A stretch of DNA of 64,000 bases from Vulcanimicrobiales bacterium (GCA_038231455.1 JBBRLI010000004.1:32001-96000); one strand, 5' to 3'; numbered from the stretch's first letter, positions 1 to 64,000 are shown. The notes: generated by a model not told the origin, from the sequence alone. Numbers and translations are program-made.

Positions 1-423
1 TTCGATTGCTGCAACCGAACGTTCGAATCCGTCGAACGTGCCGTTGCGTTCTGCAGCGCGCATGCGCATGCGGTCGAGTGGAATAATAAATCCGCTCACC
101 GATGAGCCTTTACGCGGCACCGGAAATGCTTCGTCACCGGCCTGCTCGCGTTCCCAATCGCGCAAGACGGCGGGGATTGCAGCGAGTTCTTCGCCGAATG
201 CGAGACGGCGCGCGGCATCCGTTGCAAGTTCGCCGCACGAAAACACAAGCGACGTATGACCGAACGGAGTGTGACGACCATCACCACGATGGGGTACGAG
301 GGAAATGCTCAAAGAAGCGTCCTCTATAACGCGGGAATTCGAGGCATCACGCCTCACTAAAATATCATCGGCGGAAGCAACTGCAAAAATGAGATGCGCT
401 GTGTCACTTCCAGTGCAATCCAT
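1..423 (-). CDS. hypothetical protein, partial (runs off left edge)
   Basis: Hand translation: ATG at 423, frame open to position 1 (MDCTGSDTAHLIFAVAS...FERSVAAIE); follows the Ldh-family gene on the same strand. No recognised motif. Confidence 0.5.
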   Translation of the reverse strand, partial: MDCTGSDTAHLIFAVASADDILVRRDASNSRVIEDASLSISLVPHRGDGRHTPFGHTSLVFSCGELATDAARRLAFGEELAAIPAVLRDWEREQAGDEAFPVPRKGSSVSGFIIPLDRMRMRAAERNGTFDGFERSVAAIE

Positions 424-442
424 ACAGAACGTTTACGAAACG

Positions 443-1540
443 TCAGGTCTTTGCGATCGCGAAGGGGATCCCCAAACGCGCGGCCATCGTTTCGAGACCC
501 GCCCACACCTTGATGTGGACGGGCACGCCGTTTCGCCGATTGAATTCCGTTTTCTCGTGTTCGATCTCCCCGGCGACGTAGATGCGATCCTGGCCCGGCG
601 CCTTGGCCGAATCTTTGAACGCGCGCAGTTCGGTGTCCATATCCGCGCGGAAGCGATCGAGATCGCGAAAGCGATCGATGCGAAACGCCGCAAACCAGTG
701 CGAGATCGCACCCGCGGTCGGCGGGTCGCTCGGGAGCGGCAGGCCGGTGCCAAACGCCCCGCCCGTCATCACCCCACATAAGATGTCGACGAGAAGTCCA
801 AGGCCGAAGCCTTTATGGCCGCCGCCGTCAACGCCCAGGCCCCCGAGCGGGAGCAGGGCGCCTTGAAGCGCCGCTTTGGGATCGAGGGTTTCCACGCCGT
901 TCTCGTCGATCGCCCAACCCGGGTTGAGCGGCTTGCCTTTGCGCTCGTTCACTTCGATCTTGCCGCGCGGGACGGTCGTCGTCGCAAAGTCGAGCACGAA
1001 CGCGGGCTCGTTCATCGCTGGAACGGCAAAGGCGAGCGGATTCGTGCCGATCGTCATGCCGCGTCCGTAGGTGGCTGCGCCGAGCCGCACGGAATTCGTC
1101 GATGCGATGCCGACCATGCCGTGATCGAGCGCCAGCATCGCATAGTACCCGGCGATCCCGTAGTGGTTCGAATTGCGCACCCCGCCGAACGCTGCGCCCG
1201 AAGCACCGGCTTTTGCGACGATCGCCTCCATCGTGCGCTTTGCGGCCGGGTGCCCAAGACCGTTGCCGGCATCGACCACAAGCGAGGTCGGCGTCTCGCG
1301 TACCGTGCTCACCTCCGGCGTGGCGCTCAGCGAGCCGTCTTGAATCCGCTTCACATAAAACGCGTCCAGGCGGGCGACGCCATGCGATTCAACGCCGCGT
1401 AGATCGGCGGTCACGAGCACCTCGGCGACGATCTGCGCATCGGCCTGCGCGACGCCAACCGTCGTGAGGGCAGCCGCGACGAACGACCGCAAATCGGCTT
1501 CGCCTGCAAGTCGGTAGTCGGTCGTGAGGACTTCGGCCAT
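443..1540 (-). CDS. Ldh_2 family (malate/L-lactate/ureidoglycolate-type) NAD(P)-dependent oxidoreductase
   Basis: Motifs ADLRGVESHG, RNSNHYG, GTNPLAF, LDFATT, GHKGFGL; start placed at MAEVLTT (ATG 1540). Confidence 0.9.
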   Translation of the reverse strand: MAEVLTTDYRLAGEADLRSFVAAALTTVGVAQADAQIVAEVLVTADLRGVESHGVARLDAFYVKRIQDGSLSATPEVSTVRETPTSLVVDAGNGLGHPAAKRTMEAIVAKAGASGAAFGGVRNSNHYGIAGYYAMLALDHGMVGIASTNSVRLGAATYGRGMTIGTNPLAFAVPAMNEPAFVLDFATTTVPRGKIEVNERKGKPLNPGWAIDENGVETLDPKAALQGALLPLGGLGVDGGGHKGFGLGLLVDILCGVMTGGAFGTGLPLPSDPPTAGAISHWFAAFRIDRFRDLDRFRADMDTELRAFKDSAKAPGQDRIYVAGEIEHEKTEFNRRNGVPVHIKVWAGLETMAARLGIPFAIAKT

Positions 1541-1613
1541 CAAGGCGGATTCTGCGAGCGGAGCACCAGCCCCCCAAGAGGCACGGGGGCGCGCGAGCAG
1601 GTAGCTACTCCCG

Positions 1614-3017
1614 GTGAACGATCTGCGCACGGCGCTCTCGGGCGTCGTCGACCCCGCCGGGATTCTCAGCACCGCCGAAGACCTTATCGCCTACGGATTC
1701 GACGGGACATTTTACCAGAACACCCCGCCGCTCGTCGTTCTCCCCACGACCACCGCGCAAGTCGTCGCGATCCACCAGTTCGCTCATGCCCGCCGCATCC
1801 CAATCACGCCGCGTGCGATGGGCAGTGGTCTTTCGGGCGGCGCAATTCCGCTCGGCGGCAGCATCGTGCTGGGCGTTGCGCGGATGAACCGCATTATCGA
1901 GATCGATGAAGTCAATCACGTTGCGGTGGTCCAGCCGGGCGTGATCAACGCGCATCTACAAACCGAAGTCGAAAAGCGCGGCCTCTTCTATCCGCCCGAT
2001 CCCTCGAGTCTCAAACAGTCGGCGATCGGTGGAAACGTTGCGGAGAACGCGGGCGGCGCACGCTGCCTCAAATACGGCGTCACCGGCGACTACGTGCTCG
2101 CGCTCGAAATCGTGCTGCCGGACGGCACGCTCATCCGCACCGGCGGCAAGATGGTCAAGAACGTCACCGGCTACAATTTACGCGCACTCTTCACGGGCTC
2201 CGAAGGCACGCTCGGCACGATCACCGAGGTCACGCTCAAACTCATTGCCAAGCCGAAGTTCGCGCGCATGGCCGTCGCGGTTTTCGATCGGATTGCCGAT
2301 GCAGCGACGTGCGTGACCGCGATCATGTCGACCGGCATCGTGCCGACGTCGATCGAGATGCTCGACAATCTCACGATGCGCTGCGTCGAGGCGGCAAAGC
2401 CGATCGGCCTTCCACTCGATGCCGATGCGATCTTGATCTTTGGCGCCGACGGCAACTACGAAGAGATCGTCAACGCAGAAGTCGCCACGATCGCAACGAT
2501 CGCTCGCGAACACCGCGCGCGCGATGTTACCGTCGCGCAGAACGCTGAGGAATCCGAACGGCTCTGGAACGCGCGCCGCTCGATTTCTCCCGCTCTCGCG
2601 CAGCAGCGGCCGAACAAGCTCGGCGAGGACATCGCAATTCCGCGCAGCGCGATTCCGCGCATGGTCGAACGCTGTCGCGAGATTTCCGTGAAGTATACTT
2701 TGCCGGTGCCCGTCTACGGTCACGTCGGCGACGGCAACCTGCATCCGAACATCCTCTGCGATAAGACCGATAAAGAAGAAATGCTGCGCGTGCGTGATGC
2801 GGCGCGCGAAATCTTCGAGGCGGCGATCGAACTTGGCGGCACGCTCTCGGGCGAGCACGGGATCGGAATGCTCAAAAAGCAGTTCATGGAACTGGACCTC
2901 GGTACCGACGCACTCGAACTGATGCGGAAAATCAAAAACGCGATCGATCCGCTCGGCATCATGAACCCCGGTAAAGTGTTCCCCGAACCCGGCGGTGCGG
3001 ATGCGTTTACGCTCTGA
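1614..3017 (+). CDS. glcD: FAD-linked oxidase, GlcD/D-2-hydroxyacid dehydrogenase family
   Basis: FYPPDPSS, IGGNVAENAGG, KYGVT, GSEGTLG, GHVGDGNLHP, SGEHGIG, NPGK. Confidence 0.85.
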   Translation: MNDLRTALSGVVDPAGILSTAEDLIAYGFDGTFYQNTPPLVVLPTTTAQVVAIHQFAHARRIPITPRAMGSGLSGGAIPLGGSIVLGVARMNRIIEIDEVNHVAVVQPGVINAHLQTEVEKRGLFYPPDPSSLKQSAIGGNVAENAGGARCLKYGVTGDYVLALEIVLPDGTLIRTGGKMVKNVTGYNLRALFTGSEGTLGTITEVTLKLIAKPKFARMAVAVFDRIADAATCVTAIMSTGIVPTSIEMLDNLTMRCVEAAKPIGLPLDADAILIFGADGNYEEIVNAEVATIATIAREHRARDVTVAQNAEESERLWNARRSISPALAQQRPNKLGEDIAIPRSAIPRMVERCREISVKYTLPVPVYGHVGDGNLHPNILCDKTDKEEMLRVRDAAREIFEAAIELGGTLSGEHGIGMLKKQFMELDLGTDALELMRKIKNAIDPLGIMNPGKVFPEPGGADAFTL

Positions 3018-3474
3018 GGTCGCCCTCCGGGTGGGGCCGACCGCCGATGACCTCACGTGCGCGCGCAACTTCGCGCGGATGTGGCAATCGATGGGCGTCC
3101 CCGCCTCCGATTTGCGCGACGACTTCATTCCCTGGACGCTCGACCGCATTCGCGAGGCGCGAATCTCGTCGGCGTTTCGCAGCGTCATTGCGGAAGTTGA
3201 CGGTGCGATTGTCGGCAGCGCGTGCTCGAACCTTACCGACGACTATCCGATGTACGCCGCGCACGCCAAACGCAAGATCGGCGTTATCTGGGCCGTCTTT
3301 GTCGAACACGATCATCGCGGAGGCGGGATCGCCAAAGCCATGATGCACGATACCATCGCGTACTTGCGCGAAATCGATTGCGCCGTTGCGCGACTGCGCG
3401 CCTCACACGCAGGCGGTCACGTCTACCGGAGCCTCGGCTTCTCCGCGAGCAACGAGATGGAACTGTCGCTCTAA
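2995..3474 (+). CDS. GNAT family N-acetyltransferase
   Basis: VFVEHDHRGGGIAK acetyl-CoA motif and VYRSLGF; start uncertain (2995 or 3001). Confidence 0.85.
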   Translation: MRMRLRSEVALRVGPTADDLTCARNFARMWQSMGVPASDLRDDFIPWTLDRIREARISSAFRSVIAEVDGAIVGSACSNLTDDYPMYAAHAKRKIGVIWAVFVEHDHRGGGIAKAMMHDTIAYLREIDCAVARLRASHAGGHVYRSLGFSASNEMELSL

Positions 3475-4226
3475 TGCGGCGGAAGGATCGCCGGCGGAAC
3501 GTCGGCGTCCGCGGCCTTCTTTGAAAACGAATCTTCGAGTAAACGAATCTGCCAGTTGACCGTCGTGCGTTTGGCTTGTTCGATGTCGCTTGTTCGAATG
3601 CGTTGCCCGAGCGATCCGGCAATCGGCATGAGGTAGTGGCGGTCGTAGACGATCGCGGCGCGCATCTCAACGGGTGATGCGATGCCTTTGCCGGTGATCG
3701 AACGCTCGAAACGCACGATCGACCGCTCGCCCACGACCTCGCTTGTCTCGTACGTCGTCGTCTCCGTCCCGCTCGCCTGGGCGTGTTCTTCGGTCCACTT
3801 CGAACCGACGACGGCGATGTGTTCGTCGAACACATGGCGCGCACACAACCGTAAGAGTTCGAGCGATTCGGGCATGAGTGTATTTTTTTGATCGAAGAGC
3901 ACACGCCCATCGTCGAAGACGGCGACGCGTGTTCGCGGCGTCGTCCGCGCTTGCGCGTCTTCGGTAAGGTCGATAACGAGCGCGCCGTCGGTCGTTACCG
4001 AGAGGACGTCGAGCACGATCGTGCCGTTGTTGACGATGCCGGAAACGCCGAAGTCTTCGCTGTTGCCGCCGTTCTGTCCGAAGCCCGAACGTTTCACTTC
4101 CGTAATCGTCGAGGCGCCGGCACGCACGGAATACACAAGATGCCGCATGGGCTTGGGTGCATCGGCTGCACCCGCGGCCGCGGTGAGCGCCGTAACGAAC
4201 GTCGCGACGAGGGCTACGGCGCGCAC
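3471..4226 (-). CDS. secreted hypothetical protein
   Basis: Signal peptide (MRAVALVATFVTALTAAAGAA), beta-rich body; starts 2 nt after the arginase stop. Confidence 0.75.
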   Translation of the reverse strand: MRAVALVATFVTALTAAAGAADAPKPMRHLVYSVRAGASTITEVKRSGFGQNGGNSEDFGVSGIVNNGTIVLDVLSVTTDGALVIDLTEDAQARTTPRTRVAVFDDGRVLFDQKNTLMPESLELLRLCARHVFDEHIAVVGSKWTEEHAQASGTETTTYETSEVVGERSIVRFERSITGKGIASPVEMRAAIVYDRHYLMPIAGSLGQRIRTSDIEQAKRTTVNWQIRLLEDSFSKKAADADVPPAILPPH

Positions 4227-4228
4227 CG

Positions 4229-5140
4229 CTAGAGCGTCGTCTTGCCGAGCGCGGAGAGAATCAATTCAACGGCAAGGATCGCCGTTTGATTGTGCGAGTC
4301 GAGGATCGGATTGATCTCGGTGATCTCGAGCGATCCGAGCGTCTTCGATGCGGCGATGACTTCCATCATGAGATGCGCTTCGCGATACGTGATCCCACCG
4401 CGCACGGCCGTTCCGACGCCCGGCGCTTCGCTCGGATCGATGCCATCCATATCGAAGGACACGTGCACGGAATTTTCGCCGTCGGAGACGAGGGCGATCG
4501 CCTCATCGATCACGCGCGACATCCCCATCCGATCGATGTCGGCCATCGCGTACGCCTTGACGCCAAGCTCGCGAATCGCGCGCTTTTCACCGGCATCGAC
4601 GTCGCGTAGCCCGATCAGCACGCTGCGCTTGGGATCGACGTGATGGTCTTCGATCGCAAAGGCGAGCGGCATGCCGTGAACGTTGCCCGAGGGCGAGGTC
4701 ATCGGCGTATTGATATCGCCATGCGCGTCGACCCAAATCAAGCCGGGACGCTTCTTGCGACCGCGCGCAACGCCCGCGATCGTGCCCATCGCAATCGAGT
4801 GATCGCCGCCGAGCACGAGTGGGAAACCGCCCGCAAGGATCGATTGCTCGACGACTCCGGCGAGTTCTTCGCAGACCGCTTTAATGATCGGGAAATACTT
4901 GGCATTGGCAACTTCCGCACTCGCCGACTCCGGGACCGGGACGCGCAGGTTGCCGTGATCCGTCGTTGAGATGCCGAGCGCCTCGAGCGACTCTTTGAGG
5001 CGCGCATAGCGGATCGCCGAGGGCCCCATGTCAACACCGCGCCGGTCGGCGCCCAAATCCATCGGAACGCCGATCACATCGACGTGCGCGATGCGCGGTA
5101 CGGGTTCGCCAGCCGGCGTGAGGCGCGGTAAAGTTTCCAT
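4229..5140 (-). CDS. rocF: arginase
   Basis: [34 protein letters not shown]. Confidence 0.93.
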
Positions 5141-5146
5141 TCTTGC

Positions 5147-6337
5147 CTATTTCGTGGGCGCGGCGATCCGTCCCGGTTCGGTGACGTCGAGCGGCTCTTT
5201 GGTAACGCCGGGTTTGGCTTCGGCGATGCTCGCCTTCATCGGGATAAAGTGCACGAGCAGGACGCGGATCATCGCGGCAATCGGCACCGCAAGAAACATC
5301 CCGCCAATGCCAAGCAGCTCCCCGCCGATGAGGATCGCGATCACCACCCAGAGTGGCGAGAGGCCGACCGAGTCGCTCACGATCTTCGGCGCGATGAAGT
5401 GGCCTTCGAGTTGGAAGATCGCGATGAAGGCGATGGCAACGTAGCCCGCATGCACGAACGCGGCCTGCGAGACGCCGTCTTGGAAGAGGGCGAGCAGCAC
5501 CGAAGGCACGAAACCGACGACCGCGCCGACGTATGGAATCACATCGAGCAGACCCGCGAAAACGCCGATGAGCACCGCGTATTTGATGTGAAAGAGCAAC
5601 AGCACGATCGTGATGCAAACACCGATCGTCGCGCCGACGGTGAACTGTCCACGGATGAACCCGCCGAGAACTTTTTCTAAGTCGGCGACGACCGCAAGCG
5701 TCTTGGGCCGCGCTTTGACCGGGATCGCCGCGATCGCGTAGCGCTTAAGGTTTTCCGCATCGAGCATCATATACGCCGAGAGCACGGGGATCACGATGCA
5801 CGTCGCAACGAGGGCAACGGTCGAGAGCAAGAGGCCAACGGCTTTGGTCGCCGCCTCACCCGCATAGTGCTGCGTAAATTTGCTTGCTTCCGTCGGCAGC
5901 GTGATGATGTATTCGCGGACACTCAGCGGAAAATGACGGAAGACGGGATTTTCCGGATTGCTGATCCAGGCGGTCGCATTCTTTTCGATCGTCGGATAGT
6001 TCGCAACCAAATCTTTGATATCGGTTGAGAGCGGCGGCACGATCACGGCGATTCCGATCCCGATCACCAGCGCAATACCAAAATAAACGATGCCGATCGC
6101 AGCGCCCAGCGGCATCCGCTCGTTCAGGCGCCGCACGAGCGGATACACGACGTACGTGAAAAAAATCGCACCGATGATGATGACGGCAACCGACGAAACT
6201 CGCGAAAGAAACGAGAGCACGTTGATGAGCATGAAGGCACTTAGCGCAATGAGCGCGAGGATCTTCAGCGCATACGTCACGCGTCGCTCGCCGCGGGAGA
6301 TCGGGCGCCGCGGCCGCGCGACGGTCTGCTTTATCAT
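5147..6337 (-). CDS. AI-2E family transporter
   Basis: Multi-TM; IPYVG, QLEGHFIAPKIV, GGMFLAVP motifs; ATG 6337 overlaps the upstream stop (ATGA). Confidence 0.88.
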   Translation of the reverse strand: MIKQTVARPRRPISRGERRVTYALKILALIALSAFMLINVLSFLSRVSSVAVIIIGAIFFTYVVYPLVRRLNERMPLGAAIGIVYFGIALVIGIGIAVIVPPLSTDIKDLVANYPTIEKNATAWISNPENPVFRHFPLSVREYIITLPTEASKFTQHYAGEAATKAVGLLLSTVALVATCIVIPVLSAYMMLDAENLKRYAIAAIPVKARPKTLAVVADLEKVLGGFIRGQFTVGATIGVCITIVLLLFHIKYAVLIGVFAGLLDVIPYVGAVVGFVPSVLLALFQDGVSQAAFVHAGYVAIAFIAIFQLEGHFIAPKIVSDSVGLSPLWVVIAILIGGELLGIGGMFLAVPIAAMIRVLLVHFIPMKASIAEAKPGVTKEPLDVTEPGRIAAPTK

Positions 6338-6789
6338 GAGAGCTTCACCGGGATCGCTTTTCGTAAGACTCCGACGAGCGGCGGCACGATTGCGGCGCCT
6401 GCGGCCCGGAGCACCTCGGAGTACCACGTTTTCTTGTAGCCGTCATCGAGGTCGAGCACGGCCATAAACACCCGATGACGCGTGGCGATCGTTTGGCTCC
6501 ACGCGCGGAGCCGATCCGCCGCACCCGGCCGCTGCGCTTCGATTTCGGCGAGCACCGCCGCGTCATCCGCGCCATGCGCGTCGACGATGGACATGAAGCG
6601 GCGGTAGCTCAACCCCGCCGTCTTGAGAAATTCCGCGTCGATCGGACTCTGGCCGTAGAGATACACGCCAAGCGTCCCGGCACGCAGCGCGCGCGCCTTG
6701 TCGATGAAGCGCGGGAGCCACTGGACGCCTCCCACGGCTTCGGTCCAACGACGCGGCGGACCGGAACGAAGATCGGGTGCAGCTTGCAT
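6334..6789 (-). CDS. DUF5069-like protein
   Basis: PDLRSGPPR...GGVQWLPRFIDKARA...GTLGVY..SPID resembles DUF5069 as I recall it; start at MQAAPDL. Confidence 0.7.
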   Translation of the reverse strand: MQAAPDLRSGPPRRWTEAVGGVQWLPRFIDKARALRAGTLGVYLYGQSPIDAEFLKTAGLSYRRFMSIVDAHGADDAAVLAEIEAQRPGAADRLRAWSQTIATRHRVFMAVLDLDDGYKKTWYSEVLRAAGAAIVPPLVGVLRKAIPVKLS

Positions 6790-6846
6790 CCTCGACGCTT
6801 CGCGGATGCTGGAGGCCAACCCGTCCGAAAGGCGTAGTGGACTGCG

Positions 6847-7878
6847 ATGTTCTCACGACGCACGCCGAACCTCGCTAGAGCGGCGCTTCTCTCATGTGCG
6901 CTGCTCGCGGGTTGCGCGGGCGCGAAGACCGCCGGCGCTCCCACCGGGCCGCGCCTGGGCATGGTCACCGACGTCGGCGGCCTTGGCGACCGCTCGTTCA
7001 ACGATTCGGCGTACGCGGGCTTGCAGGCGGCAAAAGAAAAGCTCAACGCACAGATTCAAGTCGTACCCTCGCGTTCGGCGAGCGACTATCAGCCCAATTT
7101 GCTGCTTCTTGCGACCAAAGAATATCAGGAAGTCTTCGCCATCGGCTTTCTCATGGCAAAAGATCTCAGCGAAGTCGCCGCTAGCCACCCGAAGACGCAC
7201 TTCGCGATCATCGACGCGGTCGTCGATCTGCCCAACGTCGCCTCGGTGACGTTCAAAGAAGAAGAAGGCTCGTTTCTGGCCGGCGCCGCCGCGGCGCTCG
7301 TTACCAAAACGAAGACCGTCGCCTTTTTAGGCGGCATCGATATCCCACTCTTACGCAAATTCGAGGCGGGGTTCATCGCCGGCGTGCACCAGATCGATCC
7401 GAAAATCAACGTGCTCGTGAAGTACACCGGCAGTTTCGATGACGTCGCGGCCGGTAAGGAACTCGGCGGCGTCCTCTTCGACCAAGGCGCCGACATCATC
7501 TTCGTCGCGGCGGGCAAAGCGGGGCTCGGCGCAATCGAGCAAGTGAAATCCCGACCCAATCGCTTCGTGATCGGTGTCGACTCCAATCAAGACGCGATCG
7601 CGCCGGGAAAAATTCTTACGAGCATGATCAAACGCGTCGACGTCGGCGTCTTGCGCGTCAGCGAACAAGCAGCATCGGAGAAACCCGCGAGCGGCCACGT
7701 GATCTTGGGACTCAAAGACGACGGCGTCGGCCTGACGGATTTCAAGTATACGAAGTCGGCGATGACGGCGGCGAAGTTCGCGCAACTCGATACGATTAAA
7801 GCCGCGATCGTCGCCGGCAAAGTCGTTCCGCCTGCGACGCGTGAGGAGCTCGCGACATTCAAACGAGTCGCGCTCTAG
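6847..7878 (+). CDS. BMP family (nucleoside) ABC transporter substrate-binding lipoprotein
   Basis: Lipobox LAGC; DVGGLGDRSFN, FKEEEGSFLAG, IGVDSNQ. Confidence 0.92.
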   Translation: MFSRRTPNLARAALLSCALLAGCAGAKTAGAPTGPRLGMVTDVGGLGDRSFNDSAYAGLQAAKEKLNAQIQVVPSRSASDYQPNLLLLATKEYQEVFAIGFLMAKDLSEVAASHPKTHFAIIDAVVDLPNVASVTFKEEEGSFLAGAAAALVTKTKTVAFLGGIDIPLLRKFEAGFIAGVHQIDPKINVLVKYTGSFDDVAAGKELGGVLFDQGADIIFVAAGKAGLGAIEQVKSRPNRFVIGVDSNQDAIAPGKILTSMIKRVDVGVLRVSEQAASEKPASGHVILGLKDDGVGLTDFKYTKSAMTAAKFAQLDTIKAAIVAGKVVPPATREELATFKRVAL

Positions 7879-9317
7879 CACTCGAACTCCGCGGGATTCA
7901 CAAACGGTACGGCGCGGTTGCCGCCGTTGAGGGCGTCGACCTCGATTGCACGCCCGGTGAGATTCACGCGCTCGTCGGAGAAAACGGCGCGGGCAAATCC
8001 ACGCTCGCAGCGATCGCCTACGGCAGCGTGACGCCGGATTCGGGAACGATTCACGCAAGCGGCATCGTCGGTCTGGTTCATCAGCATTTCAAATTGATCG
8101 ATCGCCTTCGGGTGTGGGAGAACGTGCTGCTCGGTCGCGAACCCAAGCGCGGTTTTACCATCGACGTTCCGGCCGCGCGCGCGCGGGTGCGCGAGCTGTG
8201 CGCGACGTACGGGCTCGAACTCGATCCCGATGCGCGCGTCGAGTCGCTTCCAATCGCGGTCCGACAACGCGTCGAGCTCGTACGCGAACTGCAACGCGAA
8301 CCCGCGGTGCTGCTGCTCGACGAGCCGACGGCGGCACTTGCGCCAAGCGAGATCGACGCGTTCTTCGCGACCATTCGGGCCCTTGCGGCACGCGGTACCG
8401 CAATTTTGATCGTGACGCACAAACTCGGCGAGGTCATCACGCACGCCGATCGCGTGACCGTCATGCGCGCGGGGAAAATCGTTACCTCAATGAGCGTCGC
8501 TGAAACGAACGTCGATGCGATCGCGCGCGCGATGGTCGGCGGCGACTTACCGCAAATCACACCGCATCTCGCGACGACGCTCGAGCCCGCGCTTGCCGTC
8601 GAGCGCCTCACCGCCGGCACCGGCGCGGGCGCACTCGTCGATGCAAGTTTCGCCGTCCGCGCGGGCGAGATCGTCGGCATCGCGGGAATCGAGGGAAACG
8701 GACAATCCGCGCTCGCCGATGCGCTCGCGGGGGTGATCGACTACAGCGGACGCATCGCCCTTGCGAGAACCGAACTCGCGGCGCGCGTCTCGCCGGCGGC
8801 GCGTTTGCGTCTTGGCATGCGGGCGATTCCGCAGGACCGTCACGCAGAAGCGCTCGTCCTCGATTGGTCCGTCGCCGACAATGCGGCGCTCGGCAGCCAG
8901 CGCATGCTCCGTGGCGGCGCACTCGTGGACCGCGCACGCACGCAGGCGTTCGCGCAATCGATCGTCGAGCGCTACGACGTACGTCCGCCCAGTCCAAGCG
9001 CCCGTATCGGCGCGCTCTCGGGCGGTAACCAGCAGAAAGTCGTCGTCGGGCGCGCGCTCGAGAGCGATCCCAAGTTTGTCCTTGCCTATCAACCGACGCG
9101 CGGCATCGACATCGGCGCTGCGGCGCTCGTCCAGTCGCGCTTGATCGAAGCGCGCAACGCAGGCGTCGCCGTGCTGTTGATCTCATTCGAACTCGACGAA
9201 ATTCTCACGCTTGCGGACCGCGTGCTCGTCATGTACGGCGGCCGCATCGTCGGCGCGTTCGAACGCGGCGCACTCGACCGCTCGCGCATCGGTGCGTTGA
9301 TGGCGGGCGCGACGTGA
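7857..9317 (+). CDS. nucleoside/sugar ABC transporter ATP-binding protein (two ATPase domains); non-canonical start
   Basis: Frame open from 7845. LELRGIHKRYG and Walker A GENGAGKST lie upstream of the first canonical start (GTG 8028). Also LLLDEPT and LSGGNQQK. Start probably ATT 7857 or CTA 7875. Confidence 0.88.
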   Translation: MQTSRALALELRGIHKRYGAVAAVEGVDLDCTPGEIHALVGENGAGKSTLAAIAYGSVTPDSGTIHASGIVGLVHQHFKLIDRLRVWENVLLGREPKRGFTIDVPAARARVRELCATYGLELDPDARVESLPIAVRQRVELVRELQREPAVLLLDEPTAALAPSEIDAFFATIRALAARGTAILIVTHKLGEVITHADRVTVMRAGKIVTSMSVAETNVDAIARAMVGGDLPQITPHLATTLEPALAVERLTAGTGAGALVDASFAVRAGEIVGIAGIEGNGQSALADALAGVIDYSGRIALARTELAARVSPAARLRLGMRAIPQDRHAEALVLDWSVADNAALGSQRMLRGGALVDRARTQAFAQSIVERYDVRPPSPSARIGALSGGNQQKVVVGRALESDPKFVLAYQPTRGIDIGAAALVQSRLIEARNAGVAVLLISFELDEILTLADRVLVMYGGRIVGAFERGALDRSRIGALMAGAT

Positions 9318-10330
9318 GACGTATTCCGCGCGGCTTGCGCGACGCGCTGCTCGCCGTCGTGTTGGTCTTCGTCGTCGGCAGCATCGCGATGCTCGTCGCG
9401 CATGCAAGCCCGCTGGCCGGCTTCGGCGCGCTCATCGGCGGCGCGCTCGGGAGTCCCGGGGAACTGGGCGAGACGCTCGTACAGACGACCGCCCTGCTCT
9501 TTCCGGCGCTCGGAATCACGATCGCATTTCGGGCCGGGCTCTTCAACATCGGTGCCGAGGGACAACTCGTGCTCGGCGGATTGCTCGCGGGCTACGTCGC
9601 GGCTGCGCTCCCGATCACCGGCATCATTGCGATACCGGTGGTTCTCGCAGCCGGTGCGCTTGGCGGCGGCGTCTGGGGCGCACTTGCCGGCTTTTTGAAA
9701 GCACGCTTCGGCGCAAACGAAGTGATCGCAACCTTGATGCTCAACGTCATCGCCGGGCTACTCGCGACGTACATCGTGAACGGTCCCTTTAAGATGAACG
9801 GCGCCACCGCCGGTGAGACAGCTTCGATTCCGCGCGGCTCGTGGCTGCCGTCCCTCATCCCCGATACACGCCTCACGATCGCGTTCATCATTGCAATCGC
9901 AATCGCGCTCCTCTTACGTTTCGTCCTCGCGCGGACTGTCTTCGGCTACGAGTTACGCGCGGCGGGCGATGCACCGGAAGCGGCTAAGCGCGCGGGGATC
10001 GACCTCTCGCGCATGGCGCTTATCGCAATGTCGCTCTCGGGTGCGATTGCGGGCCTCGGCGGCGCGGCGATCGTGCTCGGCGTTCTGCACCGCTTCAACA
10101 CGGCGCTCTCGCCCGGCTACGGCTTTATCGCAATCGCCGTTGCGCTCGTCGGCAACCTCGACCCGCTGTTCGTCACGATCGCCGCGTTTGCGTTCGGCGT
10201 GTTGCAGAGCGGCGCACTCTCGATGCAAGCCGAAGCGCAAGTGCCAAAAGACGTCGTCGCGATCGTCGAGGGCGTCGTCATCATCGCCCTTGCCGGCCGC
10301 CGCTATTTGAATCGCGGAGGCGACCGCTGA
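9314..10330 (+). CDS. ABC transporter permease (BPD_transp_2)
   Basis: FRAGLFNIGAEGQ, NEVIATLMLN, GYGFIAIAVAL. Confidence 0.9.
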   Translation: MRRIPRGLRDALLAVVLVFVVGSIAMLVAHASPLAGFGALIGGALGSPGELGETLVQTTALLFPALGITIAFRAGLFNIGAEGQLVLGGLLAGYVAAALPITGIIAIPVVLAAGALGGGVWGALAGFLKARFGANEVIATLMLNVIAGLLATYIVNGPFKMNGATAGETASIPRGSWLPSLIPDTRLTIAFIIAIAIALLLRFVLARTVFGYELRAAGDAPEAAKRAGIDLSRMALIAMSLSGAIAGLGGAAIVLGVLHRFNTALSPGYGFIAIAVALVGNLDPLFVTIAAFAFGVLQSGALSMQAEAQVPKDVVAIVEGVVIIALAGRRYLNRGGDR

Positions 10331-11190
10331 TGGACGCCGCCTTCGCGCTTATCGTGCTCACCCTCATCAAAGCAACGCCGCTGATCTACGCATCGCTCGG
10401 CGGCGTGCTCTCCGAGCGCTCGGGCGTGGTGAATATCGGACTCGAAGGGATGCTCGTCGCGGGCGCGTTCTTCGGCGTCGTCGGCTCGTTTGCAAGCGGC
10501 AATGCGATCGTCGGCGCGATCTGCGGCGTGTTCGCCGCGATGGCGCTCGCGGCGATCTTCGCTTTCGTTGTGACGCGCTTTGCGGTCGACCAGATCGTGG
10601 CGGGGACCGGGATCAACATTGCGATGATCGGCGCGGCCGCCTACGGTCTGGTCATCGTATTCGGTCAGCCCGGTGCATCGCACGAAGTCCCCGCCCTCGG
10701 CGTCGCCGGGGAGCGCGTACTCATCGGCCTTGCAATCGCTCTTGCCGTGGCCTTGCAGTTCGCAATCGACCGCACCCCATGGGGTTTGCGCGTTCGGGCC
10801 TGTGGCGAAAATCCGAGCGCGGCGGCGGCGGCAGGGATCGATCCGCTGCGCACGCGCTTTGTTGCCGTCACGATCGGCGGCGCGATCGCGGGCCTCGGCG
10901 GCGTGTTTCTCTCGCTTGCCGAGCTCAATCTCTATAGCGACGGGATGACGGCAGGCCGCGGCTTTATCGCGCTCGCCGCAGTCATCTTCGGACGCTGGAA
11001 CCCGCTCGGGGCGCTCGGCGCATCACTCTTTTTCGGCTTCTTTGCGGCGCTGCAGTACACGCTTCAACGCTCGGGCGTGCCAAGCGAACTCATGCAAGCG
11101 TTGCCGTATCTGGCCGCCGTTATTGCACTTGCGGGCTTTGCCGGACGCGTGCGCGCACCGGCCGCTGACGGCATCCCGTACGCCAAATAG
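10330..11190 (+). CDS. ABC transporter permease (BPD_transp_2)
   Basis: SERSGVVNIGLEGM, GENP, GRGFIALAAVIFG, LPY. Confidence 0.9.
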   Translation: MDAAFALIVLTLIKATPLIYASLGGVLSERSGVVNIGLEGMLVAGAFFGVVGSFASGNAIVGAICGVFAAMALAAIFAFVVTRFAVDQIVAGTGINIAMIGAAAYGLVIVFGQPGASHEVPALGVAGERVLIGLAIALAVALQFAIDRTPWGLRVRACGENPSAAAAAGIDPLRTRFVAVTIGGAIAGLGGVFLSLAELNLYSDGMTAGRGFIALAAVIFGRWNPLGALGASLFFGFFAALQYTLQRSGVPSELMQALPYLAAVIALAGFAGRVRAPAADGIPYAK

Positions 11191-11261
11191 CCGACCGGGC
11201 TCCCTCGCTCTTCGATACGAGCAACTTGACTTTGGTCGCAGTCGAACCGATAGTACTTGTA

Positions 11262-12323
11262 ATGCGTTTTCCTCGCACGGCTCTAGCCTGTGCCGCGTTC
11301 TTCTTTGCACTCCACTCCACCAGCTATGCGGCGGCCCCCGGACCTCTCGGCGAACTGCAAACGCAGCTCTCGTCGCTCTCGATGCACGCGCCCGGCAATG
11401 TCGGGATCGTGATCAAAGACCTCACGACCGGCTTGACCTCCGGCGTGAACGCATCGGCCAATATGCCGGCGGCATCCATCATCAAAATTCCGGTGATGGT
11501 CGAAGTCTTCCGGCAGATGTCGCTCGGCACGGTCAGTCTGAATGACACCCTGCACCTGCAGCGCGGCGACCGCGATAATGGCTGGGGAGATCTTGCGGGC
11601 GCCCGCGCGGGCTCGGGTTACTCGGTCTCGAAACTCATGTGGCTGATGATCACGGAGAGCGACAACACGGCGACGAACATGCTGATCCGCCGCGTCGGCC
11701 GCGATCATATCAACACGACGATGCGCAAACTCGGCCTCGGACAGACGCGTCTTGGCGACTACATTCGCAGCGACGGCAACATTCGATCGCTGCGCTCCTC
11801 ACCGAACGACATGATGAAGCTGCTCGAAGCGATGGCGCAGGATCGTCTGGTCGATGAGTGGAGCTCGCGCGCGATGATCACGATTCTGACCGGTCAGCAC
11901 CACAACGGACTCTTGCCGCAGCCATTACCGGCCGGAATCCAAATCGCGCACAAGACCGGCACGCTTCACGACACGCTCAACGACGTTGGCATCGTGTATA
12001 TGAATAGCGAACCGTACATCATCGCCGTGATGACGACGCATCTTCCGTCGCTGGATTCGGGCCGCCGGTTCATCCGCAACGTGTCTTCGGCTGCGTTCCG
12101 GCAACTTTCGCGCTTTGCGACGTGGCGCGAAACGAACGACATCCCCACCCTCGCCAAGGTGCCGAGCTTTAGCTCGCCGGACGCAACGATGTGGCAAACA
12201 CCGACGGGCGTTCTTACGCCGGTCGACTCGTCGGCCTCCGCTGCAAGTCTGGAGGAACAGATGCCTCCACCCGCCCCCGCCCCGGTCGAATCGGCGAATC
12301 CGAGCGCCACACCCGCTCCCTAG
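11262..12323 (+). CDS. class A beta-lactamase-like serine hydrolase (PBP-A-like)
   Basis: Signal peptide; SxxK (ASIIK), SDN, KTG; Pro/Ala-rich C-terminal tail. Confidence 0.85.
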   Translation: MRFPRTALACAAFFFALHSTSYAAAPGPLGELQTQLSSLSMHAPGNVGIVIKDLTTGLTSGVNASANMPAASIIKIPVMVEVFRQMSLGTVSLNDTLHLQRGDRDNGWGDLAGARAGSGYSVSKLMWLMITESDNTATNMLIRRVGRDHINTTMRKLGLGQTRLGDYIRSDGNIRSLRSSPNDMMKLLEAMAQDRLVDEWSSRAMITILTGQHHNGLLPQPLPAGIQIAHKTGTLHDTLNDVGIVYMNSEPYIIAVMTTHLPSLDSGRRFIRNVSSAAFRQLSRFATWRETNDIPTLAKVPSFSSPDATMWQTPTGVLTPVDSSASAASLEEQMPPPAPAPVESANPSATPAP

Positions 12324-12396
12324 CGCCGCTAACAGGAACCTTACCTACGGGCGTTCCGGGTTGATCTGCTGACCCGACGTGCCGATAGACCAAAGA

Positions 12397-13158
12397 ATGG
12401 ACCACGTCGACTCGACCCTCGCCGATTTCTTGTTCTGGTCCTCGCCTGTTCCCGCGTGGATCGTCGATGCCGAGACCGATCTGTTTCTTGCGGTCAACGA
12501 TGCCGCGGTCGAAACGTACGGCTACACGCGTGCGGAATTTGCCGCGATGACGACCGCTGCGCTGTGCGTGCCGGACTCGGGCCAGTGGAAAAATATCACG
12601 CGCGATGGGCGCGTGCTCGTCGTTCAAGAAGTCATGTCCGACGATTTTCGCTTCGAGGGACGACGCGCGCGCGCCACCGTTTCGCTCGATATTTCCGAGC
12701 GGGTGCAACTGCTCGATGCGGTCGACACCACGCGCGCGATGCTCGCCGTCGCCGAACGCGTTGCCGCGATCGGCACGTGGAGCGCCGATCTGCGCGCGCG
12801 CACGGTCGAACCGTCCGCCGAATTCCGCCGACTCTTCGGACCGACCGCAAACGAAATCGACACGCACGCGCTTTTTCTCAATCGCCTCGACGACGATCAG
12901 CCCGAGGCCCGCGCAACGCTCTTACATGCCTATGAAACGCTTTCGCCGTTCGAGGTTGAGTGTCGCCTTCGCACGGCGGACGGCATTCGCTGGTATCGCA
13001 TCGGCCTCGAGTACGCATGCATCGAGGTTGCTTCGCGATTCATCGGAACGATTCGCGACGTAAGCGACCGATATGCCCAGGGCACATCCGGCGCGCGAGG
13101 TGCTACGCCGGCGCGTGCACGTTCCGACATATCATTCGATCGCTGCGCTTCCGACTAA
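12397..13158 (+). CDS. PAS-domain protein (truncated paralog of the next gene)
   Basis: FLAVNDAAVETYGYTRAEF PAS motif; aligns with 13271-14452 from MDHVDS/MEQLEP up to VSDRY. Confidence 0.8.
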   Translation: MDHVDSTLADFLFWSSPVPAWIVDAETDLFLAVNDAAVETYGYTRAEFAAMTTAALCVPDSGQWKNITRDGRVLVVQEVMSDDFRFEGRRARATVSLDISERVQLLDAVDTTRAMLAVAERVAAIGTWSADLRARTVEPSAEFRRLFGPTANEIDTHALFLNRLDDDQPEARATLLHAYETLSPFEVECRLRTADGIRWYRIGLEYACIEVASRFIGTIRDVSDRYAQGTSGARGATPARARSDISFDRCASD

Positions 13159-13236
13159 ACGACATGATGAAAACTGCCGGGGGCTTCCCCTGCTTCTCAG
13201 CGATGGGTGCCGTACGCTTGCGTCCGCTACGGCGCT

Positions 13237-13263
13237 TTAGACACTCCCCAGGATAGCCGATAC
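13237..13263 (+). promoter_or_regulatory. putative sigma-28 (FliA)-type promoter
   Basis: TTAG-N15-GCCGATAC, 7 nt before ATG 13271 (consensus TAAA-N15-GCCGATAA). Confidence 0.5.
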
Positions 13264-13270
13264 GGAAGAA

Positions 13271-14452
13271 ATGGAGCAACTCGAACCGGCCCTCTCCAAT
13301 TTCTTGTTTTGGTCTTCCCCCGTTCCGACGTGGATCGTGGATTCAGAATCGGATCTCTTTCTTGCTGTCAACGATGCCGCGATCGAAACGTACGGATATT
13401 CACACGCAGAATTCCACGCTATGACGACGTGCGCGCTTTGCATTCCGGATGGAACCGGTTCCTGGAAGAACATTACGCGCGATGGACGCGTCATCAGCGT
13501 CCACGAAGTGACCTCGAGCTACTTCTTTTATGAAGGTCGGCGTGCCCGCGCGACGATTTCGCTCGACATCTCCGAGCGCGTGCGGCTGCTCGCTACCGTC
13601 GATAACACGCGCGCCATGCTCGCTGCCGCGGAACGCGCCGGCGTGCTAGCAACGTGGAGCGCCGATCTGCGCGCGCGGACGGTCGAACCATCGGCTGAAT
13701 TTCGCCGGCTCTTCGGACCGAACGCAAACGAAATCGATTGCCACGCGCTCTTTCTGAATCGCCTGGACGATGGCCAACCCCTCGCGCGCACGACGCTGCT
13801 ACGCGCGTACGAGACGCTCTCGCCGTTCGATCTCGAATGTCGACTGCGAACCGTCGACGGCCTTCGCTGGTACCGCGTCGGACTCGAGTACGCGTCTTTG
13901 GAAAACGAGAATCGGTTTATCGGAACGATCCTCGATGTGAGCGATCGTTATTCCGCGATGGAACGGACGGAACGGGTTGCCTTTCTCGATGAATCGACCG
14001 GGTTTCCAAACCGTTCGTCGTTCTTGCTGCACCTCGATGCGGTCGCGCTTCCATTCGGTGCGGCAATCGCCATCGTCAAAATGTTCGTCGCCGACGAATC
14101 GACTACAGCGTACGATGCGGCGGTCGAACGATTGCGTGCGACGCTCATCGAGGGGACGTTCGTCGCGCGTTACTCGGAGCACAAACTGGTGTGTCTCTTC
14201 CCCACGCGTGATGGCGGGCGTGCGGCCGCGGACTGGGCGCGCTACGCCGTCTCTACGTTCGATGAACCCGTGATCGTCGGTACAATGCCGGTCGCGGTCC
14301 GCGCCATCTCCGCGATTGCGGCGACCGAGGATGACCATTGCCGCGGAAAAGCGCTCTTAGCGCTGGCGCGCGCTGCGCTTCGCGCTCAATCGCCGCGCGG
14401 TACTCCCACTATGCCGTCGCGTGTACGTTCCGATTCGCGTACGTCGGGGTAA
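13271..14452 (+). CDS. PAS-PAS protein with degenerate GGDEF-like domain
   Basis: PAS motif; DESTGFPNR linker typical of GGDEF N-termini, but the active site reads ARYSEHKL rather than ARxGGDEF. Confidence 0.8.
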   Translation: MEQLEPALSNFLFWSSPVPTWIVDSESDLFLAVNDAAIETYGYSHAEFHAMTTCALCIPDGTGSWKNITRDGRVISVHEVTSSYFFYEGRRARATISLDISERVRLLATVDNTRAMLAAAERAGVLATWSADLRARTVEPSAEFRRLFGPNANEIDCHALFLNRLDDGQPLARTTLLRAYETLSPFDLECRLRTVDGLRWYRVGLEYASLENENRFIGTILDVSDRYSAMERTERVAFLDESTGFPNRSSFLLHLDAVALPFGAAIAIVKMFVADESTTAYDAAVERLRATLIEGTFVARYSEHKLVCLFPTRDGGRAAADWARYAVSTFDEPVIVGTMPVAVRAISAIAATEDDHCRGKALLALARAALRAQSPRGTPTMPSRVRSDSRTSG

Positions 14453-15359
14453 GCAGGTTCTTGTACTTCGACATCCGCCCGCGTACGAGATTATCGTAGG
14501 TCGCGACGAGCTTGGCCGCGACCGGGCCTTGCGTTGCATCGCCGACCGACCGGTGATCGACCGACTGAACCCACTGCACGCCCGCAGCGCTGCCCGTAAA
14601 GAGAATTTCATCCGCTCCGTAAAGTTCGCTGCGATCGATCGCACGCTGCACGACCGGCAGACCCAGCTCGTTTGCAGCAAGATCTAAAATCGTCTGGCGT
14701 GTGATGCCTTCAAGAATGTTCTGCGAGGCATCGGGCGTGAACACGACGCCGTTCTTCACAAGGATGATGTTCTCGGCGGAACCCTCAGCGACGTGTCCGT
14801 CGGAACTGAGCATGATCGCCTCATCAAAACCGTTGAGCTGCGCTTCACTCTTGGCAAGTGCACTATTGACGTAGACGCCCGTAATCTTGGCGCGGGCGGG
14901 GGCCATCGTATCGTCCATCCGGCGCCACGAACTCACGCCCGCCTTGAGGCCGACGCTCGAATCGAAATAGCGGTCGAACGGGATCGCGATGATCGCAAAG
15001 GCATCTTTGACGTTGTGCAAACGGACGCCGACATCTTCGTTCGCCTTATAAGCGACCGGACGGATGTAGATGTCTTGCTTGAAGCCGTTGCGCGCGACGA
15101 TCTCGGCGGTGATTTCGCAGAGCGTCTTCGTGTCGTGCGGTAATTTCATCATCAGGAGCTTGGCGGAATTGGCAAGCCGCACGAAGTGATCTTCGAGCTG
15201 CAAGAGATAGAGTTCGTCGTCCGCGGCGTTCCAGAATCCGCGCACGCCCTCAAAACACCCGGTGCCATACTGCAGGCCATGCGTGAGCAAACCGACCTTG
15301 GCTTCGTCGTAGCGCGAGTAGCGACCGTCGGCATAGACGGTGAGGGCTCCTAATTCCAT
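14409..15359 (-). CDS. ilvE: branched-chain amino acid aminotransferase
   Basis: LTHGLQYGTGCFEG, AKITGVY, EGSAEN, ILEGITR, FTGSAA; GGAGA SD before ATG 15359. Confidence 0.92.
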   Translation of the reverse strand: MELGALTVYADGRYSRYDEAKVGLLTHGLQYGTGCFEGVRGFWNAADDELYLLQLEDHFVRLANSAKLLMMKLPHDTKTLCEITAEIVARNGFKQDIYIRPVAYKANEDVGVRLHNVKDAFAIIAIPFDRYFDSSVGLKAGVSSWRRMDDTMAPARAKITGVYVNSALAKSEAQLNGFDEAIMLSSDGHVAEGSAENIILVKNGVVFTPDASQNILEGITRQTILDLAANELGLPVVQRAIDRSELYGADEILFTGSAAGVQWVQSVDHRSVGDATQGPVAAKLVATYDNLVRGRMSKYKNLLTPTYANRNVHATA

Positions 15360-15435
15360 TGTTTCTCCGGTCGTTTGGGGGACGGGCCAGCTTCCCGTAG
15401 CATTCTGCGAGTCCTCCGGCGAACGTGCTGGCCCG

Positions 15436-16626
15436 ATGGCCGACGTTTTCGGAGTGTTTCTCCGCTTAGGTTTGACGTCGTTTGGGGGCCCGATCGCACA
15501 CCTCGGGTACTTCCGCGACGAATTTGTCACGCGCCGCAAGTGGTTTGACGAGGCGACGTTTGCCGCGATCGTCGCGTTTTGTTCGGTCTTACCCGGTCCG
15601 ACGAGTTCGCAAGTTGGGATGATCGTGGGCCTTCAGCGGGGCGGCGGCCTCGGGATGCTGCTGGCGTGGATCGGCTTCACGGCACCCTCGGCGATCCTGA
15701 TGGCGCTCTTTGCGATCGCCGTTCAAGCGGGCGGCGCCGCGCCACCGGTCTGGCTTGCCGGTTTACTTGCCGGCCTAACCGCCGCAGCCGCGGCCGTGAT
15801 CGCGCAGGCGGTTTTGGGCCTTGCGCGCTCGCTCTGTACGGGGCGCGCAACGCAGACGATTGCTCTGGGTGCGGCGATCGTTGCGATTGCAACGGCAGCG
15901 ATCCCCGGCTTGCAGTGGCTGCCGATTGCGCTTGGAACCGTGGGCGGCTACGCCCTCTTGCGGGCAAACGACGACACGATCCCGCCCGCACCGCTTGCGA
16001 TCCGCATTCGGCCCATGGTCGCGGCCCTCGCGATCGTGCTCTTCGTCGCGGGCGCCGTGTTCGTGAGCGTTGCAAGCGCGCGCAGCGCAAGTGCGACCCT
16101 GCTTGCTACGCTCTTTCGCGCGGGTTCGCTTGTCTTCGGCGGCGGCCACGTCGTGCTGCCACTCTTACAAGCCCTCGTCGGCGAAGGCTTAATCTCCGGG
16201 CGCGACTTCTTCGCCGGGTACGGCGCGGCGCAAGCGATCCCCGGACCGCTCACGACCTTCGCGGCATTCCTTGGCTACGACAATCTTTCACCGTTGCATG
16301 GCGCGTGGGGCGCGCTCGTTGCCACGATCGTCATCTTCATTCCCTCGGCGCTGCTCATCATCGGACTCATTCCGTTTTGGGAGCGCTTACGACAGCTGCC
16401 GGGCGCGGGGCGCGCGCTGCGGGGCGCCAACGCAAGTGTCGTCGGCCTGCTCGGTGCCGTGCTGTATTCACCGATCCTCACCTCACTTGCGGTGGCACCG
16501 ATGCGCGTGGGTGTTGCGCTCGTCGCCTTTGCGCTTCTGGCGGTGTGGAAGTTCCCGCCGTGGATTGCGGTTGGGGCCGCCGGCGTCCTCGGTATTATCG
16601 TTGCATTAAGCGGCGGGACGATCTAA
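15436..16626 (+). CDS. chrA: chromate efflux transporter (CHR family)
   Basis: FLRLGLTSFGGPIAH, LPGPTSSQ, VFGGGHVVLP, AQAIPGP. Confidence 0.9.
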   Translation: MADVFGVFLRLGLTSFGGPIAHLGYFRDEFVTRRKWFDEATFAAIVAFCSVLPGPTSSQVGMIVGLQRGGGLGMLLAWIGFTAPSAILMALFAIAVQAGGAAPPVWLAGLLAGLTAAAAAVIAQAVLGLARSLCTGRATQTIALGAAIVAIATAAIPGLQWLPIALGTVGGYALLRANDDTIPPAPLAIRIRPMVAALAIVLFVAGAVFVSVASARSASATLLATLFRAGSLVFGGGHVVLPLLQALVGEGLISGRDFFAGYGAAQAIPGPLTTFAAFLGYDNLSPLHGAWGALVATIVIFIPSALLIIGLIPFWERLRQLPGAGRALRGANASVVGLLGAVLYSPILTSLAVAPMRVGVALVAFALLAVWKFPPWIAVGAAGVLGIIVALSGGTI

Positions 16627-16650
16627 GCCCCAGCGACAACGTACGAGCAT

Positions 16651-16989
16651 ATGTTCGAGTGGATTGAAGGCTCGCGAACGTTCGATATTCTCTTCGGCCT
16701 CGTCACCGCCGGAGCGTGTCTATCTGTTGCTGCGCCGATGCTCTGGTGGTGGCTGCCCGCACATCGACGTTCGTTTTTCGGCACGCGTATCGACCCCACG
16801 TATCGCCTCCAACTCGCGTACGGATTATTCGGTATGGGAATGTTCGGAACGGACATCGGCTGCCGCTTCATCCCGCACGACGACCTCGCGTTCGTCCATC
16901 CGACGTACTTCACGATCACGCTGCTGCTCGTGTTCGCACTCGGCCCGCGGTTGATCGCGATGGGTGCGCGCACCCGGACCACCGCTTAG
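16651..16989 (+). CDS. small membrane hypothetical protein
   Basis: Three hydrophobic segments; fills the gap between co-oriented genes. Confidence 0.65.
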   Translation: MFEWIEGSRTFDILFGLVTAGACLSVAAPMLWWWLPAHRRSFFGTRIDPTYRLQLAYGLFGMGMFGTDIGCRFIPHDDLAFVHPTYFTITLLLVFALGPRLIAMGARTRTTA

Positions 16990-17011
16990 CTCTGGCGATT
17001 AGGACGCAACC

Positions 17012-19267
17012 ATGAAACGCACGGTCATCGGCGCGCTTGCGCTTTCTTGTGCACTTGGGGCCGCTGCTCTCGCGCAGCCCGGACTCATCGAACTCCCGAA
17101 CGCCTGGAAGATCGTGCGTCCGAGCGGCGCGGTCGCGGCGACCGGCACGATGCCCGAGGGAATTACGCTCTCGCAAGATGCGAAGCGGGCATTCATCGTC
17201 GAGGGCGGTTGGGGACCCAATGGTCTGCGCACGGTCGACCTCGGCACGATGCAAACGACATCGTTTGTCGAGATGAAGTCGGCGTTCGGGCGCGCGCTGC
17301 GCGATGCAAACGGCGATGGGATGTGGGTGGCCGGCGGTTCGACCGATGCGATCGCGCACATCAGCAGCGGTGCGATCGATAGGCAGATCAAACTCGATGC
17401 GGGTTCCTACGTCGTCGACATCACCCGGTCGCCTGATGGAAAACTCCTCGCGGTCGTCGGTGAGAGTGCGAACAAAATTGCGTTCATCGATGAAGCAGCC
17501 GGCACCGTCATCGCGCAAGTCGACGTTGGCCACCATCCGCGCGCGGCGCTCTTCTCGCAAGACGGCGCGACACTCTACGTTTCGAACTGGGGCCAGCGCA
17601 CCGTCGATCGCATCGATGTTGCGACGAAGAAAAATCTCGGGTCGATCGCTGTCGGCATGCATCCGGGTGCGATGGTGATGGATGGCACGATGCTCGATGT
17701 CGTCGTCGCCGATGACGACATGGTCGCCTCGATCGACACCAAGACCAATACCGTCGTCAAAACCGGCAGCGTCCACGGTCGCGGTGAAATCGGCTGGTCG
17801 CCGAACAATCTGCGCCTCGTCGGCGATTCGCTCTACGTCTCATGCGGCGCCGCGAATGCGGTCGTCGTCCTCGATGCAAAGACGCTCGCGCTTCGCACGA
17901 GCGTTCCTAGCGGCTGGTATCCGACGGATGCCGTCGAGACAGCCGATGCGCTGTATGTGCTCGACGGCAAAGGCGAGGGCGGTCACGCAAATCCCAAATA
18001 CAATACCAACAACCGCGCCGCGGGCGGCTATATTGCCGGAAATCTTGTGGGTTCGTTGCGAAAATTGCCGATTCCAGGCGCTGGCCCAACGCGAAGAATC
18101 GCGAGCGTCATGCGCGCGCAAGAGCCCGGTCCGATCGTCAACGCGCACGGTCCGATCAAACACATCATCTATGTAATCAAAGAGAACCGCACGTACGACC
18201 AAATCTTTGGCGACATCAAAGGCGCCGACGGCGATCCGTCGCTCGTCATGTTCGGAGGCAACGTCACGCCAAACGAACATGCAATCGTCGAGCGTTTCGG
18301 CATCTTCGATAACTTCATGGATAACGCGCACGTCAGCGCCGACGGGCACAACTGGTCGATGGCGGCATTTGCCAACGACTATCTCGAGAAGATGTGGCCG
18401 CCGAACTATTCGAATCGCCGGAAAGGCTACGACTTCGAAGACGGTGCGGAGCCGTCCGTGCCGCACGCCGGCTACCTCTGGGATCTTGCAACGCGTTCGC
18501 ACGTGACGTTCCGCAATTACGGCGAGTTCGTTACCGAGCCCGCGAAGAAAGGCGGCGACTACACGACGCAGATGCCGAATCTCGCAGCGTCGACCGACGC
18601 GAAATTCCCGACCTTCGACATGGCGATCAAAGACGTCGACCGCTTCGCTGAATGGAGGCGCGAATTCGCCGGGTACGTCGCGGCAAAGTCGCTGCCACAA
18701 CTGGAGATTCTTCGATTCCCGCGCGACCATACGAGCGGGACGCGCGTTGGCGCCGTTACACCCGCGGGGATGGTCGCCGACAACGACCGCGCGATGGGTC
18801 TGCTGGTGGATGCCGTCTCGCACTCACCGTACTGGCGCGACACGCTCATCGTCGCACTCGAGGACGACGCGCAGAACGGCGCCGATCACGTCGACGAACA
18901 GCGCTCGACGTTGTACCTTGCAAGCGCCTATGCGAGGACCGGCGTCCATCACGCGCACTATTCGACAGCGAGCGTCTTGCATACGATCGAACTCATCCTC
19001 GGCATGCCGCCGATGACGCCGTACGACGCGGCCGCGTTGCCGCTCGACGCGGCCTTCACCACGACGCCAAACTTCAAGCCGTTCACGGCCCTCGCGACGC
19101 GCATCGATACCGAAGCCACGAACACCAAAGCTGCTTACCGTGCCTCGGATAGCGCGAAGCTCGATCTCGCGCATGCAGATGCCGCCGATCCGGGTATCAT
19201 GAACGATATTCTCTGGCACAGCGCCCATCCGGGCGCAACGCCCCCTCCCTACGGAGTCTTTCGCTGA
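17012..19267 (+). CDS. secreted YVTN/YncE beta-propeller fused to a phosphoesterase (alkaline phosphatase superfamily) domain
   Basis: Signal peptide; LYVSN/VGHHP propeller repeats; IKENRTYD, SADGHNW, EDDAQNGADHVD. Confidence 0.88.
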   Translation: MKRTVIGALALSCALGAAALAQPGLIELPNAWKIVRPSGAVAATGTMPEGITLSQDAKRAFIVEGGWGPNGLRTVDLGTMQTTSFVEMKSAFGRALRDANGDGMWVAGGSTDAIAHISSGAIDRQIKLDAGSYVVDITRSPDGKLLAVVGESANKIAFIDEAAGTVIAQVDVGHHPRAALFSQDGATLYVSNWGQRTVDRIDVATKKNLGSIAVGMHPGAMVMDGTMLDVVVADDDMVASIDTKTNTVVKTGSVHGRGEIGWSPNNLRLVGDSLYVSCGAANAVVVLDAKTLALRTSVPSGWYPTDAVETADALYVLDGKGEGGHANPKYNTNNRAAGGYIAGNLVGSLRKLPIPGAGPTRRIASVMRAQEPGPIVNAHGPIKHIIYVIKENRTYDQIFGDIKGADGDPSLVMFGGNVTPNEHAIVERFGIFDNFMDNAHVSADGHNWSMAAFANDYLEKMWPPNYSNRRKGYDFEDGAEPSVPHAGYLWDLATRSHVTFRNYGEFVTEPAKKGGDYTTQMPNLAASTDAKFPTFDMAIKDVDRFAEWRREFAGYVAAKSLPQLEILRFPRDHTSGTRVGAVTPAGMVADNDRAMGLLVDAVSHSPYWRDTLIVALEDDAQNGADHVDEQRSTLYLASAYARTGVHHAHYSTASVLHTIELILGMPPMTPYDAAALPLDAAFTTTPNFKPFTALATRIDTEATNTKAAYRASDSAKLDLAHADAADPGIMNDILWHSAHPGATPPPYGVFR

Positions 19268-19983
19268 ACGCACTCACCCTGGCTGGGACGGCCTTCGTCG
19301 CCTCAGCCGTCGAAATGGTCGAAGCCCTCACCATCGTTCTTGCCGTCGGTTACGCACGATCGTGGCGGGTGTCGCTCGGCGGCGCCTTCGCAGCGTTTGC
19401 CGTTCTCACGATTCTCACCGTGCTCTTCGGGCCGCTCATCGGGAATCGCATCCCGATCGTCGCGATCCGGCTCGTCGCCGGCGCAGCGGCGCTCTACTTC
19501 GGTTTCAAATGGACGAAGAAAGCGATTCTTCGCGCATCGGGGCGCAAAGCACAGCGCGATGAAGCAGCGCTCTTCGAAGCCGAACTGACGGAGCTGCGCC
19601 GCGAGAAAGCCGACGACCGCGAAGCCTTCCTCACCTCGTTCAACGGCGTCTTCATCGAAGGGATCGAGGTCGTCGTGATCGTCGTCTCGCTTGGCGCGGC
19701 GACCGCCGGCGGCGTCTTGCCGGCAAGCCTCGGCGCACTCGTCGCGGCGATCGCTGTCTTAATCCTCGGCATCATCTTGCGCAAACCCGCTGCTGCCGTT
19801 CCCGAGAACGCCATGAAAATCGTTGTCGGCGTGATGCTGCTTTCGTTCGGCACGTTCTGGGTTGGCGAAGCCGCCGGAATCAAATGGCCGCTTGAAGATA
19901 CCAGCCTCTTCGGACTCGTCGCGCTCTACGCGGCCATCGTTTTCGGTTCGATTTCCGTACTCAAAGTGAAACCCGCGGTGTGA
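19264..19983 (+). CDS. COG4280-type membrane protein with two ExxE repeats; probable CTG start
   Basis: FVASAVEMVEALTIV and VFIEGIEVVVIV repeats; the first repeat starts upstream of ATG 19315; CTG 19264 overlaps the upstream TGA. Confidence 0.75.
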   Translation: MNALTLAGTAFVASAVEMVEALTIVLAVGYARSWRVSLGGAFAAFAVLTILTVLFGPLIGNRIPIVAIRLVAGAAALYFGFKWTKKAILRASGRKAQRDEAALFEAELTELRREKADDREAFLTSFNGVFIEGIEVVVIVVSLGAATAGGVLPASLGALVAAIAVLILGIILRKPAAAVPENAMKIVVGVMLLSFGTFWVGEAAGIKWPLEDTSLFGLVALYAAIVFGSISVLKVKPAV

Positions 19984-20070
19984 AGTTCTCTCGCATCGCT
20001 GGTGAGCTAAGACGACCTTAACCTTCCGGTGATACGCTCGGCGGCGCCCAGCGCATCCCGGAGGTTTATT

Positions 20071-21939
20071 TTGTCCAATTCCGCCCGTCTTGCGGCCCTA
20101 TGCGCCGCCTGCGTGACGCTTGGAGCGATCGCTCCGGCGAGCGCTCCCGCGCAAACCGCCGCAGCAACTCCGCACAACGTGATTCTCTTCGTTCCCGACG
20201 GTCTGCGCGAAAAAATGGTCGACCGCACGAATGCACCGGCGATGGATGCGTTGCAGCGAGCCGGAGTGACGTTTGCAAATAGTCACTCGATTTTCCCGAC
20301 GTTCACAACGGCGAACGCAGCGTCGATGGCGACCGGTCACTATCTCGGCGACACGGGCGATTTCAGCAACACGATCTATTCGGGAAAGGCGATCAAAGAC
20401 GGCCGCGTGAGTTCGCTTGCGGATTCGACGATTGCCGAGCAATCGGTCACGCCGTTTCTCGAGAACGACGAAGTTCTCGGCGATATCAACGACAAGTACA
20501 ACGGAAACTATCTCGATGAGATGACCGTGATTGCGGCCGCGCGTGCGGCGGGCTACAGCACGGCGAGTGTCGGCAAAGTTGGCCCCGTGCTGATCGCCGA
20601 TCCGACCGCGCGCGATGGCAAATCGACGATCGTCGTCGATGATTCCACCGGCTCGCCGGTCGGCATTCCGCTCGCCGATCCGGTTCGCGCCGCGATGCTC
20701 GTTGCCGGGCTGCCGCTTGCGCCACCAACACGCGGCGCGAATGGCGATGCGGGAACGTTTCTCTTGCCCGGGACGCTTGTGGCGAACACCTACCAGCAAG
20801 AGTACTTCGTGCACGCCGCGACCGACGTGATTTTACCCGCATTCAAATCGCGCAACAAACCGTTTGTGATGATGTTCTGGTCGCGCGATCCCGACGGCAC
20901 GCAGCACAATCAAGGCGATAGCCCGGACAACGTCGTCCCCGGCATCAACGGACCGACGTCGCTTGCTGCAATCAAAAATGCGGATAACGATCTGGCAGCG
21001 CTACGTGCAGCGCTCGACAAGTTGGGCCTGAGCGCAACGACCGACATCATCGTTGCTGCCGACCACGGCTTCTCGACGATTTCCAAACAGAGCAAAACTT
21101 CGAGCACGATCGGGATGACGTTCCCGACCTCAGCCAAAGGCGAGTTGCCGAGCGGGTTCCTTGCAATCGATCTTGCAAAGGCCCTCGGCGAACGCCTGAT
21201 GGATCCCGATCGCGAAGAAGGCCTCACGGTCAACTACGCAAGCGGCGAACTCCCCAACCGCGGCAACGGACTCATCGGCGCGACGCGTTCCGAGCCGCAC
21301 GTGATCGTCGCCGCCAATGGCGGCAGCGATCTTGTGTATTTCGCGCCGGGTTTCGAATCGTATGCCAAGCGCGTCGTCGAAACGCTGCTCGCGCAAGATT
21401 ACGTGAGCGGCCTCTTCGTTGACGAACGTCTCGGCTCGTTCCCTGGCACGCTTGCGGTGAGCGATATCAATTTCACCGGCGCATCACCGCTTCCGCGTCC
21501 CGGTATCGTCGTCAATTTCCGTTCGTTTACCACCGGCTGCTCGATTCCGACCAACTGCACGGCGGAAGTCGCCGATAGCGGACTTCAGCAGGGCCAAGGG
21601 ATGCACGGCAGCTTCAGCCGCGCCGATACGCTCAACTTTATGGCAGCCATCGGTCCCGATTTCAAAACCGGCTTCATCGATCGGGCGCCCGTGAGCAATG
21701 CGGATGTCGGCATGACGATGGCACGTATCCTCGGCCTGCAAATCCCAAGCGTCGGTACGCTTGTCGGACGTTCGATGAACGAAGCGCTCCGCGGCGGTGC
21801 GATGCCCGCATTCACGCGCGACGTCAAATCATCGACGCCCGGACCCAGCGGTCAGGTGACCAAACTCAACGTGCAAATTGTCGGCACGACGCGCTACTTC
21901 GACGCGGCGGGTTTCGCCGGTCAAACCGTCGGCCTCTAA
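20071..21939 (+). CDS. secreted type I phosphodiesterase/nucleotide pyrophosphatase (alkaline phosphatase superfamily)
   Basis: GGAGG SD then TTG 20071; FVPDGLR, FPTFTTAN, DPDGTQH, ADHGF, GMHGS. Confidence 0.88.
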   Translation: MSNSARLAALCAACVTLGAIAPASAPAQTAAATPHNVILFVPDGLREKMVDRTNAPAMDALQRAGVTFANSHSIFPTFTTANAASMATGHYLGDTGDFSNTIYSGKAIKDGRVSSLADSTIAEQSVTPFLENDEVLGDINDKYNGNYLDEMTVIAAARAAGYSTASVGKVGPVLIADPTARDGKSTIVVDDSTGSPVGIPLADPVRAAMLVAGLPLAPPTRGANGDAGTFLLPGTLVANTYQQEYFVHAATDVILPAFKSRNKPFVMMFWSRDPDGTQHNQGDSPDNVVPGINGPTSLAAIKNADNDLAALRAALDKLGLSATTDIIVAADHGFSTISKQSKTSSTIGMTFPTSAKGELPSGFLAIDLAKALGERLMDPDREEGLTVNYASGELPNRGNGLIGATRSEPHVIVAANGGSDLVYFAPGFESYAKRVVETLLAQDYVSGLFVDERLGSFPGTLAVSDINFTGASPLPRPGIVVNFRSFTTGCSIPTNCTAEVADSGLQQGQGMHGSFSRADTLNFMAAIGPDFKTGFIDRAPVSNADVGMTMARILGLQIPSVGTLVGRSMNEALRGGAMPAFTRDVKSSTPGPSGQVTKLNVQIVGTTRYFDAAGFAGQTVGL

Positions 21940-21955
21940 CCGAACGACGCTCACG

Positions 21956-21990
21956 AAAAGCCGTCGCCCGTTTCGAGCGGCGGTTTTTTT
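21956..21990. terminator. bidirectional intrinsic terminator
   Basis: AAAAGCCGTCGC...GCGGCGGTTTTTTT between convergent genes. Confidence 0.75.
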
Positions 21991-23839
21991 ATACCTGAAC
22001 GGCGTGCTTGGCGAGATGCAGCGTCACGGCGCGATGCGCGAGGGCCATAATCGTGAGCATCGGGTTCACGCCCGATGCGAGCGGAAAGACCGATGAATCG
22101 GTGACCATGAGACCTTCGATTCCGTGGACGTGTCCGAACGGATCGGTAACGCCGCGCGTCGGGTGGGCGTTCATCCGCGCCGTTCCCATTTGGTGCGCGG
22201 AGAAGACGGCAAGTCGATTCGCTTGCGTGCCGCGCTCCGCGATGGCACGGAAGAACGTCGTGCGCTCGTCTTCGCTTGCCTCGCGCCGAAGTTCGAGCGG
22301 GTCGGCATGTAAGGTCGCGACGCGTTCTGCCCCGGCGGCAAAAGCCAGCGTCGCGCAACCGATCAGCGCTTGGATCATGCGTTCGCCATCATCTGCGGCG
22401 ACGGCATAGTGGATCTCGTTGCGATCGTCGAGGCCGATCGTCCCTTCACCGCGATCGCGCGTGAGCACGATGAGGAGCGCGTTCTTCCGTGCGCCATGCA
22501 TGTCCGCGGCGTGACGCGCTTGGCTGCGCCAAGGAAGGGCGAGCGCCATCAGGCCGGGATGCGCGGGCGCCGCTTCGATCGTTGCACCGTAACCGTCATC
22601 GATGGAGCTGAATCGGTCGCAGAGTGCCGTTTGCATCGCTCCGTTCCACGCGTCGACGGGTTCAGCGAATTCAGCGACGAGGGCCGTCGTTGGATGCAGA
22701 TGCAAATGACGGCCGAGGTGCGATGATTTTACGCCGCTGCGCGCAAGAATTCCGGGCGTACGCAACGCCCCGCCGGCGATGATGACGAGCGGCGCTTCGA
22801 TCGTGAGATCGCCCGCTTCCACGGCCGTGACGCGGTTGTGGTCGATCCGCACGCGATCGACCGTGGTGTCGGCGTAAAGCGTCGCGCCTGCTTCTATGGC
22901 ATCGGCGAGATACGTTTGCGTCGTCGATTGTTTTCGGCCGTACGCGCAGCCGAAACCGCAGTAGCCGCAGCCTTCACCGCATCCGCTCGCGTTGCGTGGA
23001 ATCGCCTTCGATTCCCAGCCGAGCACGCGTGCACCCTCGACGATTGCCGCGTTGTTGCGATTGTGCTCGTGCGATTGCGCGACGCCGAGTCGCGCTTCGA
23101 CGGATGCGTATGAGGCTTGCAGTTCGTCTGCCATCGCCGGATAGCCGATGGCCTCGGCCCACTGCTGTGCGACGTGCGGCGTAAGGCGCAGCGACGTGCA
23201 CCAGTTCACCGTCGTCCCGCCGCCGACGCACGCACCGGCCAGAATCGAGACCGCGAGATCCTCGGTTGCGGTTAGCCCCGCATCGAGATACAAATCGGCA
23301 AACGACCGCGCTTCGCTCTGCAACGCCGCCGTCGTATTGGCAACCGGTCCCGCCTCAAGAATAACCGTGCGCAAACCGGCGCGCGCGAGGAGCGCCGCGG
23401 CCACACCACCGCCGGCCCCCGATCCGACGACGACGGCATCGGCGTGAATCGTTCCGCGAACGGTGCTTGTGGGAGGCGGGATGATAGGACTTACGCGTCG
23501 ATCCTCGCGTGGACCGGGGTAGCCGATCGTCGGCCAAAGCGGATTCGTTCCCGCTTCATCGGTTGCGGCATAGGCGGCGAAGAGCGCGAGCCGTTTGAAC
23601 GCTTGAAAACCCGTGCGCAAATCGGAGATCGACGAATCGCAAAGCGCACGCAGTGCCGCCTCGCGCGCCGGTCGCGGGAGTGCCATCAGCGGCGCGATGA
23701 GTCGCGCGAAGAACTGTAACTTCGATCGGCGATGAGGCGCGAGCCGCGCGAACGCCTCTTCCATGAGCTCCGTGCCGCGCGCGACATCGGAACCGCCGGG
23801 CGCAAATGTGGCTACTATTGCTGCGAGCGTGCGCGTCAT
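21989..23839 (-). CDS. GMC family oxidoreductase (long-chain alcohol oxidase-like)
   Basis: VVVGSGAGGG, GGGTTVNW, CxGCGxCxxGC, SAHQMGT, GVNPMLT. Confidence 0.88.
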   Translation of the reverse strand: MTRTLAAIVATFAPGGSDVARGTELMEEAFARLAPHRRSKLQFFARLIAPLMALPRPAREAALRALCDSSISDLRTGFQAFKRLALFAAYAATDEAGTNPLWPTIGYPGPREDRRVSPIIPPPTSTVRGTIHADAVVVGSGAGGGVAAALLARAGLRTVILEAGPVANTTAALQSEARSFADLYLDAGLTATEDLAVSILAGACVGGGTTVNWCTSLRLTPHVAQQWAEAIGYPAMADELQASYASVEARLGVAQSHEHNRNNAAIVEGARVLGWESKAIPRNASGCGEGCGYCGFGCAYGRKQSTTQTYLADAIEAGATLYADTTVDRVRIDHNRVTAVEAGDLTIEAPLVIIAGGALRTPGILARSGVKSSHLGRHLHLHPTTALVAEFAEPVDAWNGAMQTALCDRFSSIDDGYGATIEAAPAHPGLMALALPWRSQARHAADMHGARKNALLIVLTRDRGEGTIGLDDRNEIHYAVAADDGERMIQALIGCATLAFAAGAERVATLHADPLELRREASEDERTTFFRAIAERGTQANRLAVFSAHQMGTARMNAHPTRGVTDPFGHVHGIEGLMVTDSSVFPLASGVNPMLTIMALAHRAVTLHLAKHAVQV

Positions 23840-23920
23840 CGCGGGACGAATTCGGGCTGACGATTGACGACACCCCGTTGTGCTCTAGGTGGTTCTCCCC
23901 ATTTTAGCGAAATGTGGCCG

Positions 23921-26900
23921 ATGAAACGGTATCGGGTTTCCGCTCTCATTCGCGCGTCGCAAGTGATTGTCGCGCTGCTCGTCCTGGTGTGTGTGCGCGG
24001 AAGCGCAACGGGTCGAGCGACGGTTTACGTTGGGTCAAGCGCCACGTTTTTGCCGGGCACACCGGTGGCGGCGGAGTTGTACGGTTCGCAAGACTCCGAG
24101 CCCGTCGACGTGGAAGTGACGGCGACGCGAATCGACGCGGTGACCGCCGTACGTGTGCTTGAAAGCAGAAGTGCGTCAGAAGATGCGTTCAGTTCGAAGC
24201 ACCCGCTGCGACGATTGCGGATTCGCATACAGCCCGGCTATTACCGCCGCAACACCGTGCCGCTCGGTGAGCTGCCGATCGGACTGTACGGAATTCGCTT
24301 CGTCTCGCCCCGTTATATCGCGCTGCAAGTTATCAATGTAACGACACTCGGCATCCTGAGTACGGGACGCACGAGCTCGATCTATGCCGTAACGATCGAT
24401 CTGCAGCACGTTCAAACATCGCAGCGACGCAAGCGTAAGGACTGCCGCTGGACCGGACTTTGAGACCCTCCAGTCGGTCGATGCCTTGGGTAGCGCGGTC
24501 CTTCCCATTCCTCGCGACGAACGACACCGATTTATCGTAGCACGTGCGGCTGATGGTTCAACCGCAATCGCAGAAGGTACCCGGTATGGAGCGTCGGCGG
24601 AGAATGCAGAAACGAGCTACGTTCAAACGGATCGGCCGATCTATCATCCCGGCGATGTCGTGAATTTCCGTGCGATCGTTCGCGGTGGCGAAGCCCCGCA
24701 CTACACCGTGCCGACCGGGGATCGTTCGATCGCCTTGATTGGGCCGAATGGATCGAGGCTGACCGTAAAACACGCCGCCTTCGATGCGTTCGGTACGCTT
24801 GCAGCGGACTTTGTTTTGCCTGCAGATGCATCGCTTGGCGACTACCGCATCTCAACCCACGACGAGTCGTACAGTCAAAGCGGTCATTTCGCGGTCCAGG
24901 CGTACAAGAAGCCGGAGTATCTCCTGCGTGTCGCTCCGAAAAGCAAGTACGTTCTCAGCGGGCAAACCGCACATCTGCACGTCCAGGCGCGCTATTTTTT
25001 CGGAAAGGCCGCGGTTGGAATGACCGTGCATTACACCGCGTCCTTTCCGATATGGTATTGGTATCGACGCTACAATTCGGGCCTGCGATTCGATGGCAAC
25101 GGCCTCGACGAGAGCGCCAGTCGGCTAGCGGATATCGAGGGAACCCTCAAAACCAACGCTGAGGGCAACGTCGACATCGCCATACCGAGCGTTCACCGTA
25201 ATGACGAACGTCTTGTCCAGATCGCAATCGACGCGCGCGACGATTCTTTCCGAACGGTCACCACAAACGAAACGCTGATTTTGGTACCGGCCTCGTTCTT
25301 CGTGAGCATCGAGAATCATCAGTGGTATTCATCCCTTGGTACGCCGCTCGTCTTCACGCTCCGGGCAACCGGCTATGACCGCGGACCGCGACCCGGTACG
25401 GCGATCGATATCACCGTGCGACGGCGCGAAGCGAATCGCGAGCAAACGATCGTCGCACGGGAGCACGTCGTCACGGAGCGTGACGGATCGCGTGCGTATT
25501 CATGGACGCCCGATTCTCCCGGTTTTTACACGATCGACGCTCGCTCGACCGATGCAGCCGGTAATGCGGTCACGACCTCCACCAGTGCCTGGGTGGGCGA
25601 GAGCGGGTATGCATTTCCGTACCGGTTCGAACAACTCAGCGTTATCCCGCAGCGCGAGGCGACGGCTCCCGGTGAAAACGCCGGGGTTCTCGTCACCTCA
25701 CCGCACGGAGACACGGACGCGATCGTCGATATTCTTGCGCCAGGCTACGAGCACACGTACGTGGTTCACTTGGACGGCGTCGTCTCGACGCTTGCGATCA
25801 CCCCGCCGCCAGACGCGGCGAAATTCGATGTCTCCGTCGTCGTCCCGTCGGCACAGGGGGTGACGGTGGGACGGGCGACCCTCCGCGTCAAGCCCGATCC
25901 GCGAAGGCTCAGCGTCAGTGTCACCTCTGAACGTTCGACGTATCAGCCTGGCGATCGCGCGCGTTTCCACATCGAGGTTCGCGATTCAAGTGGCCGCCCC
26001 GCTCGCGCGCAGGTCGCACTCGCCGTCGTCGACGATGCGATCTTTGCACTTACGGGGAGCGACAGCCTCGATCCATACAACCATTTTTACACCAACGCCA
26101 ACGTGTATCACACGGAGAATGCATCGTGGCGTGGGCTCAATTCACCGGAAGGAACGTACCTCGCCGGTGCGCTTCGGACGATCGGACGCATAACGTCGCG
26201 CCAGAACGGTTTCTCGCCGTCATCGACAGCCGATGCGTACTCGGTGGGTTCCGCAAGTGGCGCTGCGCCCGACTTCAGCCAGCTTCGGTCGGATTTCCGT
26301 GATACGGCGTACTGGACGCCGTCCGTCGTAACAAGCGACAAAGGCAGCGCTGAGGTCACCTTCACGTGGCCGGATTCGCTGACGTCCTATTCGGCATCCG
26401 GGATCGCGCTGACGACCGCTACGGACATTGGGTCGGGCGTGGGGCACGCACTGGTGACGAAAGACTTTCTCATCCGCCTTTCTTCACCGCGTTTTTTGCG
26501 AACCGGCGATGAGTCGCGACTCACGGCGATTGCGCAAGGTCCACGCACGGCGACGAGCGCGCGCCTCCGGCTTTCCGCGCCAAGTATCGGACCGGCCGAT
26601 GTCTCAAAGACGGTCGCTTTTAATCGCGCGGCTTCCGCCACGACGCATTGGGACGTCTCCGGTCGCGCGATCGGAACCGCGACGCTGCGCCTCGCTGGAA
26701 CGAGCGGATCGCTGCGCGATGGATTACTCACAACGATGCCGATCGAGTCGGCCGGCATCGCGCAGCACATTCGCGACGCGGGCGCGCTCCCGTTATCGAA
26801 CAGCTCGGCCTTCAACCTTCCGCGCGGTGCGGACGCCGGTAACGTGCGGGTCGATATCTCGCCGAGCTACGTTGGCCAGCTCATCGCGGACGCGCATTTA

Positions 26901-28364
26901 CTCGATGTCTATCCCTACTCGTGCGTCGAGCAAACGATGTCATCGGCGTTGCCGGCAATTTACGTGGAACGGCTGCTCCAACAAACCAAACTCAAAGAAA
27001 AATCAACGCTCGATCCCGCGCCGATCGCGCGTCGCGCGATCGAACGGTTGACAAAACTTCAGCACGCCGACGGATCGTGGGGCTGGTGGGAGCACGATGG
27101 GGCCAATCCGTTCATGACCGCATATGCGCTTTACGGTCTCTCCGAACTGCGCCACGACGGTCACGAAGTCCAGCAGTCGACGATCGATCGCGGCGTGCAA
27201 AGTATCCGAGAACAGCTGGGTCAAAACCATTCCGACACACTTGCATTCTATGGGGGAACGCAGCCGAACTCCGCGTGGAACACGCGCGCATATATGCTCT
27301 TTGCGCTTGCGGATGCAAACCCGACGGCGGTCGACCGCACGATCTTGGCTGAGGCCGATGCCCATGTCGCCGACCTCAACAGTTACGCGCTTGCCACACT
27401 CGGTCTCGCGCACGTGTCGATCCACGATCGCGACGGCGCGTTACCACTGCTGCGTGAAATCCAACGCCGCAAGACGGATGACGGTCACCTCGCCTTTTGG
27501 CGCGGCCAGGGTTGGCACTACCGGTGGGAAGACGATCCCATCGAGACGACCGCGTATGCTCTGCGATTCGTCCATGCGATGACACCCGATGACGCAAGTC
27601 TCCAACACGGGATCGCGTGGCTGCGTACGCAGCAACACGGTTCGTGGTTTTATACGACGAAAGACACCGCCGCGGCGATCTTCGCGATGGTCGAAGTCGG
27701 TACGACGGCACCCGACGAGTTCGATCCGCATGAAACGGTGCGTGTCATGATCGGCGATCGCACGATCAAGACACTGCGCATCGATAGTCCGATCGTCGGG
27801 GCGAGCGAGTCCTCGTTCACCATTCCGGCGACCGAACTTACCAGCGGCGCCACACTCCGTTTCGAACGTGAGGGTCGCGGTGCACTGTATTGGTCAACGG
27901 ATTGGACGACGTATGCGCGAGATCAACGTCGCGTTGCCGATGTTGACGATGCAGCACTTCGGCTCCTCGACGGCGATACGAATGCGCCGTTTACGGTCAC
28001 CCGTCGCTACGCGCATGGCCGGGACAATGCGTGGAAGACCGGCGATCTGGTCGATGTCGATCTCATCGTCACCGCGCAATCCGATCGTCAGTTCGTCTCG
28101 ATCGAGGATCCGTTTCCCGCTGGGTTCGAATATCAACCGGCGCAGCATGAAGCCGGCCGCGACTCGTGGAGCGGATTGCAATTCTTCGACGATCGGCTCG
28201 TCTTCTTCGCGACGAGTATTTCATCGCACTATCCGATGCATCTTCACTATCAGCTCCGGGCGACCACACCCGGCACGTATACCGCCGCAGCGCCGACAGT
28301 CACGGCAATGTACGGGCCGCCCGTAACCGCCGCCGGGCACCGTGACCGCGTTATCGTGCGATGA
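23921..28364 (+). pseudogene. bacterial alpha-2-macroglobulin split by one frameshift near 24400-24410 (ORFs 23921-24463 and 24393/24486-28364)
   Basis: Signal peptide in the first ORF; QTDRPIYHPGD, YKKPEY, RSDFRDTAYW and thioester YPYSCVEQ (26922-26933) in the second; the two frames overlap at 24393-24463. May be a sequencing error. Confidence 0.85.
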
Positions 28365-28368
28365 GGAC

Positions 28369-30423
28369 CTAGGCGCGGCCGCCGGTTACGGCATAAAGTT
28401 TGACGTGATCGCTTGCTGCACCAAGAGCCGACGGGTCGAGCTCTTCCATTGATTTGCCGACATCCCCGACGTTGAAGGCGGCCATGACGTCGTTGAGCTC
28501 GCGGGCGCGGCTAGAGAGCTCTTGAACGCGCACGTCGATCGTGCGAACTTCGTCGCGCAATTGACTCGAGGCGGTTGACACGCGGCCCGCCGCGTGCGAC
28601 TGCGTCTCGGCAAGGGACTCGATCGGTGCGATCGCATCGAGGACGGACTGCGTTGTCTGCTGCATCGACGAGGCCGCGGCTGCGTTCTCTTCGACGACTG
28701 CCGAGACGCTCGACACATTGTCGGTCAGGCGGCGGCTTGCCTCGGCCATCGTCGCGCTTTGCTCGCGCATCGCAGCCGCCGTGGACGATGTCTGCTGGAT
28801 CGCTAATTCAACGGATTCGATCGCGACGCGAGCGCGTTCGGCGACGCGCAATCCCTCGTCGATTGCCGTGGCCGACGAGCGCATTTGTTCGGCAACGCCG
28901 ATCGTCTCTTTTTGAATCGCCGAGAGAATCGCGCCGATTTCTTTGGTCGATTGTCCGGACCGGATTGCAAGCTTGCGGACTTCATCGGCAACGACAGCGA
29001 AACCGCGACCGTGCTCGCCCGCCCGCGCCGCTTCGATCGCGGCGTTGAGCGCGAGGAGGTTCGATTGATCGGCGATCTCGTCAATGGCGTTAACGATCTC
29101 TTCGATTGCGACGGAGCGTTCGATGAGCGCCGACATCGTCTTTGCACTCGCCGCCGCCGAGACGTGTAAACGCGACATCGTCTCCGCCGTCACCTGGACC
29201 GCGTCGCGACCGGATCGCGTTTCGCCGCTGGCGTTCAGTGCGGCCGCAGCCAGCTCGTCTCCGATCGTTGCAAGGCGTGCAATCTCGTCGTTAAGCGCCG
29301 TAACTTCGGTTACCGTTGCGGCAAGCGCGACCGCTTGGTGTCCGGCACCCATCGCGATTTCCGCCGACATCGACGAGAGCGAGCTCACCGCCGTATTGGC
29401 GTCGGCGACAAGTTGTGCTTGATCCTGCGCATCGGTTGCAAGCGCGACGATCGCTTGAGCGATTTCCTCGACGGCAAGCGTCGCCTCGGAGGTAATGCCG
29501 CTCACGGACGAACTTGCTTCGAGTTGCTGGAGGGCGACTGTTTTCGTCCCGGAGATCACTTCACGCAAGATTGCGACCGTTGCATAATAGCGTTCGATCA
29601 GAACACGGAGGCCCTCGGCCAGTTCGTTATAGCTGCGTGAAAGATCGCCGACTTCATCCTGTCGGTGGTCGGCAATCGTCGTGATTTGGGCATCAATGTG
29701 CGCCGTCAGATCGCCAACAGCAAGCCGGTCGAACGCCTCGGAGATCGCGGGAAAGTCGTTGCGGACCACCTCGCCCAGGGCGACTTGCACGCGTGCGATA
29801 CGTGCGGCAATCCGACGGCCGAGGACGAGTGCCGTCAAGACGACGACAATGACCGCGACGATGCCGAGGCCAATCATCGTGCCGACCGCGATCACACGGG
29901 CGCGCGCTCCGTCTGCTGCAGAGGTTGCCAAGAATGCGTCGGTCTCGACGCGGAGCTTCTTATCGGTATCGCGGTACGTGTCGACGAGTGCTTTGCCATC
30001 GCCGATGTGCGCGAGCGCCATGGCGCGCTGCTTCTTATCGATGAGTGCAACTTCACCGTCGTAAAATTTCGTGATCGCTGCGATCTGCGTTTTTGCATCC
30101 GCAAACGCACTCGTCAGACGCGCATCGCTCGTCGCATTCGCAACGAGGTCGACGTCTTGGGCCAGCTGCGTCGAGCCACGTTCGTACTCATCGACAAAGC
30201 GCGTGTTTCCCGTATCGACGTAAGCGCGCACGCCCGCTTCCAGGTTCACCAACTGAAGCAAGATATCGCGCGAAGCCGCATTGAGCTCGACCCGGTCTGA
30301 GACCGTTTTCGTAATCGCCTGCATCGCGTTCATTTGAACGATAGCGGTCCCGGCCATGACGCCGAAGAGCACGAGCGGAACGACAAAGCCGAGTGCGATG
30401 CGCCACGCGATCGAGACTTTCAC
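28369..30423 (-). CDS. methyl-accepting chemotaxis protein (CHASE3-like sensor, HAMP)
   Basis: Two TMs; [45 protein letters not shown]. Confidence 0.92.
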
Positions 30424-30434
30424 TGGTGAACCCC

Positions 30435-30474
30435 AAAGAAAAAGAGAGAGGTGGGTTCACACCCGCACTCTCCC
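30435..30474 (-). terminator. intrinsic terminator-like hairpin
   Basis: Minus strand GGGAGAG-TGC-GGGT-GTGA-ACCC-AC-CTCTCTC then TTTTTCTTT. Confidence 0.65.
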
Positions 30475-30515
30475 TACGTATCAACTCAAGCGGCGAATTC
30501 CCGCCGTTTGTCTAT

Positions 30516-31130
30516 TTAGAGTTTGTAAGCTGCTTTGAGATCTTTCATCGCCTGCGTCAGGATGATGTGATAGTCCTGATCGGCGGTGCGGCCGTACTTC
30601 GCATCGATGTCGTCCATGATCTTGGTGTGGATCGGGTGCGACACGAGATTGTCGAGCATGAACTCAACATCGAAGTTGCCGTCTTTGGTCACGCCGGCGG
30701 TGTAGAGAGCGGCCGAGAGGCCTTTACCGTCTTTGGCATCGGCCTGCGGGGCCGGAAGAGCGATCTTCGCTTCGGTGACGATCTTGAGCGCGTCGGCGAC
30801 GACAAAATCAAACGTCTTGACGAACTGGCCGATTTTCTCGGCGCCGTACTTGTCGGTGAGGCTTTTGAGTTCGGCTGCGGTCAGGTCGCCGGCAAGCGAC
30901 TTCACGAGCGTCGTCGTTTCGAACTTGCTGGGGCCGCCACCGGCGACAACCATGGAGACCGTGAGCGGGAGATTCGGCTTGCCGACATAGCTGACGGCAT
31001 CGCTGAAGCGGGCCTTCGGAGCGTCCATCTTCATGCCGCCCATCGCATCAGCGGCGAACGCCGGAAGCGACGAGGCGAGCACGCCCAGACCCAGAAGCGC
31101 GGCGGCCGAAGCCGTGCGGAAATTGAACAC
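30516..31130 (-). CDS. secreted hypothetical protein, Met-rich N-terminus, His/Asp-containing helical C-terminus
   Basis: AAGGAG SD then GTG 31130; signal peptide ending AFA; DAMGGMKMD; SHPIHTKIMDDID, DYHIIL. Confidence 0.8.
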   Translation of the reverse strand: MFNFRTASAAALLGLGVLASSLPAFAADAMGGMKMDAPKARFSDAVSYVGKPNLPLTVSMVVAGGGPSKFETTTLVKSLAGDLTAAELKSLTDKYGAEKIGQFVKTFDFVVADALKIVTEAKIALPAPQADAKDGKGLSAALYTAGVTKDGNFDVEFMLDNLVSHPIHTKIMDDIDAKYGRTADQDYHIILTQAMKDLKAAYKL

Positions 31131-31186
31131 GAGGGACTCCTTCATAGTGGGGGAGTGGTGGCCCGGCGGTGCCGATGCCCGCTCAA

Positions 31187-31214
31187 TAGACGACGGCCCC
31201 ACGCCTTTGGATGC
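31187..31214 (-). promoter_or_regulatory. putative ECF sigma promoter
   Basis: Minus strand GCATCC-N16-CGTCTA upstream of the secreted protein gene. Confidence 0.45.
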
Positions 31215-31283
31215 TCTCCTCGAAAAAATTTCGCAAATCGATCGTCGGTAACATGGGCATTAACAGGGGAGCACGGCTTCGGC

Positions 31284-31298
31284 TGAAAATTGTTTTCA
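31284..31298. promoter_or_regulatory. palindromic operator candidate
   Basis: TGAAAA-TTG-TTTTCA in the divergent intergenic region. Confidence 0.4.
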
Positions 31299-31401
31299 TG
31301 AAACTCGGTTGTCGATTCTTGCCGTTTTCAGTCGGGAACGGCCTTTCCAGCTGACCGTTGGATGCTGCGCGTCGCGCGTACTACTTTGAAGGAGTCCGTT
31401 A

Positions 31402-32769
31402 ATGGCCACAAATACGCCTGGAGCGAACCGCTGGGCAATCGCATGGTCCGGGGTCATCGTCATGATCCTGGCCGGCACCGCCTACGCGTGGAGCAACTTC
31501 ACGACGCCGCTGCGCGCCTCGTTCGGTTGGAGCTCGACCGAAGTTAGTTTGGTTTTTGGGATCGCCATCTTTTCGCTTGGCATCGGCGCCGTGATCGGCG
31601 GTCGCTGGCAAGATCGTGTCGGACCGCGAGTCGTAACCATCACCGGGATCGTCCTCTGGGGTCTGGGCAATCTGCTCGCTGCCGTTGGTCCGCACTCGGT
31701 CTTATGGTGGGATCTCACCTACGGCGTGATCGGCGGCCTCGGCAATGGCATGGCATACATCACACCGGTTGCGACCGTGACCAAGTGGTTCCCCGACAAG
31801 CGCGGACTCGCAAGCGGCATGGTCGTTATGGGTTTTGGCCTCGGCGCTTTTTTCTACGGCTTCATCCTCAAAGCGATTCCGGCGTTTGTGACCGCATCCA
31901 AACACGCGCAGGCGTTCATCGACGCGAAAGCCGCCGCGCTCAAAGCCGGCACGACCTTCGATCCCGCGGCCTTCGCAATGACCGCTGATGACATCGGCAT
32001 CATCGGCACCGTGCTGCTCATCAGCGGTATCGTGTATGCCGTCGTCGGCGGCGCCGCCGCATCGCAACTGCAAAATCCCCCCGCCGGCTATACGGTCGCC
32101 GGTGCGACCGCTGCGGCCAAAGCCTCGGATTCGCATTCGTTCACGCCGGCCCAAGTGTTGCGCACGCCGCAACTCTATCTGCTCTGGCTAATGCTCTTCG
32201 TCAACGTGGTCGCCGGGATCTTAATCGTCTCGAATGCCGTGCCGATCATCCGCGAACTCATTTCCAAAGGCGTTACCGACCCCGACGCAATCAAGGCGCT
32301 CACCGGAACCGCGATCAGCGCGTACGCCTTCGTCGCCGTGTTCAACGGTCTTGGCCGTTTTTTCTGGGGCGCGATCTCCGATCGACTGGGCCGCAACAAT
32401 GCGTACGCGATGATCTACGGCGTGCAGGCGGTGGTGTTTTTCCTCTTACCGGGATTCCACTCAATTCCGCTCGTGCTCTTCGCCTTCGCGATCATTCTTG
32501 CGTGTTACGGCGGTGGCTTTGCCGTTATGCCGTCGTTCAACGCCGACTACTTCGGAACGAAGTTCCTCGGGCAGAACTACGGCTTCATCCTCACGGCGTG
32601 GGGAGCTGCGGGCCTCGTCGGTCCGTACATTGCGGGCGCCGTCAAAGATGCAACGGGCAGTTTCTCCGGAGCGCTGATACCGCTTGCGGTCATGTTGCTC
32701 ATTGCAATCGTCCTCCCGTTCATCACCAAGAAACCGGCGGCAACCGCGGCCGCCGTCGCAACCGCGTAA
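31402..32769 (+). CDS. OFA (oxalate/formate antiporter-like) MFS transporter
   Basis: GTAYAWS, QDRVGPR, KWFPDKRGLASG, GRFFWGAISDRLGR, CYGGGF, DYFG; AAGGAG SD. Confidence 0.9.
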   Translation: MATNTPGANRWAIAWSGVIVMILAGTAYAWSNFTTPLRASFGWSSTEVSLVFGIAIFSLGIGAVIGGRWQDRVGPRVVTITGIVLWGLGNLLAAVGPHSVLWWDLTYGVIGGLGNGMAYITPVATVTKWFPDKRGLASGMVVMGFGLGAFFYGFILKAIPAFVTASKHAQAFIDAKAAALKAGTTFDPAAFAMTADDIGIIGTVLLISGIVYAVVGGAAASQLQNPPAGYTVAGATAAAKASDSHSFTPAQVLRTPQLYLLWLMLFVNVVAGILIVSNAVPIIRELISKGVTDPDAIKALTGTAISAYAFVAVFNGLGRFFWGAISDRLGRNNAYAMIYGVQAVVFFLLPGFHSIPLVLFAFAIILACYGGGFAVMPSFNADYFGTKFLGQNYGFILTAWGAAGLVGPYIAGAVKDATGSFSGALIPLAVMLLIAIVLPFITKKPAATAAAVATA

Positions 32770-32785
32770 CCGTACGCGTCACCAA

Positions 32786-32825
32786 AACAAAGGGGCGGCC
32801 GTCGCTAGATGGCCGCCCCTTTGTT
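32786..32825. terminator. bidirectional intrinsic terminator
   Basis: AACAAAGGGGCGGCCGTC-GCTA-GATGGCCGCCCCTTTGTT between convergent genes. Confidence 0.88.
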
Positions 32826-32840
32826 CGTTCTGTGCTACCG

Positions 32841-33902
32841 TTATTCAGGCGGTCGGAGCGTTGCGCGCGCATCGTCGGCCGACGTGCGACCCGCTTCCAT
32901 AATCGTTTCGCGCAAGATATAGCCGCCGAAGAGCGTAAGCCCCGCTGCGAGCACGGTTTTTATACGGTGATGTTTTGCCGTACCGCGTTTGGCAAAGAGT
33001 GCGGGCAGATTCATCAAGACGGGTGCCGCGATGCCTAAGCCAAGCGTGTACGTTTTGAGTTTCTTTCCGGTCGTGCCGGTGAAGAATGGCGCGCCGTGTT
33101 CTTTTGCGCGCATCTGGTAGTCGAGCAACAGCGCGGCTTCGGCAGTCGCGGCGAGAACTTCGATCTTCTCGAGTCGCTCGATCGTCTCGGCGCTCCCGCC
33201 GGTAAGCGCGAGCAGCGCGGCGTTCAGCGCGCAGGCCGTACTCGTGGCCGAACAGACGAAGATCGCGGGGATGTGTTTTCGGCCAACGTACCACACCGGA
33301 ATCGCCGTCGCCGAGATGAGGACGCCGGTGTAGGACGCCATAAGGCACGCGCCGAGCGCAAGCAAACCGTTGCGCAAAATCTTCGGCACGAATCCGCCGA
33401 AATGGATCGGCAGAATACCATCGCGAAAAAGCTGATCGGCAACCGCAAGTCCCGCCGCTGCGGAAAAGAGCGAGAGCGAATACACGCCCACCGACATCGG
33501 CGACTTTAGCTTGAAGATGCGGAGCATGTTGTAGAATTTTTCGGGGACGCCGAGATCCTTGATCAAGAGCGCGCCCGACGCAGCCGAAAACACGACGGCG
33601 ATGTAGCGCCCGTTGCGGATCAGCGGCTCATCTTGCTTGGAGCCGACGGTGTCGGCGAGTGCGGCGAGCATCGCACTGCCGCTCATCATCCCGCCGAGAT
33701 AAAAATACCAGACGATTTCCCAGCGCCAGTGCGCTTTGCGCACGACTGGATGTTCGAAATACGAGGTCTGCTCGCGCCCGAATCCGCCGTCGCCCTTGGC
33801 CATCGATGCGGCGACCGCGTCGGGCGAAATGGACGACGCTCCACTCGCGTCGCCGTACGCAGCGCCGTGTTTGCCTTTCCCGTAGTTGAGGTCGATCTGC
33901 AC
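32841..33902 (-). CDS. NrfD/PsrC family membrane anchor subunit
   Basis: WRWEIVWYFYLGG, LIKDLGVPEKF, SPMSVG, YTGVLI, PVW; AAGGA SD then GTG 33902. Confidence 0.88.
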   Translation of the reverse strand: MQIDLNYGKGKHGAAYGDASGASSISPDAVAASMAKGDGGFGREQTSYFEHPVVRKAHWRWEIVWYFYLGGMMSGSAMLAALADTVGSKQDEPLIRNGRYIAVVFSAASGALLIKDLGVPEKFYNMLRIFKLKSPMSVGVYSLSLFSAAAGLAVADQLFRDGILPIHFGGFVPKILRNGLLALGACLMASYTGVLISATAIPVWYVGRKHIPAIFVCSATSTACALNAALLALTGGSAETIERLEKIEVLAATAEAALLLDYQMRAKEHGAPFFTGTTGKKLKTYTLGLGIAAPVLMNLPALFAKRGTAKHHRIKTVLAAGLTLFGGYILRETIMEAGRTSADDARATLRPPE

Positions 33903-33904
33903 GG

Positions 33905-34699
33905 CTAGTCCTTCGCCGCCATGATGTTCCACGCAAGAGCGCCGAGGGCAAGAGCAGCAACAAAGCCACTCGTGTACGCCGCTTTCTGGAACGTCGACGG
34001 AAGTACGGGCTTGGGCGGCAAGTTGAACACTTCGGGACGATCGGGAATCATGAAGAATGCGTTGAGGTCGCCAACCGCACCCATGTCCTCGCCGAGGCCG
34101 TAGATCCGAACGTTCTTGCCTTCGGCATTGAGCTTCTCAAGACGCGCGCTGGCAACGGCCTTGAGTTCTTCAACGGGTCCAAAGAGAATCGAATCGGTCG
34201 GACACGATTTTGCGCATGCGGGTTCGAGCCCGTCTTTCTGCCGGTCGTAGCAAAGCGTACACTTCTGCGCGATGCCGGTGCTGTGCGAAACCGCGACGAC
34301 GCCAAAGGGGCACGACGGGACGCAGTACCCACAGCCATTGCAGATGTCGGGCTGCACGTAGACGTCGTCGAATTCGTTGCGGACGATCGCGCCGGTCGGG
34401 CACGCTTCAAGACAACCCGCATTCGTACAGTGCTTACACACATCGGACATCATCATCCAACGCGAGTCGAGCGGATTGATGCGATCCATCTGTTCGACGA
34501 AGGCGACGTGACGCCACGTATCCGACGAGAGGCGGTTCGTATTGTCGTACGAGTTCCCCGACATCGCGTAGCCGTCGGCGGGCAACTCATTCCACTGTTT
34601 GCAGGCAACTTCGCAGGCTTTGCAGCCGATGCACAGCGTGACGTCGGTAAAGAATCCCATCTTGGTGTGGGGCTCGGCGATCAGATCGATCTCGGTCAC
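33905..34699 (-). CDS. formate dehydrogenase iron-sulfur (beta) subunit, FdnH/DmsB-like
   Basis: CIGCKACEVAC, CKHC..AGCLEACP, CNGCGYCVPSCP, KCTLCYDR...PACAKSCP. Confidence 0.92.
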   Translation of the reverse strand: MTEIDLIAEPHTKMGFFTDVTLCIGCKACEVACKQWNELPADGYAMSGNSYDNTNRLSSDTWRHVAFVEQMDRINPLDSRWMMMSDVCKHCTNAGCLEACPTGAIVRNEFDDVYVQPDICNGCGYCVPSCPFGVVAVSHSTGIAQKCTLCYDRQKDGLEPACAKSCPTDSILFGPVEELKAVASARLEKLNAEGKNVRIYGLGEDMGAVGDLNAFFMIPDRPEVFNLPPKPVLPSTFQKAAYTSGFVAALALGALAWNIMAAKD

Positions 34700-37600
34700 G
34701 GCTGATTCTCTCCTCGGGCATGAACGCGCGCAGAGGCATCCATGACGGTTTGCGCGGAGACGATGCTCTCATCCGTACTCTCGCCGGGTAGCGCAGTACA
34801 TTTTCCGCCGCGCTCGGGTGTCCCAAACGGGGTCTGTTCGCTCGGCGGAACCGGGCGCTGCGTCGCGCCTTCGTGATACGCAAGACGGCGCCCAACGCGA
34901 ATGTTTGCGGTGAACGCTTTTGCTTCATGAATGGAGACGTTCGGATCGGCGACGAGTGGCGGAAGAAGATTCGGCGTGTCGCCCGTGACGATGCCTTGGT
35001 ATCCGAAATGCATCGGAATGCCGATCTGGTGAACGAACTTGCCTTTGCCAAGACGAAACGGCTGGAGTCGTCCGGTGACCAGCGCCTTGAGTTCGATTGC
35101 GCCGCGCTTGGTCTCGACCGTGACCCAATCACCGTTGCGAATGCCGCGTTCCACCGCGAGCTCCGGCGAAATCTCGCAGAAGAGTTCCGGTTGCAATTCG
35201 GCAAGCCACGGCGACCAACGCGTCATCGCACCCGAGAGATGGTGCTCGGTCAAACGGTAGGTCGTAATCACGTATGGATAGTCGGGGTCGCCGACGGCAT
35301 GATACGGATTGTCGCGCCGGTTCCACTCTTTGAGCACCGGATTAAACTGCGCGTTTGGATAGAGGGCGTTTGGGACCGGAGATTCTTTAGGTTCGTAGTG
35401 TGTTGCAATCGGACCATCAACCGTGCCCTGCACGCCAAAGATCTCGGCAACACCAAACTGCTGCATGATAAACGGCGCCGTGCCGTCGTGCGCGTCCATG
35501 CCGCCCGCGCCGGCTTTTGCGCGGAAAGCGGGATCTTTCGCAACGGGAAAATCGGGCACGTCAAAGCCCGTCCACTTCTTCTGCTCGGCGTCCCACCACA
35601 CGAGCTTCTTGTTCTCGCTCCACGGCGCACCGGCGGGATCGGCCGAAGCGCGATTATACAGGTTGCGACGGTTGGCGGGCCACGCCCACGCCCACTGCGG
35701 AGAAACCCAATCGTCTCCCGTCCGACGACGCGTGAGATTCTCGTCTTTGGACGGAAAGTAACCGGTGTAAATCCATGCGCCCGCCGCCGTCGATCCATCG
35801 TCTTTAAGATCGACGAAGGTTTTGATCTGCTCGCCGGTTGTGATGTTGAACCCGTTTATTTCACGCATGATTTTCTCGACGTCGGGTTCACCGTGCGCCC
35901 GTTCGTGCACGTCTTCGGAATCGTAATTCCAGGTGATGTCGAGGATCGGGCGGTCGTTCGGATTCACGGAACCCGCGTAGAGGGCTTTCATCCGTTTGCC
36001 AAGATCGTACAGAAACGCAAGGTCGCTACGGGCGTCGTCCGGCGGATCGACGGCCTTCTCGTGAAATTGTACGAGCCGCATCGTGTTCGTGAACGTGCCG
36101 GATTTCTCGCCGACGGATGCGCTTGGAATGAAGAATACCTCGGTACCCACTTCACGCGGGTCGGTGCCTTCGCGTTTCCAGAACGCGGCCGTCTCCGTCT
36201 CGAAGATGTCGTTACACACCATGAATTTGAGCTGCTCGAGCGCGGCGCGCTGCAAGCCCGCGTTCTGTCCGCCGACCGCCGGATTTTGACCGAAGAGAAA
36301 GAGCCCTTCGATCCCGCCGTCCTTCATATCGAAAAAGAGCGGCATGTGCGAATGATCGCCCGTGACTTTCGGGAGATAGTCAAAGCACCAGTCGTTTTCA
36401 ACGGTGGCAACATCACCCCACCACGCTTTCATTTGCGAGACGGCGTATTTGGGCCAATTCGACCACCAGCCGGTTTTCGCTGTGTGATGGTTCTTCCACG
36501 TCGCAAAGTCGTACTCACCGCGTTCGAACGACGGCGTCTTGATGTAGCCGGGCAGCGTGTCGTACAAGGTGGCGATGTCAGTCGACCCCTGAATCGACGC
36601 GTGTCCGCGCAGCGCCATGATGCCGCCGCCGGGACGACCGACCGAGCCCATCAGCGCGGCGAGCGTCGCAGCGGCGCGAATGTTCTGCACGCCGACGGTA
36701 TGCTGTGCCCAGCCCATCGCGTAGCAGTAGGCCATCGTTTTTTCGCGGCCACCGCTGGAGGCGACGAGTTCGGCAAGTTTGAGGAAGCCTTCGATCGGCG
36801 TACCGCAGATACGTTCGACCATCTCCGGCGTGTAGCGTGCGTAGTGTTTCTTGAGGATATTGATCGCACAGCGCGGATGGTTGAGCGTGAGGTCTTTTTT
36901 CGGACGCGACGGCGTGCCGTCGGCCGGATCTTCCAGCTCGTACGCCCAGCTCGAAACGTCATACGTGCCGGTCTTCTCGTTGAATCCCGAAAAGACGCCG
37001 TCGAGGTCTTCCGTATCGACGAACTTCTCGCTGATGACGTATGCGGCGTTGGTGTAGTTGAGCACGTATTCTTTAAAATAGCGCTCGTTTTGCAACACGT
37101 AATTAATAATGCCGCCGGTGAATGCGATATCCGTCCCCGAGCGGATCGGCAAGTAGATGTCCGCAAGGGCGCTGGTGCGCGTGAAGCGCGGGTCGACGTG
37201 CACGACGGTCGCGCCCCGTTCTTTTGCTTGCGTGACGAAGCGGAACCCAACGGGATGATTCTCGGCAAAGTTCGAGCCTTGGATGAGAATCAGGTCGCTG
37301 TGCTTGAGATCCATCAAGAACGTCGTCGCGCCGCCGCGTCCGTACAAAGTCCCAAGACCTGGGACGGTGGAGCTATGTCAAATTCGGGCTTGGTTCTCGA
37401 TGAATGGTGTGCCGATCGATCGAAAGAGTTTGGTGATGAGATAATTCTCTTCGTTGTCGAGCGTTGCACCGCCGAGCGATGCGAGCGCCATCGTGCGCTT
37501 CACGCGCTGACCCGCCGCATCGGTCTCGACGAACGTGCGGTCGCGCGTCTCTTTTACTTTTTCCGCGATACGCGTCATCGCCCAATCGAGCGTGACGTCT

Positions 37601-37980
37601 TCCCAGTCGGTCGCAAAAGGCGCGCGGTATTTGACTTTGGTCCAGCGATTCGGATTGACGTGCAATTGGAACGTGGCCGCACCTTTGGGACACAGCGTTC
37701 CGCCGTTGATCGGACTTGCCGGATTGCCCTCGATGTCGATGATCTTCTCGTTCTTTGAGTAAATCATCGTGCCGCAGCCGACGGCGCAATACGGACACAC
37801 GCTGGGCGTGGCTTTGGCATCCTTGATGCGCGAGTGCAGCGTCTGCGAGCGCTTCGAGAGTACGTTCGGTAGCGGCGCGATCCGTTTGCCGAGGGCACCG
37901 GCGGCGCGCGCGAGCAGCGAAGTCAGATCGAGCGGCGGACCCTGCGTTTTTGCCATTGTTTCTGATTCGACGACAGACAA
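34696..37980 (-). CDS. fdnG: selenocysteine-containing formate dehydrogenase alpha subunit (Mo/W-bis-PGD), Sec at TGA 37378-37380
   Basis: CPYCAVGC...LCPKG; ENQARI-U-HSSTVPGLG reads in frame across TGA into the next ORF; ALRGHASIQG; GGAG SD before TTG 37980. Confidence 0.92.
37349..37365 (-). promoter_or_regulatory. bacterial SECIS hairpin
   Basis: 12 nt after the UGA: GUCCCA-GGUCU-UGGGAC, with the CAGGUCU apex seen in the E. coli fdhF SECIS. Confidence 0.85.
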
Positions 37981-38004
37981 AGCGACTCCATGCCGGGAAT
38001 CGTC

Positions 38005-40731
38005 TTATCGTGGAGCGGAACGGACCAAGGCCCGACTTGCTGCCGTTTCTACCGCAAGCTGCAAATCTTTCATGAGGAACGGCTTACTTACGAACGCGTC
38101 CCACGCATCTTCGCGCGTTCTCGGAGCCTGACCGAGCCAGACGAAACCCGTCCGTTCGCGCACGCCCGGATCGATTGTCGCCAAGAAGTCACCCGGTTCG
38201 CCTTCGAGGCGGTCGACATCGATGATTGCAACGTCGCTCGGCGTCTGCGTCGCCGCGAGTGCGACGTCCGAGGCTTTGCCCAGGATCGTCACGGCATAGC
38301 CGGCCCCGCGCAGTGAATGGCCGATATACGATCGCGAGTCGCCGTCGCGATCCTGCACGAGCACCCGGCGCGTGCGGGGACGGTGCTGACTTGTCGAACT
38401 CGGTAAATAGACGCGAAAAACGCTCCCCGCCCCTTCGGTGCTCTCGACATCGATTGCACCGCCGTGCAGATCCACGATCGTTCGGCAGAGGAAAAGCCCA
38501 AAGCCGGTTCCGGTGATTCCGAGCCGGCGGGCGTTCGAGGCCCGTGCGAAGCGGCCGAACAGACGTGCTCGATCGGCGTCCGGAATGCCGATGCCGTGGT
38601 CGTGAATCGCGGTTTCCACACCGTCGCCAAACGCCCGCATCGTGACCTCGACCGGCTCGCCGCCCGGTGAATATTTGATCGCGTTGCCGATCAAATTTTC
38701 GAACACTTGCCGCAGGCGCGCCGCATCGCCCGCAACGATGAACGATTCGGATTCCGTCGTCAGCTCGACGGGCCGCTGATGCGCGAACGACCGCGCGACG
38801 TCGCGGACGAGATAGCTTAAGTCGACGTCGGTAATTTCGAGGACGAGTTCGTTTTGTTCGAGACGCGAGAGGGCTAGCGTATCGGTTGCCAAACCCGCAA
38901 GACGCATCGCACTCGACGAGATCAAATTCAGATATTGCAGCGTATCGCTCCCGGGCGGAGCGTCTTCGGCGAGGACGTCGGCAAAGCCGACGATCGTGGT
39001 GAGCGGTCCTTTGAAATCATGCGCGAGCATCGCGATGAGATCGTTCTTGATCTGATTGAGTTCGACAACCGATGCCCGCCGGCCGGCGAGTTCGTTGTAG
39101 AGCTCGACGTTGCGTGCCGCAACCGCGAAGTACTGGGCAAAGAGTTCGAGCGAAGAGACATCGGCGCCCGTCAGCGTCGCGCCCTCCATGTCCAGAACGT
39201 AGGCGACCTTGCCGGCCGGCGAGCGAATCGGCACGATCAGGCGATGCGCGACCTCATCGAACGTCGAACGTTCCGAAAGAACCGCTGCATCGAGGGCCAT
39301 ATCCGCGCGCGCTTGCTCGTTCGCGTCGAGCGTTAGGTCGCGCGTCGGTACAAACCCGCCGTCGGGCAGCGGGACGTACACGCATGTCGACACGCCGACG
39401 AGCGTTTGCACGCCGAGCGTGAGCGCGTCGATCAGGACGGCTCCGTCAAGCGAGCTAAAGAGTTCGCGAGCGGTCTGCGCGAGCGCCGTAAGGCGCTCGT
39501 TCTGCGCGGTCATCGATCGTTCTCGACGCACTTGTTCTGAGACATCGCGCTGGACGATCACGTAGTGCGTTGCCGCCCCGTCGAGCCCGACGATCGGGCG
39601 CGCGGTCATCGCGGCGTTGTAGGCCGATCCGTCGGCTCGATACGAAACGTACTCGCACTGACCGGCGCGACCGGCGAGAAGCTGCGCGTTGAATGCGCCG
39701 AGCTTCGCGCGGTCGGTGAGCGGACCATCGAAGAGCGCGGTCGACTTGCCGATCACGTCTTCGAGACGCGCGCCCTTTTGACGCAAGAACGCGGAGTTGA
39801 CGTAGACGATAATCTCGCCTCCGCCAGCGTGGGGTTGCACGATCGCGATCGCCTCACTCGCTTCTTCGATCGCCGTCGTGAGCAGCGTGATTCGTTCTTG
39901 CGTCGCTGCCCGATCGGAGAGATCGGTCCCGAAGACGAGCGCGACTTCCGCGCGCCGCGTTCGCACCAGTTCGATGCGAAGTTCGATCGGATAGGTTGTT
40001 CCGTTTTTCCGGGCCGCGATGCTCGTCACGGTCATACGGCCGCTCGGGCTTGCGTGAAGATCGCGAACCCGCTGCGCGAAACGCACCGGATCTTGCAACT
40101 GCGGCAAGAGCGTCGCAAGCGGCAACGACCGCATTTCACTTGCGGAATACCCCAGGTTACGGCACGCCGCCTCGCTTGCGAAAATCACGCGCTGCGTTGC
40201 TTGATCGACGTGAAACAGTTCGATTTGCGAGCTGTCGAAGAGACGCACGAGCGCGCGCCGCGATTCGAATTGTTCGAGGATCGCATCGGCAATCGTGCGT
40301 AGCGCCGTTCTCTGGTCGATCGTGAGTTCGCGCGGTCGACGGTCGAGCACGCAGAGCGTCCCGAGGGCGGCGCCCTCGGATGTGATAAGGGGAACGCCCG
40401 CGTAAAATCGCAAGTGCGAATCGCCCGTAACCAGCGGGTTTTGCGCGAATCGTTCGTCCTTGCGCGCATCGGTGATCTCGAAAAGGTGTTCGCTGCGAAT
40501 CGCATGATCGCAAAAGGCCACTTCACGTGACGTCTCGGTCACATCTTCAAGACCGATATTGGATTTAAACCACTGGCGATCGCTATCGATGAGACTGATG
40601 AGTGAGATCGGCGTGCCGCAGATTTGTGCGGCAAGGCGCGCGAATGAATCGAAGAGTTCCTCGCCGGGCGTATCGAGGAGTTGATAATCGGCGAGGGCCG
40701 CCAGGCGCTCGGCTTCGGTAACGAGTGTCAC
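38005..40731 (-). CDS. hybrid sensor histidine kinase (GAF-PAS-PAS-GAF-HisKA-HATPase-REC-like)
   Basis: DRQWFKS and RFYAGVPL (GAF); AHDFKGPLT; NLIGNAIKY; DHGIGI; GFGLF; C-terminal IIDV...SKPF; GTG 40731 overlaps the polX stop. Confidence 0.9.
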   Translation of the reverse strand: MTLVTEAERLAALADYQLLDTPGEELFDSFARLAAQICGTPISLISLIDSDRQWFKSNIGLEDVTETSREVAFCDHAIRSEHLFEITDARKDERFAQNPLVTGDSHLRFYAGVPLITSEGAALGTLCVLDRRPRELTIDQRTALRTIADAILEQFESRRALVRLFDSSQIELFHVDQATQRVIFASEAACRNLGYSASEMRSLPLATLLPQLQDPVRFAQRVRDLHASPSGRMTVTSIAARKNGTTYPIELRIELVRTRRAEVALVFGTDLSDRAATQERITLLTTAIEEASEAIAIVQPHAGGGEIIVYVNSAFLRQKGARLEDVIGKSTALFDGPLTDRAKLGAFNAQLLAGRAGQCEYVSYRADGSAYNAAMTARPIVGLDGAATHYVIVQRDVSEQVRRERSMTAQNERLTALAQTARELFSSLDGAVLIDALTLGVQTLVGVSTCVYVPLPDGGFVPTRDLTLDANEQARADMALDAAVLSERSTFDEVAHRLIVPIRSPAGKVAYVLDMEGATLTGADVSSLELFAQYFAVAARNVELYNELAGRRASVVELNQIKNDLIAMLAHDFKGPLTTIVGFADVLAEDAPPGSDTLQYLNLISSSAMRLAGLATDTLALSRLEQNELVLEITDVDLSYLVRDVARSFAHQRPVELTTESESFIVAGDAARLRQVFENLIGNAIKYSPGGEPVEVTMRAFGDGVETAIHDHGIGIPDADRARLFGRFARASNARRLGITGTGFGLFLCRTIVDLHGGAIDVESTEGAGSVFRVYLPSSTSQHRPRTRRVLVQDRDGDSRSYIGHSLRGAGYAVTILGKASDVALAATQTPSDVAIIDVDRLEGEPGDFLATIDPGVRERTGFVWLGQAPRTREDAWDAFVSKPFLMKDLQLAVETAASRALVRSAPR

Positions 40732-42467
40732 GCTCGGCCGACCAGTGCGCGCTTGCGCGCGACAAATTCCAGGACCCCATCGAGCGGTCGCGTGTTGAGG
40801 ACGTCGTCTTTGGTCAGCCACGCGCGGCGCGCTTGCCCGACCGCAAAAGCGACGTTGTCCAACTGCGTGGCACCGTGCGCGTCGCTATCGCAGGCAAACG
40901 TCACCCCGAACTCGCGCGCCCGGCGCGCAAGTGCGCTTGGCAAATCGAGCCGGTTGGGCTGGCCGTCGATTTCGAGCGCGGTCCCCGTTCGTGCGGCGGC
41001 CGCGAAAACGGCATCGTAATCGAATTCGTATCCCGGGAAGCCGGAGACCTGACGTCCCGTCGGATGGCCGATGATCGAGACGTACGGGTTTTCGCAAGCG
41101 CGGATCAAGCGGGCCGTCATCTCATCGCGCGATTGGTTGGTATTCGCGTGCACACTTGCTATAACGATATCGAGTTCCGCAAGGATGCTATCGTCGTAGT
41201 CGAGCGCGCCGTCGGGCAGGATGTCGACCTCACTCGAGCAGAGCGTGCGAATGCCGTAACGCGTCCCGATCTCCGCGATCCGCGCACGCTGTTCGCGCAA
41301 CTCGCTTGGGTCGACGCCGTAGCGCGACCCGCGGCCCCACGAGTGGTCGCTGATCGAGTGGTAAGCGTAGCCACGCTTTGCGGCGGCTTCGATCATCGCT
41401 TCGAGCGTATCGGCGCCGTCGCTCCAGGTGCAATGCATGTGAAAGTCGCCGCGCAGATCGCCCAGCTCCACCAAGGTTGGAAGCGTTCCGGCACGCGCCG
41501 CCTCGATCTCGCCGATCCCCGAACGCAGTTCGGGCGGAATGTACGCCATCCCAAGCGCCGTGTAGACCTCGGCTTCCGTGCGGCACGTGGTGGTCGTCCC
41601 CGCGCGCAAGTCGACGATACCGTTTTCACTCAAGCGCAGATCCGAGCGTACGGCAAACTCGCGGAGTTGGATGTTGTGTTCGCGGCTGCCGGTGAAGTGT
41701 TGCAGCAAGTTGCCGTACAGATGCGCTTGCAGCACGCGCAGATCGATCTGCAAGCCGCCACTCAGCCAAATACTTGCCTTCGTCTCGCCTTCTGCCAGCA
41801 CGGCCTCGGCTCCGGGATATGCCACGAACGCTGCGATGACGGCTGCGGCGTTTGCCGAGGTACAGATGATGTCGATATCGCCGACCGTCACCTCCGCTCG
41901 GCGCAGACTTCCCGCGTACGTGAGGTCGGCGGCATCGGTCTTCTCAGCAAGATACGCGATGAGCGAGCGAGCGATTGGCAGTGCCTTGCCGATCGGCGTC
42001 CGTGTTTGACGGCCTTTGTATGCCAGCAGGCCGCGCTTCATGTTTTCGATGGACTTCTTCCCGAGGCGCGGGAGCGAGGCGACGGCTCCCGATGCGATGG
42101 CGGCCTCAAGATCCGGCAAAGACGCCACGCCCAACTGCTCGTAGAGCGCCATGGCGGTCTTCATCCCAACCCCGGTGACACCTAAGAGATCGATGAGCGT
42201 CGGTGGGTATTTTGCGCGGAGCTCTTCGAGGTAGTCGCACGTGCCGGTTGCCGCAAGGTCGGCCACGCGCCCAGCGATCGTTTTGCCGACGCCGTTAAGG
42301 TCCGTGAGGGTTCCGCTTGCGATCAGATCGACCACCGGCGCTGCATTCTCAATCGCATCGGCGGCGCGCTCGTAAGCCATGAATTTGAAAAACGGCTCGC
42401 CGGCAAACTCCATGAGCATGCGCATCTCGGTCAAGCGCTGTGCGATCTCGGCGTTCGAATGGGTCAC
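40728..42467 (-). CDS. polX: DNA polymerase X / PHP-domain exonuclease
   Basis: AGSLRR, GDIDI, HFTGSREHN; PHP motifs HMHCTWSDG, GHPTGR, DSDAH. Confidence 0.93.
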   Translation of the reverse strand: MTHSNAEIAQRLTEMRMLMEFAGEPFFKFMAYERAADAIENAAPVVDLIASGTLTDLNGVGKTIAGRVADLAATGTCDYLEELRAKYPPTLIDLLGVTGVGMKTAMALYEQLGVASLPDLEAAIASGAVASLPRLGKKSIENMKRGLLAYKGRQTRTPIGKALPIARSLIAYLAEKTDAADLTYAGSLRRAEVTVGDIDIICTSANAAAVIAAFVAYPGAEAVLAEGETKASIWLSGGLQIDLRVLQAHLYGNLLQHFTGSREHNIQLREFAVRSDLRLSENGIVDLRAGTTTTCRTEAEVYTALGMAYIPPELRSGIGEIEAARAGTLPTLVELGDLRGDFHMHCTWSDGADTLEAMIEAAAKRGYAYHSISDHSWGRGSRYGVDPSELREQRARIAEIGTRYGIRTLCSSEVDILPDGALDYDDSILAELDIVIASVHANTNQSRDEMTARLIRACENPYVSIIGHPTGRQVSGFPGYEFDYDAVFAAAARTGTALEIDGQPNRLDLPSALARRAREFGVTFACDSDAHGATQLDNVAFAVGQARRAWLTKDDVLNTRPLDGVLEFVARKRALVGRA

Positions 42468-42505
42468 GACGAGGACTGGGTTCGCCCAAGACTAAGAGTC
42501 GTCCC

Positions 42506-43618
42506 ATGTTGCGCACCGAGCGCCGGCGTCTCGACCCGGACATCCTCAATCTGCCGGTCGAAAAAATGCGCGACGGCTACTACGCTGATACCTATTTCAA
42601 TCGCGCGCGGGAAATCCTGAACGCCGACGGCCACCATCCGCGCGTTCGCATGCAAGTCTTCCAGCGCAGTACCGGCATTCTGTGCGGAATCGACGAGGCG
42701 ATCGCGATTCTCAAGCTGTGCTCGGGGACGGCGAATGTCGACGGTACGTGGTCGGACGGCTGGAGCAAGCTGGCGGTGCGCGCGCTCTACGACGGTGACG
42801 GCATCGAACCGTACGAAACAGTGATGACGATCGAAGGCGACTACGCGCTCTTTGCACACTTGGAAACCGCGTATCTGGGTGTGCTCTCGCGCCGCACGCG
42901 CATCGCGACGAACGCGCGCGCCATCGTGGATGCAGCCGACGGAAAAGAAGTGCTGTATTTCCCCGCGCGCTACGACCACCATCTCGTGCAGACCGGCGAC
43001 GGCTATGCTGCGTATATCTCCGGGGCCCTCGGCGTTTCGACCGATGCAAACGCCGAATGGTGGGGCGCAAAAGGGATGGGCACGGTCCCGCACGCGCTGA
43101 TCGCGGCATATGGCGGCGACACGGTACTTGCATCGAAGAAATTCGCGCAGTACATCGACCCGTCCGTCAACTTGATCACGCTCGTGGATTTCGAAAACGA
43201 TTGCGTCGGCACGTCGCTTGCGGTCGCGCGCGAACTCAAAGGGCGGCTGTGGGGCGTACGCCTCGATACCTCCGGGACCCTCGTCGACAAATCGATCTGG
43301 CCGCAGATGGGCACGTTCAAACCGACCGGCGTAACGCCGCAGCTCGTGCGCAACGTGCGCGAAGCGCTCGACGCCGAAGGTTTCGGTCACGTGAAGATCG
43401 TCGCGAGCGGCGGCTTCAACGCCGCGCGCATCATGGAATTCGAAGCCGATCGCGTGCCGGTCGATGCCTACGCCGTCGGCAGCGCGTTTTTCGATAACGC
43501 AGGCAAACACGATTTCACGGCGGACATCGTTGCAATCGAACAAAACGGCGCGTGGGTGGAGTGCCACAAAGTCGGGCGTCCGGAACGTCCGAGCACGCGT
43601 CTTTCGGTTGTCGAGTAG
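42506..43618 (+). CDS. nicotinate/quinolinate phosphoribosyltransferase family protein
   Basis: YADTYF, LETAYLG, GTVPHAL, GVRLDTS, IVASGGF. Confidence 0.85.
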   Translation: MLRTERRRLDPDILNLPVEKMRDGYYADTYFNRAREILNADGHHPRVRMQVFQRSTGILCGIDEAIAILKLCSGTANVDGTWSDGWSKLAVRALYDGDGIEPYETVMTIEGDYALFAHLETAYLGVLSRRTRIATNARAIVDAADGKEVLYFPARYDHHLVQTGDGYAAYISGALGVSTDANAEWWGAKGMGTVPHALIAAYGGDTVLASKKFAQYIDPSVNLITLVDFENDCVGTSLAVARELKGRLWGVRLDTSGTLVDKSIWPQMGTFKPTGVTPQLVRNVREALDAEGFGHVKIVASGGFNAARIMEFEADRVPVDAYAVGSAFFDNAGKHDFTADIVAIEQNGAWVECHKVGRPERPSTRLSVVE

Positions 43619-43621
43619 CGC

Positions 43622-45241
43622 TTAGATCGACCACCGATACGCGTTCGCCATCGGCGTTACGGGGTTGGGTGCGAAGTTCTTGAAGTCGATGCTAATCGCT
43701 TCGTTGGTTCCCGCCGAGCTGATAAAGATATTCGGAACGTCACGCAACAAGAGCGACTCGATTTTCGAATACGCGGCCTTGCGGATCGTACGGTCGTAGC
43801 TGGAGAGCGCGAGTTTTTGCGCGGCGTCCATTTCTTTTGAGCAATAGCGGGTGATCGCGTTCCCTTTGGGCGGCACTTGATCGCAAGAATAGAGCGACGA
43901 GTCATCCGGATCGGTCCCCGATAGCCACGATGAGGTGACCATGTCGAACTTGCCGCCGTAAAGAATACCACCGTTTTGGGCGGATGCAAAATACAGCGGA
44001 CCCGCAAACGCGTGATTCTCGATGTCGATTCCCAGCGGCTTGAGCGCTGCTTGGACTTGAACGACGAGCCCGGCGTCGGTCGCATTTCCCGCCAGCGTGG
44101 AGAAGGCCAGCCGCACGCGGTGGTCCGGCGTGATGCCGGCACTCGCGAGCAGCGACTTTGCTTGGTCGAGATCGTATTTGGGCGCCGTGAGCTTGGGATC
44201 GAATGCCCACATAAAGCTTGGCAGATCGGCGACCGCAAGCGGGAACGAGTCGTGCAGAATATCGTGGTTGATTTTCACGCGATCGACTGCTGCGGAAATT
44301 CCGCGCCGCACGCGCACGTCGCTCACGATCGGGTGCGTCGTGTTGAAACCGATCGAGAGATAGCCGTTGGAATGCGGCTGCACGAGGCGTGCTTCCGTAA
44401 GTCCGCGCAACTGCGGCACCGAGCGATTCGTCGCCTCGAGAATCCAGTCGACTTCATGCGTGCGTAGCTGGACATATTCCGTATTGGTATCGGGGACGAA
44501 CTTCACGGTAACTTTTTCGATGCCGGGTTTACCCAGGAAATAGTCGTCGTTTCGCACGTACTCGATATGATCGCCGCGCTGCCAGTTCACCACTTTGAAT
44601 GGCCCCGTGCCGATCGGCGCACTGTTGAACGGCACGTGATTGATATCGGGGAGCCCTTTAAGCAGATGCGCGGGCAAGATGCAATACACCGCGTCGCTCT
44701 CGCCGAACACGGTCGTAACGAACGGTGCGTATTTTTTGCGCAAATGGAACCGCACGGTAAAGGCATCCGGCGTCTCGATACGATCGACTTCGCGGTAGCC
44801 GTTGCGGCTGACGACGTTATTTGCGGAATTCATAATGGCGTGAAACGTGAACGCCACATCTTCGCTCGTAAACGGCTTGCCGTCGTGCCACTTCACGTTC
44901 TTGCGTAAGTGATACACGATCGTACGACCGTCGGCGCTGATGCCGCCGTTTGCGGTCGTCGGCACGTCAGCTGCGAGCATGGGCGTCGGTTCGCCGCGTT
45001 CGTCTGCAGAGATGAGGACGTCGAACGATAATCGGTTGAGGTCGGTTTCGAATTGACTCGCCTGCAAGAGCGGGTTAAGCGACGCCGGTTCGCTTGCATC
45101 CGCGATGCGCAGTGTGTTCGGAATCGTCCAGCTATGCCGTCCGGTCGTCGCGTCCGTCGACGTATTTGGCGTCGTCGAAGAACAGGCGGAAAAGCAAACC
45201 GCCACGGCAAGTGCCATGGCGATCGGTCGGAACGAGAACAT
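43622..45241 (-). CDS. peptide/nickel ABC transporter substrate-binding lipoprotein (SBP family 5)
   Basis: Lipobox FSAC; KWHDGKPFTSEDVAFT, PIGTGPFK, DVRVRR. Confidence 0.9.
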   Translation of the reverse strand: MFSFRPIAMALAVAVCFSACSSTTPNTSTDATTGRHSWTIPNTLRIADASEPASLNPLLQASQFETDLNRLSFDVLISADERGEPTPMLAADVPTTANGGISADGRTIVYHLRKNVKWHDGKPFTSEDVAFTFHAIMNSANNVVSRNGYREVDRIETPDAFTVRFHLRKKYAPFVTTVFGESDAVYCILPAHLLKGLPDINHVPFNSAPIGTGPFKVVNWQRGDHIEYVRNDDYFLGKPGIEKVTVKFVPDTNTEYVQLRTHEVDWILEATNRSVPQLRGLTEARLVQPHSNGYLSIGFNTTHPIVSDVRVRRGISAAVDRVKINHDILHDSFPLAVADLPSFMWAFDPKLTAPKYDLDQAKSLLASAGITPDHRVRLAFSTLAGNATDAGLVVQVQAALKPLGIDIENHAFAGPLYFASAQNGGILYGGKFDMVTSSWLSGTDPDDSSLYSCDQVPPKGNAITRYCSKEMDAAQKLALSSYDRTIRKAAYSKIESLLLRDVPNIFISSAGTNEAISIDFKNFAPNPVTPMANAYRWSI

Positions 45242-45252
45242 CCCGGGGATGT

Positions 45253-45813
45253 CTACGCCGGAGTCGCTTGCGACGCTGCCAGCTTTTCGAGCAGTGCGCG
45301 ATTGAACATGGCCAGATCTTGCGGGTTGCGCGCGGTGACCCAGTTGCCGTCGGTGACGACGGGCTGGTCGCGGTACAGGCCGCCCGCGTTGCGGATATCA
45401 TCTGCGATCGCGGCAAAACCGGTGAGCGTGCGGCCGCGGCAGATTTGCGCGGAGATTAGGACCTGCGGTCCGTGCCCGATCGCAAACGTCGGCTTCTTCG
45501 CGGTATCGAATTCCTTGACGAAACGCTGCACGTCTTTGTTCATGCGCAAGAATCCGGGCGAGGTGCCGCCCGGGATGAGGAGCGCATCGAAATCATCGGC
45601 CGTGACGTCGGCGACGAGCTCCTCGGCTTTGACCGAGTTGCCTTCGTCGAGACCGCGTTTGCCGCGGATTTTGGCTTGGGCTTTTTCATCGATTCCGACG
45701 ATCGTGACGATCGCGCCGGCTTCTTCAAGCGCGCGGCGCGGCTCCATCAATTCCGCTTCTTCGAAACCATCACCGACCAGCGCGGCGACTCGCTTTCCAT
45801 CTACTTGATCCAT
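45253..45813 (-). CDS. PfpI/DJ-1 family protein lacking the catalytic Cys
   Basis: GFEEAEL, DALLIPGG, AIGHGP (canonical AICHGP), VVTDGNWVTAR.PQDL. Confidence 0.88.
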   Translation of the reverse strand: MDQVDGKRVAALVGDGFEEAELMEPRRALEEAGAIVTIVGIDEKAQAKIRGKRGLDEGNSVKAEELVADVTADDFDALLIPGGTSPGFLRMNKDVQRFVKEFDTAKKPTFAIGHGPQVLISAQICRGRTLTGFAAIADDIRNAGGLYRDQPVVTDGNWVTARNPQDLAMFNRALLEKLAASQATPA

Positions 45814-45857
45814 GTCGGGCTCGATTCAGAACGCAGGGCACGAAGCCCCCCCACGTC

Positions 45858-46856
45858 TTAAAAGTTGACGAATCGGGCGCTAAAGAAGCTGCCAAGCCGA
45901 GCCGCGAGCTGGGAATACCCGGTATCGTTCAGGTGGAATCCGTCGGAAAAATTCGCGGGATTGGCGAACAGCGCCGCGCCCGCGGCGTCCGTCACGTTCA
46001 CGCTCAGCGTGTTCGCCGGCGCGACGTCGGCGAGCGCCGCTGCAAGCGCAGCGTTTGCTTGCAGGGAGTCGGCGGTCAGCGCAGACCGGAGGGTGGACGC
46101 GGCGCTCGCGTAAGCGGGAAAACTCCCGACATCGGGGATTTCCATCACCACCGCCGCATCGGGCGCAGCTGATTTCACGGCACCCAGAATCGCGCGATAT
46201 GCCAAATAGAGCGTCCCGGCCCGCACGTTGCCAGCGGCATCGGCGAGCGTCGTCCCCGAGGCGGTGCACGGGACGGCGAAGGTGGCCCCGCCACCGCCGA
46301 CCGGCGTGCCGCCGCCAGACTTGCAGCTCGCGCTCTCGTAGGCATCGAGCACGTCGTTGATCCCGCTACTCACCAGGATCACGACGGCATTATTCCGCGA
46401 AACCGCGCCGCTCACGGCGCCCGGTACGCTCGGGAGTTGGCCGAGATTGACGACGACATCGCCGCTCGCACTGGCCTCGGGAAGCGGCGCACTCCCGGTC
46501 AGTGCGCCGCGCACGCCGAGGCCGCCGAACAGAAATGTCTGCGAGTTATGCGAGAGCGCGAGGCTGCGCCCGAAAATCTGAGCGAAGCCGTTGACCGGGG
46601 CGTTCGAGGCCAGCGTCAGCGCGGTTCCCGGGCCGGACGCCGTCGTCGGACACGGCGTCGCACCGGTCCCGCACGCCGACGAGCCGATCGCCACAATGCC
46701 GTCGTCTCCGAGTGCCAGCATCGTGATGCCGGATTTGGGCGGCGCGGGCGTTGGGCTCGCCCGTGCGATGATGTTCCCGCCGCCGCCCCCTCCGCATGCC
46801 GCAAGCGCGGCAGCGCAACTCAGCACGGCTAGTGCTGCGAGCGAGCGCAGCTTCAT
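45858..46856 (-). CDS. SGNH/GDSL-fold lipoprotein lacking the catalytic Ser
   Basis: Lipobox LAAC; block I LALGDD (canonical GDS), block III GIND, block V DGFHLN..GY. Confidence 0.75.
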   Translation of the reverse strand: MKLRSLAALAVLSCAAALAACGGGGGGNIIARASPTPAPPKSGITMLALGDDGIVAIGSSACGTGATPCPTTASGPGTALTLASNAPVNGFAQIFGRSLALSHNSQTFLFGGLGVRGALTGSAPLPEASASGDVVVNLGQLPSVPGAVSGAVSRNNAVVILVSSGINDVLDAYESASCKSGGGTPVGGGGATFAVPCTASGTTLADAAGNVRAGTLYLAYRAILGAVKSAAPDAAVVMEIPDVGSFPAYASAASTLRSALTADSLQANAALAAALADVAPANTLSVNVTDAAGAALFANPANFSDGFHLNDTGYSQLAARLGSFFSARFVNF

Positions 46857-47386
46857 AAGGTTCCCCCCGTGCCTTGCACTGCGGCGCGCAGCAAATAGGT
46901 GAGTTCGAGTTCCAGCTTTCCGAGCGCGTCGAGTACGGTATCGTCGGCGAGCACTTTGAGGAGCGGATTGCGTTTGGTCATATCCCCCTCGGGGACCGAG
47001 TGGCGCGGGTTAATCTCACGCATATAGATACGGGCGTCGTAGCGGGTTTGGCCGTCCGGCAAAAAGTAGAGCGGGTCAAGGCCCGAGGCGTACACGCCGA
47101 GCGAGAGCAGATCCGTCTTCTGCATGAACTCGATCGGTCGCACGCGCAGCGCGCTTGCCAGACGAGCGAGTACCGGGATGGTCGCCCGGTCGGTCCCCGT
47201 GGTGAGGCCTTCGAGCAAGGCGACGTCGAGTTCGGCTTTTGCCGCAAGCGCCGGGAGGTCGAGCGATTTTGCGGTCGCGAGAGCGAGCAGCCCGGCACCG
47301 AATTCGGCGCCGCCTGCGGTGCCCGTCGCGCCGTCGTATGTTGATGATTGCATGATGACGATAGGAGAATAGCGAGCGCGGCTCAT
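46853..47386 (-). CDS. XRE-like HTH protein with unknown C-terminal domain
   Basis: LPALAAKAELDVALLEGLTTG...TIPVLARLASALRV pattern; start ATG 47386 (AAGGA SD) or 47353; ATGA overlap with the next gene. Confidence 0.6.
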   Translation of the reverse strand: MSRARYSPIVIMQSSTYDGATGTAGGAEFGAGLLALATAKSLDLPALAAKAELDVALLEGLTTGTDRATIPVLARLASALRVRPIEFMQKTDLLSLGVYASGLDPLYFLPDGQTRYDARIYMREINPRHSVPEGDMTKRNPLLKVLADDTVLDALGKLELELTYLLRAAVQGTGGTL

Positions 47387-47400
47387 ACCGTCCTTCGACC

Positions 47401-48414
47401 GTGGACCAAACCGAAGAGCGAAAATCGCGCCACCTCGACATCTGCCTCGACGACGACGTCGCCTCGCGCGCCGATGCGGGCTTTGCCGCGGTTCGTCTGC
47501 GCCACGAAGCGCTCCCGGAGTTTGCGCTCGAGGATGTCGACACCAAAACACTTTTCCTCGGTCACAGCCTCCGCGCGCCGCTGCTCATCTCATCGATGAC
47601 CGGCGGCACCGAGCGCGCGGGGACGATCAATTGCAATCTGGCGATCGCGGCCGAGGCCGCGGGAATCGCGCTTGCGCTCGGGAGTCAGCGTGCGGCAATC
47701 GAGAATGGCAAACTGCTTGCGACCTACGACGTGCGCTCCGTCGCGCCGAACGTCGTGCTCTTCGCAAACCTCGGCGCCGTGCAACTCAACTATGGCGTGC
47801 GGATCGACGACGTGCGCAAGACCATCGCAGCGATCGGTGCGCACGGTCTCTTCCTGCACTTCAATCCGTTACAAGAAGCATTACAAGCCGGGGGCGATAC
47901 GAATTTCCGCGGTCTCGAAGGCAAAATTCGCGCACTCTGCGCGGCGCTCGACGTTCCGGTAATCGCCAAAGGCGTCGGCTCCGGCATGTCGCCGCAAACG
48001 GCGCGCCGCCTCATCAATGCCGGCGTGCGCGCAATCGACATCGCCGGCGCCGGTGGAACGTCGTGGGCGCGTGTTGAGGGCAAACGCTCGGAGGATCCGA
48101 TGCGCGAGCGACTCGCCGAATCGTTCGGTGATTGGGGCTATCCCACGGCGGCCGCGACCGCGCGTATGCGGGCGGAATTTCCAACGGCGAAGATCATCGC
48201 AAGCGGCGGGATACGCAGCGGCGTCGATATGGCAAAAGCGCTCGCAATCGGTGCCGATCTTTGCGGCATCGGACTCCCGTTTTTAGATGCCGCGACCGAG
48301 TCCGCGGATGCCGTCGCGCGGTTGATCGAGGAATATTGCACGGGGCTGCGCATCGCGCAGTTCGCCAGCGGCTCAAAGTCGCTCGTCGCGCTTCGCGACG
48401 CGCTCGCGACCTAA
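47401..48414 (+). CDS. fni: type 2 isopentenyl-diphosphate delta-isomerase
   Basis: RKSRHL, ISSMTGG, GSQR, ANLG, HFNPLQE, GAGGTSW, SGGIR. Confidence 0.93.
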   Translation: MDQTEERKSRHLDICLDDDVASRADAGFAAVRLRHEALPEFALEDVDTKTLFLGHSLRAPLLISSMTGGTERAGTINCNLAIAAEAAGIALALGSQRAAIENGKLLATYDVRSVAPNVVLFANLGAVQLNYGVRIDDVRKTIAAIGAHGLFLHFNPLQEALQAGGDTNFRGLEGKIRALCAALDVPVIAKGVGSGMSPQTARRLINAGVRAIDIAGAGGTSWARVEGKRSEDPMRERLAESFGDWGYPTAAATARMRAEFPTAKIIASGGIRSGVDMAKALAIGADLCGIGLPFLDAATESADAVARLIEEYCTGLRIAQFASGSKSLVALRDALAT

Positions 48415-48746
48415 ACTTCGCGCGTCTCGGGACGCGACTCGCGCGCGACGCTGATCTGCGTGCCCTCCACACGGACATCGAACACCTCGACGGTCGAGTA
48501 GTCGCCGAGCGTCATTTTGCCGTCGCTCAGCCGATAGCACCAGGCATGCCACGGGCACGTCACCGTCCCGCCTTCGATGTAGCCCTCGGAGAGCGGACCG
48601 CCTTGATGGGGACACGTGTTGTCGATGGCGTGAAATGTGCCATCGATGTTGAAGAGACCGATCTCGCGGTCGCCGACCATCACGATTTTCGCGGTGCCGG
48701 GCGCGATTTCGGCAACGCTTGCGACGGGAACGAACTCATTTGACAC
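48411..48746 (-). CDS. Rieske-type [2Fe-2S] ferredoxin
   Basis: CPHQGGPLSEG...CPWH. Confidence 0.9.
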   Translation of the reverse strand: MSNEFVPVASVAEIAPGTAKIVMVGDREIGLFNIDGTFHAIDNTCPHQGGPLSEGYIEGGTVTCPWHAWCYRLSDGKMTLGDYSTVEVFDVRVEGTQISVARESRPETREV

Positions 48747-48780
48747 AGGGCGCGCACTTCGCGCGCCGGGGAGGCACGCC

Positions 48781-49059
48781 TTGTTAACCGATTACCGCGC
48801 CTGGCTCGATTCCGAACTCAAACTCTTAGGCAACGCGAGCCACCATGCGTACTCGTTCGGCCAAGCCAATATGGCCAAACGCGCGATCGAACAACTCGAC
48901 GCGGAACTCGAAAAATCGACCTACGTTGCGCTCGACCCGGACCTGGCGCGACGTGCGCTGACGGCGCTCGAGATGGTCGCGCAAGAGGCGACCGTCCTCG
49001 ATCCCGCACTCGATGATCTGCGCACGGCGCTTCGAGCTTCGCTTGCACCGCGTCCGTAA
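48781..49059 (+). CDS. hypothetical helical protein
   Basis: GGAGG SD then TTG 48781; 92 aa. Confidence 0.65.
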   Translation: MLTDYRAWLDSELKLLGNASHHAYSFGQANMAKRAIEQLDAELEKSTYVALDPDLARRALTALEMVAQEATVLDPALDDLRTALRASLAPRP

Positions 49060-49108
49060 TGCGGCATCGTCGCCAGCGTCATCACCAAAGAGCGCGTGAG
49101 GCCGTTCC

Positions 49109-50161
49109 TCAGTCAACCAAGCTAGAGAATTCGTAGCGGCCCTTGCCGGATCGTTTCGCCCGGTACAGCGCAGCATCAGCATTCGCGCTGAGCTTTTCGT
49201 AGGTGACTCCGTCATACGGATAAATCGCGACCCCCGCCGACGCCGAAAGTCCGGTCGTGGCGAGCCGGCCGTAAATGCGTCCCAACACCGATCGTGCGCT
49301 TTTGTGGTCGGCATGCGTCAAGGCAAGCACGAACTCATCGCCGCCAAGACGCGCGACGCAATCCCCTTGGCGTGACGACGATTCGAGAATCTCCCCAAAC
49401 GAACAAAGGGCAGCATCGCCGGCAGCGTGACCTTGCAGGTCGTTGATCGTCTTGAGGAAGTCGAGATCGAAGAGGAGGAGCGCCATGCCCGTTCCATGGC
49501 GCGCGGCGCTAGCGATCTCGCGCCCGACTGCCTCGAGGAGTCCGCGCCGATTGAGCAGGCCGGTCAAGACATCGCCGCTGGCCTGCGCCGAGAGTTCTTC
49601 GAGTAAGCGCGTCTGCTCGGCATAGAGACGCGCATTCTCGATGACCATCGAGGCTTGCGCTGCAAAGTCGAAGAGGACTTGCACGTGAAACTCTTCGACG
49701 TCGTAGCGGCCGGCGTCGGCGTAGAGCAGGCCGCGAACGGTATCGCGCGCGGTGAGCGGGACCATATAATACGTACCGGACGGGTTGCCAACGGGCGCCT
49801 GACCGTCGCCGGCCTTCCCGACGAAAAAGTCCTCGCTACCGTTCGCGAGCCGCGCGACGGTCGGCGTGTTGAGCGCTTCGGCTGACGTTGAGACGTCGTC
49901 GACCCCGCCGGAAGCACCGCTTCCCAAATGCGGTTCGATCATGCCATCGCGAATGCGGAAGATCGCGACCTGCTCGAACGGGAGTGCTTCGCGGATTCCG
50001 CGGATGACGACCGCGAGGATGTCGTCGATATGCATGTCCGAATTGATCAGCGAGAAGACTTGCTGGAGGACGAGGAGTTCGGCGTTTTGTTTGGCCAGGA
50101 GATCGCGCTCACGTTCGACCCCCCGCAGTCGTTCGAGCGAATCTTGTTCAGAAAAGCTCAT
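49109..50161 (-). CDS. GAF-GGDEF diguanylate cyclase
   Basis: GAF ending IENARLY; DVLTGLLNRR, RQGD I-site, ARLGGDEF. Confidence 0.9.
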   Translation of the reverse strand: MSFSEQDSLERLRGVERERDLLAKQNAELLVLQQVFSLINSDMHIDDILAVVIRGIREALPFEQVAIFRIRDGMIEPHLGSGASGGVDDVSTSAEALNTPTVARLANGSEDFFVGKAGDGQAPVGNPSGTYYMVPLTARDTVRGLLYADAGRYDVEEFHVQVLFDFAAQASMVIENARLYAEQTRLLEELSAQASGDVLTGLLNRRGLLEAVGREIASAARHGTGMALLLFDLDFLKTINDLQGHAAGDAALCSFGEILESSSRQGDCVARLGGDEFVLALTHADHKSARSVLGRIYGRLATTGLSASAGVAIYPYDGVTYEKLSANADAALYRAKRSGKGRYEFSSLVD

Positions 50162-50221
50162 GACGGTCTCATTGATATCGGCCGCTTACCGCGAATCCTC
50201 TCGCGAGTCAGGCGTGGTCGC

Positions 50222-50250
50222 TTGTCCTGCGGTGCTCGATCTGGTATGAT
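50222..50250 (+). promoter_or_regulatory. sigma-70 promoter of rpsO
   Basis: TTGTCC-N17-TATGAT with extended -10 TG. Confidence 0.7.
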
Positions 50251-50319
50251 TCGTCGGTCGCCGGCCTGGAGTCACATCTGGAGCCGAAGCGAGGCTATCC
50301 TTGAATTAGGAGTTTTCCC

Positions 50320-50589
50320 GTGCCGTTGACCAAAGAACAAAAATCAGAGATTTCCGCGAAGTTCGCTCGCACGCCGGGCGACACCGGATCCGCCGACGTC
50401 CAAGTCGCCGTCCTGACTGCGTCGATCAACATGCTCACCGAGCATCTGAAGATCCACAAGAAGGACCACCACAGCCGCCGCGGCCTGCTCATGCAGGTTG
50501 GCCAGCGCCGCCGTCTTCTGGGCTACCTCCAGAAGACCGAGCTCGAGCGCTATCGCAAGCTGATTGCGGATCTCGGCCTGCGCCGCTAA
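50320..50589 (+). CDS. rpsO: 30S ribosomal protein S15
   Basis: [29 protein letters not shown]. Confidence 0.98.
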
Positions 50590-50614
50590 CCGCGAAACTC
50601 GGTTTCACAGAATT

Positions 50615-50645
50615 GGACCGGCGAAGAAACTCGCCGGTCTTTTTT
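50615..50645 (+). terminator. intrinsic terminator
   Basis: GGACCGGCGA-AGAAAC-TCGCCGGTCT-TTTTT. Confidence 0.85.
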
Positions 50646-50663
50646 GTGGTAGGAATAAGAGCC

Positions 50664-51089
50664 ATGTTCCGCACGATGCTCAAATCCAAGATCCACCGGG
50701 CGACGGTCACCCAGGCCGATCTCCACTACGTCGGCTCCGTGACGATCGATTTGGACCTCTTGGAAGCAGCAGACTTGCTCCCAGGCGAGCAAGTCGCAAT
50801 CGTTGACATTAACAACGGTGCGCGCTTAGAAACGTATACGATCGCCGGCCCACGCGGCAGCGGCATCATCGGCATCAACGGCGCAGCCGCTCGTCTGATG
50901 CAAACCGGCGACTTAGTCATCATCATCAGTTACGCCACGCTGAACGACGCCGAGGCGCGCGACTTCAAGCCGCGGATCGTCCACGTCGATGAAAACAACG
51001 CGATCGTACGGCTCGGCAGCGATGCAGCGGAGGCCGCCGGCCAGCTCATGCGCGGGGACTTCGACTTTCGGGCACTGCTCAGCCCGTAG
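50664..51089 (+). CDS. panD: aspartate 1-decarboxylase
   Basis: [14 protein letters not shown] cleavage site, [15 protein letters not shown]. Confidence 0.96.
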
Positions 51090-51222
51090 CGTCCGAGGGC
51101 CGGCTCCCAAGGCATTTTCCGCGGATTCTCCGAATCGGCGCTCGTTCTATAAGAATAAACGATTGAACGAAAAAAACGCGTCCGCCCGGCGTTTTGACCG
51201 AGGGGACCACTAGGAGAATCTG

Positions 51223-53445
51223 TTGTTAGAATCCGTCTCACTTGAGATCGGAGGCCGTCTGCTGGTCATTGAAACCGGCGAGCTTGCAAAGCAAGCGAAC
51301 GGCTCCGCGGTCGTCCGTTACGGCGACCAAAACGTTATGATCGCTGCCGTCACGGCGTCCGAAAAACCGCGCGAAGGCATCGACTTCTTCCCGCTAACGT
51401 GCGACTTCGAAGAAAAAATGTATGCGGCCGGAAAAATTCCGGGCGGTTACATCAAACGCGAAGGCCGTCCGAGCGAACACGGCGTGCTCAGCGCGCGCCA
51501 AATCGACCGCCCGATCCGTCCGCTGTTCCCCGAAGGCTTCCAGAATGATGTGCAAATCATCACGACGGTGCTCTCGATCGATCCGGAACTCGACAACGAC
51601 GTGATCGCGGTTTGCGCCGCCGGTGCCGCGCTTGCCGTCTCCGATATTCCGTTCGATAAGAACGTTGCCGCCGTGCGCGTCGGCCGCGATGAAAACGGCA
51701 AGTACATCATCAACCCGACGCTCCCGCAGTACGAAACGGGCGGCATGGAAATCGTCGTTGCCGGCACGATGGATGCCGTCATGATGGTTGAAGGCGGCGG
51801 CCACGAAATGTCCGAGGAAGATTTCCTCGGCGCCGTTGAGTTCGCTCACACCGAAATCAAAAAAATCGTCAAGCAGATCGACGCGCTCGCGAAAAAAGCG
51901 GGCAAGAAGAAACGCGTCTATCCGCTCAACACCGTCGATGCAACGCTCAAAGCGTGGGTCGAGAAGTCGTTCAAGAAAGACGTCGCAAAAGCGATGCGCG
52001 TCATCGAGAAGGGCGAACGCAACGCCGCGTTCGACAAACTCTCAAAAGCTGAAGCCATCTCACGCGTCAAAAAAACCGAAGGCGCGATCCTCGAACTGCT
52101 CAATGATCCCGCGAAGGCAAAAGACTTTGGCAAGATCATCAAGACGATGGAAGAGGAAGAGCTGCGCGTGATGGTCGTGGACGAAAAGATTCGTCCCGAC
52201 GGTCGCAAAGCTGATGAAATTCGCCCGATCTGGTCGAAGGTCGGCTATCTTCCGCGCGTGCACGGAACCGGCGTGTTCCAGCGCGGACAGACCCAAGTGC
52301 TCACCGCTGCGACCCTCGGGTCGATCAGCGACGAACAGCGTCTGGACGGCATCATGGCGATCCCGAACAAACGCTACATGCACTATTACAATTTCCCGCC
52401 GTACTCGGTCGGCGAAACGCGCCCGATGCGTGCCCCCGGACGTCGTGAAATCGGCCACGGTGCACTTGCCGAACGCGCGCTGGTACCGATCCTCCCGCCC
52501 GAAGATGAATTCCCCTACACCCTTCGCCTCATCAGCGAAGTGCTCGAATCGAACGGCTCCTCATCGATGGCTTCGGTCTGCGGATCGACGCTCGCGCTCA
52601 TGGATGCCGGCGTGCCGATCAAGAAGCACGTCGCGGGTATTGCGATGGGCCTCATCTTGCACGGCAAGAAGCATGCGATCTTAAGCGACATTCAGGGTCT
52701 CGAAGATGCACTCGGCGAGATGGACTTCAAAGTTGCCGGTACCGTCGATGGTATCACCGCAATTCAGATGGACATCAAGGTCGCGGGCATCACGATCGAC
52801 ATCATGCGTGAAGCGTTAACAGCCGCGAAGAAGTCGCGTCTGTTCATCATCGAGAAACTCAAGGAGACGATGCCCGCCCACCGCGAGCAACTCTCACCGT
52901 ACGCTCCGCGCATGATCGTGCTCACGATCAGCCCGGATATGATCAAGAACGTGATCGGGCCCGGAGGCAAGATCATCAACAAGATCATCGCGGATACCGG
53001 CGTCAAGATCGACATCGAAAACGACGGCCGCGTGTTCATCGCCGGTCCCGACGGCGTCGCTGCGGACAAAGCAAAAGCGATGGTCGAAGCGCTTACAAAA
53101 GAAGTCAAAGTCGGCGAACAGTACCTCGGTACGGTCACGCGTCTGATGAACTTCGGCGCGTTCGTTGCGTTCTTGCCCGGCAAAGAAGGCCTCGTCCACA
53201 TCTCGCAACTCGCGGCAGACCGCGTCGAAAAAGTGGAAGACGTCGTCAAGATCGGCGATCAGATCATGGTCAAAGTGATGGAAGTCGATTCGCAAGGGCG
53301 CATCAACCTCTCGCGCAAGGCCCTGCTCGCACCGAGCGAAAACGGTGCCCCCCAAGAAGACTACGTCCCGCGCGGACCGCGTCCGGGCGGCGACGGCGGC
53401 GGACGCAGCGGCGGCAACGGCCGCGGCCCGCGTCGTCGCGACTAA
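51223..53445 (+). CDS. pnp: polyribonucleotide nucleotidyltransferase
   Basis: [36 protein letters not shown] (IGPGGK) and S1 domains. Confidence 0.97.
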
Positions 53446-53460
53446 CCGCTAGCAACTAGC

Positions 53461-53501
53461 AAACGAAAGGGGCGTCGAGCAATCGGCGCCCTTTCCGTTT
53501 T
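53461..53501 (+). terminator. intrinsic terminator
   Basis: GAAAGGGGCGTCGA-GCAA-TCGGCGCCCTTTCC-GTTTT. Confidence 0.8.
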
Positions 53502-53714
53502 AACGCAAGCTTCGGTTTTGCTAAGATCCCGTAAAGAATTTTTGGGAAAAGGCTGTCCATCCTACGCCGGCTCAGGCCTGTAGTCGATTGAGACTAAGAC
53601 ACGTTTCGCGGCCGTACGCGAGGATGTCGATGTCGAACAGAACAGCATTCTACGCGTCGCTTACAGGACGCGAGATTTCGGCTGCCCGCAGTGCTCCGCT
53701 AAGAGAGTGTTTAC

Positions 53715-55806
53715 ATGAAAATTCGTGTTGGTACGCAACTCGCGCTTGGATTCGCCGTTCCACTACTCTTTATCGTCATAACGGCGGCCGTCTCGTTCTT
53801 CTCTTTTCAAAGAATCAGCGAGGCCAACAGCGCCATTGCCAAGGCAACCGCGATCAATACCCTCGCCCGAGACATCGTCGCGAAACGGATCAGCAAGCGG
53901 TTCGCAATTCGCAACATCGTTCTCAAAGGCAAGGCTGCGGATTTTGAGGCAAATGATAAAAGCGCAAGCCGCGATGGTCGAAGATATAACGGCAATCATG
54001 CGTCAGGCTGGCGGCAACTCCGCGATGACCGCGATCGTCGGCGACCTTTCGGCGCTCTCAGAAACGATCAATCAGCGTGACGATCTGCAAATCGCGAGCG
54101 CTCGCCGCGATCCCGAGCAAACGCTGATTGCTTTTCGCGGTAAAAGCTCCACGGGGCTTGCAAGCGGCGTTCTCGAGTCTCTCAAGGCGAATGCAATTGA
54201 CATTCCGCGTGAATCAGAGATGTCGAAGAATCTCGTCGCCCTCGCCGAGGAAACGAGCACGCGGGCAACGCAGAACTTCGCCGCCGCTTATCGCTCCGCG
54301 CTCTTTGCCGGCGGAATTGCCTTGAGTATGGCCCTGCTCCTGAGCGGTCTCATTGCCGTACTCCTCGGCCGCCATATCTCGCGACGTTTGAATCGCGTTC
54401 GTGACGCGCTAAACGCGGTGGTGGGCGATGATGTGAACGAGCTCACGAGCGCGTTTCGTTCGATGGCCAAGGGCGATCTCACCGCGACATTCACCTCAAA
54501 TCGCGCGCGCATCGACGATCGCTCAAGCGACGAAATCGGCGAGCTGACGCAAAGCTACAACGAACTTACCCGCGCCCTGTCCACCATGGGCGGGGAATTT
54601 ACGAACACCACCGACCGCCTGAGCGAAGTCATTCGCAACGTCCAGAGCGGAGCGACGGAGTTGTTTACCGCTGGCGTTCTCGTGAGTGCGTCGACGAGCC
54701 AAGCGGATGTGGCGATGCAGCTCATCTCCGCAAATATTGAGAGCGTCGCGCGCGACGCGAGCGATCAATCGCGACGCATCGGTCAGGCGAGCGGCGCGCT
54801 CGAAGAGCTTACGCGCGCATCGTCACAGATCGCCTCCGGCGCCGCCGATCAAGCCGGCGCAGTTCAAGCAGCGGCGAATGCGGTTGACGAGATGAACGGG
54901 CAGATCGCCGGACTGGCCTCACTCGGCGAGGCGCTCACTAGCGCCGCGCGAGTCGCTGCGAACGAAGCGACGGCGGGCTCGAATGCCGTCCAGATCACCG
55001 CAGAGACGATGCGCGACCTGCAGGCACAGGCTAGCGGTACGCAGACCGCGATGGAGGCACTCCAAGAACGATCGCTGGCGGTCGTCGAGATCGTCGATAC
55101 GATCGATGACATCGCGGATCAAACGAATCTTCTCGCGCTGAATGCCGCGATCGAAGCGGCGCGGGCAGGCGAGAACGGACGCGGCTTCGCTGTCGTTGCC
55201 GACGAAATCCGCAAGCTCGCCGAGCGCGCTGCGCGTTCGACGAAGGAGATCGGTCACATTTTGAATGCGATTCGGAAAGAAACGGCGACGGTCGCATCTG
55301 CAATGCAACGTTCGTCCTCGGCGATGGAAGACGGCATGACACGAGTCGATCACGCGACTACCGCCCTGCAAGCGATTGGTGCGGCAATTTCGAGTACCAC
55401 GCACACCGCAGAAGAGATGGCGGTTCGGGCGGAGCAGATGAGAGCATCGAGCGTTCAGCTTGCTGAAAACTTGAACAGCGTCTCAGCGGTTGTCGACGAA
55501 AACGCCACAGCTACCAATCAAATGAACATTACCGCGGGCACGATCACGGGTGCGATCCTCGTCGCGCTGACCGCGCAACAGCAATCGGAAACGGCGGCGG
55601 AGGTCGCAACCTCAAGCGTCGAGCTAGCCGCTCAATTCGCCGAAATCACGACGGCTTCCGAAGCGGTCCGGACGCAGGCCGATAGACTGCGTGCTCTGGC
55701 CGACACGTTCGAGGTAACGGATACCCTCGCGAAGCCCGAGCAAATCCCGTCGCTTACCGGTTCTGCCGCGGCCTCGTTCGACGCGATCGTCGCCTCAGCG
55801 CGCTAA
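53715..55806 (+). pseudogene. methyl-accepting chemotaxis protein split by a frameshift in the AAAA run 53958-53961
   Basis: MKIRVGTQLALGFAVPL TM1 in one frame; TM2, HAMP and [23 protein letters not shown] in the next; removing one A joins them. Paralog of 28369-30423. Confidence 0.85.
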
Positions 55807-55815
55807 TTGGCCGGC

Positions 55816-56271
55816 TTACGCTCGCGTAGTGCCGTTCTCGCCGTTGAGGCGATGTAGGAGATCGAAGAGTTGCGCGCGCTGCGCCGGTGAGAGTGCGGCG
55901 GCGAACGTGTCCTCCGATGCTTCCACTTTGGGCGTCGCGCGACGGATCAGATCGCGACCCGTGGCGGTGAGCGTCGGGACCATGACGCGGCGGTCTTTCG
56001 TCGAGGCGACGCGCTGCACGAGCGAGAGCTTTTCGAGCTGATCCAGCATGCGAACCATCGTCGACGGGTCGGCACCCAGGGCGTCGGCGACCTCGCGCTG
56101 GGTGATCCCGCCGCCCTCATCGATCGTCACGAGGACGGCGAAGAGCATCGGGGTGAGGCCATCCGAGCCGATGGCGTTAGAAAGCGCGGCGAACGCGCGG
56201 AGCTGGGCCCGGCGTAGCTGGTAGCCTAGGCGTCCATCGAGCGAGTGAGCCCGCTCCTGAGTCGACTTCAT
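55816..56271 (-). CDS. MarR family transcriptional regulator
   Basis: LGYQLRRAQ, GITQREVA, DPSTMVRMLDQLE, DRR...LTATGR. Confidence 0.9.
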   Translation of the reverse strand: MKSTQERAHSLDGRLGYQLRRAQLRAFAALSNAIGSDGLTPMLFAVLVTIDEGGGITQREVADALGADPSTMVRMLDQLEKLSLVQRVASTKDRRVMVPTLTATGRDLIRRATPKVEASEDTFAAALSPAQRAQLFDLLHRLNGENGTTRA

Positions 56272-56278
56272 CGCGAAA

Positions 56279-56368
56279 GCCTCGTTTTCGTGGCAGCGAT
56301 TCCTTTGGCGAACCGAAAGAGAGGAAACTTTCTTTCGCGGTCGCCTTGGGAAGCTCTTCCGCCGAGGC
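56279..56368 (+). other. extended stem-loop, candidate structured ncRNA
   Basis: Nested pairings around a GAAA tetraloop at 56324-56327 (see findings). Confidence 0.45.
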
Positions 56369-56376
56369 AAACGAAC

Positions 56377-56667
56377 CTAAGGATTACGTGGTGCGAACCC
56401 TCGGTAGGCGGTCAAGCCGACGATTTGGACCTCGAGCATCCCGTTCTTCACGAGGGGCAATCCCGCGAGGATCTCGTGCACGTGCTCGGCCGAATCCGCC
56501 TCGATCATCATCGCTGCGCCCGAAACGTCGGTGCGGCCCCAGATCTGGCGCACGTGAAACTCCTTATGGAGCCGGCGTGCCGCCTCGGCCTCGCCTTCCA
56601 GTAACGGGGCGAAGTCGGCCTCGGAAAACGACTCGAGCTTGCGGCGGAGGAGCGCGAAAAACTGCAT
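56377..56667 (-). CDS. muconolactone delta-isomerase-like (dimeric alpha/beta barrel) protein
   Basis: EAEAARRL...RQIWGR...EADSAEHVHEILAGLPL pattern. Confidence 0.7.
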   Translation of the reverse strand: MQFFALLRRKLESFSEADFAPLLEGEAEAARRLHKEFHVRQIWGRTDVSGAAMMIEADSAEHVHEILAGLPLVKNGMLEVQIVGLTAYRGFAPRNP

Positions 56668-56746
56668 TGAGCGTTTTGCGTTCACAATCGCGCCTGCGCC
56701 TGTTCGGTGCCGGGGATCGACACCACGTCGTCCAACCCTTTCTGCA

Positions 56747-58360
56747 ATGGCTTTCGATTCGCTCTCGGCATTTGTCGCAGCACTCCGTTCCGCAGGCGAG
56801 CTCGCGGAGATTTCCGCGCCCGTCGATCCGCATTTGGAAATCGCCGAAATTACCGATCGCGTGGTGAAGGCGGGCGGTCCGGCGCTGCTCTTTACCAACG
56901 TCGTCGGTTCCAAATTTCCGGTGCTGACCAATCAGTTCGGCTCGGAACGACGCATGGCGATGGCCTTTGGCGCCGACTCGATCGAAGCGGTCGCAAATCG
57001 CGTACGCAGCGCGATCGATTTGAGCGTGCCGAAAACGCTCGGTGCGAAGCTCGGTAAAGCATTCTCGCTCACCTCGCTTGCCAGTGCAATCCCAAAGACC
57101 GTTGCGAACGGATCGTGCCAAGATGTCGTTCTCGAAGGAGACGATGTTGATTTACTTGCGCTGCCGGTTCTCACGACGTGGCCGCTCGATGGCGGACCGT
57201 TCGTCACGCTGCCGCTCGTCTTTACGAAAGACCCCGTGAGCGGGACGCAAAACGTCGGCATGTATCGCGTGCAGCGGTACGACAAGACAACCACCGGCAT
57301 GCACTGGCAACGCCACAAACAAGGTCGCGCGCAAGCCGCGAAATGGGGCCGCCGCGTGCCGGTTGCCGTGGTGATTGGCGCCGATCCCGCCGTCACGTAC
57401 GCCGCTACCGCGCCGCTCCCGCCGATCGTCGATGAGATTTCGCTTGCCGGATTTCTGCGCGGCAAATCGGTGAAGATGGTCAAGTGCAAAACGATCGACA
57501 TCAAAGTGCCGGCGGATGCGGAGTTCGTGCTCGAAGGCTACGTCGACAACGACGACTTGCGCGTCGAGGGCCCGTTCGGCGACCACACCGGCGTCTACAG
57601 TCTCGCCGATTTGTATCCAACCTTTCACGTGCAGTGCGTCACGCACCGCGCGAAGCCGATCTACGGCGCAACCGTCGTCGGCAAACCGCCGATGGAAGAC
57701 GCGTGGCTCGGCAAAGCGACCGAACGTATTTTCTTACCCCTCTTGCAGATGGTCGTGCCGGAGATCGTCGATTACAATTTGCCGGTCGAGGGTGGGTTTC
57801 ACAACCTCGCAATCATCAGCGTGAAGAAATCGTATCCGGGTCAAGCAAAGAAAGTGATGAACGCGCTCTGGGGACTCGGGCACATGATGATGCTCACGCG
57901 CTGTTTGCTCGTCGTCGATGACGACGTGGACGTTCAAGACGTGCGCAGCGTCGTTTGGTTTGCGCTGAACAACGTCGATGCGTCGCGGGATCTGGTAGTC
58001 ATGCCCGGACCCGTCGATGACCTCGACCACAGCGGTTCGTATTTACCGTCGATCGGTTATAAGCTCGGCATCGACGCGACACGAAAGACCGCCGCCGAAG
58101 GCTACGCACGTGAGTGGCCGCCGGATATCGTCATGGACGATGCGACGCGTACGCGCGTCGATGCGCGCATGCGCGAACTCGGACTCGATACGATTCTCGC
58201 GCGTAAGTGCGCGCCCGACGCGTGGTCGGGGCAGGGCCCGGCAGCCCTCGCACGTCTGCTAAACGCGCCTGCAATGGATCCAAACGCGCAACCGCCGCGC
58301 AGCGCCGCAGCACTTGCAGCTCTCGCTGCCAAGGCACTCACCAGTAGCGATACGGCATGA
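56747..58360 (+). CDS. UbiD family decarboxylase (menaquinone biosynthesis, MqnL-type)
   Basis: EIAEITDR, WPLDGGPF, NVGMYR, EGPFGDHTG, GKPPMED, GIDATRK. Confidence 0.9.
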   Translation: MAFDSLSAFVAALRSAGELAEISAPVDPHLEIAEITDRVVKAGGPALLFTNVVGSKFPVLTNQFGSERRMAMAFGADSIEAVANRVRSAIDLSVPKTLGAKLGKAFSLTSLASAIPKTVANGSCQDVVLEGDDVDLLALPVLTTWPLDGGPFVTLPLVFTKDPVSGTQNVGMYRVQRYDKTTTGMHWQRHKQGRAQAAKWGRRVPVAVVIGADPAVTYAATAPLPPIVDEISLAGFLRGKSVKMVKCKTIDIKVPADAEFVLEGYVDNDDLRVEGPFGDHTGVYSLADLYPTFHVQCVTHRAKPIYGATVVGKPPMEDAWLGKATERIFLPLLQMVVPEIVDYNLPVEGGFHNLAIISVKKSYPGQAKKVMNALWGLGHMMMLTRCLLVVDDDVDVQDVRSVVWFALNNVDASRDLVVMPGPVDDLDHSGSYLPSIGYKLGIDATRKTAAEGYAREWPPDIVMDDATRTRVDARMRELGLDTILARKCAPDAWSGQGPAALARLLNAPAMDPNAQPPRSAAALAALAAKALTSSDTA

Positions 58361-59211
58361 CCGCTTTCAAACTTTTTTTGCGCGATATCCGTCTCGAGCA
58401 CACGTTCTTTGCGTTGCCGTTCGCGTATGTCGGCGCGGTGATGGCCGCGCACGGTTTCCCAACGCTCTGGCAATTCGTGTGGATCACCCTTGCGGTGCTC
58501 GGCGCACGCACCGCGGCGATGGCCGCGAACCGGTATTTCGATCGCAAACTCGATGCGCAAAATCCGCGCACCGCAAAACGCGCGCTCGCCAGCGGCGCGC
58601 TCGCTCCGAGCGTGATGCTCTGGGCGATTGCAGCGGGCATCGGCCTTTTGATCCTCTCCGCCGCGATGCTCAACCCGCTTTGTCTTCTGCTCTTGCCCCT
58701 CGCGGCGCTGGGCATCATCATCTATCCGCTCTGCAAACGCTTCACGTGGTTCGTGCATTTCGTGCTCGGTGCAGTCGACGGCTGCGCGCCGCTCGGTGCG
58801 TTCGTCGCCGTCGCCGGACACGTGACGCTTCCAGCGCTCTTGCTGTTCCTCGCGGTAACGGTCTGGGTCGCCGGTTTCGACATCGCCTATGCGCTCATGG
58901 ATTACGACGTCGACCTGGCGCAAGGCATCAACTCCGTCCCCGTCCGCTTCGGGAAATCGAGCGGCCGCTGGTTGCCGATCGCACTGCATGTCGTGATGGC
59001 CGCGGTCCTGTGGTACGCGGGCGCTCTCGCCGGCGCCGGAATCGTCTACAACATCGGCGTCTTGCTCGCCATAGCGCTCGTCATCTATGAAGAGCGTCTC
59101 TTTGCGATCGCAAAGAACGTCTTCGTGCTCAACGATCGGATCTTCGTGACCAACATGGCCTTCTCGGTTGCGTTTCTTGCAACGACCCTTGCGAGTTATC
59201 TCGTTCGATGA
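58357..59211 (+). CDS. UbiA family prenyltransferase (MqnP-type)
   Basis: EHTFFALPFA, NRYFDRKLDAQNPRT, YPLCKRF, GFDIAYALMD. Confidence 0.9.
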   Translation: MTAFKLFLRDIRLEHTFFALPFAYVGAVMAAHGFPTLWQFVWITLAVLGARTAAMAANRYFDRKLDAQNPRTAKRALASGALAPSVMLWAIAAGIGLLILSAAMLNPLCLLLLPLAALGIIIYPLCKRFTWFVHFVLGAVDGCAPLGAFVAVAGHVTLPALLLFLAVTVWVAGFDIAYALMDYDVDLAQGINSVPVRFGKSSGRWLPIALHVVMAAVLWYAGALAGAGIVYNIGVLLAIALVIYEERLFAIAKNVFVLNDRIFVTNMAFSVAFLATTLASYLVR

Positions 59212-60374
59212 TGACCCGTCGCGCGGCACTCGCCGCAGCGAGCGCGTCGCTTGCAGCATTTGCGAGTCCACGTCTTGCCGATGCATTCGATTCGCCGTTC
59301 GCAGCCTCCACGACGTTTGGCGTCGTCGGCCCGTTCTCCGGTCAGGAGAAATCCGGCGGCGAACAACTTGCCAACGGCGTCCGGGCGGCGATCGAAGAGG
59401 CGAATCGCTCGCGCGGGGGTCTCGACCGCGTGTATCTGATGCGCACGTTTGACGATCAGAATTCCGTTGCATCCGCAATCGTCAACAGCCAGTTCGCAAC
59501 GAGTGATGGCAACGTTATTGCCGTGATCGGTCATCTCGGCGGTCACGCAACGGATGCCGCCCTGCGGACGTACGGTGCAGCCGCGATGCCGGTGATCGTG
59601 CCCGCATCGTCGTACGATAAAATCACCGCCGGCGGGTATCGCAACGTATTCCGCTTACCGACGCGCGATACCGATGAAGGCACCCTTGCCGCGCGCTATG
59701 TCATCGATACCGCGAGGCCCAAGAACGTCTACGTGCTGGTTGTCGACGGCGATTACGGTTACGACGTCGCACAAGCATTTACGCAAACGCTCAGCTCGCA
59801 GAAGATCCCCTGGAATTCCACGCTCGTCTCCTATGATAAGCCGGAGTTTCCCAAAGTCGTCGCCGCCGTGCTCGCCGCGAAACCCGACTACGTCTATCTG
59901 TGCGGCGCGACCGCCGAGATGGGCGATGTTATCCCGCTCTTGCGCAAAGGCGGGTATACCGGAGCCCTTGGCGCGCCGCAAGGCTTCTTCACGCCCGAGA
60001 CGATCCGGAAGTATGGTGCCGGGGTCGAGGGTCTGACGATTTCCTCATCGATGCCCTATCTTGCGATCGCACCGGCGGCCTATCGAATCAAAACGGATTT
60101 TGAGGCCCGCTACGGGGCGTTCACGCCGCTCTCCGCCTTCGGTTATGCAAGCGCCCAACTGCTCATGAACGCGATCAAGCGAAGCGGCGCGCAGAACCGG
60201 TTAGCACTTGCGCGAGCGATCGCAACGGGCGGGGTTTTCGATACGACGGTTGGTTCGTTCACCTTCGGGCCGACCGGGGATGTTGTGGATCCAAACGTGT
60301 ATTTTTATACCGTGCGCGACGGCAAATGGGCGTTCGTACGCTCCGCGCACCCCTCGTCGTTTCTGTCGAAATAG
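59208..60374 (+). CDS. branched-chain amino acid ABC transporter substrate-binding protein (LivK-like), probable Tat signal
   Basis: TRRAAL signal; GVVGPFSG, AVIGHL, VFRL, DYGYD. Confidence 0.85.
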   Translation: MMTRRAALAAASASLAAFASPRLADAFDSPFAASTTFGVVGPFSGQEKSGGEQLANGVRAAIEEANRSRGGLDRVYLMRTFDDQNSVASAIVNSQFATSDGNVIAVIGHLGGHATDAALRTYGAAAMPVIVPASSYDKITAGGYRNVFRLPTRDTDEGTLAARYVIDTARPKNVYVLVVDGDYGYDVAQAFTQTLSSQKIPWNSTLVSYDKPEFPKVVAAVLAAKPDYVYLCGATAEMGDVIPLLRKGGYTGALGAPQGFFTPETIRKYGAGVEGLTISSSMPYLAIAPAAYRIKTDFEARYGAFTPLSAFGYASAQLLMNAIKRSGAQNRLALARAIATGGVFDTTVGSFTFGPTGDVVDPNVYFYTVRDGKWAFVRSAHPSSFLSK

Positions 60375-60452
60375 AAGAAAAAGCGCTTTCCAATTCGTGA
60401 AATGAACGCAGTTAACCGATAGCTTGGAATATAAGGGTACTCGGAACAACCG

Positions 60453-61826
60453 ATGATCGATTTCCTAGCTTGGCGTCCGACGACGGCTCAAAAGCGGGCT
60501 GCAACAGCAAGCCTTGTGTTTATGCTGGTCATCTCAGCCGTCTCGACGCCCTTCGCGCGGATCCCGGGACCGCAACTGCCGGTCGCAATCGCCGCCTTTT
60601 TCGGCGTCATTTGTTTCGCTAGCGCCATCACCGCGGTGCTCTTCTTCAGTCAATACCGGACCACGCGGGCAACGCCACTTGGCATCCTCGGCTTTGCGTA
60701 TGCGTATCTCGCCTTTACGCAGCTCATCTACATTTTGACGTATCCCGGCGTCTTCGGCCCACTTGGGATGCCGGGCGCGCACCGCTCGACCTCGAGCTGG
60801 ATCTACTATATAACCCGACTTGGTTTTGCGAGTCTTGTGGCGCTCTACGCATGGTCGCGCCTGGCGTTTGCGGAGTCCACGAAGCGCGATGGCGGCCCGT
60901 TCCTTTCGCGCGTGATCGTGGGCTTCTCGACCTTCGCACTCGCCGCGATTGCATCGACCTTCGTCTTCGACTTGCCGCCGACGTTCTTGAACGGCGCGTG
61001 GACGCCGACAATGCGCTATGGACTCTTGCCGATCACCGCGATCGGCTTACTCGTGGCGATCGGCATGGTAGTTCGGTTCACGAAGCGCGACACGATCGTC
61101 GATTTGTGGCTGAGCGTCGCGCTTACAGCGAGCATTCTCGATCTCTATCTGACCTTTTTGGGACTTAATGCATATACGCTGGGTTGGTGGCTCGCGCGCC
61201 TTGCAATTCTCGCATCGTCAACGTCCATTCTCGTGATCTTTCTCTACCAGATCGACCGCATGTACGGACAGCTCAGCACGATGGCGCGCCATCTCTCCGA
61301 GCAGGCGCTGGTCGACGGTCTCACCGGCATCGCCAATCGGCGCGCATTCGATCAGTACGCATCGACTGCTTTACGCATGGCGCTCCGGCACAATCACGAT
61401 ATCGCCGTCATGATTATCGACATCGATCACTTCAAAATGTACAACGACACGTTCGGCCATCTCGCCGGCGATGACTGTCTGCGCCGAGTTGCCGAAACGA
61501 TCAACGCTCAGATCGGCAGGCCGAGTGACTTTGCCGCGCGCTACGGCGGCGAAGAGTTCGTCGTCGTGCTCATCGATATCGATCGTGCCGGCGTCGCGAT
61601 TGTTGCAGAACGCATCCGCGTCGCGATTCTAGCCGAAGCGATTCCGCACGCGCCGCAGGCGGGGCTCTTCGTCACCGCAAGCCTGGGCGCGTGCATGCTG
61701 CACGACGGTCGCGCGACGGCCGAGGAACTCATCGGGTGCGCCGACGCCGCGCTCTATCAAGCTAAGGCCCAAGGTCGCAATCGCGTCGTTCTCGCCGATG
61801 CGGGTCAAGCAGCCGTACACACTTAG
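60453..61826 (+). CDS. membrane (MASE4-like) GGDEF diguanylate cyclase
   Basis: About 8 TMs; DGLTGIANRR, DIDHFKMYND, RPSD I-site, ARYGGEEF. Confidence 0.9.
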   Translation: MIDFLAWRPTTAQKRAATASLVFMLVISAVSTPFARIPGPQLPVAIAAFFGVICFASAITAVLFFSQYRTTRATPLGILGFAYAYLAFTQLIYILTYPGVFGPLGMPGAHRSTSSWIYYITRLGFASLVALYAWSRLAFAESTKRDGGPFLSRVIVGFSTFALAAIASTFVFDLPPTFLNGAWTPTMRYGLLPITAIGLLVAIGMVVRFTKRDTIVDLWLSVALTASILDLYLTFLGLNAYTLGWWLARLAILASSTSILVIFLYQIDRMYGQLSTMARHLSEQALVDGLTGIANRRAFDQYASTALRMALRHNHDIAVMIIDIDHFKMYNDTFGHLAGDDCLRRVAETINAQIGRPSDFAARYGGEEFVVVLIDIDRAGVAIVAERIRVAILAEAIPHAPQAGLFVTASLGACMLHDGRATAEELIGCADAALYQAKAQGRNRVVLADAGQAAVHT

Positions 61827-62575
61827 GCTTCGAGTCGGCGCCAACGCAGAATCGCAATCGCCAGACCCAATGCGATGAGGACGCTTGCATCGAGCAACGC
61901 GGGTATTCCCCAGATTTGCATGCGTAGCATGTTCGTCGTGATTCCGTCGTTAGTTCGCACGGTCAGAAGCGCTAGCGGGTTGAGGTAATTCACGAGCTCG
62001 AATACACGCTTGATCGGGGCTGGAAATCCGATCGAAGGCGCGGCGAGGAGAAACATGAGCACGGGCCATGCAACCCCGGCAATCGTGGCAGCCATCCGCC
62101 GCTGTCCGGATGTTGCGGCCTGGAGCACCATATAGAAAGCGATGATAAAGAGCAACTCGATCGCTGTGCGTCCAAACCCAAGCGCCGTCACTTCGATCGG
62201 CATGCGGCCGAATATCGTTGTGAGAATTCCGATCCCCACGACGATCGCTGCCCCATAAGCAATCGCAATCGCCGCGATGTCGACGAGCATCGTTTCGAAT
62301 ATCAGCCGCTCGCGTCCGACCGGTTTCGTCCAGGAGAGCTCGAGATGTCCGGCAACGTGATACGCAAGGCTGGTGGCGAGCACGGTTGCAAACACAGTGG
62401 CGATTGCAGCCGCTATATAGGCAACGCCCTCGATCGGCTGGTTATCGATGTGATCGGTGTGCGCGTGGAAGGCAGCGTAGATGCGAAGAGCGACGGCGAC
62501 GAGGACCATGAACAGCAAGAAGAGCGCGTAGACTCCAAGCGCACGCCGAGCGCGGATGAATTCAACGTACCACAT
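61823..62575 (-). CDS. ABC exporter permease-like membrane protein
   Basis: 6 TMs; HLELSWTKPV, NYLNPL; downstream of an ABC ATPase. Confidence 0.75.
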   Translation of the reverse strand: MWYVEFIRARRALGVYALFLLFMVLVAVALRIYAAFHAHTDHIDNQPIEGVAYIAAAIATVFATVLATSLAYHVAGHLELSWTKPVGRERLIFETMLVDIAAIAIAYGAAIVVGIGILTTIFGRMPIEVTALGFGRTAIELLFIIAFYMVLQAATSGQRRMAATIAGVAWPVLMFLLAAPSIGFPAPIKRVFELVNYLNPLALLTVRTNDGITTNMLRMQIWGIPALLDASVLIALGLAIAILRWRRLEA

Positions 62576-63319
62576 TTAGACCTCCAACCGGCGCCATTGA
62601 ACGAGCGCGACGATAAAGCCGAGCACGACGATGAACGCCCCATCGACGATCGCGATCGGCGACCATGGCTCGAGACTGAGGAGATTGCTCGTGTGCCCGA
62701 GGTGCATGTTTGTCGAGATCAAGGCGAGTGGGTTGAGGTAGTTGATGGCCAGCAGCACGTGATGGACGGCTTCGGGGACCGGCGCCTGGATGACACCGCC
62801 CGCCAAGAGCAGTACCGGCCATGACAGCCCGGCGATCATGCCCGCGCGACGGCCGACTCCCGCCGTTACGCCTTGCACGAGCGCATAGAGCGAGATTGGA
62901 AAGAGCAACTCGGCCACGAGATGGCCGAGCTGCGTCGCTGAGAAGTCGAGGTGCGCCCCGTAGACGACACTGATGCCGATGAGGACGACGATCGTTGCCG
63001 TATATGCAATCGCGAGCGCACCAATATCGATTGCGAACGTTTGCGCAACGAGCCGATCTCGAGGAATCGGCTTGGTCCATGCGATCTCGAGATGACCGTT
63101 CACATGGCTCGAGAGACTCGTCGCTAGCACCGTACCGAGGATCGCGATCATGAATCCGGCGATGATCGTAAGGATATCGAGCTGGATGTGACTCGGTCCC
63201 GACTGCGGATGAACGTTGACATTAAAGCGGATCGTTAATGCGAGTGCGACGATTGCTACGACGATGATGCCATACACCGTGAGGGCGCGACGCGCTCGCA
63301 CGTATTCGATATACCACAT
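62576..63319 (-). CDS. ABC exporter permease-like membrane protein (paralog of the previous gene)
   Basis: MWYIEYVRARRAL, HLEIAWTKPI, NYLNPL, WRRLE shared with 61823-62575. Confidence 0.75.
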   Translation of the reverse strand: MWYIEYVRARRALTVYGIIVVAIVALALTIRFNVNVHPQSGPSHIQLDILTIIAGFMIAILGTVLATSLSSHVNGHLEIAWTKPIPRDRLVAQTFAIDIGALAIAYTATIVVLIGISVVYGAHLDFSATQLGHLVAELLFPISLYALVQGVTAGVGRRAGMIAGLSWPVLLLAGGVIQAPVPEAVHHVLLAINYLNPLALISTNMHLGHTSNLLSLEPWSPIAIVDGAFIVVLGFIVALVQWRRLEV

Positions 63320-63320
63320 A

Positions 63321-64000
63321 CTAGACGTCCTCTAAAGTGTTAGCGCGCGGCTCTTCAACCGCGTTGAAAAAGATTTCTTCAAGATTGAGATTGAGAATCG
63401 CGAGGTTGTTTGGAGCGTGCGCGTTGATGGCGACGGCAATCGCATCATGATCGCTCTGTACGAAGGCGCGCATCGTGTTGCCGCGCCACTCGATGCGCCT
63501 CACGCGCACGTCGGAGGCGAGTCCGTTCAGATCGGGCTTGCGATCGAACGTCGCCTCGATGAGTTTTTCGTTGTCTTTGAGTTCGTCGACGATTCCATCG
63601 ACGATGAGTTTGCCGCGTTTGAGAATTGCAACGCGATCGGCGGCCCGCTCGACTTGGCCGATTTGATGAGACGAGAAAAGAATGGTTGCGCCGTTTGCAG
63701 CGGCTTCGATTAAGAGATCGAGCACCGCACGCTGATTGATCGGATCGAGGCCCGAGGCTGGTTCGTCGAGGATCATGACACTCGGACGGATCGCAAAGGC
63801 GAGTGCTAACGCAAACGCGTTTTTCTGGCCCTTCGAATACTTGCGGACGCGTTTGCGCGCATCGAGGTCGAAGATCGATAGCATCTTCCGGGCTCGGGCG
63901 GTTTCGAACGTCTTATACGCGTGCTTCGCCATCGAGAAATGTTCTTCGCCCGTCATATCGTCGTATAGAGCGCTTCGTTCGGGAATGAACGCGACGCGTT
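63321..64000 (-). CDS. ABC transporter ATP-binding protein, partial (start beyond right edge)
   Basis: YSKGQK signature, ILDEPASGLDP, SSH; frame open to the window end. Confidence 0.9.
   Translation of the reverse strand, partial: RVAFIPERSALYDDMTGEEHFSMAKHAYKTFETARARKMLSIFDLDARKRVRKYSKGQKNAFALALAFAIRPSVMILDEPASGLDPINQRAVLDLLIEAAANGATILFSSHQIGQVERAADRVAILKRGKLIVDGIVDELKDNEKLIEATFDRKPDLNGLASDVRVRRIEWRGNTMRAFVQSDHDAIAVAINAHAPNNLAILNLNLEEIFFNAVEEPRANTLEDV

Follow-up and report, generated by a model that had tools for sequence, protein, structure and literature searches.

The SigH consensus of B. subtilis is RnAGGAwWW-N11/12-RnnGAAT, and the sigH gene of Bacillus is preceded by gltX-cysE-cysS-(mrnC)-rlmB-(yacP) and followed by rpmG-secE-nusG, with a link to Spo0A and sporulation that is typical of spore formers rather than of all SigH. 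Also relevant are the leaderless promoters of Actinobacteria and Deinococcus, whose -10 element, TAnnnT, lies 6-7 nt before the start codon, and the ECF-sigma promoters, of the form GGAAC-N16/17-CGT. For Clostridioides difficile, only 15 possibly leaderless genes are reported. The 41 SigH promoters tabulated for it (Table 3) take the form GG-N18/19-GAA and, as printed, end 9-12 nt past the GAA, the legend stating that mapped start sites are marked (PMC7438776). In Sporomusa sphaeroides the SigH form is given as AGGA-N17/18-GAAT, at 322 start sites or 16% of all (PMC12456013). Promoter-like words can also be counter-selected, as described for spurious sigma-70 -10 motifs (Froula and Francino, 2007; PMC1939733).

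Here we follow up an earlier note which had claimed that a two-part motif, RGG-N17/18-NGAA, recurs just upstream of SD-less starts and marks a broad, partly housekeeping regulon of a SigH-like factor with near-leaderless mRNAs. That interpretation is supported overall; the role of SigH and the exact start sites are inferences from sequence.

Motif sites in the window and across the genome

The window is the whole stretch of DNA analysed, 64,000 nucleotides from a Vulcanimicrobiales bacterium. All nine sites that had been listed in it read back at their coordinates with the spacers given, and the two variants, CTAA at the PRTase and CCAA at UbiD, are likewise present. One gene assignment changes: the site ascribed to A2M is there as described, but it opens a 180-aa ORF, without a Pfam match, which lies ahead of the A2M-domain ORF in a different frame. 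The putative promoters with their start codons, together with a canonical promoter for contrast, are as follows:

1538..1573 (-), Ldh_2: GGG 1573-1571, N17, AGAA 1553-1550, 9 nt, ATG 1540; Pfam Ldh_2 from residue 15
5138..5174 (-), arginase (rocF): GGG, N17, CGAA 5154-5151, 10 nt, ATG 5140
6787..6822 (-), DUF5069: GGG, N17, CGAA 6802-6799, 9 nt, ATG 6789
23837..23875 (-), GMC oxidoreductase: GGG, N18, CGAA 23854-23851, 11 nt, ATG 23839
23887..23923 (+), 180-aa ORF ahead of the A2M-domain ORF: AGG, N18, CGAA 23908-23911, 9 nt, ATG 23921
31128..31164 (-), extra candidate beyond the earlier list, 204-aa protein with no Pfam match: GGG, N17, TGAA, 10 nt, GTG 31130
37954..37989 (-), extra weak candidate, molybdopterin-oxidoreductase Fe4S4 domain protein: TGG, N18, CGAA, 9 nt, ATG 37956
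42465..42505 (-), PolX: GGG, N18, CGAA 42484-42481, 13 nt, GTG 42467
42472..42508 (+), PRTase (QRPTase_N-like): AGG 42472-42474, N17, CTAA 42492-42495, 10 nt, ATG 42506
45811..45848 (-), PfpI/DJ-1: GGG, N17, TGAA 45828-45825, 11 nt, ATG 45813
48744..48781 (-), Rieske protein: AGG, N17, CGAA 48761-48758, 11 nt, GTG 48746
50222..50250 (+), rpsO, sigma-A promoter for contrast: TTGTCC-N17-TATGAT, with TGn ahead of the -10
51110..51148 (+), pnp, promoter with leader: AGG 51110-51112, N18, CGAA 51131-51134, 9 variable nt, conserved GTTC.. from 51144 (predicted start site)
56712..56749 (+), UbiD, variant -10: GGG, N17, CCAA 56732-56735, 11 nt, ATG 56747

For Ldh_2, arginase, DUF5069, PolX, PfpI, Rieske and UbiD, seven in all, the Pfam domain begins 4-19 residues into the protein as read from the proposed start, and the loose motif (RGG-N17/18-NGAA, 9-13 nt) is found on 8 of the 53 genes called in the window. 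PolX and the PRTase form a divergent pair with overlapping promoters and start codons 38 nt apart; the GMC oxidoreductase site lies back to back with that at 23887..23923. The 13-nt PolX spacer is beyond the main 9-11 nt range. Of the extra candidates, GTG 31130 may be an SD-led start, since its spacer also contains GGAG, and the site at 37954..37989 has TGG, which of the -35 forms is the least avoided (see below). The pnp start is near 51223, placing the motif copy about 90 nt ahead of the gene.

The genome searched is a 3.71 Mb MAG of the Eremiobacterota, a little-studied bacterial phylum, with gene calls and candidate starts from a simple home-made caller. Genome-wide, GG-N17/18-CGAA occurs 9-11 nt ahead of an in-frame ATG or GTG 131 times, as against 18.6 at control distances, so that about 19 of the 131-133 strict sites are expected by chance. 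The spacing peak is sharp (73 against 10.4 at N17 and 86 against 10.8 at N18), and the two-block form is enriched only at these spacings. The loose form, 9-13 nt from the start, precedes 173 of 8003 in-frame candidate starts (2.2%) as opposed to 21 of 7040 and 9 of 3322 out-of-frame pseudo-starts (0.3%). Of all 256 4-mers, CGAA shows the strongest positional enrichment there (335 against 161), with peaks at spacers of 9, 10 and 11 nt (113, 132 and 90 cases; 37, 36 and 24 in the out-of-frame control). The CCAA variant of UbiD is 3.3-fold enriched genome-wide, and the base after GAA at leaderless sites is T at a frequency of only 0.20. The two-part motif is real and far above chance, which bears out the claimed preference in position and spacing.

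The genes behind it have the features of leaderless genes. An SD core is seen at 6 of 133 motif starts versus 151 of 574 other unambiguous starts, in agreement with the description of these starts as SD-less, and the -10 lies at a fixed short distance from a start codon that is ATG in 90, GTG in 40 and TTG in 3 cases. Divergent upstream neighbours are found at 63 of 133 motif genes versus 910 of 3160 genes overall, and at 43 of the 133 strict sites the gap to a co-directional gene upstream is below 40 nt. A smaller class with TAnnnT peaks 6-7 nt from starts, which places its A as far from the start as the final A of CGAA.

Use of the motif is not confined to the starts of coding genes. RGG-N17/18-NGAA is present within 80 nt upstream of 15 of the 46 tRNA genes (antisense count 1; shuffles with a mean of 1.9 and a maximum of 7), the shortest distance from GAA to the tRNA being 10 nt. 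At pnp, 50 of 60 related loci retain GG-N17/18-CGAA, while the spacer between the blocks varies; an A precedes the GG in 82% of these promoters, though the search did not require it, and the conserved block of the leader begins 10 nt past the last A of CGAA. With arginase, PolX and PfpI alongside the tRNA genes and pnp, the proposal of a broad, partly housekeeping regulon holds up. At PolX, GG-N17/18-CGAA is found in 43 of 75 related loci, while in some relatives TGGTATGTT, of the sigma-A extended -10 type, is at the same place; promoter classes interchange here, with CGAA, GGAA and TGGTATGTT swapping at one position in orthologous promoters. Canonical promoters of the TTGACA-N17-TAnnnT type occur ahead of 16S rRNA in three relatives and of 8 of the 46 tRNA genes, and a canonical sigma-A promoter precedes sigH itself. 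As the TTGACA/TAnnnT type serves rRNA, rpsO and sigH, the AGG/GAA motif constitutes a second promoter class.

Avoidance of the core word

The functional core, rewritten from RGG-N17/18-NGAA, is AGG-N19(18)-GAA. Genome-wide, AGG-N19-GAA is observed 264 times as against 1189 expected (ratio 0.22, z -26.8), making it the most avoided word in an unbiased scan of all 2-mer by 3-mer pairs at N14-24. Genes contain 62 copies in sense and 88 in antisense orientation, versus about 430 and about 545 at control spacings, a reduction to about 0.15. The avoidance is strongest at N19, followed by N18 and N20, and is graded across the -35 forms AGG (0.22), GGG (0.54), CGG (0.81) and TGG (0.92); it is nearly equal for all four bases after GAA (0.17-0.26) and likewise after AGG (0.17-0.29). 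The control words GG..CGAC, CC..CGAA and GG..TTCG give ratios of 0.94-1.11, and TTG..TAnnnT words, unlike AGG-N19-GAA, are not avoided in the genome. Ahead of genes the core word is retained in a set orientation, and elsewhere it is removed. This genome-wide avoidance is new in the present analysis; that of sigma-70 hexamers is reportedly much weaker than a ratio of 0.22.

Four relatives from three classes also avoid AGG-N19-GAA (0.19, 0.32, 0.54 and 0.63), with no significant avoidance in the outgroups, one Clostridia MAG (0.87) and one Caldisericota MAG (0.92). In the one Clostridia genome tested SigH is present (276 bits), yet the word is not avoided.

The probable reader of the motif

The search for a SigH orthologue that the earlier note had suggested was successful. 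The gene (G000:C2:227408-228052) encodes a protein scoring 341.6 bits on TIGR02859 (spore_sigH; cut-off 294.8) and 361.6 bits on NF006148 (cut-off 208), whose best relative among solved structures is 3mzy, 'RNA polymerase sigma-H factor'. It follows gltX, cysE, cysS, rlmB and a 95-aa ORF on one strand, the Bacillus-type order upstream of sigH. Downstream, instead of rpmG-secE-nusG, are two genes on the opposite strand, for an unknown 122-aa protein and UbiX, and the genome has no Spo0A (best match 71 bits; cut-off 200). SigH exceeds the cut-off in 144 of the 151 genomes of the phylum, and is 97% identical in another genus and 94% in another family, as compared with 86% and 77% for RpoD. Nearly all members of the phylum have SigH, and within the window genome's class its sequence is more constrained than that of RpoD.

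We consider AGG-N19(18)-GAA a genuine promoter class, most likely read by SigH RNA polymerase and probably giving near-leaderless starts. RNA polymerase with the Firmicute-type SigH would read this core and begin transcription about 10 nt downstream of the last A of GAA, which would stand in for the A at -11 in a usual -10 box. Well over a hundred genes would have this predicted start on the start codon itself, at its A or G, with the consequence that their mRNAs would be leaderless, or have a leader of 1-3 nt at most, and need no SD. At other loci this promoter would precede tRNA genes or leader regions, of which the pnp leader is an example. Selection would have removed about four fifths of the chance copies on both strands of the genome because six bases at a fixed spacing seem sufficient and such a word is easily formed at 61% G+C.

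Other readers have to be weighed against this. As the motif is avoided across three classes, its reader has to be conserved in all three, as SigH is (76-97% identity). That a real leaderless-gene promoter is read by a different alternative sigma factor, of the ECF or SigB/F type, is unlikely, despite the 23 sigma-70 family members encoded in the genome, most of them ECF-type. ECF promoters likewise combine a G-rich -35 with a -10 starting in CG at a similar spacing, and in some ECF groups the -10 is CGAA. One of the approximately 16 ECF-type and other alternative sigma factors, the ECF-like L102, was checked for conservation in relatives; it is the only such gene with GG-N18-CGAA ahead of it, 12 nt from its ATG, but it has no orthologue in the four avoidance-showing relatives (best identity 36%, with no match in one). 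ECF promoters would be expected to have AAC after the GG and to include one ahead of the sigma gene itself; here AAC is lacking, the base after AGG matters little, and L102 is the sole ECF-like gene behind the motif. The core, the spacing and the distance from GAA to the promoter end instead equal those of published SigH promoters.

More doubtful still is a reading by RpoD/SigA, the primary sigma factor, for which AGG-N19-GAA would be a G+C-adapted version of its own promoter. The GG would align with the G of TTG at -33/-34 and the last A of GAA with -11, the most important -10 base; the exchanges at the PolX promoters and the presence of the motif on housekeeping genes (tRNAs, pnp) would also fit. 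However, the lineage has clear TTGACA-N17-TAnnnT promoters at rRNA, sigH, rpsO and tRNA genes, the motif has no T preference at -12 or -7, and avoidance sets it apart from TTG..TAnnnT words. RpoD here is also ordinary and Firmicute-like, with 566 bits to NF006666 (just below the cut-off of 572) and 401 to TIGR02393 (cut-off 354). We give very little credence to the motif being something other than a promoter, such as an mRNA translation signal, the site of a DNA-binding protein or the target of a restriction system. A translation signal would account for the fixed distance to the start codon, but not for an AGG block separated from GAA by a constant 19 nt, for the occurrence at tRNA genes or for the conserved copy well ahead of pnp. 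Restriction systems can cause strong word avoidance, but bipartite restriction sites have gaps of 5-8 nt, far exceeded here, and retention of the word in one orientation ahead of genes with loss elsewhere speaks against any such non-promoter role.

Returning to SigH as the reader, we tentatively suggest that it may act as a second housekeeping sigma factor in Eremiobacterota, for which the minimal six-base AGG-N19-GAA would start hundreds of genes at the start codon and drive tRNA genes and pnp. About 80% of chance copies would have been purged, being easily formed and active, and SigH rather than RpoD would be the more constrained within the window genome's class.

Comparison with known systems

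The likeness to the SigH consensus that had been pointed out holds for the core and spacing: the -35 core AGG(A), the -10 core GAA(T), the GG-N18/19-GAA spacing and the distance from GAA to the promoter end are shared with Firmicute SigH promoters, whereas neither the A/T-rich flanks (GAATww, AGGAwww) nor the T of GAAT is in use here. The sigma gene is also an equivalog-level match in a conserved gene order, with its own sigma-A promoter. The present case differs in lying outside the Firmicutes, in a genome without Spo0A, in the placing of the motif so close to start codons that leaders would be absent, in its use by tRNA genes, and in the strong avoidance of the bare core, which the one Clostridia genome tested does not show.

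The under-representation of promoter-like words away from true promoters resembles the sigma-70 case described by Froula and Francino, with the difference that a two-block alternative-sigma word is affected here, at 0.22 of expectation and about 0.15 inside genes. With the leaderless promoters of Actinobacteria and Deinococcus the class shares a fixed distance from the -10 to the start, the lack of an SD and an ATG or GTG start, and a minority TAnnnT class of the same kind exists in the present genome. The majority class, in contrast, has (C)GAA in place of TAnnnT, plus an AGG -35, and therefore points to an alternative rather than a primary sigma factor.

Sites of the motif in the window

The earlier note held that a two-part motif, RGG-N17/18-NGAA at 9-13 nt from the start codon (here the loose form), precedes many unrelated genes; all nine sites that it listed, as well as both of its variants at the PRTase and UbiD genes, are present in the sequence just as stated there. 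The matches of the proteins translated from the proposed starts, and further features of the window, are as follows:

Ldh_2: Pfam domain from residue 15
Arginase: Pfam domain from residue 19
DUF5069: Pfam domain from residue 11
PolX: Pfam domain from residue 4
PfpI: Pfam domain from residue 7
Rieske: Pfam domain from residue 4-5
UbiD: Pfam domain from residue 11
GMC oxidoreductase: domain match from the proposed start
PRTase: match to a QRPTase_N-type phosphoribosyltransferase from the proposed start
23921-24463, +: 180-aa ORF at the site ascribed to A2M
24486-28364, +: 1292-aa ORF in another frame, with MG2, bait-region, A2M, TED and MG10 domains
42467-42506: divergent PolX and PRTase, 38 nt between start codons
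50222-51223: rpsO, terminator-like hairpin, panD and pnp, in this order
near 50617-50645: the terminator-like hairpin, with a T run

At the site ascribed to A2M, the motif and start are present on the forward strand; Pfam gives no match for the ORF that the start opens, and the A2M domains are in the next one. This A2M-type gene (23921-28364, +) looks split; it may carry a frameshift or an assembly error, or be two genes. A stretch of 81 nt with two motifs back to back is shared by GMC and the gene divergent from it. The PolX and PRTase start codons are so close that each promoter lies within the 5' end of the opposite gene, and many related genomes repeat the arrangement, with CAT abutting the GG of this PolX promoter. 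At 50222-51223, rpsO has a sigma-A promoter (the RpoD class, TTGACA/TAnnnT), a Shine-Dalgarno (SD) sequence and a GTG start; pnp is preceded by a motif of its own, with a leader of ~80 nt.

Position of the motif relative to genes

In the source assembly (G000; 3.71 Mb, 106 contigs, 61% G+C, the window being G000:C4:32001-96000), 3271 genes were predicted with our own simple codon-usage scorer, on which every count based on start codons depends. The proposed position and spacing hold genome-wide, the motif being clearly above both control distances and out-of-frame starts. The loose form precedes 173 of 8003 in-frame candidate starts (2.2%) as opposed to 0.3% of out-of-frame pseudo-starts, and the strict form, GG-N17/18-CGAA at 9-11 nt from the start, occurs 131 times versus 18.6 at control distances. 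Only the spacings N17 (73 vs 10.4) and N18 (86 vs 10.8) exceed background, and spacers of 9, 10 and 11 nt separate CGAA from ATG/GTG at 113, 132 and 90 in-frame candidate starts, compared to 37, 36 and 24 out-of-frame controls. CGAA is the top enriched of all 256 4-mers at leaderless distance (335 vs 161), and in alignments anchored on it two positions, 19-20 nt before the C, have 50-55% G. Iterative refinement of a weight matrix became stuck on the exact CGAA; hence, variants were counted directly, and those of the first base (AGAA, GGAA, TGAA) and second base (CAAA, CCAA, CTAA) are 2.5-5-fold enriched, with enrichment lost when the last A is changed. Across 596 genes with an unambiguous start, GAA and CGAA peak at -13/-14; other genes have a distinct peak of GGAG, at -12 to -9.

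The starts had also been described as lacking an SD, and an SD core is indeed found at just 6 of the 133 strict-motif starts, versus 151 of 574 other unambiguous starts. These 133 genes begin with ATG (90), GTG (40) or TTG (3), and 63 of them have a divergent upstream neighbor, compared to 910 of 3160 in the whole gene set. A smaller peak is formed by TAnnnT, 6-7 nt before starts (77 and 67 vs ~35), so that its A and the last A of CGAA are equally far from the start codon. Judged by such positions, the promoter with the core AGG-N19-GAA would quite probably give leaderless or near-leaderless messages.

Evidence independent of start codons comes from tRNA genes, pnp and PolX. Of the 46 tRNA genes of the genome (one of them a tRNA-SeC on contig C33), 15 have the loose motif in the preceding 80 nt, as opposed to one in antisense and a mean of 1.9 (maximum 7) in shuffles; the GAA lies at least 10 nt from the tRNA, and TTG-N19-21-TAnnnT is upstream of eight of the 46. 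Of 60 related loci, 50 keep the pnp motif, and its distance is nearly constant despite differing flanks and even a differing upstream gene (the PNPase itself has only 66% identity in the locus from the contig of G122, a relative of another family). In 49 distinct CGAA-anchored pnp sequences an A, which the search did not demand, precedes the GG in 82%, and the spacer is variable. Independent genes among the 80 pnp loci were too few to support a histogram of spacers. A conserved block, GTTcA..., starts 10 nt past the last A of CGAA, the same offset as that of the start codon in leaderless genes. At PolX, GG-N17/18-CGAA is retained at 43 of 75 related loci, with GGAA or TGGTATGTT, the latter a sigma-A type extended -10, at that position elsewhere (L188, L255, L256, L258 and L259, around position 570-600 in the PolX upstream sequences). 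The promoter class at PolX turns over with the leaderless position kept. The PNPase and PolX relatives come almost entirely from MAGs named Eremiobacterota or Vulcanimicrobiota.

Avoidance of the motif across the genome and in relatives

Beyond what the earlier note had described, we found that the motif is avoided genome-wide. In 2.9 Mb of coding sequence, GG-N18-CGAA occurs at 0.67 (sense) and 0.58 (antisense) of the mean for same-phase spacings, with three control words at 0.94-1.11. When all 1024 2-mer/3-mer pairs were scanned without bias on both strands, with spacings of 14-24, the most avoided were TT-N20-CCT (ratio 0.42, z -32.7), which is the reverse complement of AGG-N20-AA, and GG-N19-GAA (0.70, z -27.6). 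AGG-N19-GAA itself is observed 264 times versus 1189 expected (0.22), the ratio rising to 0.46 at N18 and 0.64 at N20. By the same measure the -35 preference is AGG (0.22), GGG (0.54), CGG (0.81) and TGG (0.92); at the -10, GAA (0.22) is followed by GTA, AAA, TAA and CAA (0.45-0.58), and the last A is indispensable (GAC, GAG and GAT at 0.91-0.99). Flanking bases have a small effect, and TTG..TAnnnT words are not avoided in the genome. Within genes there are 62 sense and 88 antisense copies of AGG-N19-GAA (~430 and 545 at control spacings); in upstream intergenic DNA copies are not reduced (41 vs ~45-53), and 35 of the 264 lie at leaderless distance from a start compared to 6-9 at control spacings.

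We compared 400 kb each from four relatives spanning three classes: G010 (another genus), G122 (another family of the same class), G058 and G002. Three show the leaderless CGAA peak (G010, 36 vs 13.9; G058, 25 vs 8.5; G122, shifted to a spacer of 11-13 nt instead of 9-11, L125-L144); with our gene caller G002 (57% G+C) shows no clear peak in its 400 kb (5 vs 3.2). The AGG-N19-GAA ratio is 0.19 in G010, 0.32 in G122, 0.54 in G058 and 0.63 in G002; the two outgroups, a Clostridia MAG (0.87 in 226 kb) and a Caldisericota MAG (0.92 in 199 kb), show no significant avoidance. Three genomes titled Armatimonadetes/Armatimonadota (G151, G152, G153) have SigH coordinates identical to those of G092, G005 and G149 of the Eremiobacterota sample; therefore, the public phylum labels look outdated, and these genomes, being already sampled, were unusable as a cross-phylum contrast. 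Taken together, we regard it as very likely that the motif is a real, conserved and heavily used promoter.

Candidate sigma factors and Firmicute SigH promoters

The motif is a second promoter class and not the main one. As neither a primer-site pattern nor the RF00177 model found a 16S rRNA gene in the source assembly, rRNA promoters were examined in G010, G122 and G058, where near-consensus TTGACA-N17-TAnnnT lies upstream of 16S rRNA. Such promoters also precede rpsO in the window and several tRNA genes, and in intergenic DNA the sense strand is enriched in them; sigH itself has TTGACG-N17-TATAAT. The 23 sigma-70 family matches in the genome comprise one RpoD (G000:C1:433172-434383), two SigB/F/G-like, one or two FliA/WhiG-like, one SigH and ECF types. 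The SigH orthologue, which the earlier note had suggested seeking, scores above the equivalog cut-offs (G000:C2:227408-228052) and lies downstream of gltX-cysE-cysS-rlmB, the gene order of Bacillus; no Spo0A was found alongside it in this genome. SigH is above cut-off in 144 of 151 genomes of the phylum, with a match in all 70 genera (the tally includes the source genome and the unpublished G116, on which its near-universality does not depend). On the spore_sigH model, Eremiobacterota SigH reaches ~335-350 bits, above the homologues of the Clostridia MAGs G155, G156, G158 and G159 (159-276 bits, all below cut-off). Identity of SigH to that of the source genome is 97% in G010, 94% in G122, 77% in G002 and 76% in G058; for RpoD it is 86% in G010 and 77% in G122, SigH thus being better conserved than RpoD across genus and family.

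L102 is an ECF-like sigma gene preceded by the motif. Since the relatives lack an orthologue of it, we discarded it as a candidate reader; among the alternative sigma factors it is the one individually excluded, which counts against naming SigH. So do the nature of the assignment, which is by likeness, the Clostridia genome without avoidance, and the T of GAAT, which is part of Firmicute SigH promoters and unused in the motif here. On balance, we nonetheless lean towards SigH as the putative reader. If this is true, a sporulation-associated Firmicute sigma factor would have a broad housekeeping role in a lineage that lacks Spo0A, and an alternative sigma factor would be tied to leaderless gene expression. 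A whole phylum, most of it uncultured, would also gain a usable promoter model and improved start-codon calls, and selection against spurious promoters across a genome would have an unusually clean example. The spacing-specific avoidance test is annotation-free and could reveal which promoter classes are active in further uncultured lineages.

In the passages covered by our literature search, no promoter or sigma specificity is described for Eremiobacterota; one preprint reports that the lists from a promoter predictor are incomplete for 75.5% of Eremiobacterota genomes (10.64898/2026.09.23.753901). The closest parallels are in Firmicutes: the SigH promoters of C. difficile in Table 3 of PMC7438776, and those of Sporomusa in PMC12456013, have the same core and geometry as the motif here, and the latter's SigH motifs at 322 start sites offer a precedent for a large SigH regulon. 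Compared with these, the motif would represent the Firmicute SigH promoter class cut to a six-base core, shifted to a leaderless position, serving housekeeping genes in another phylum and under strong counter-selection in the rest of the genome.
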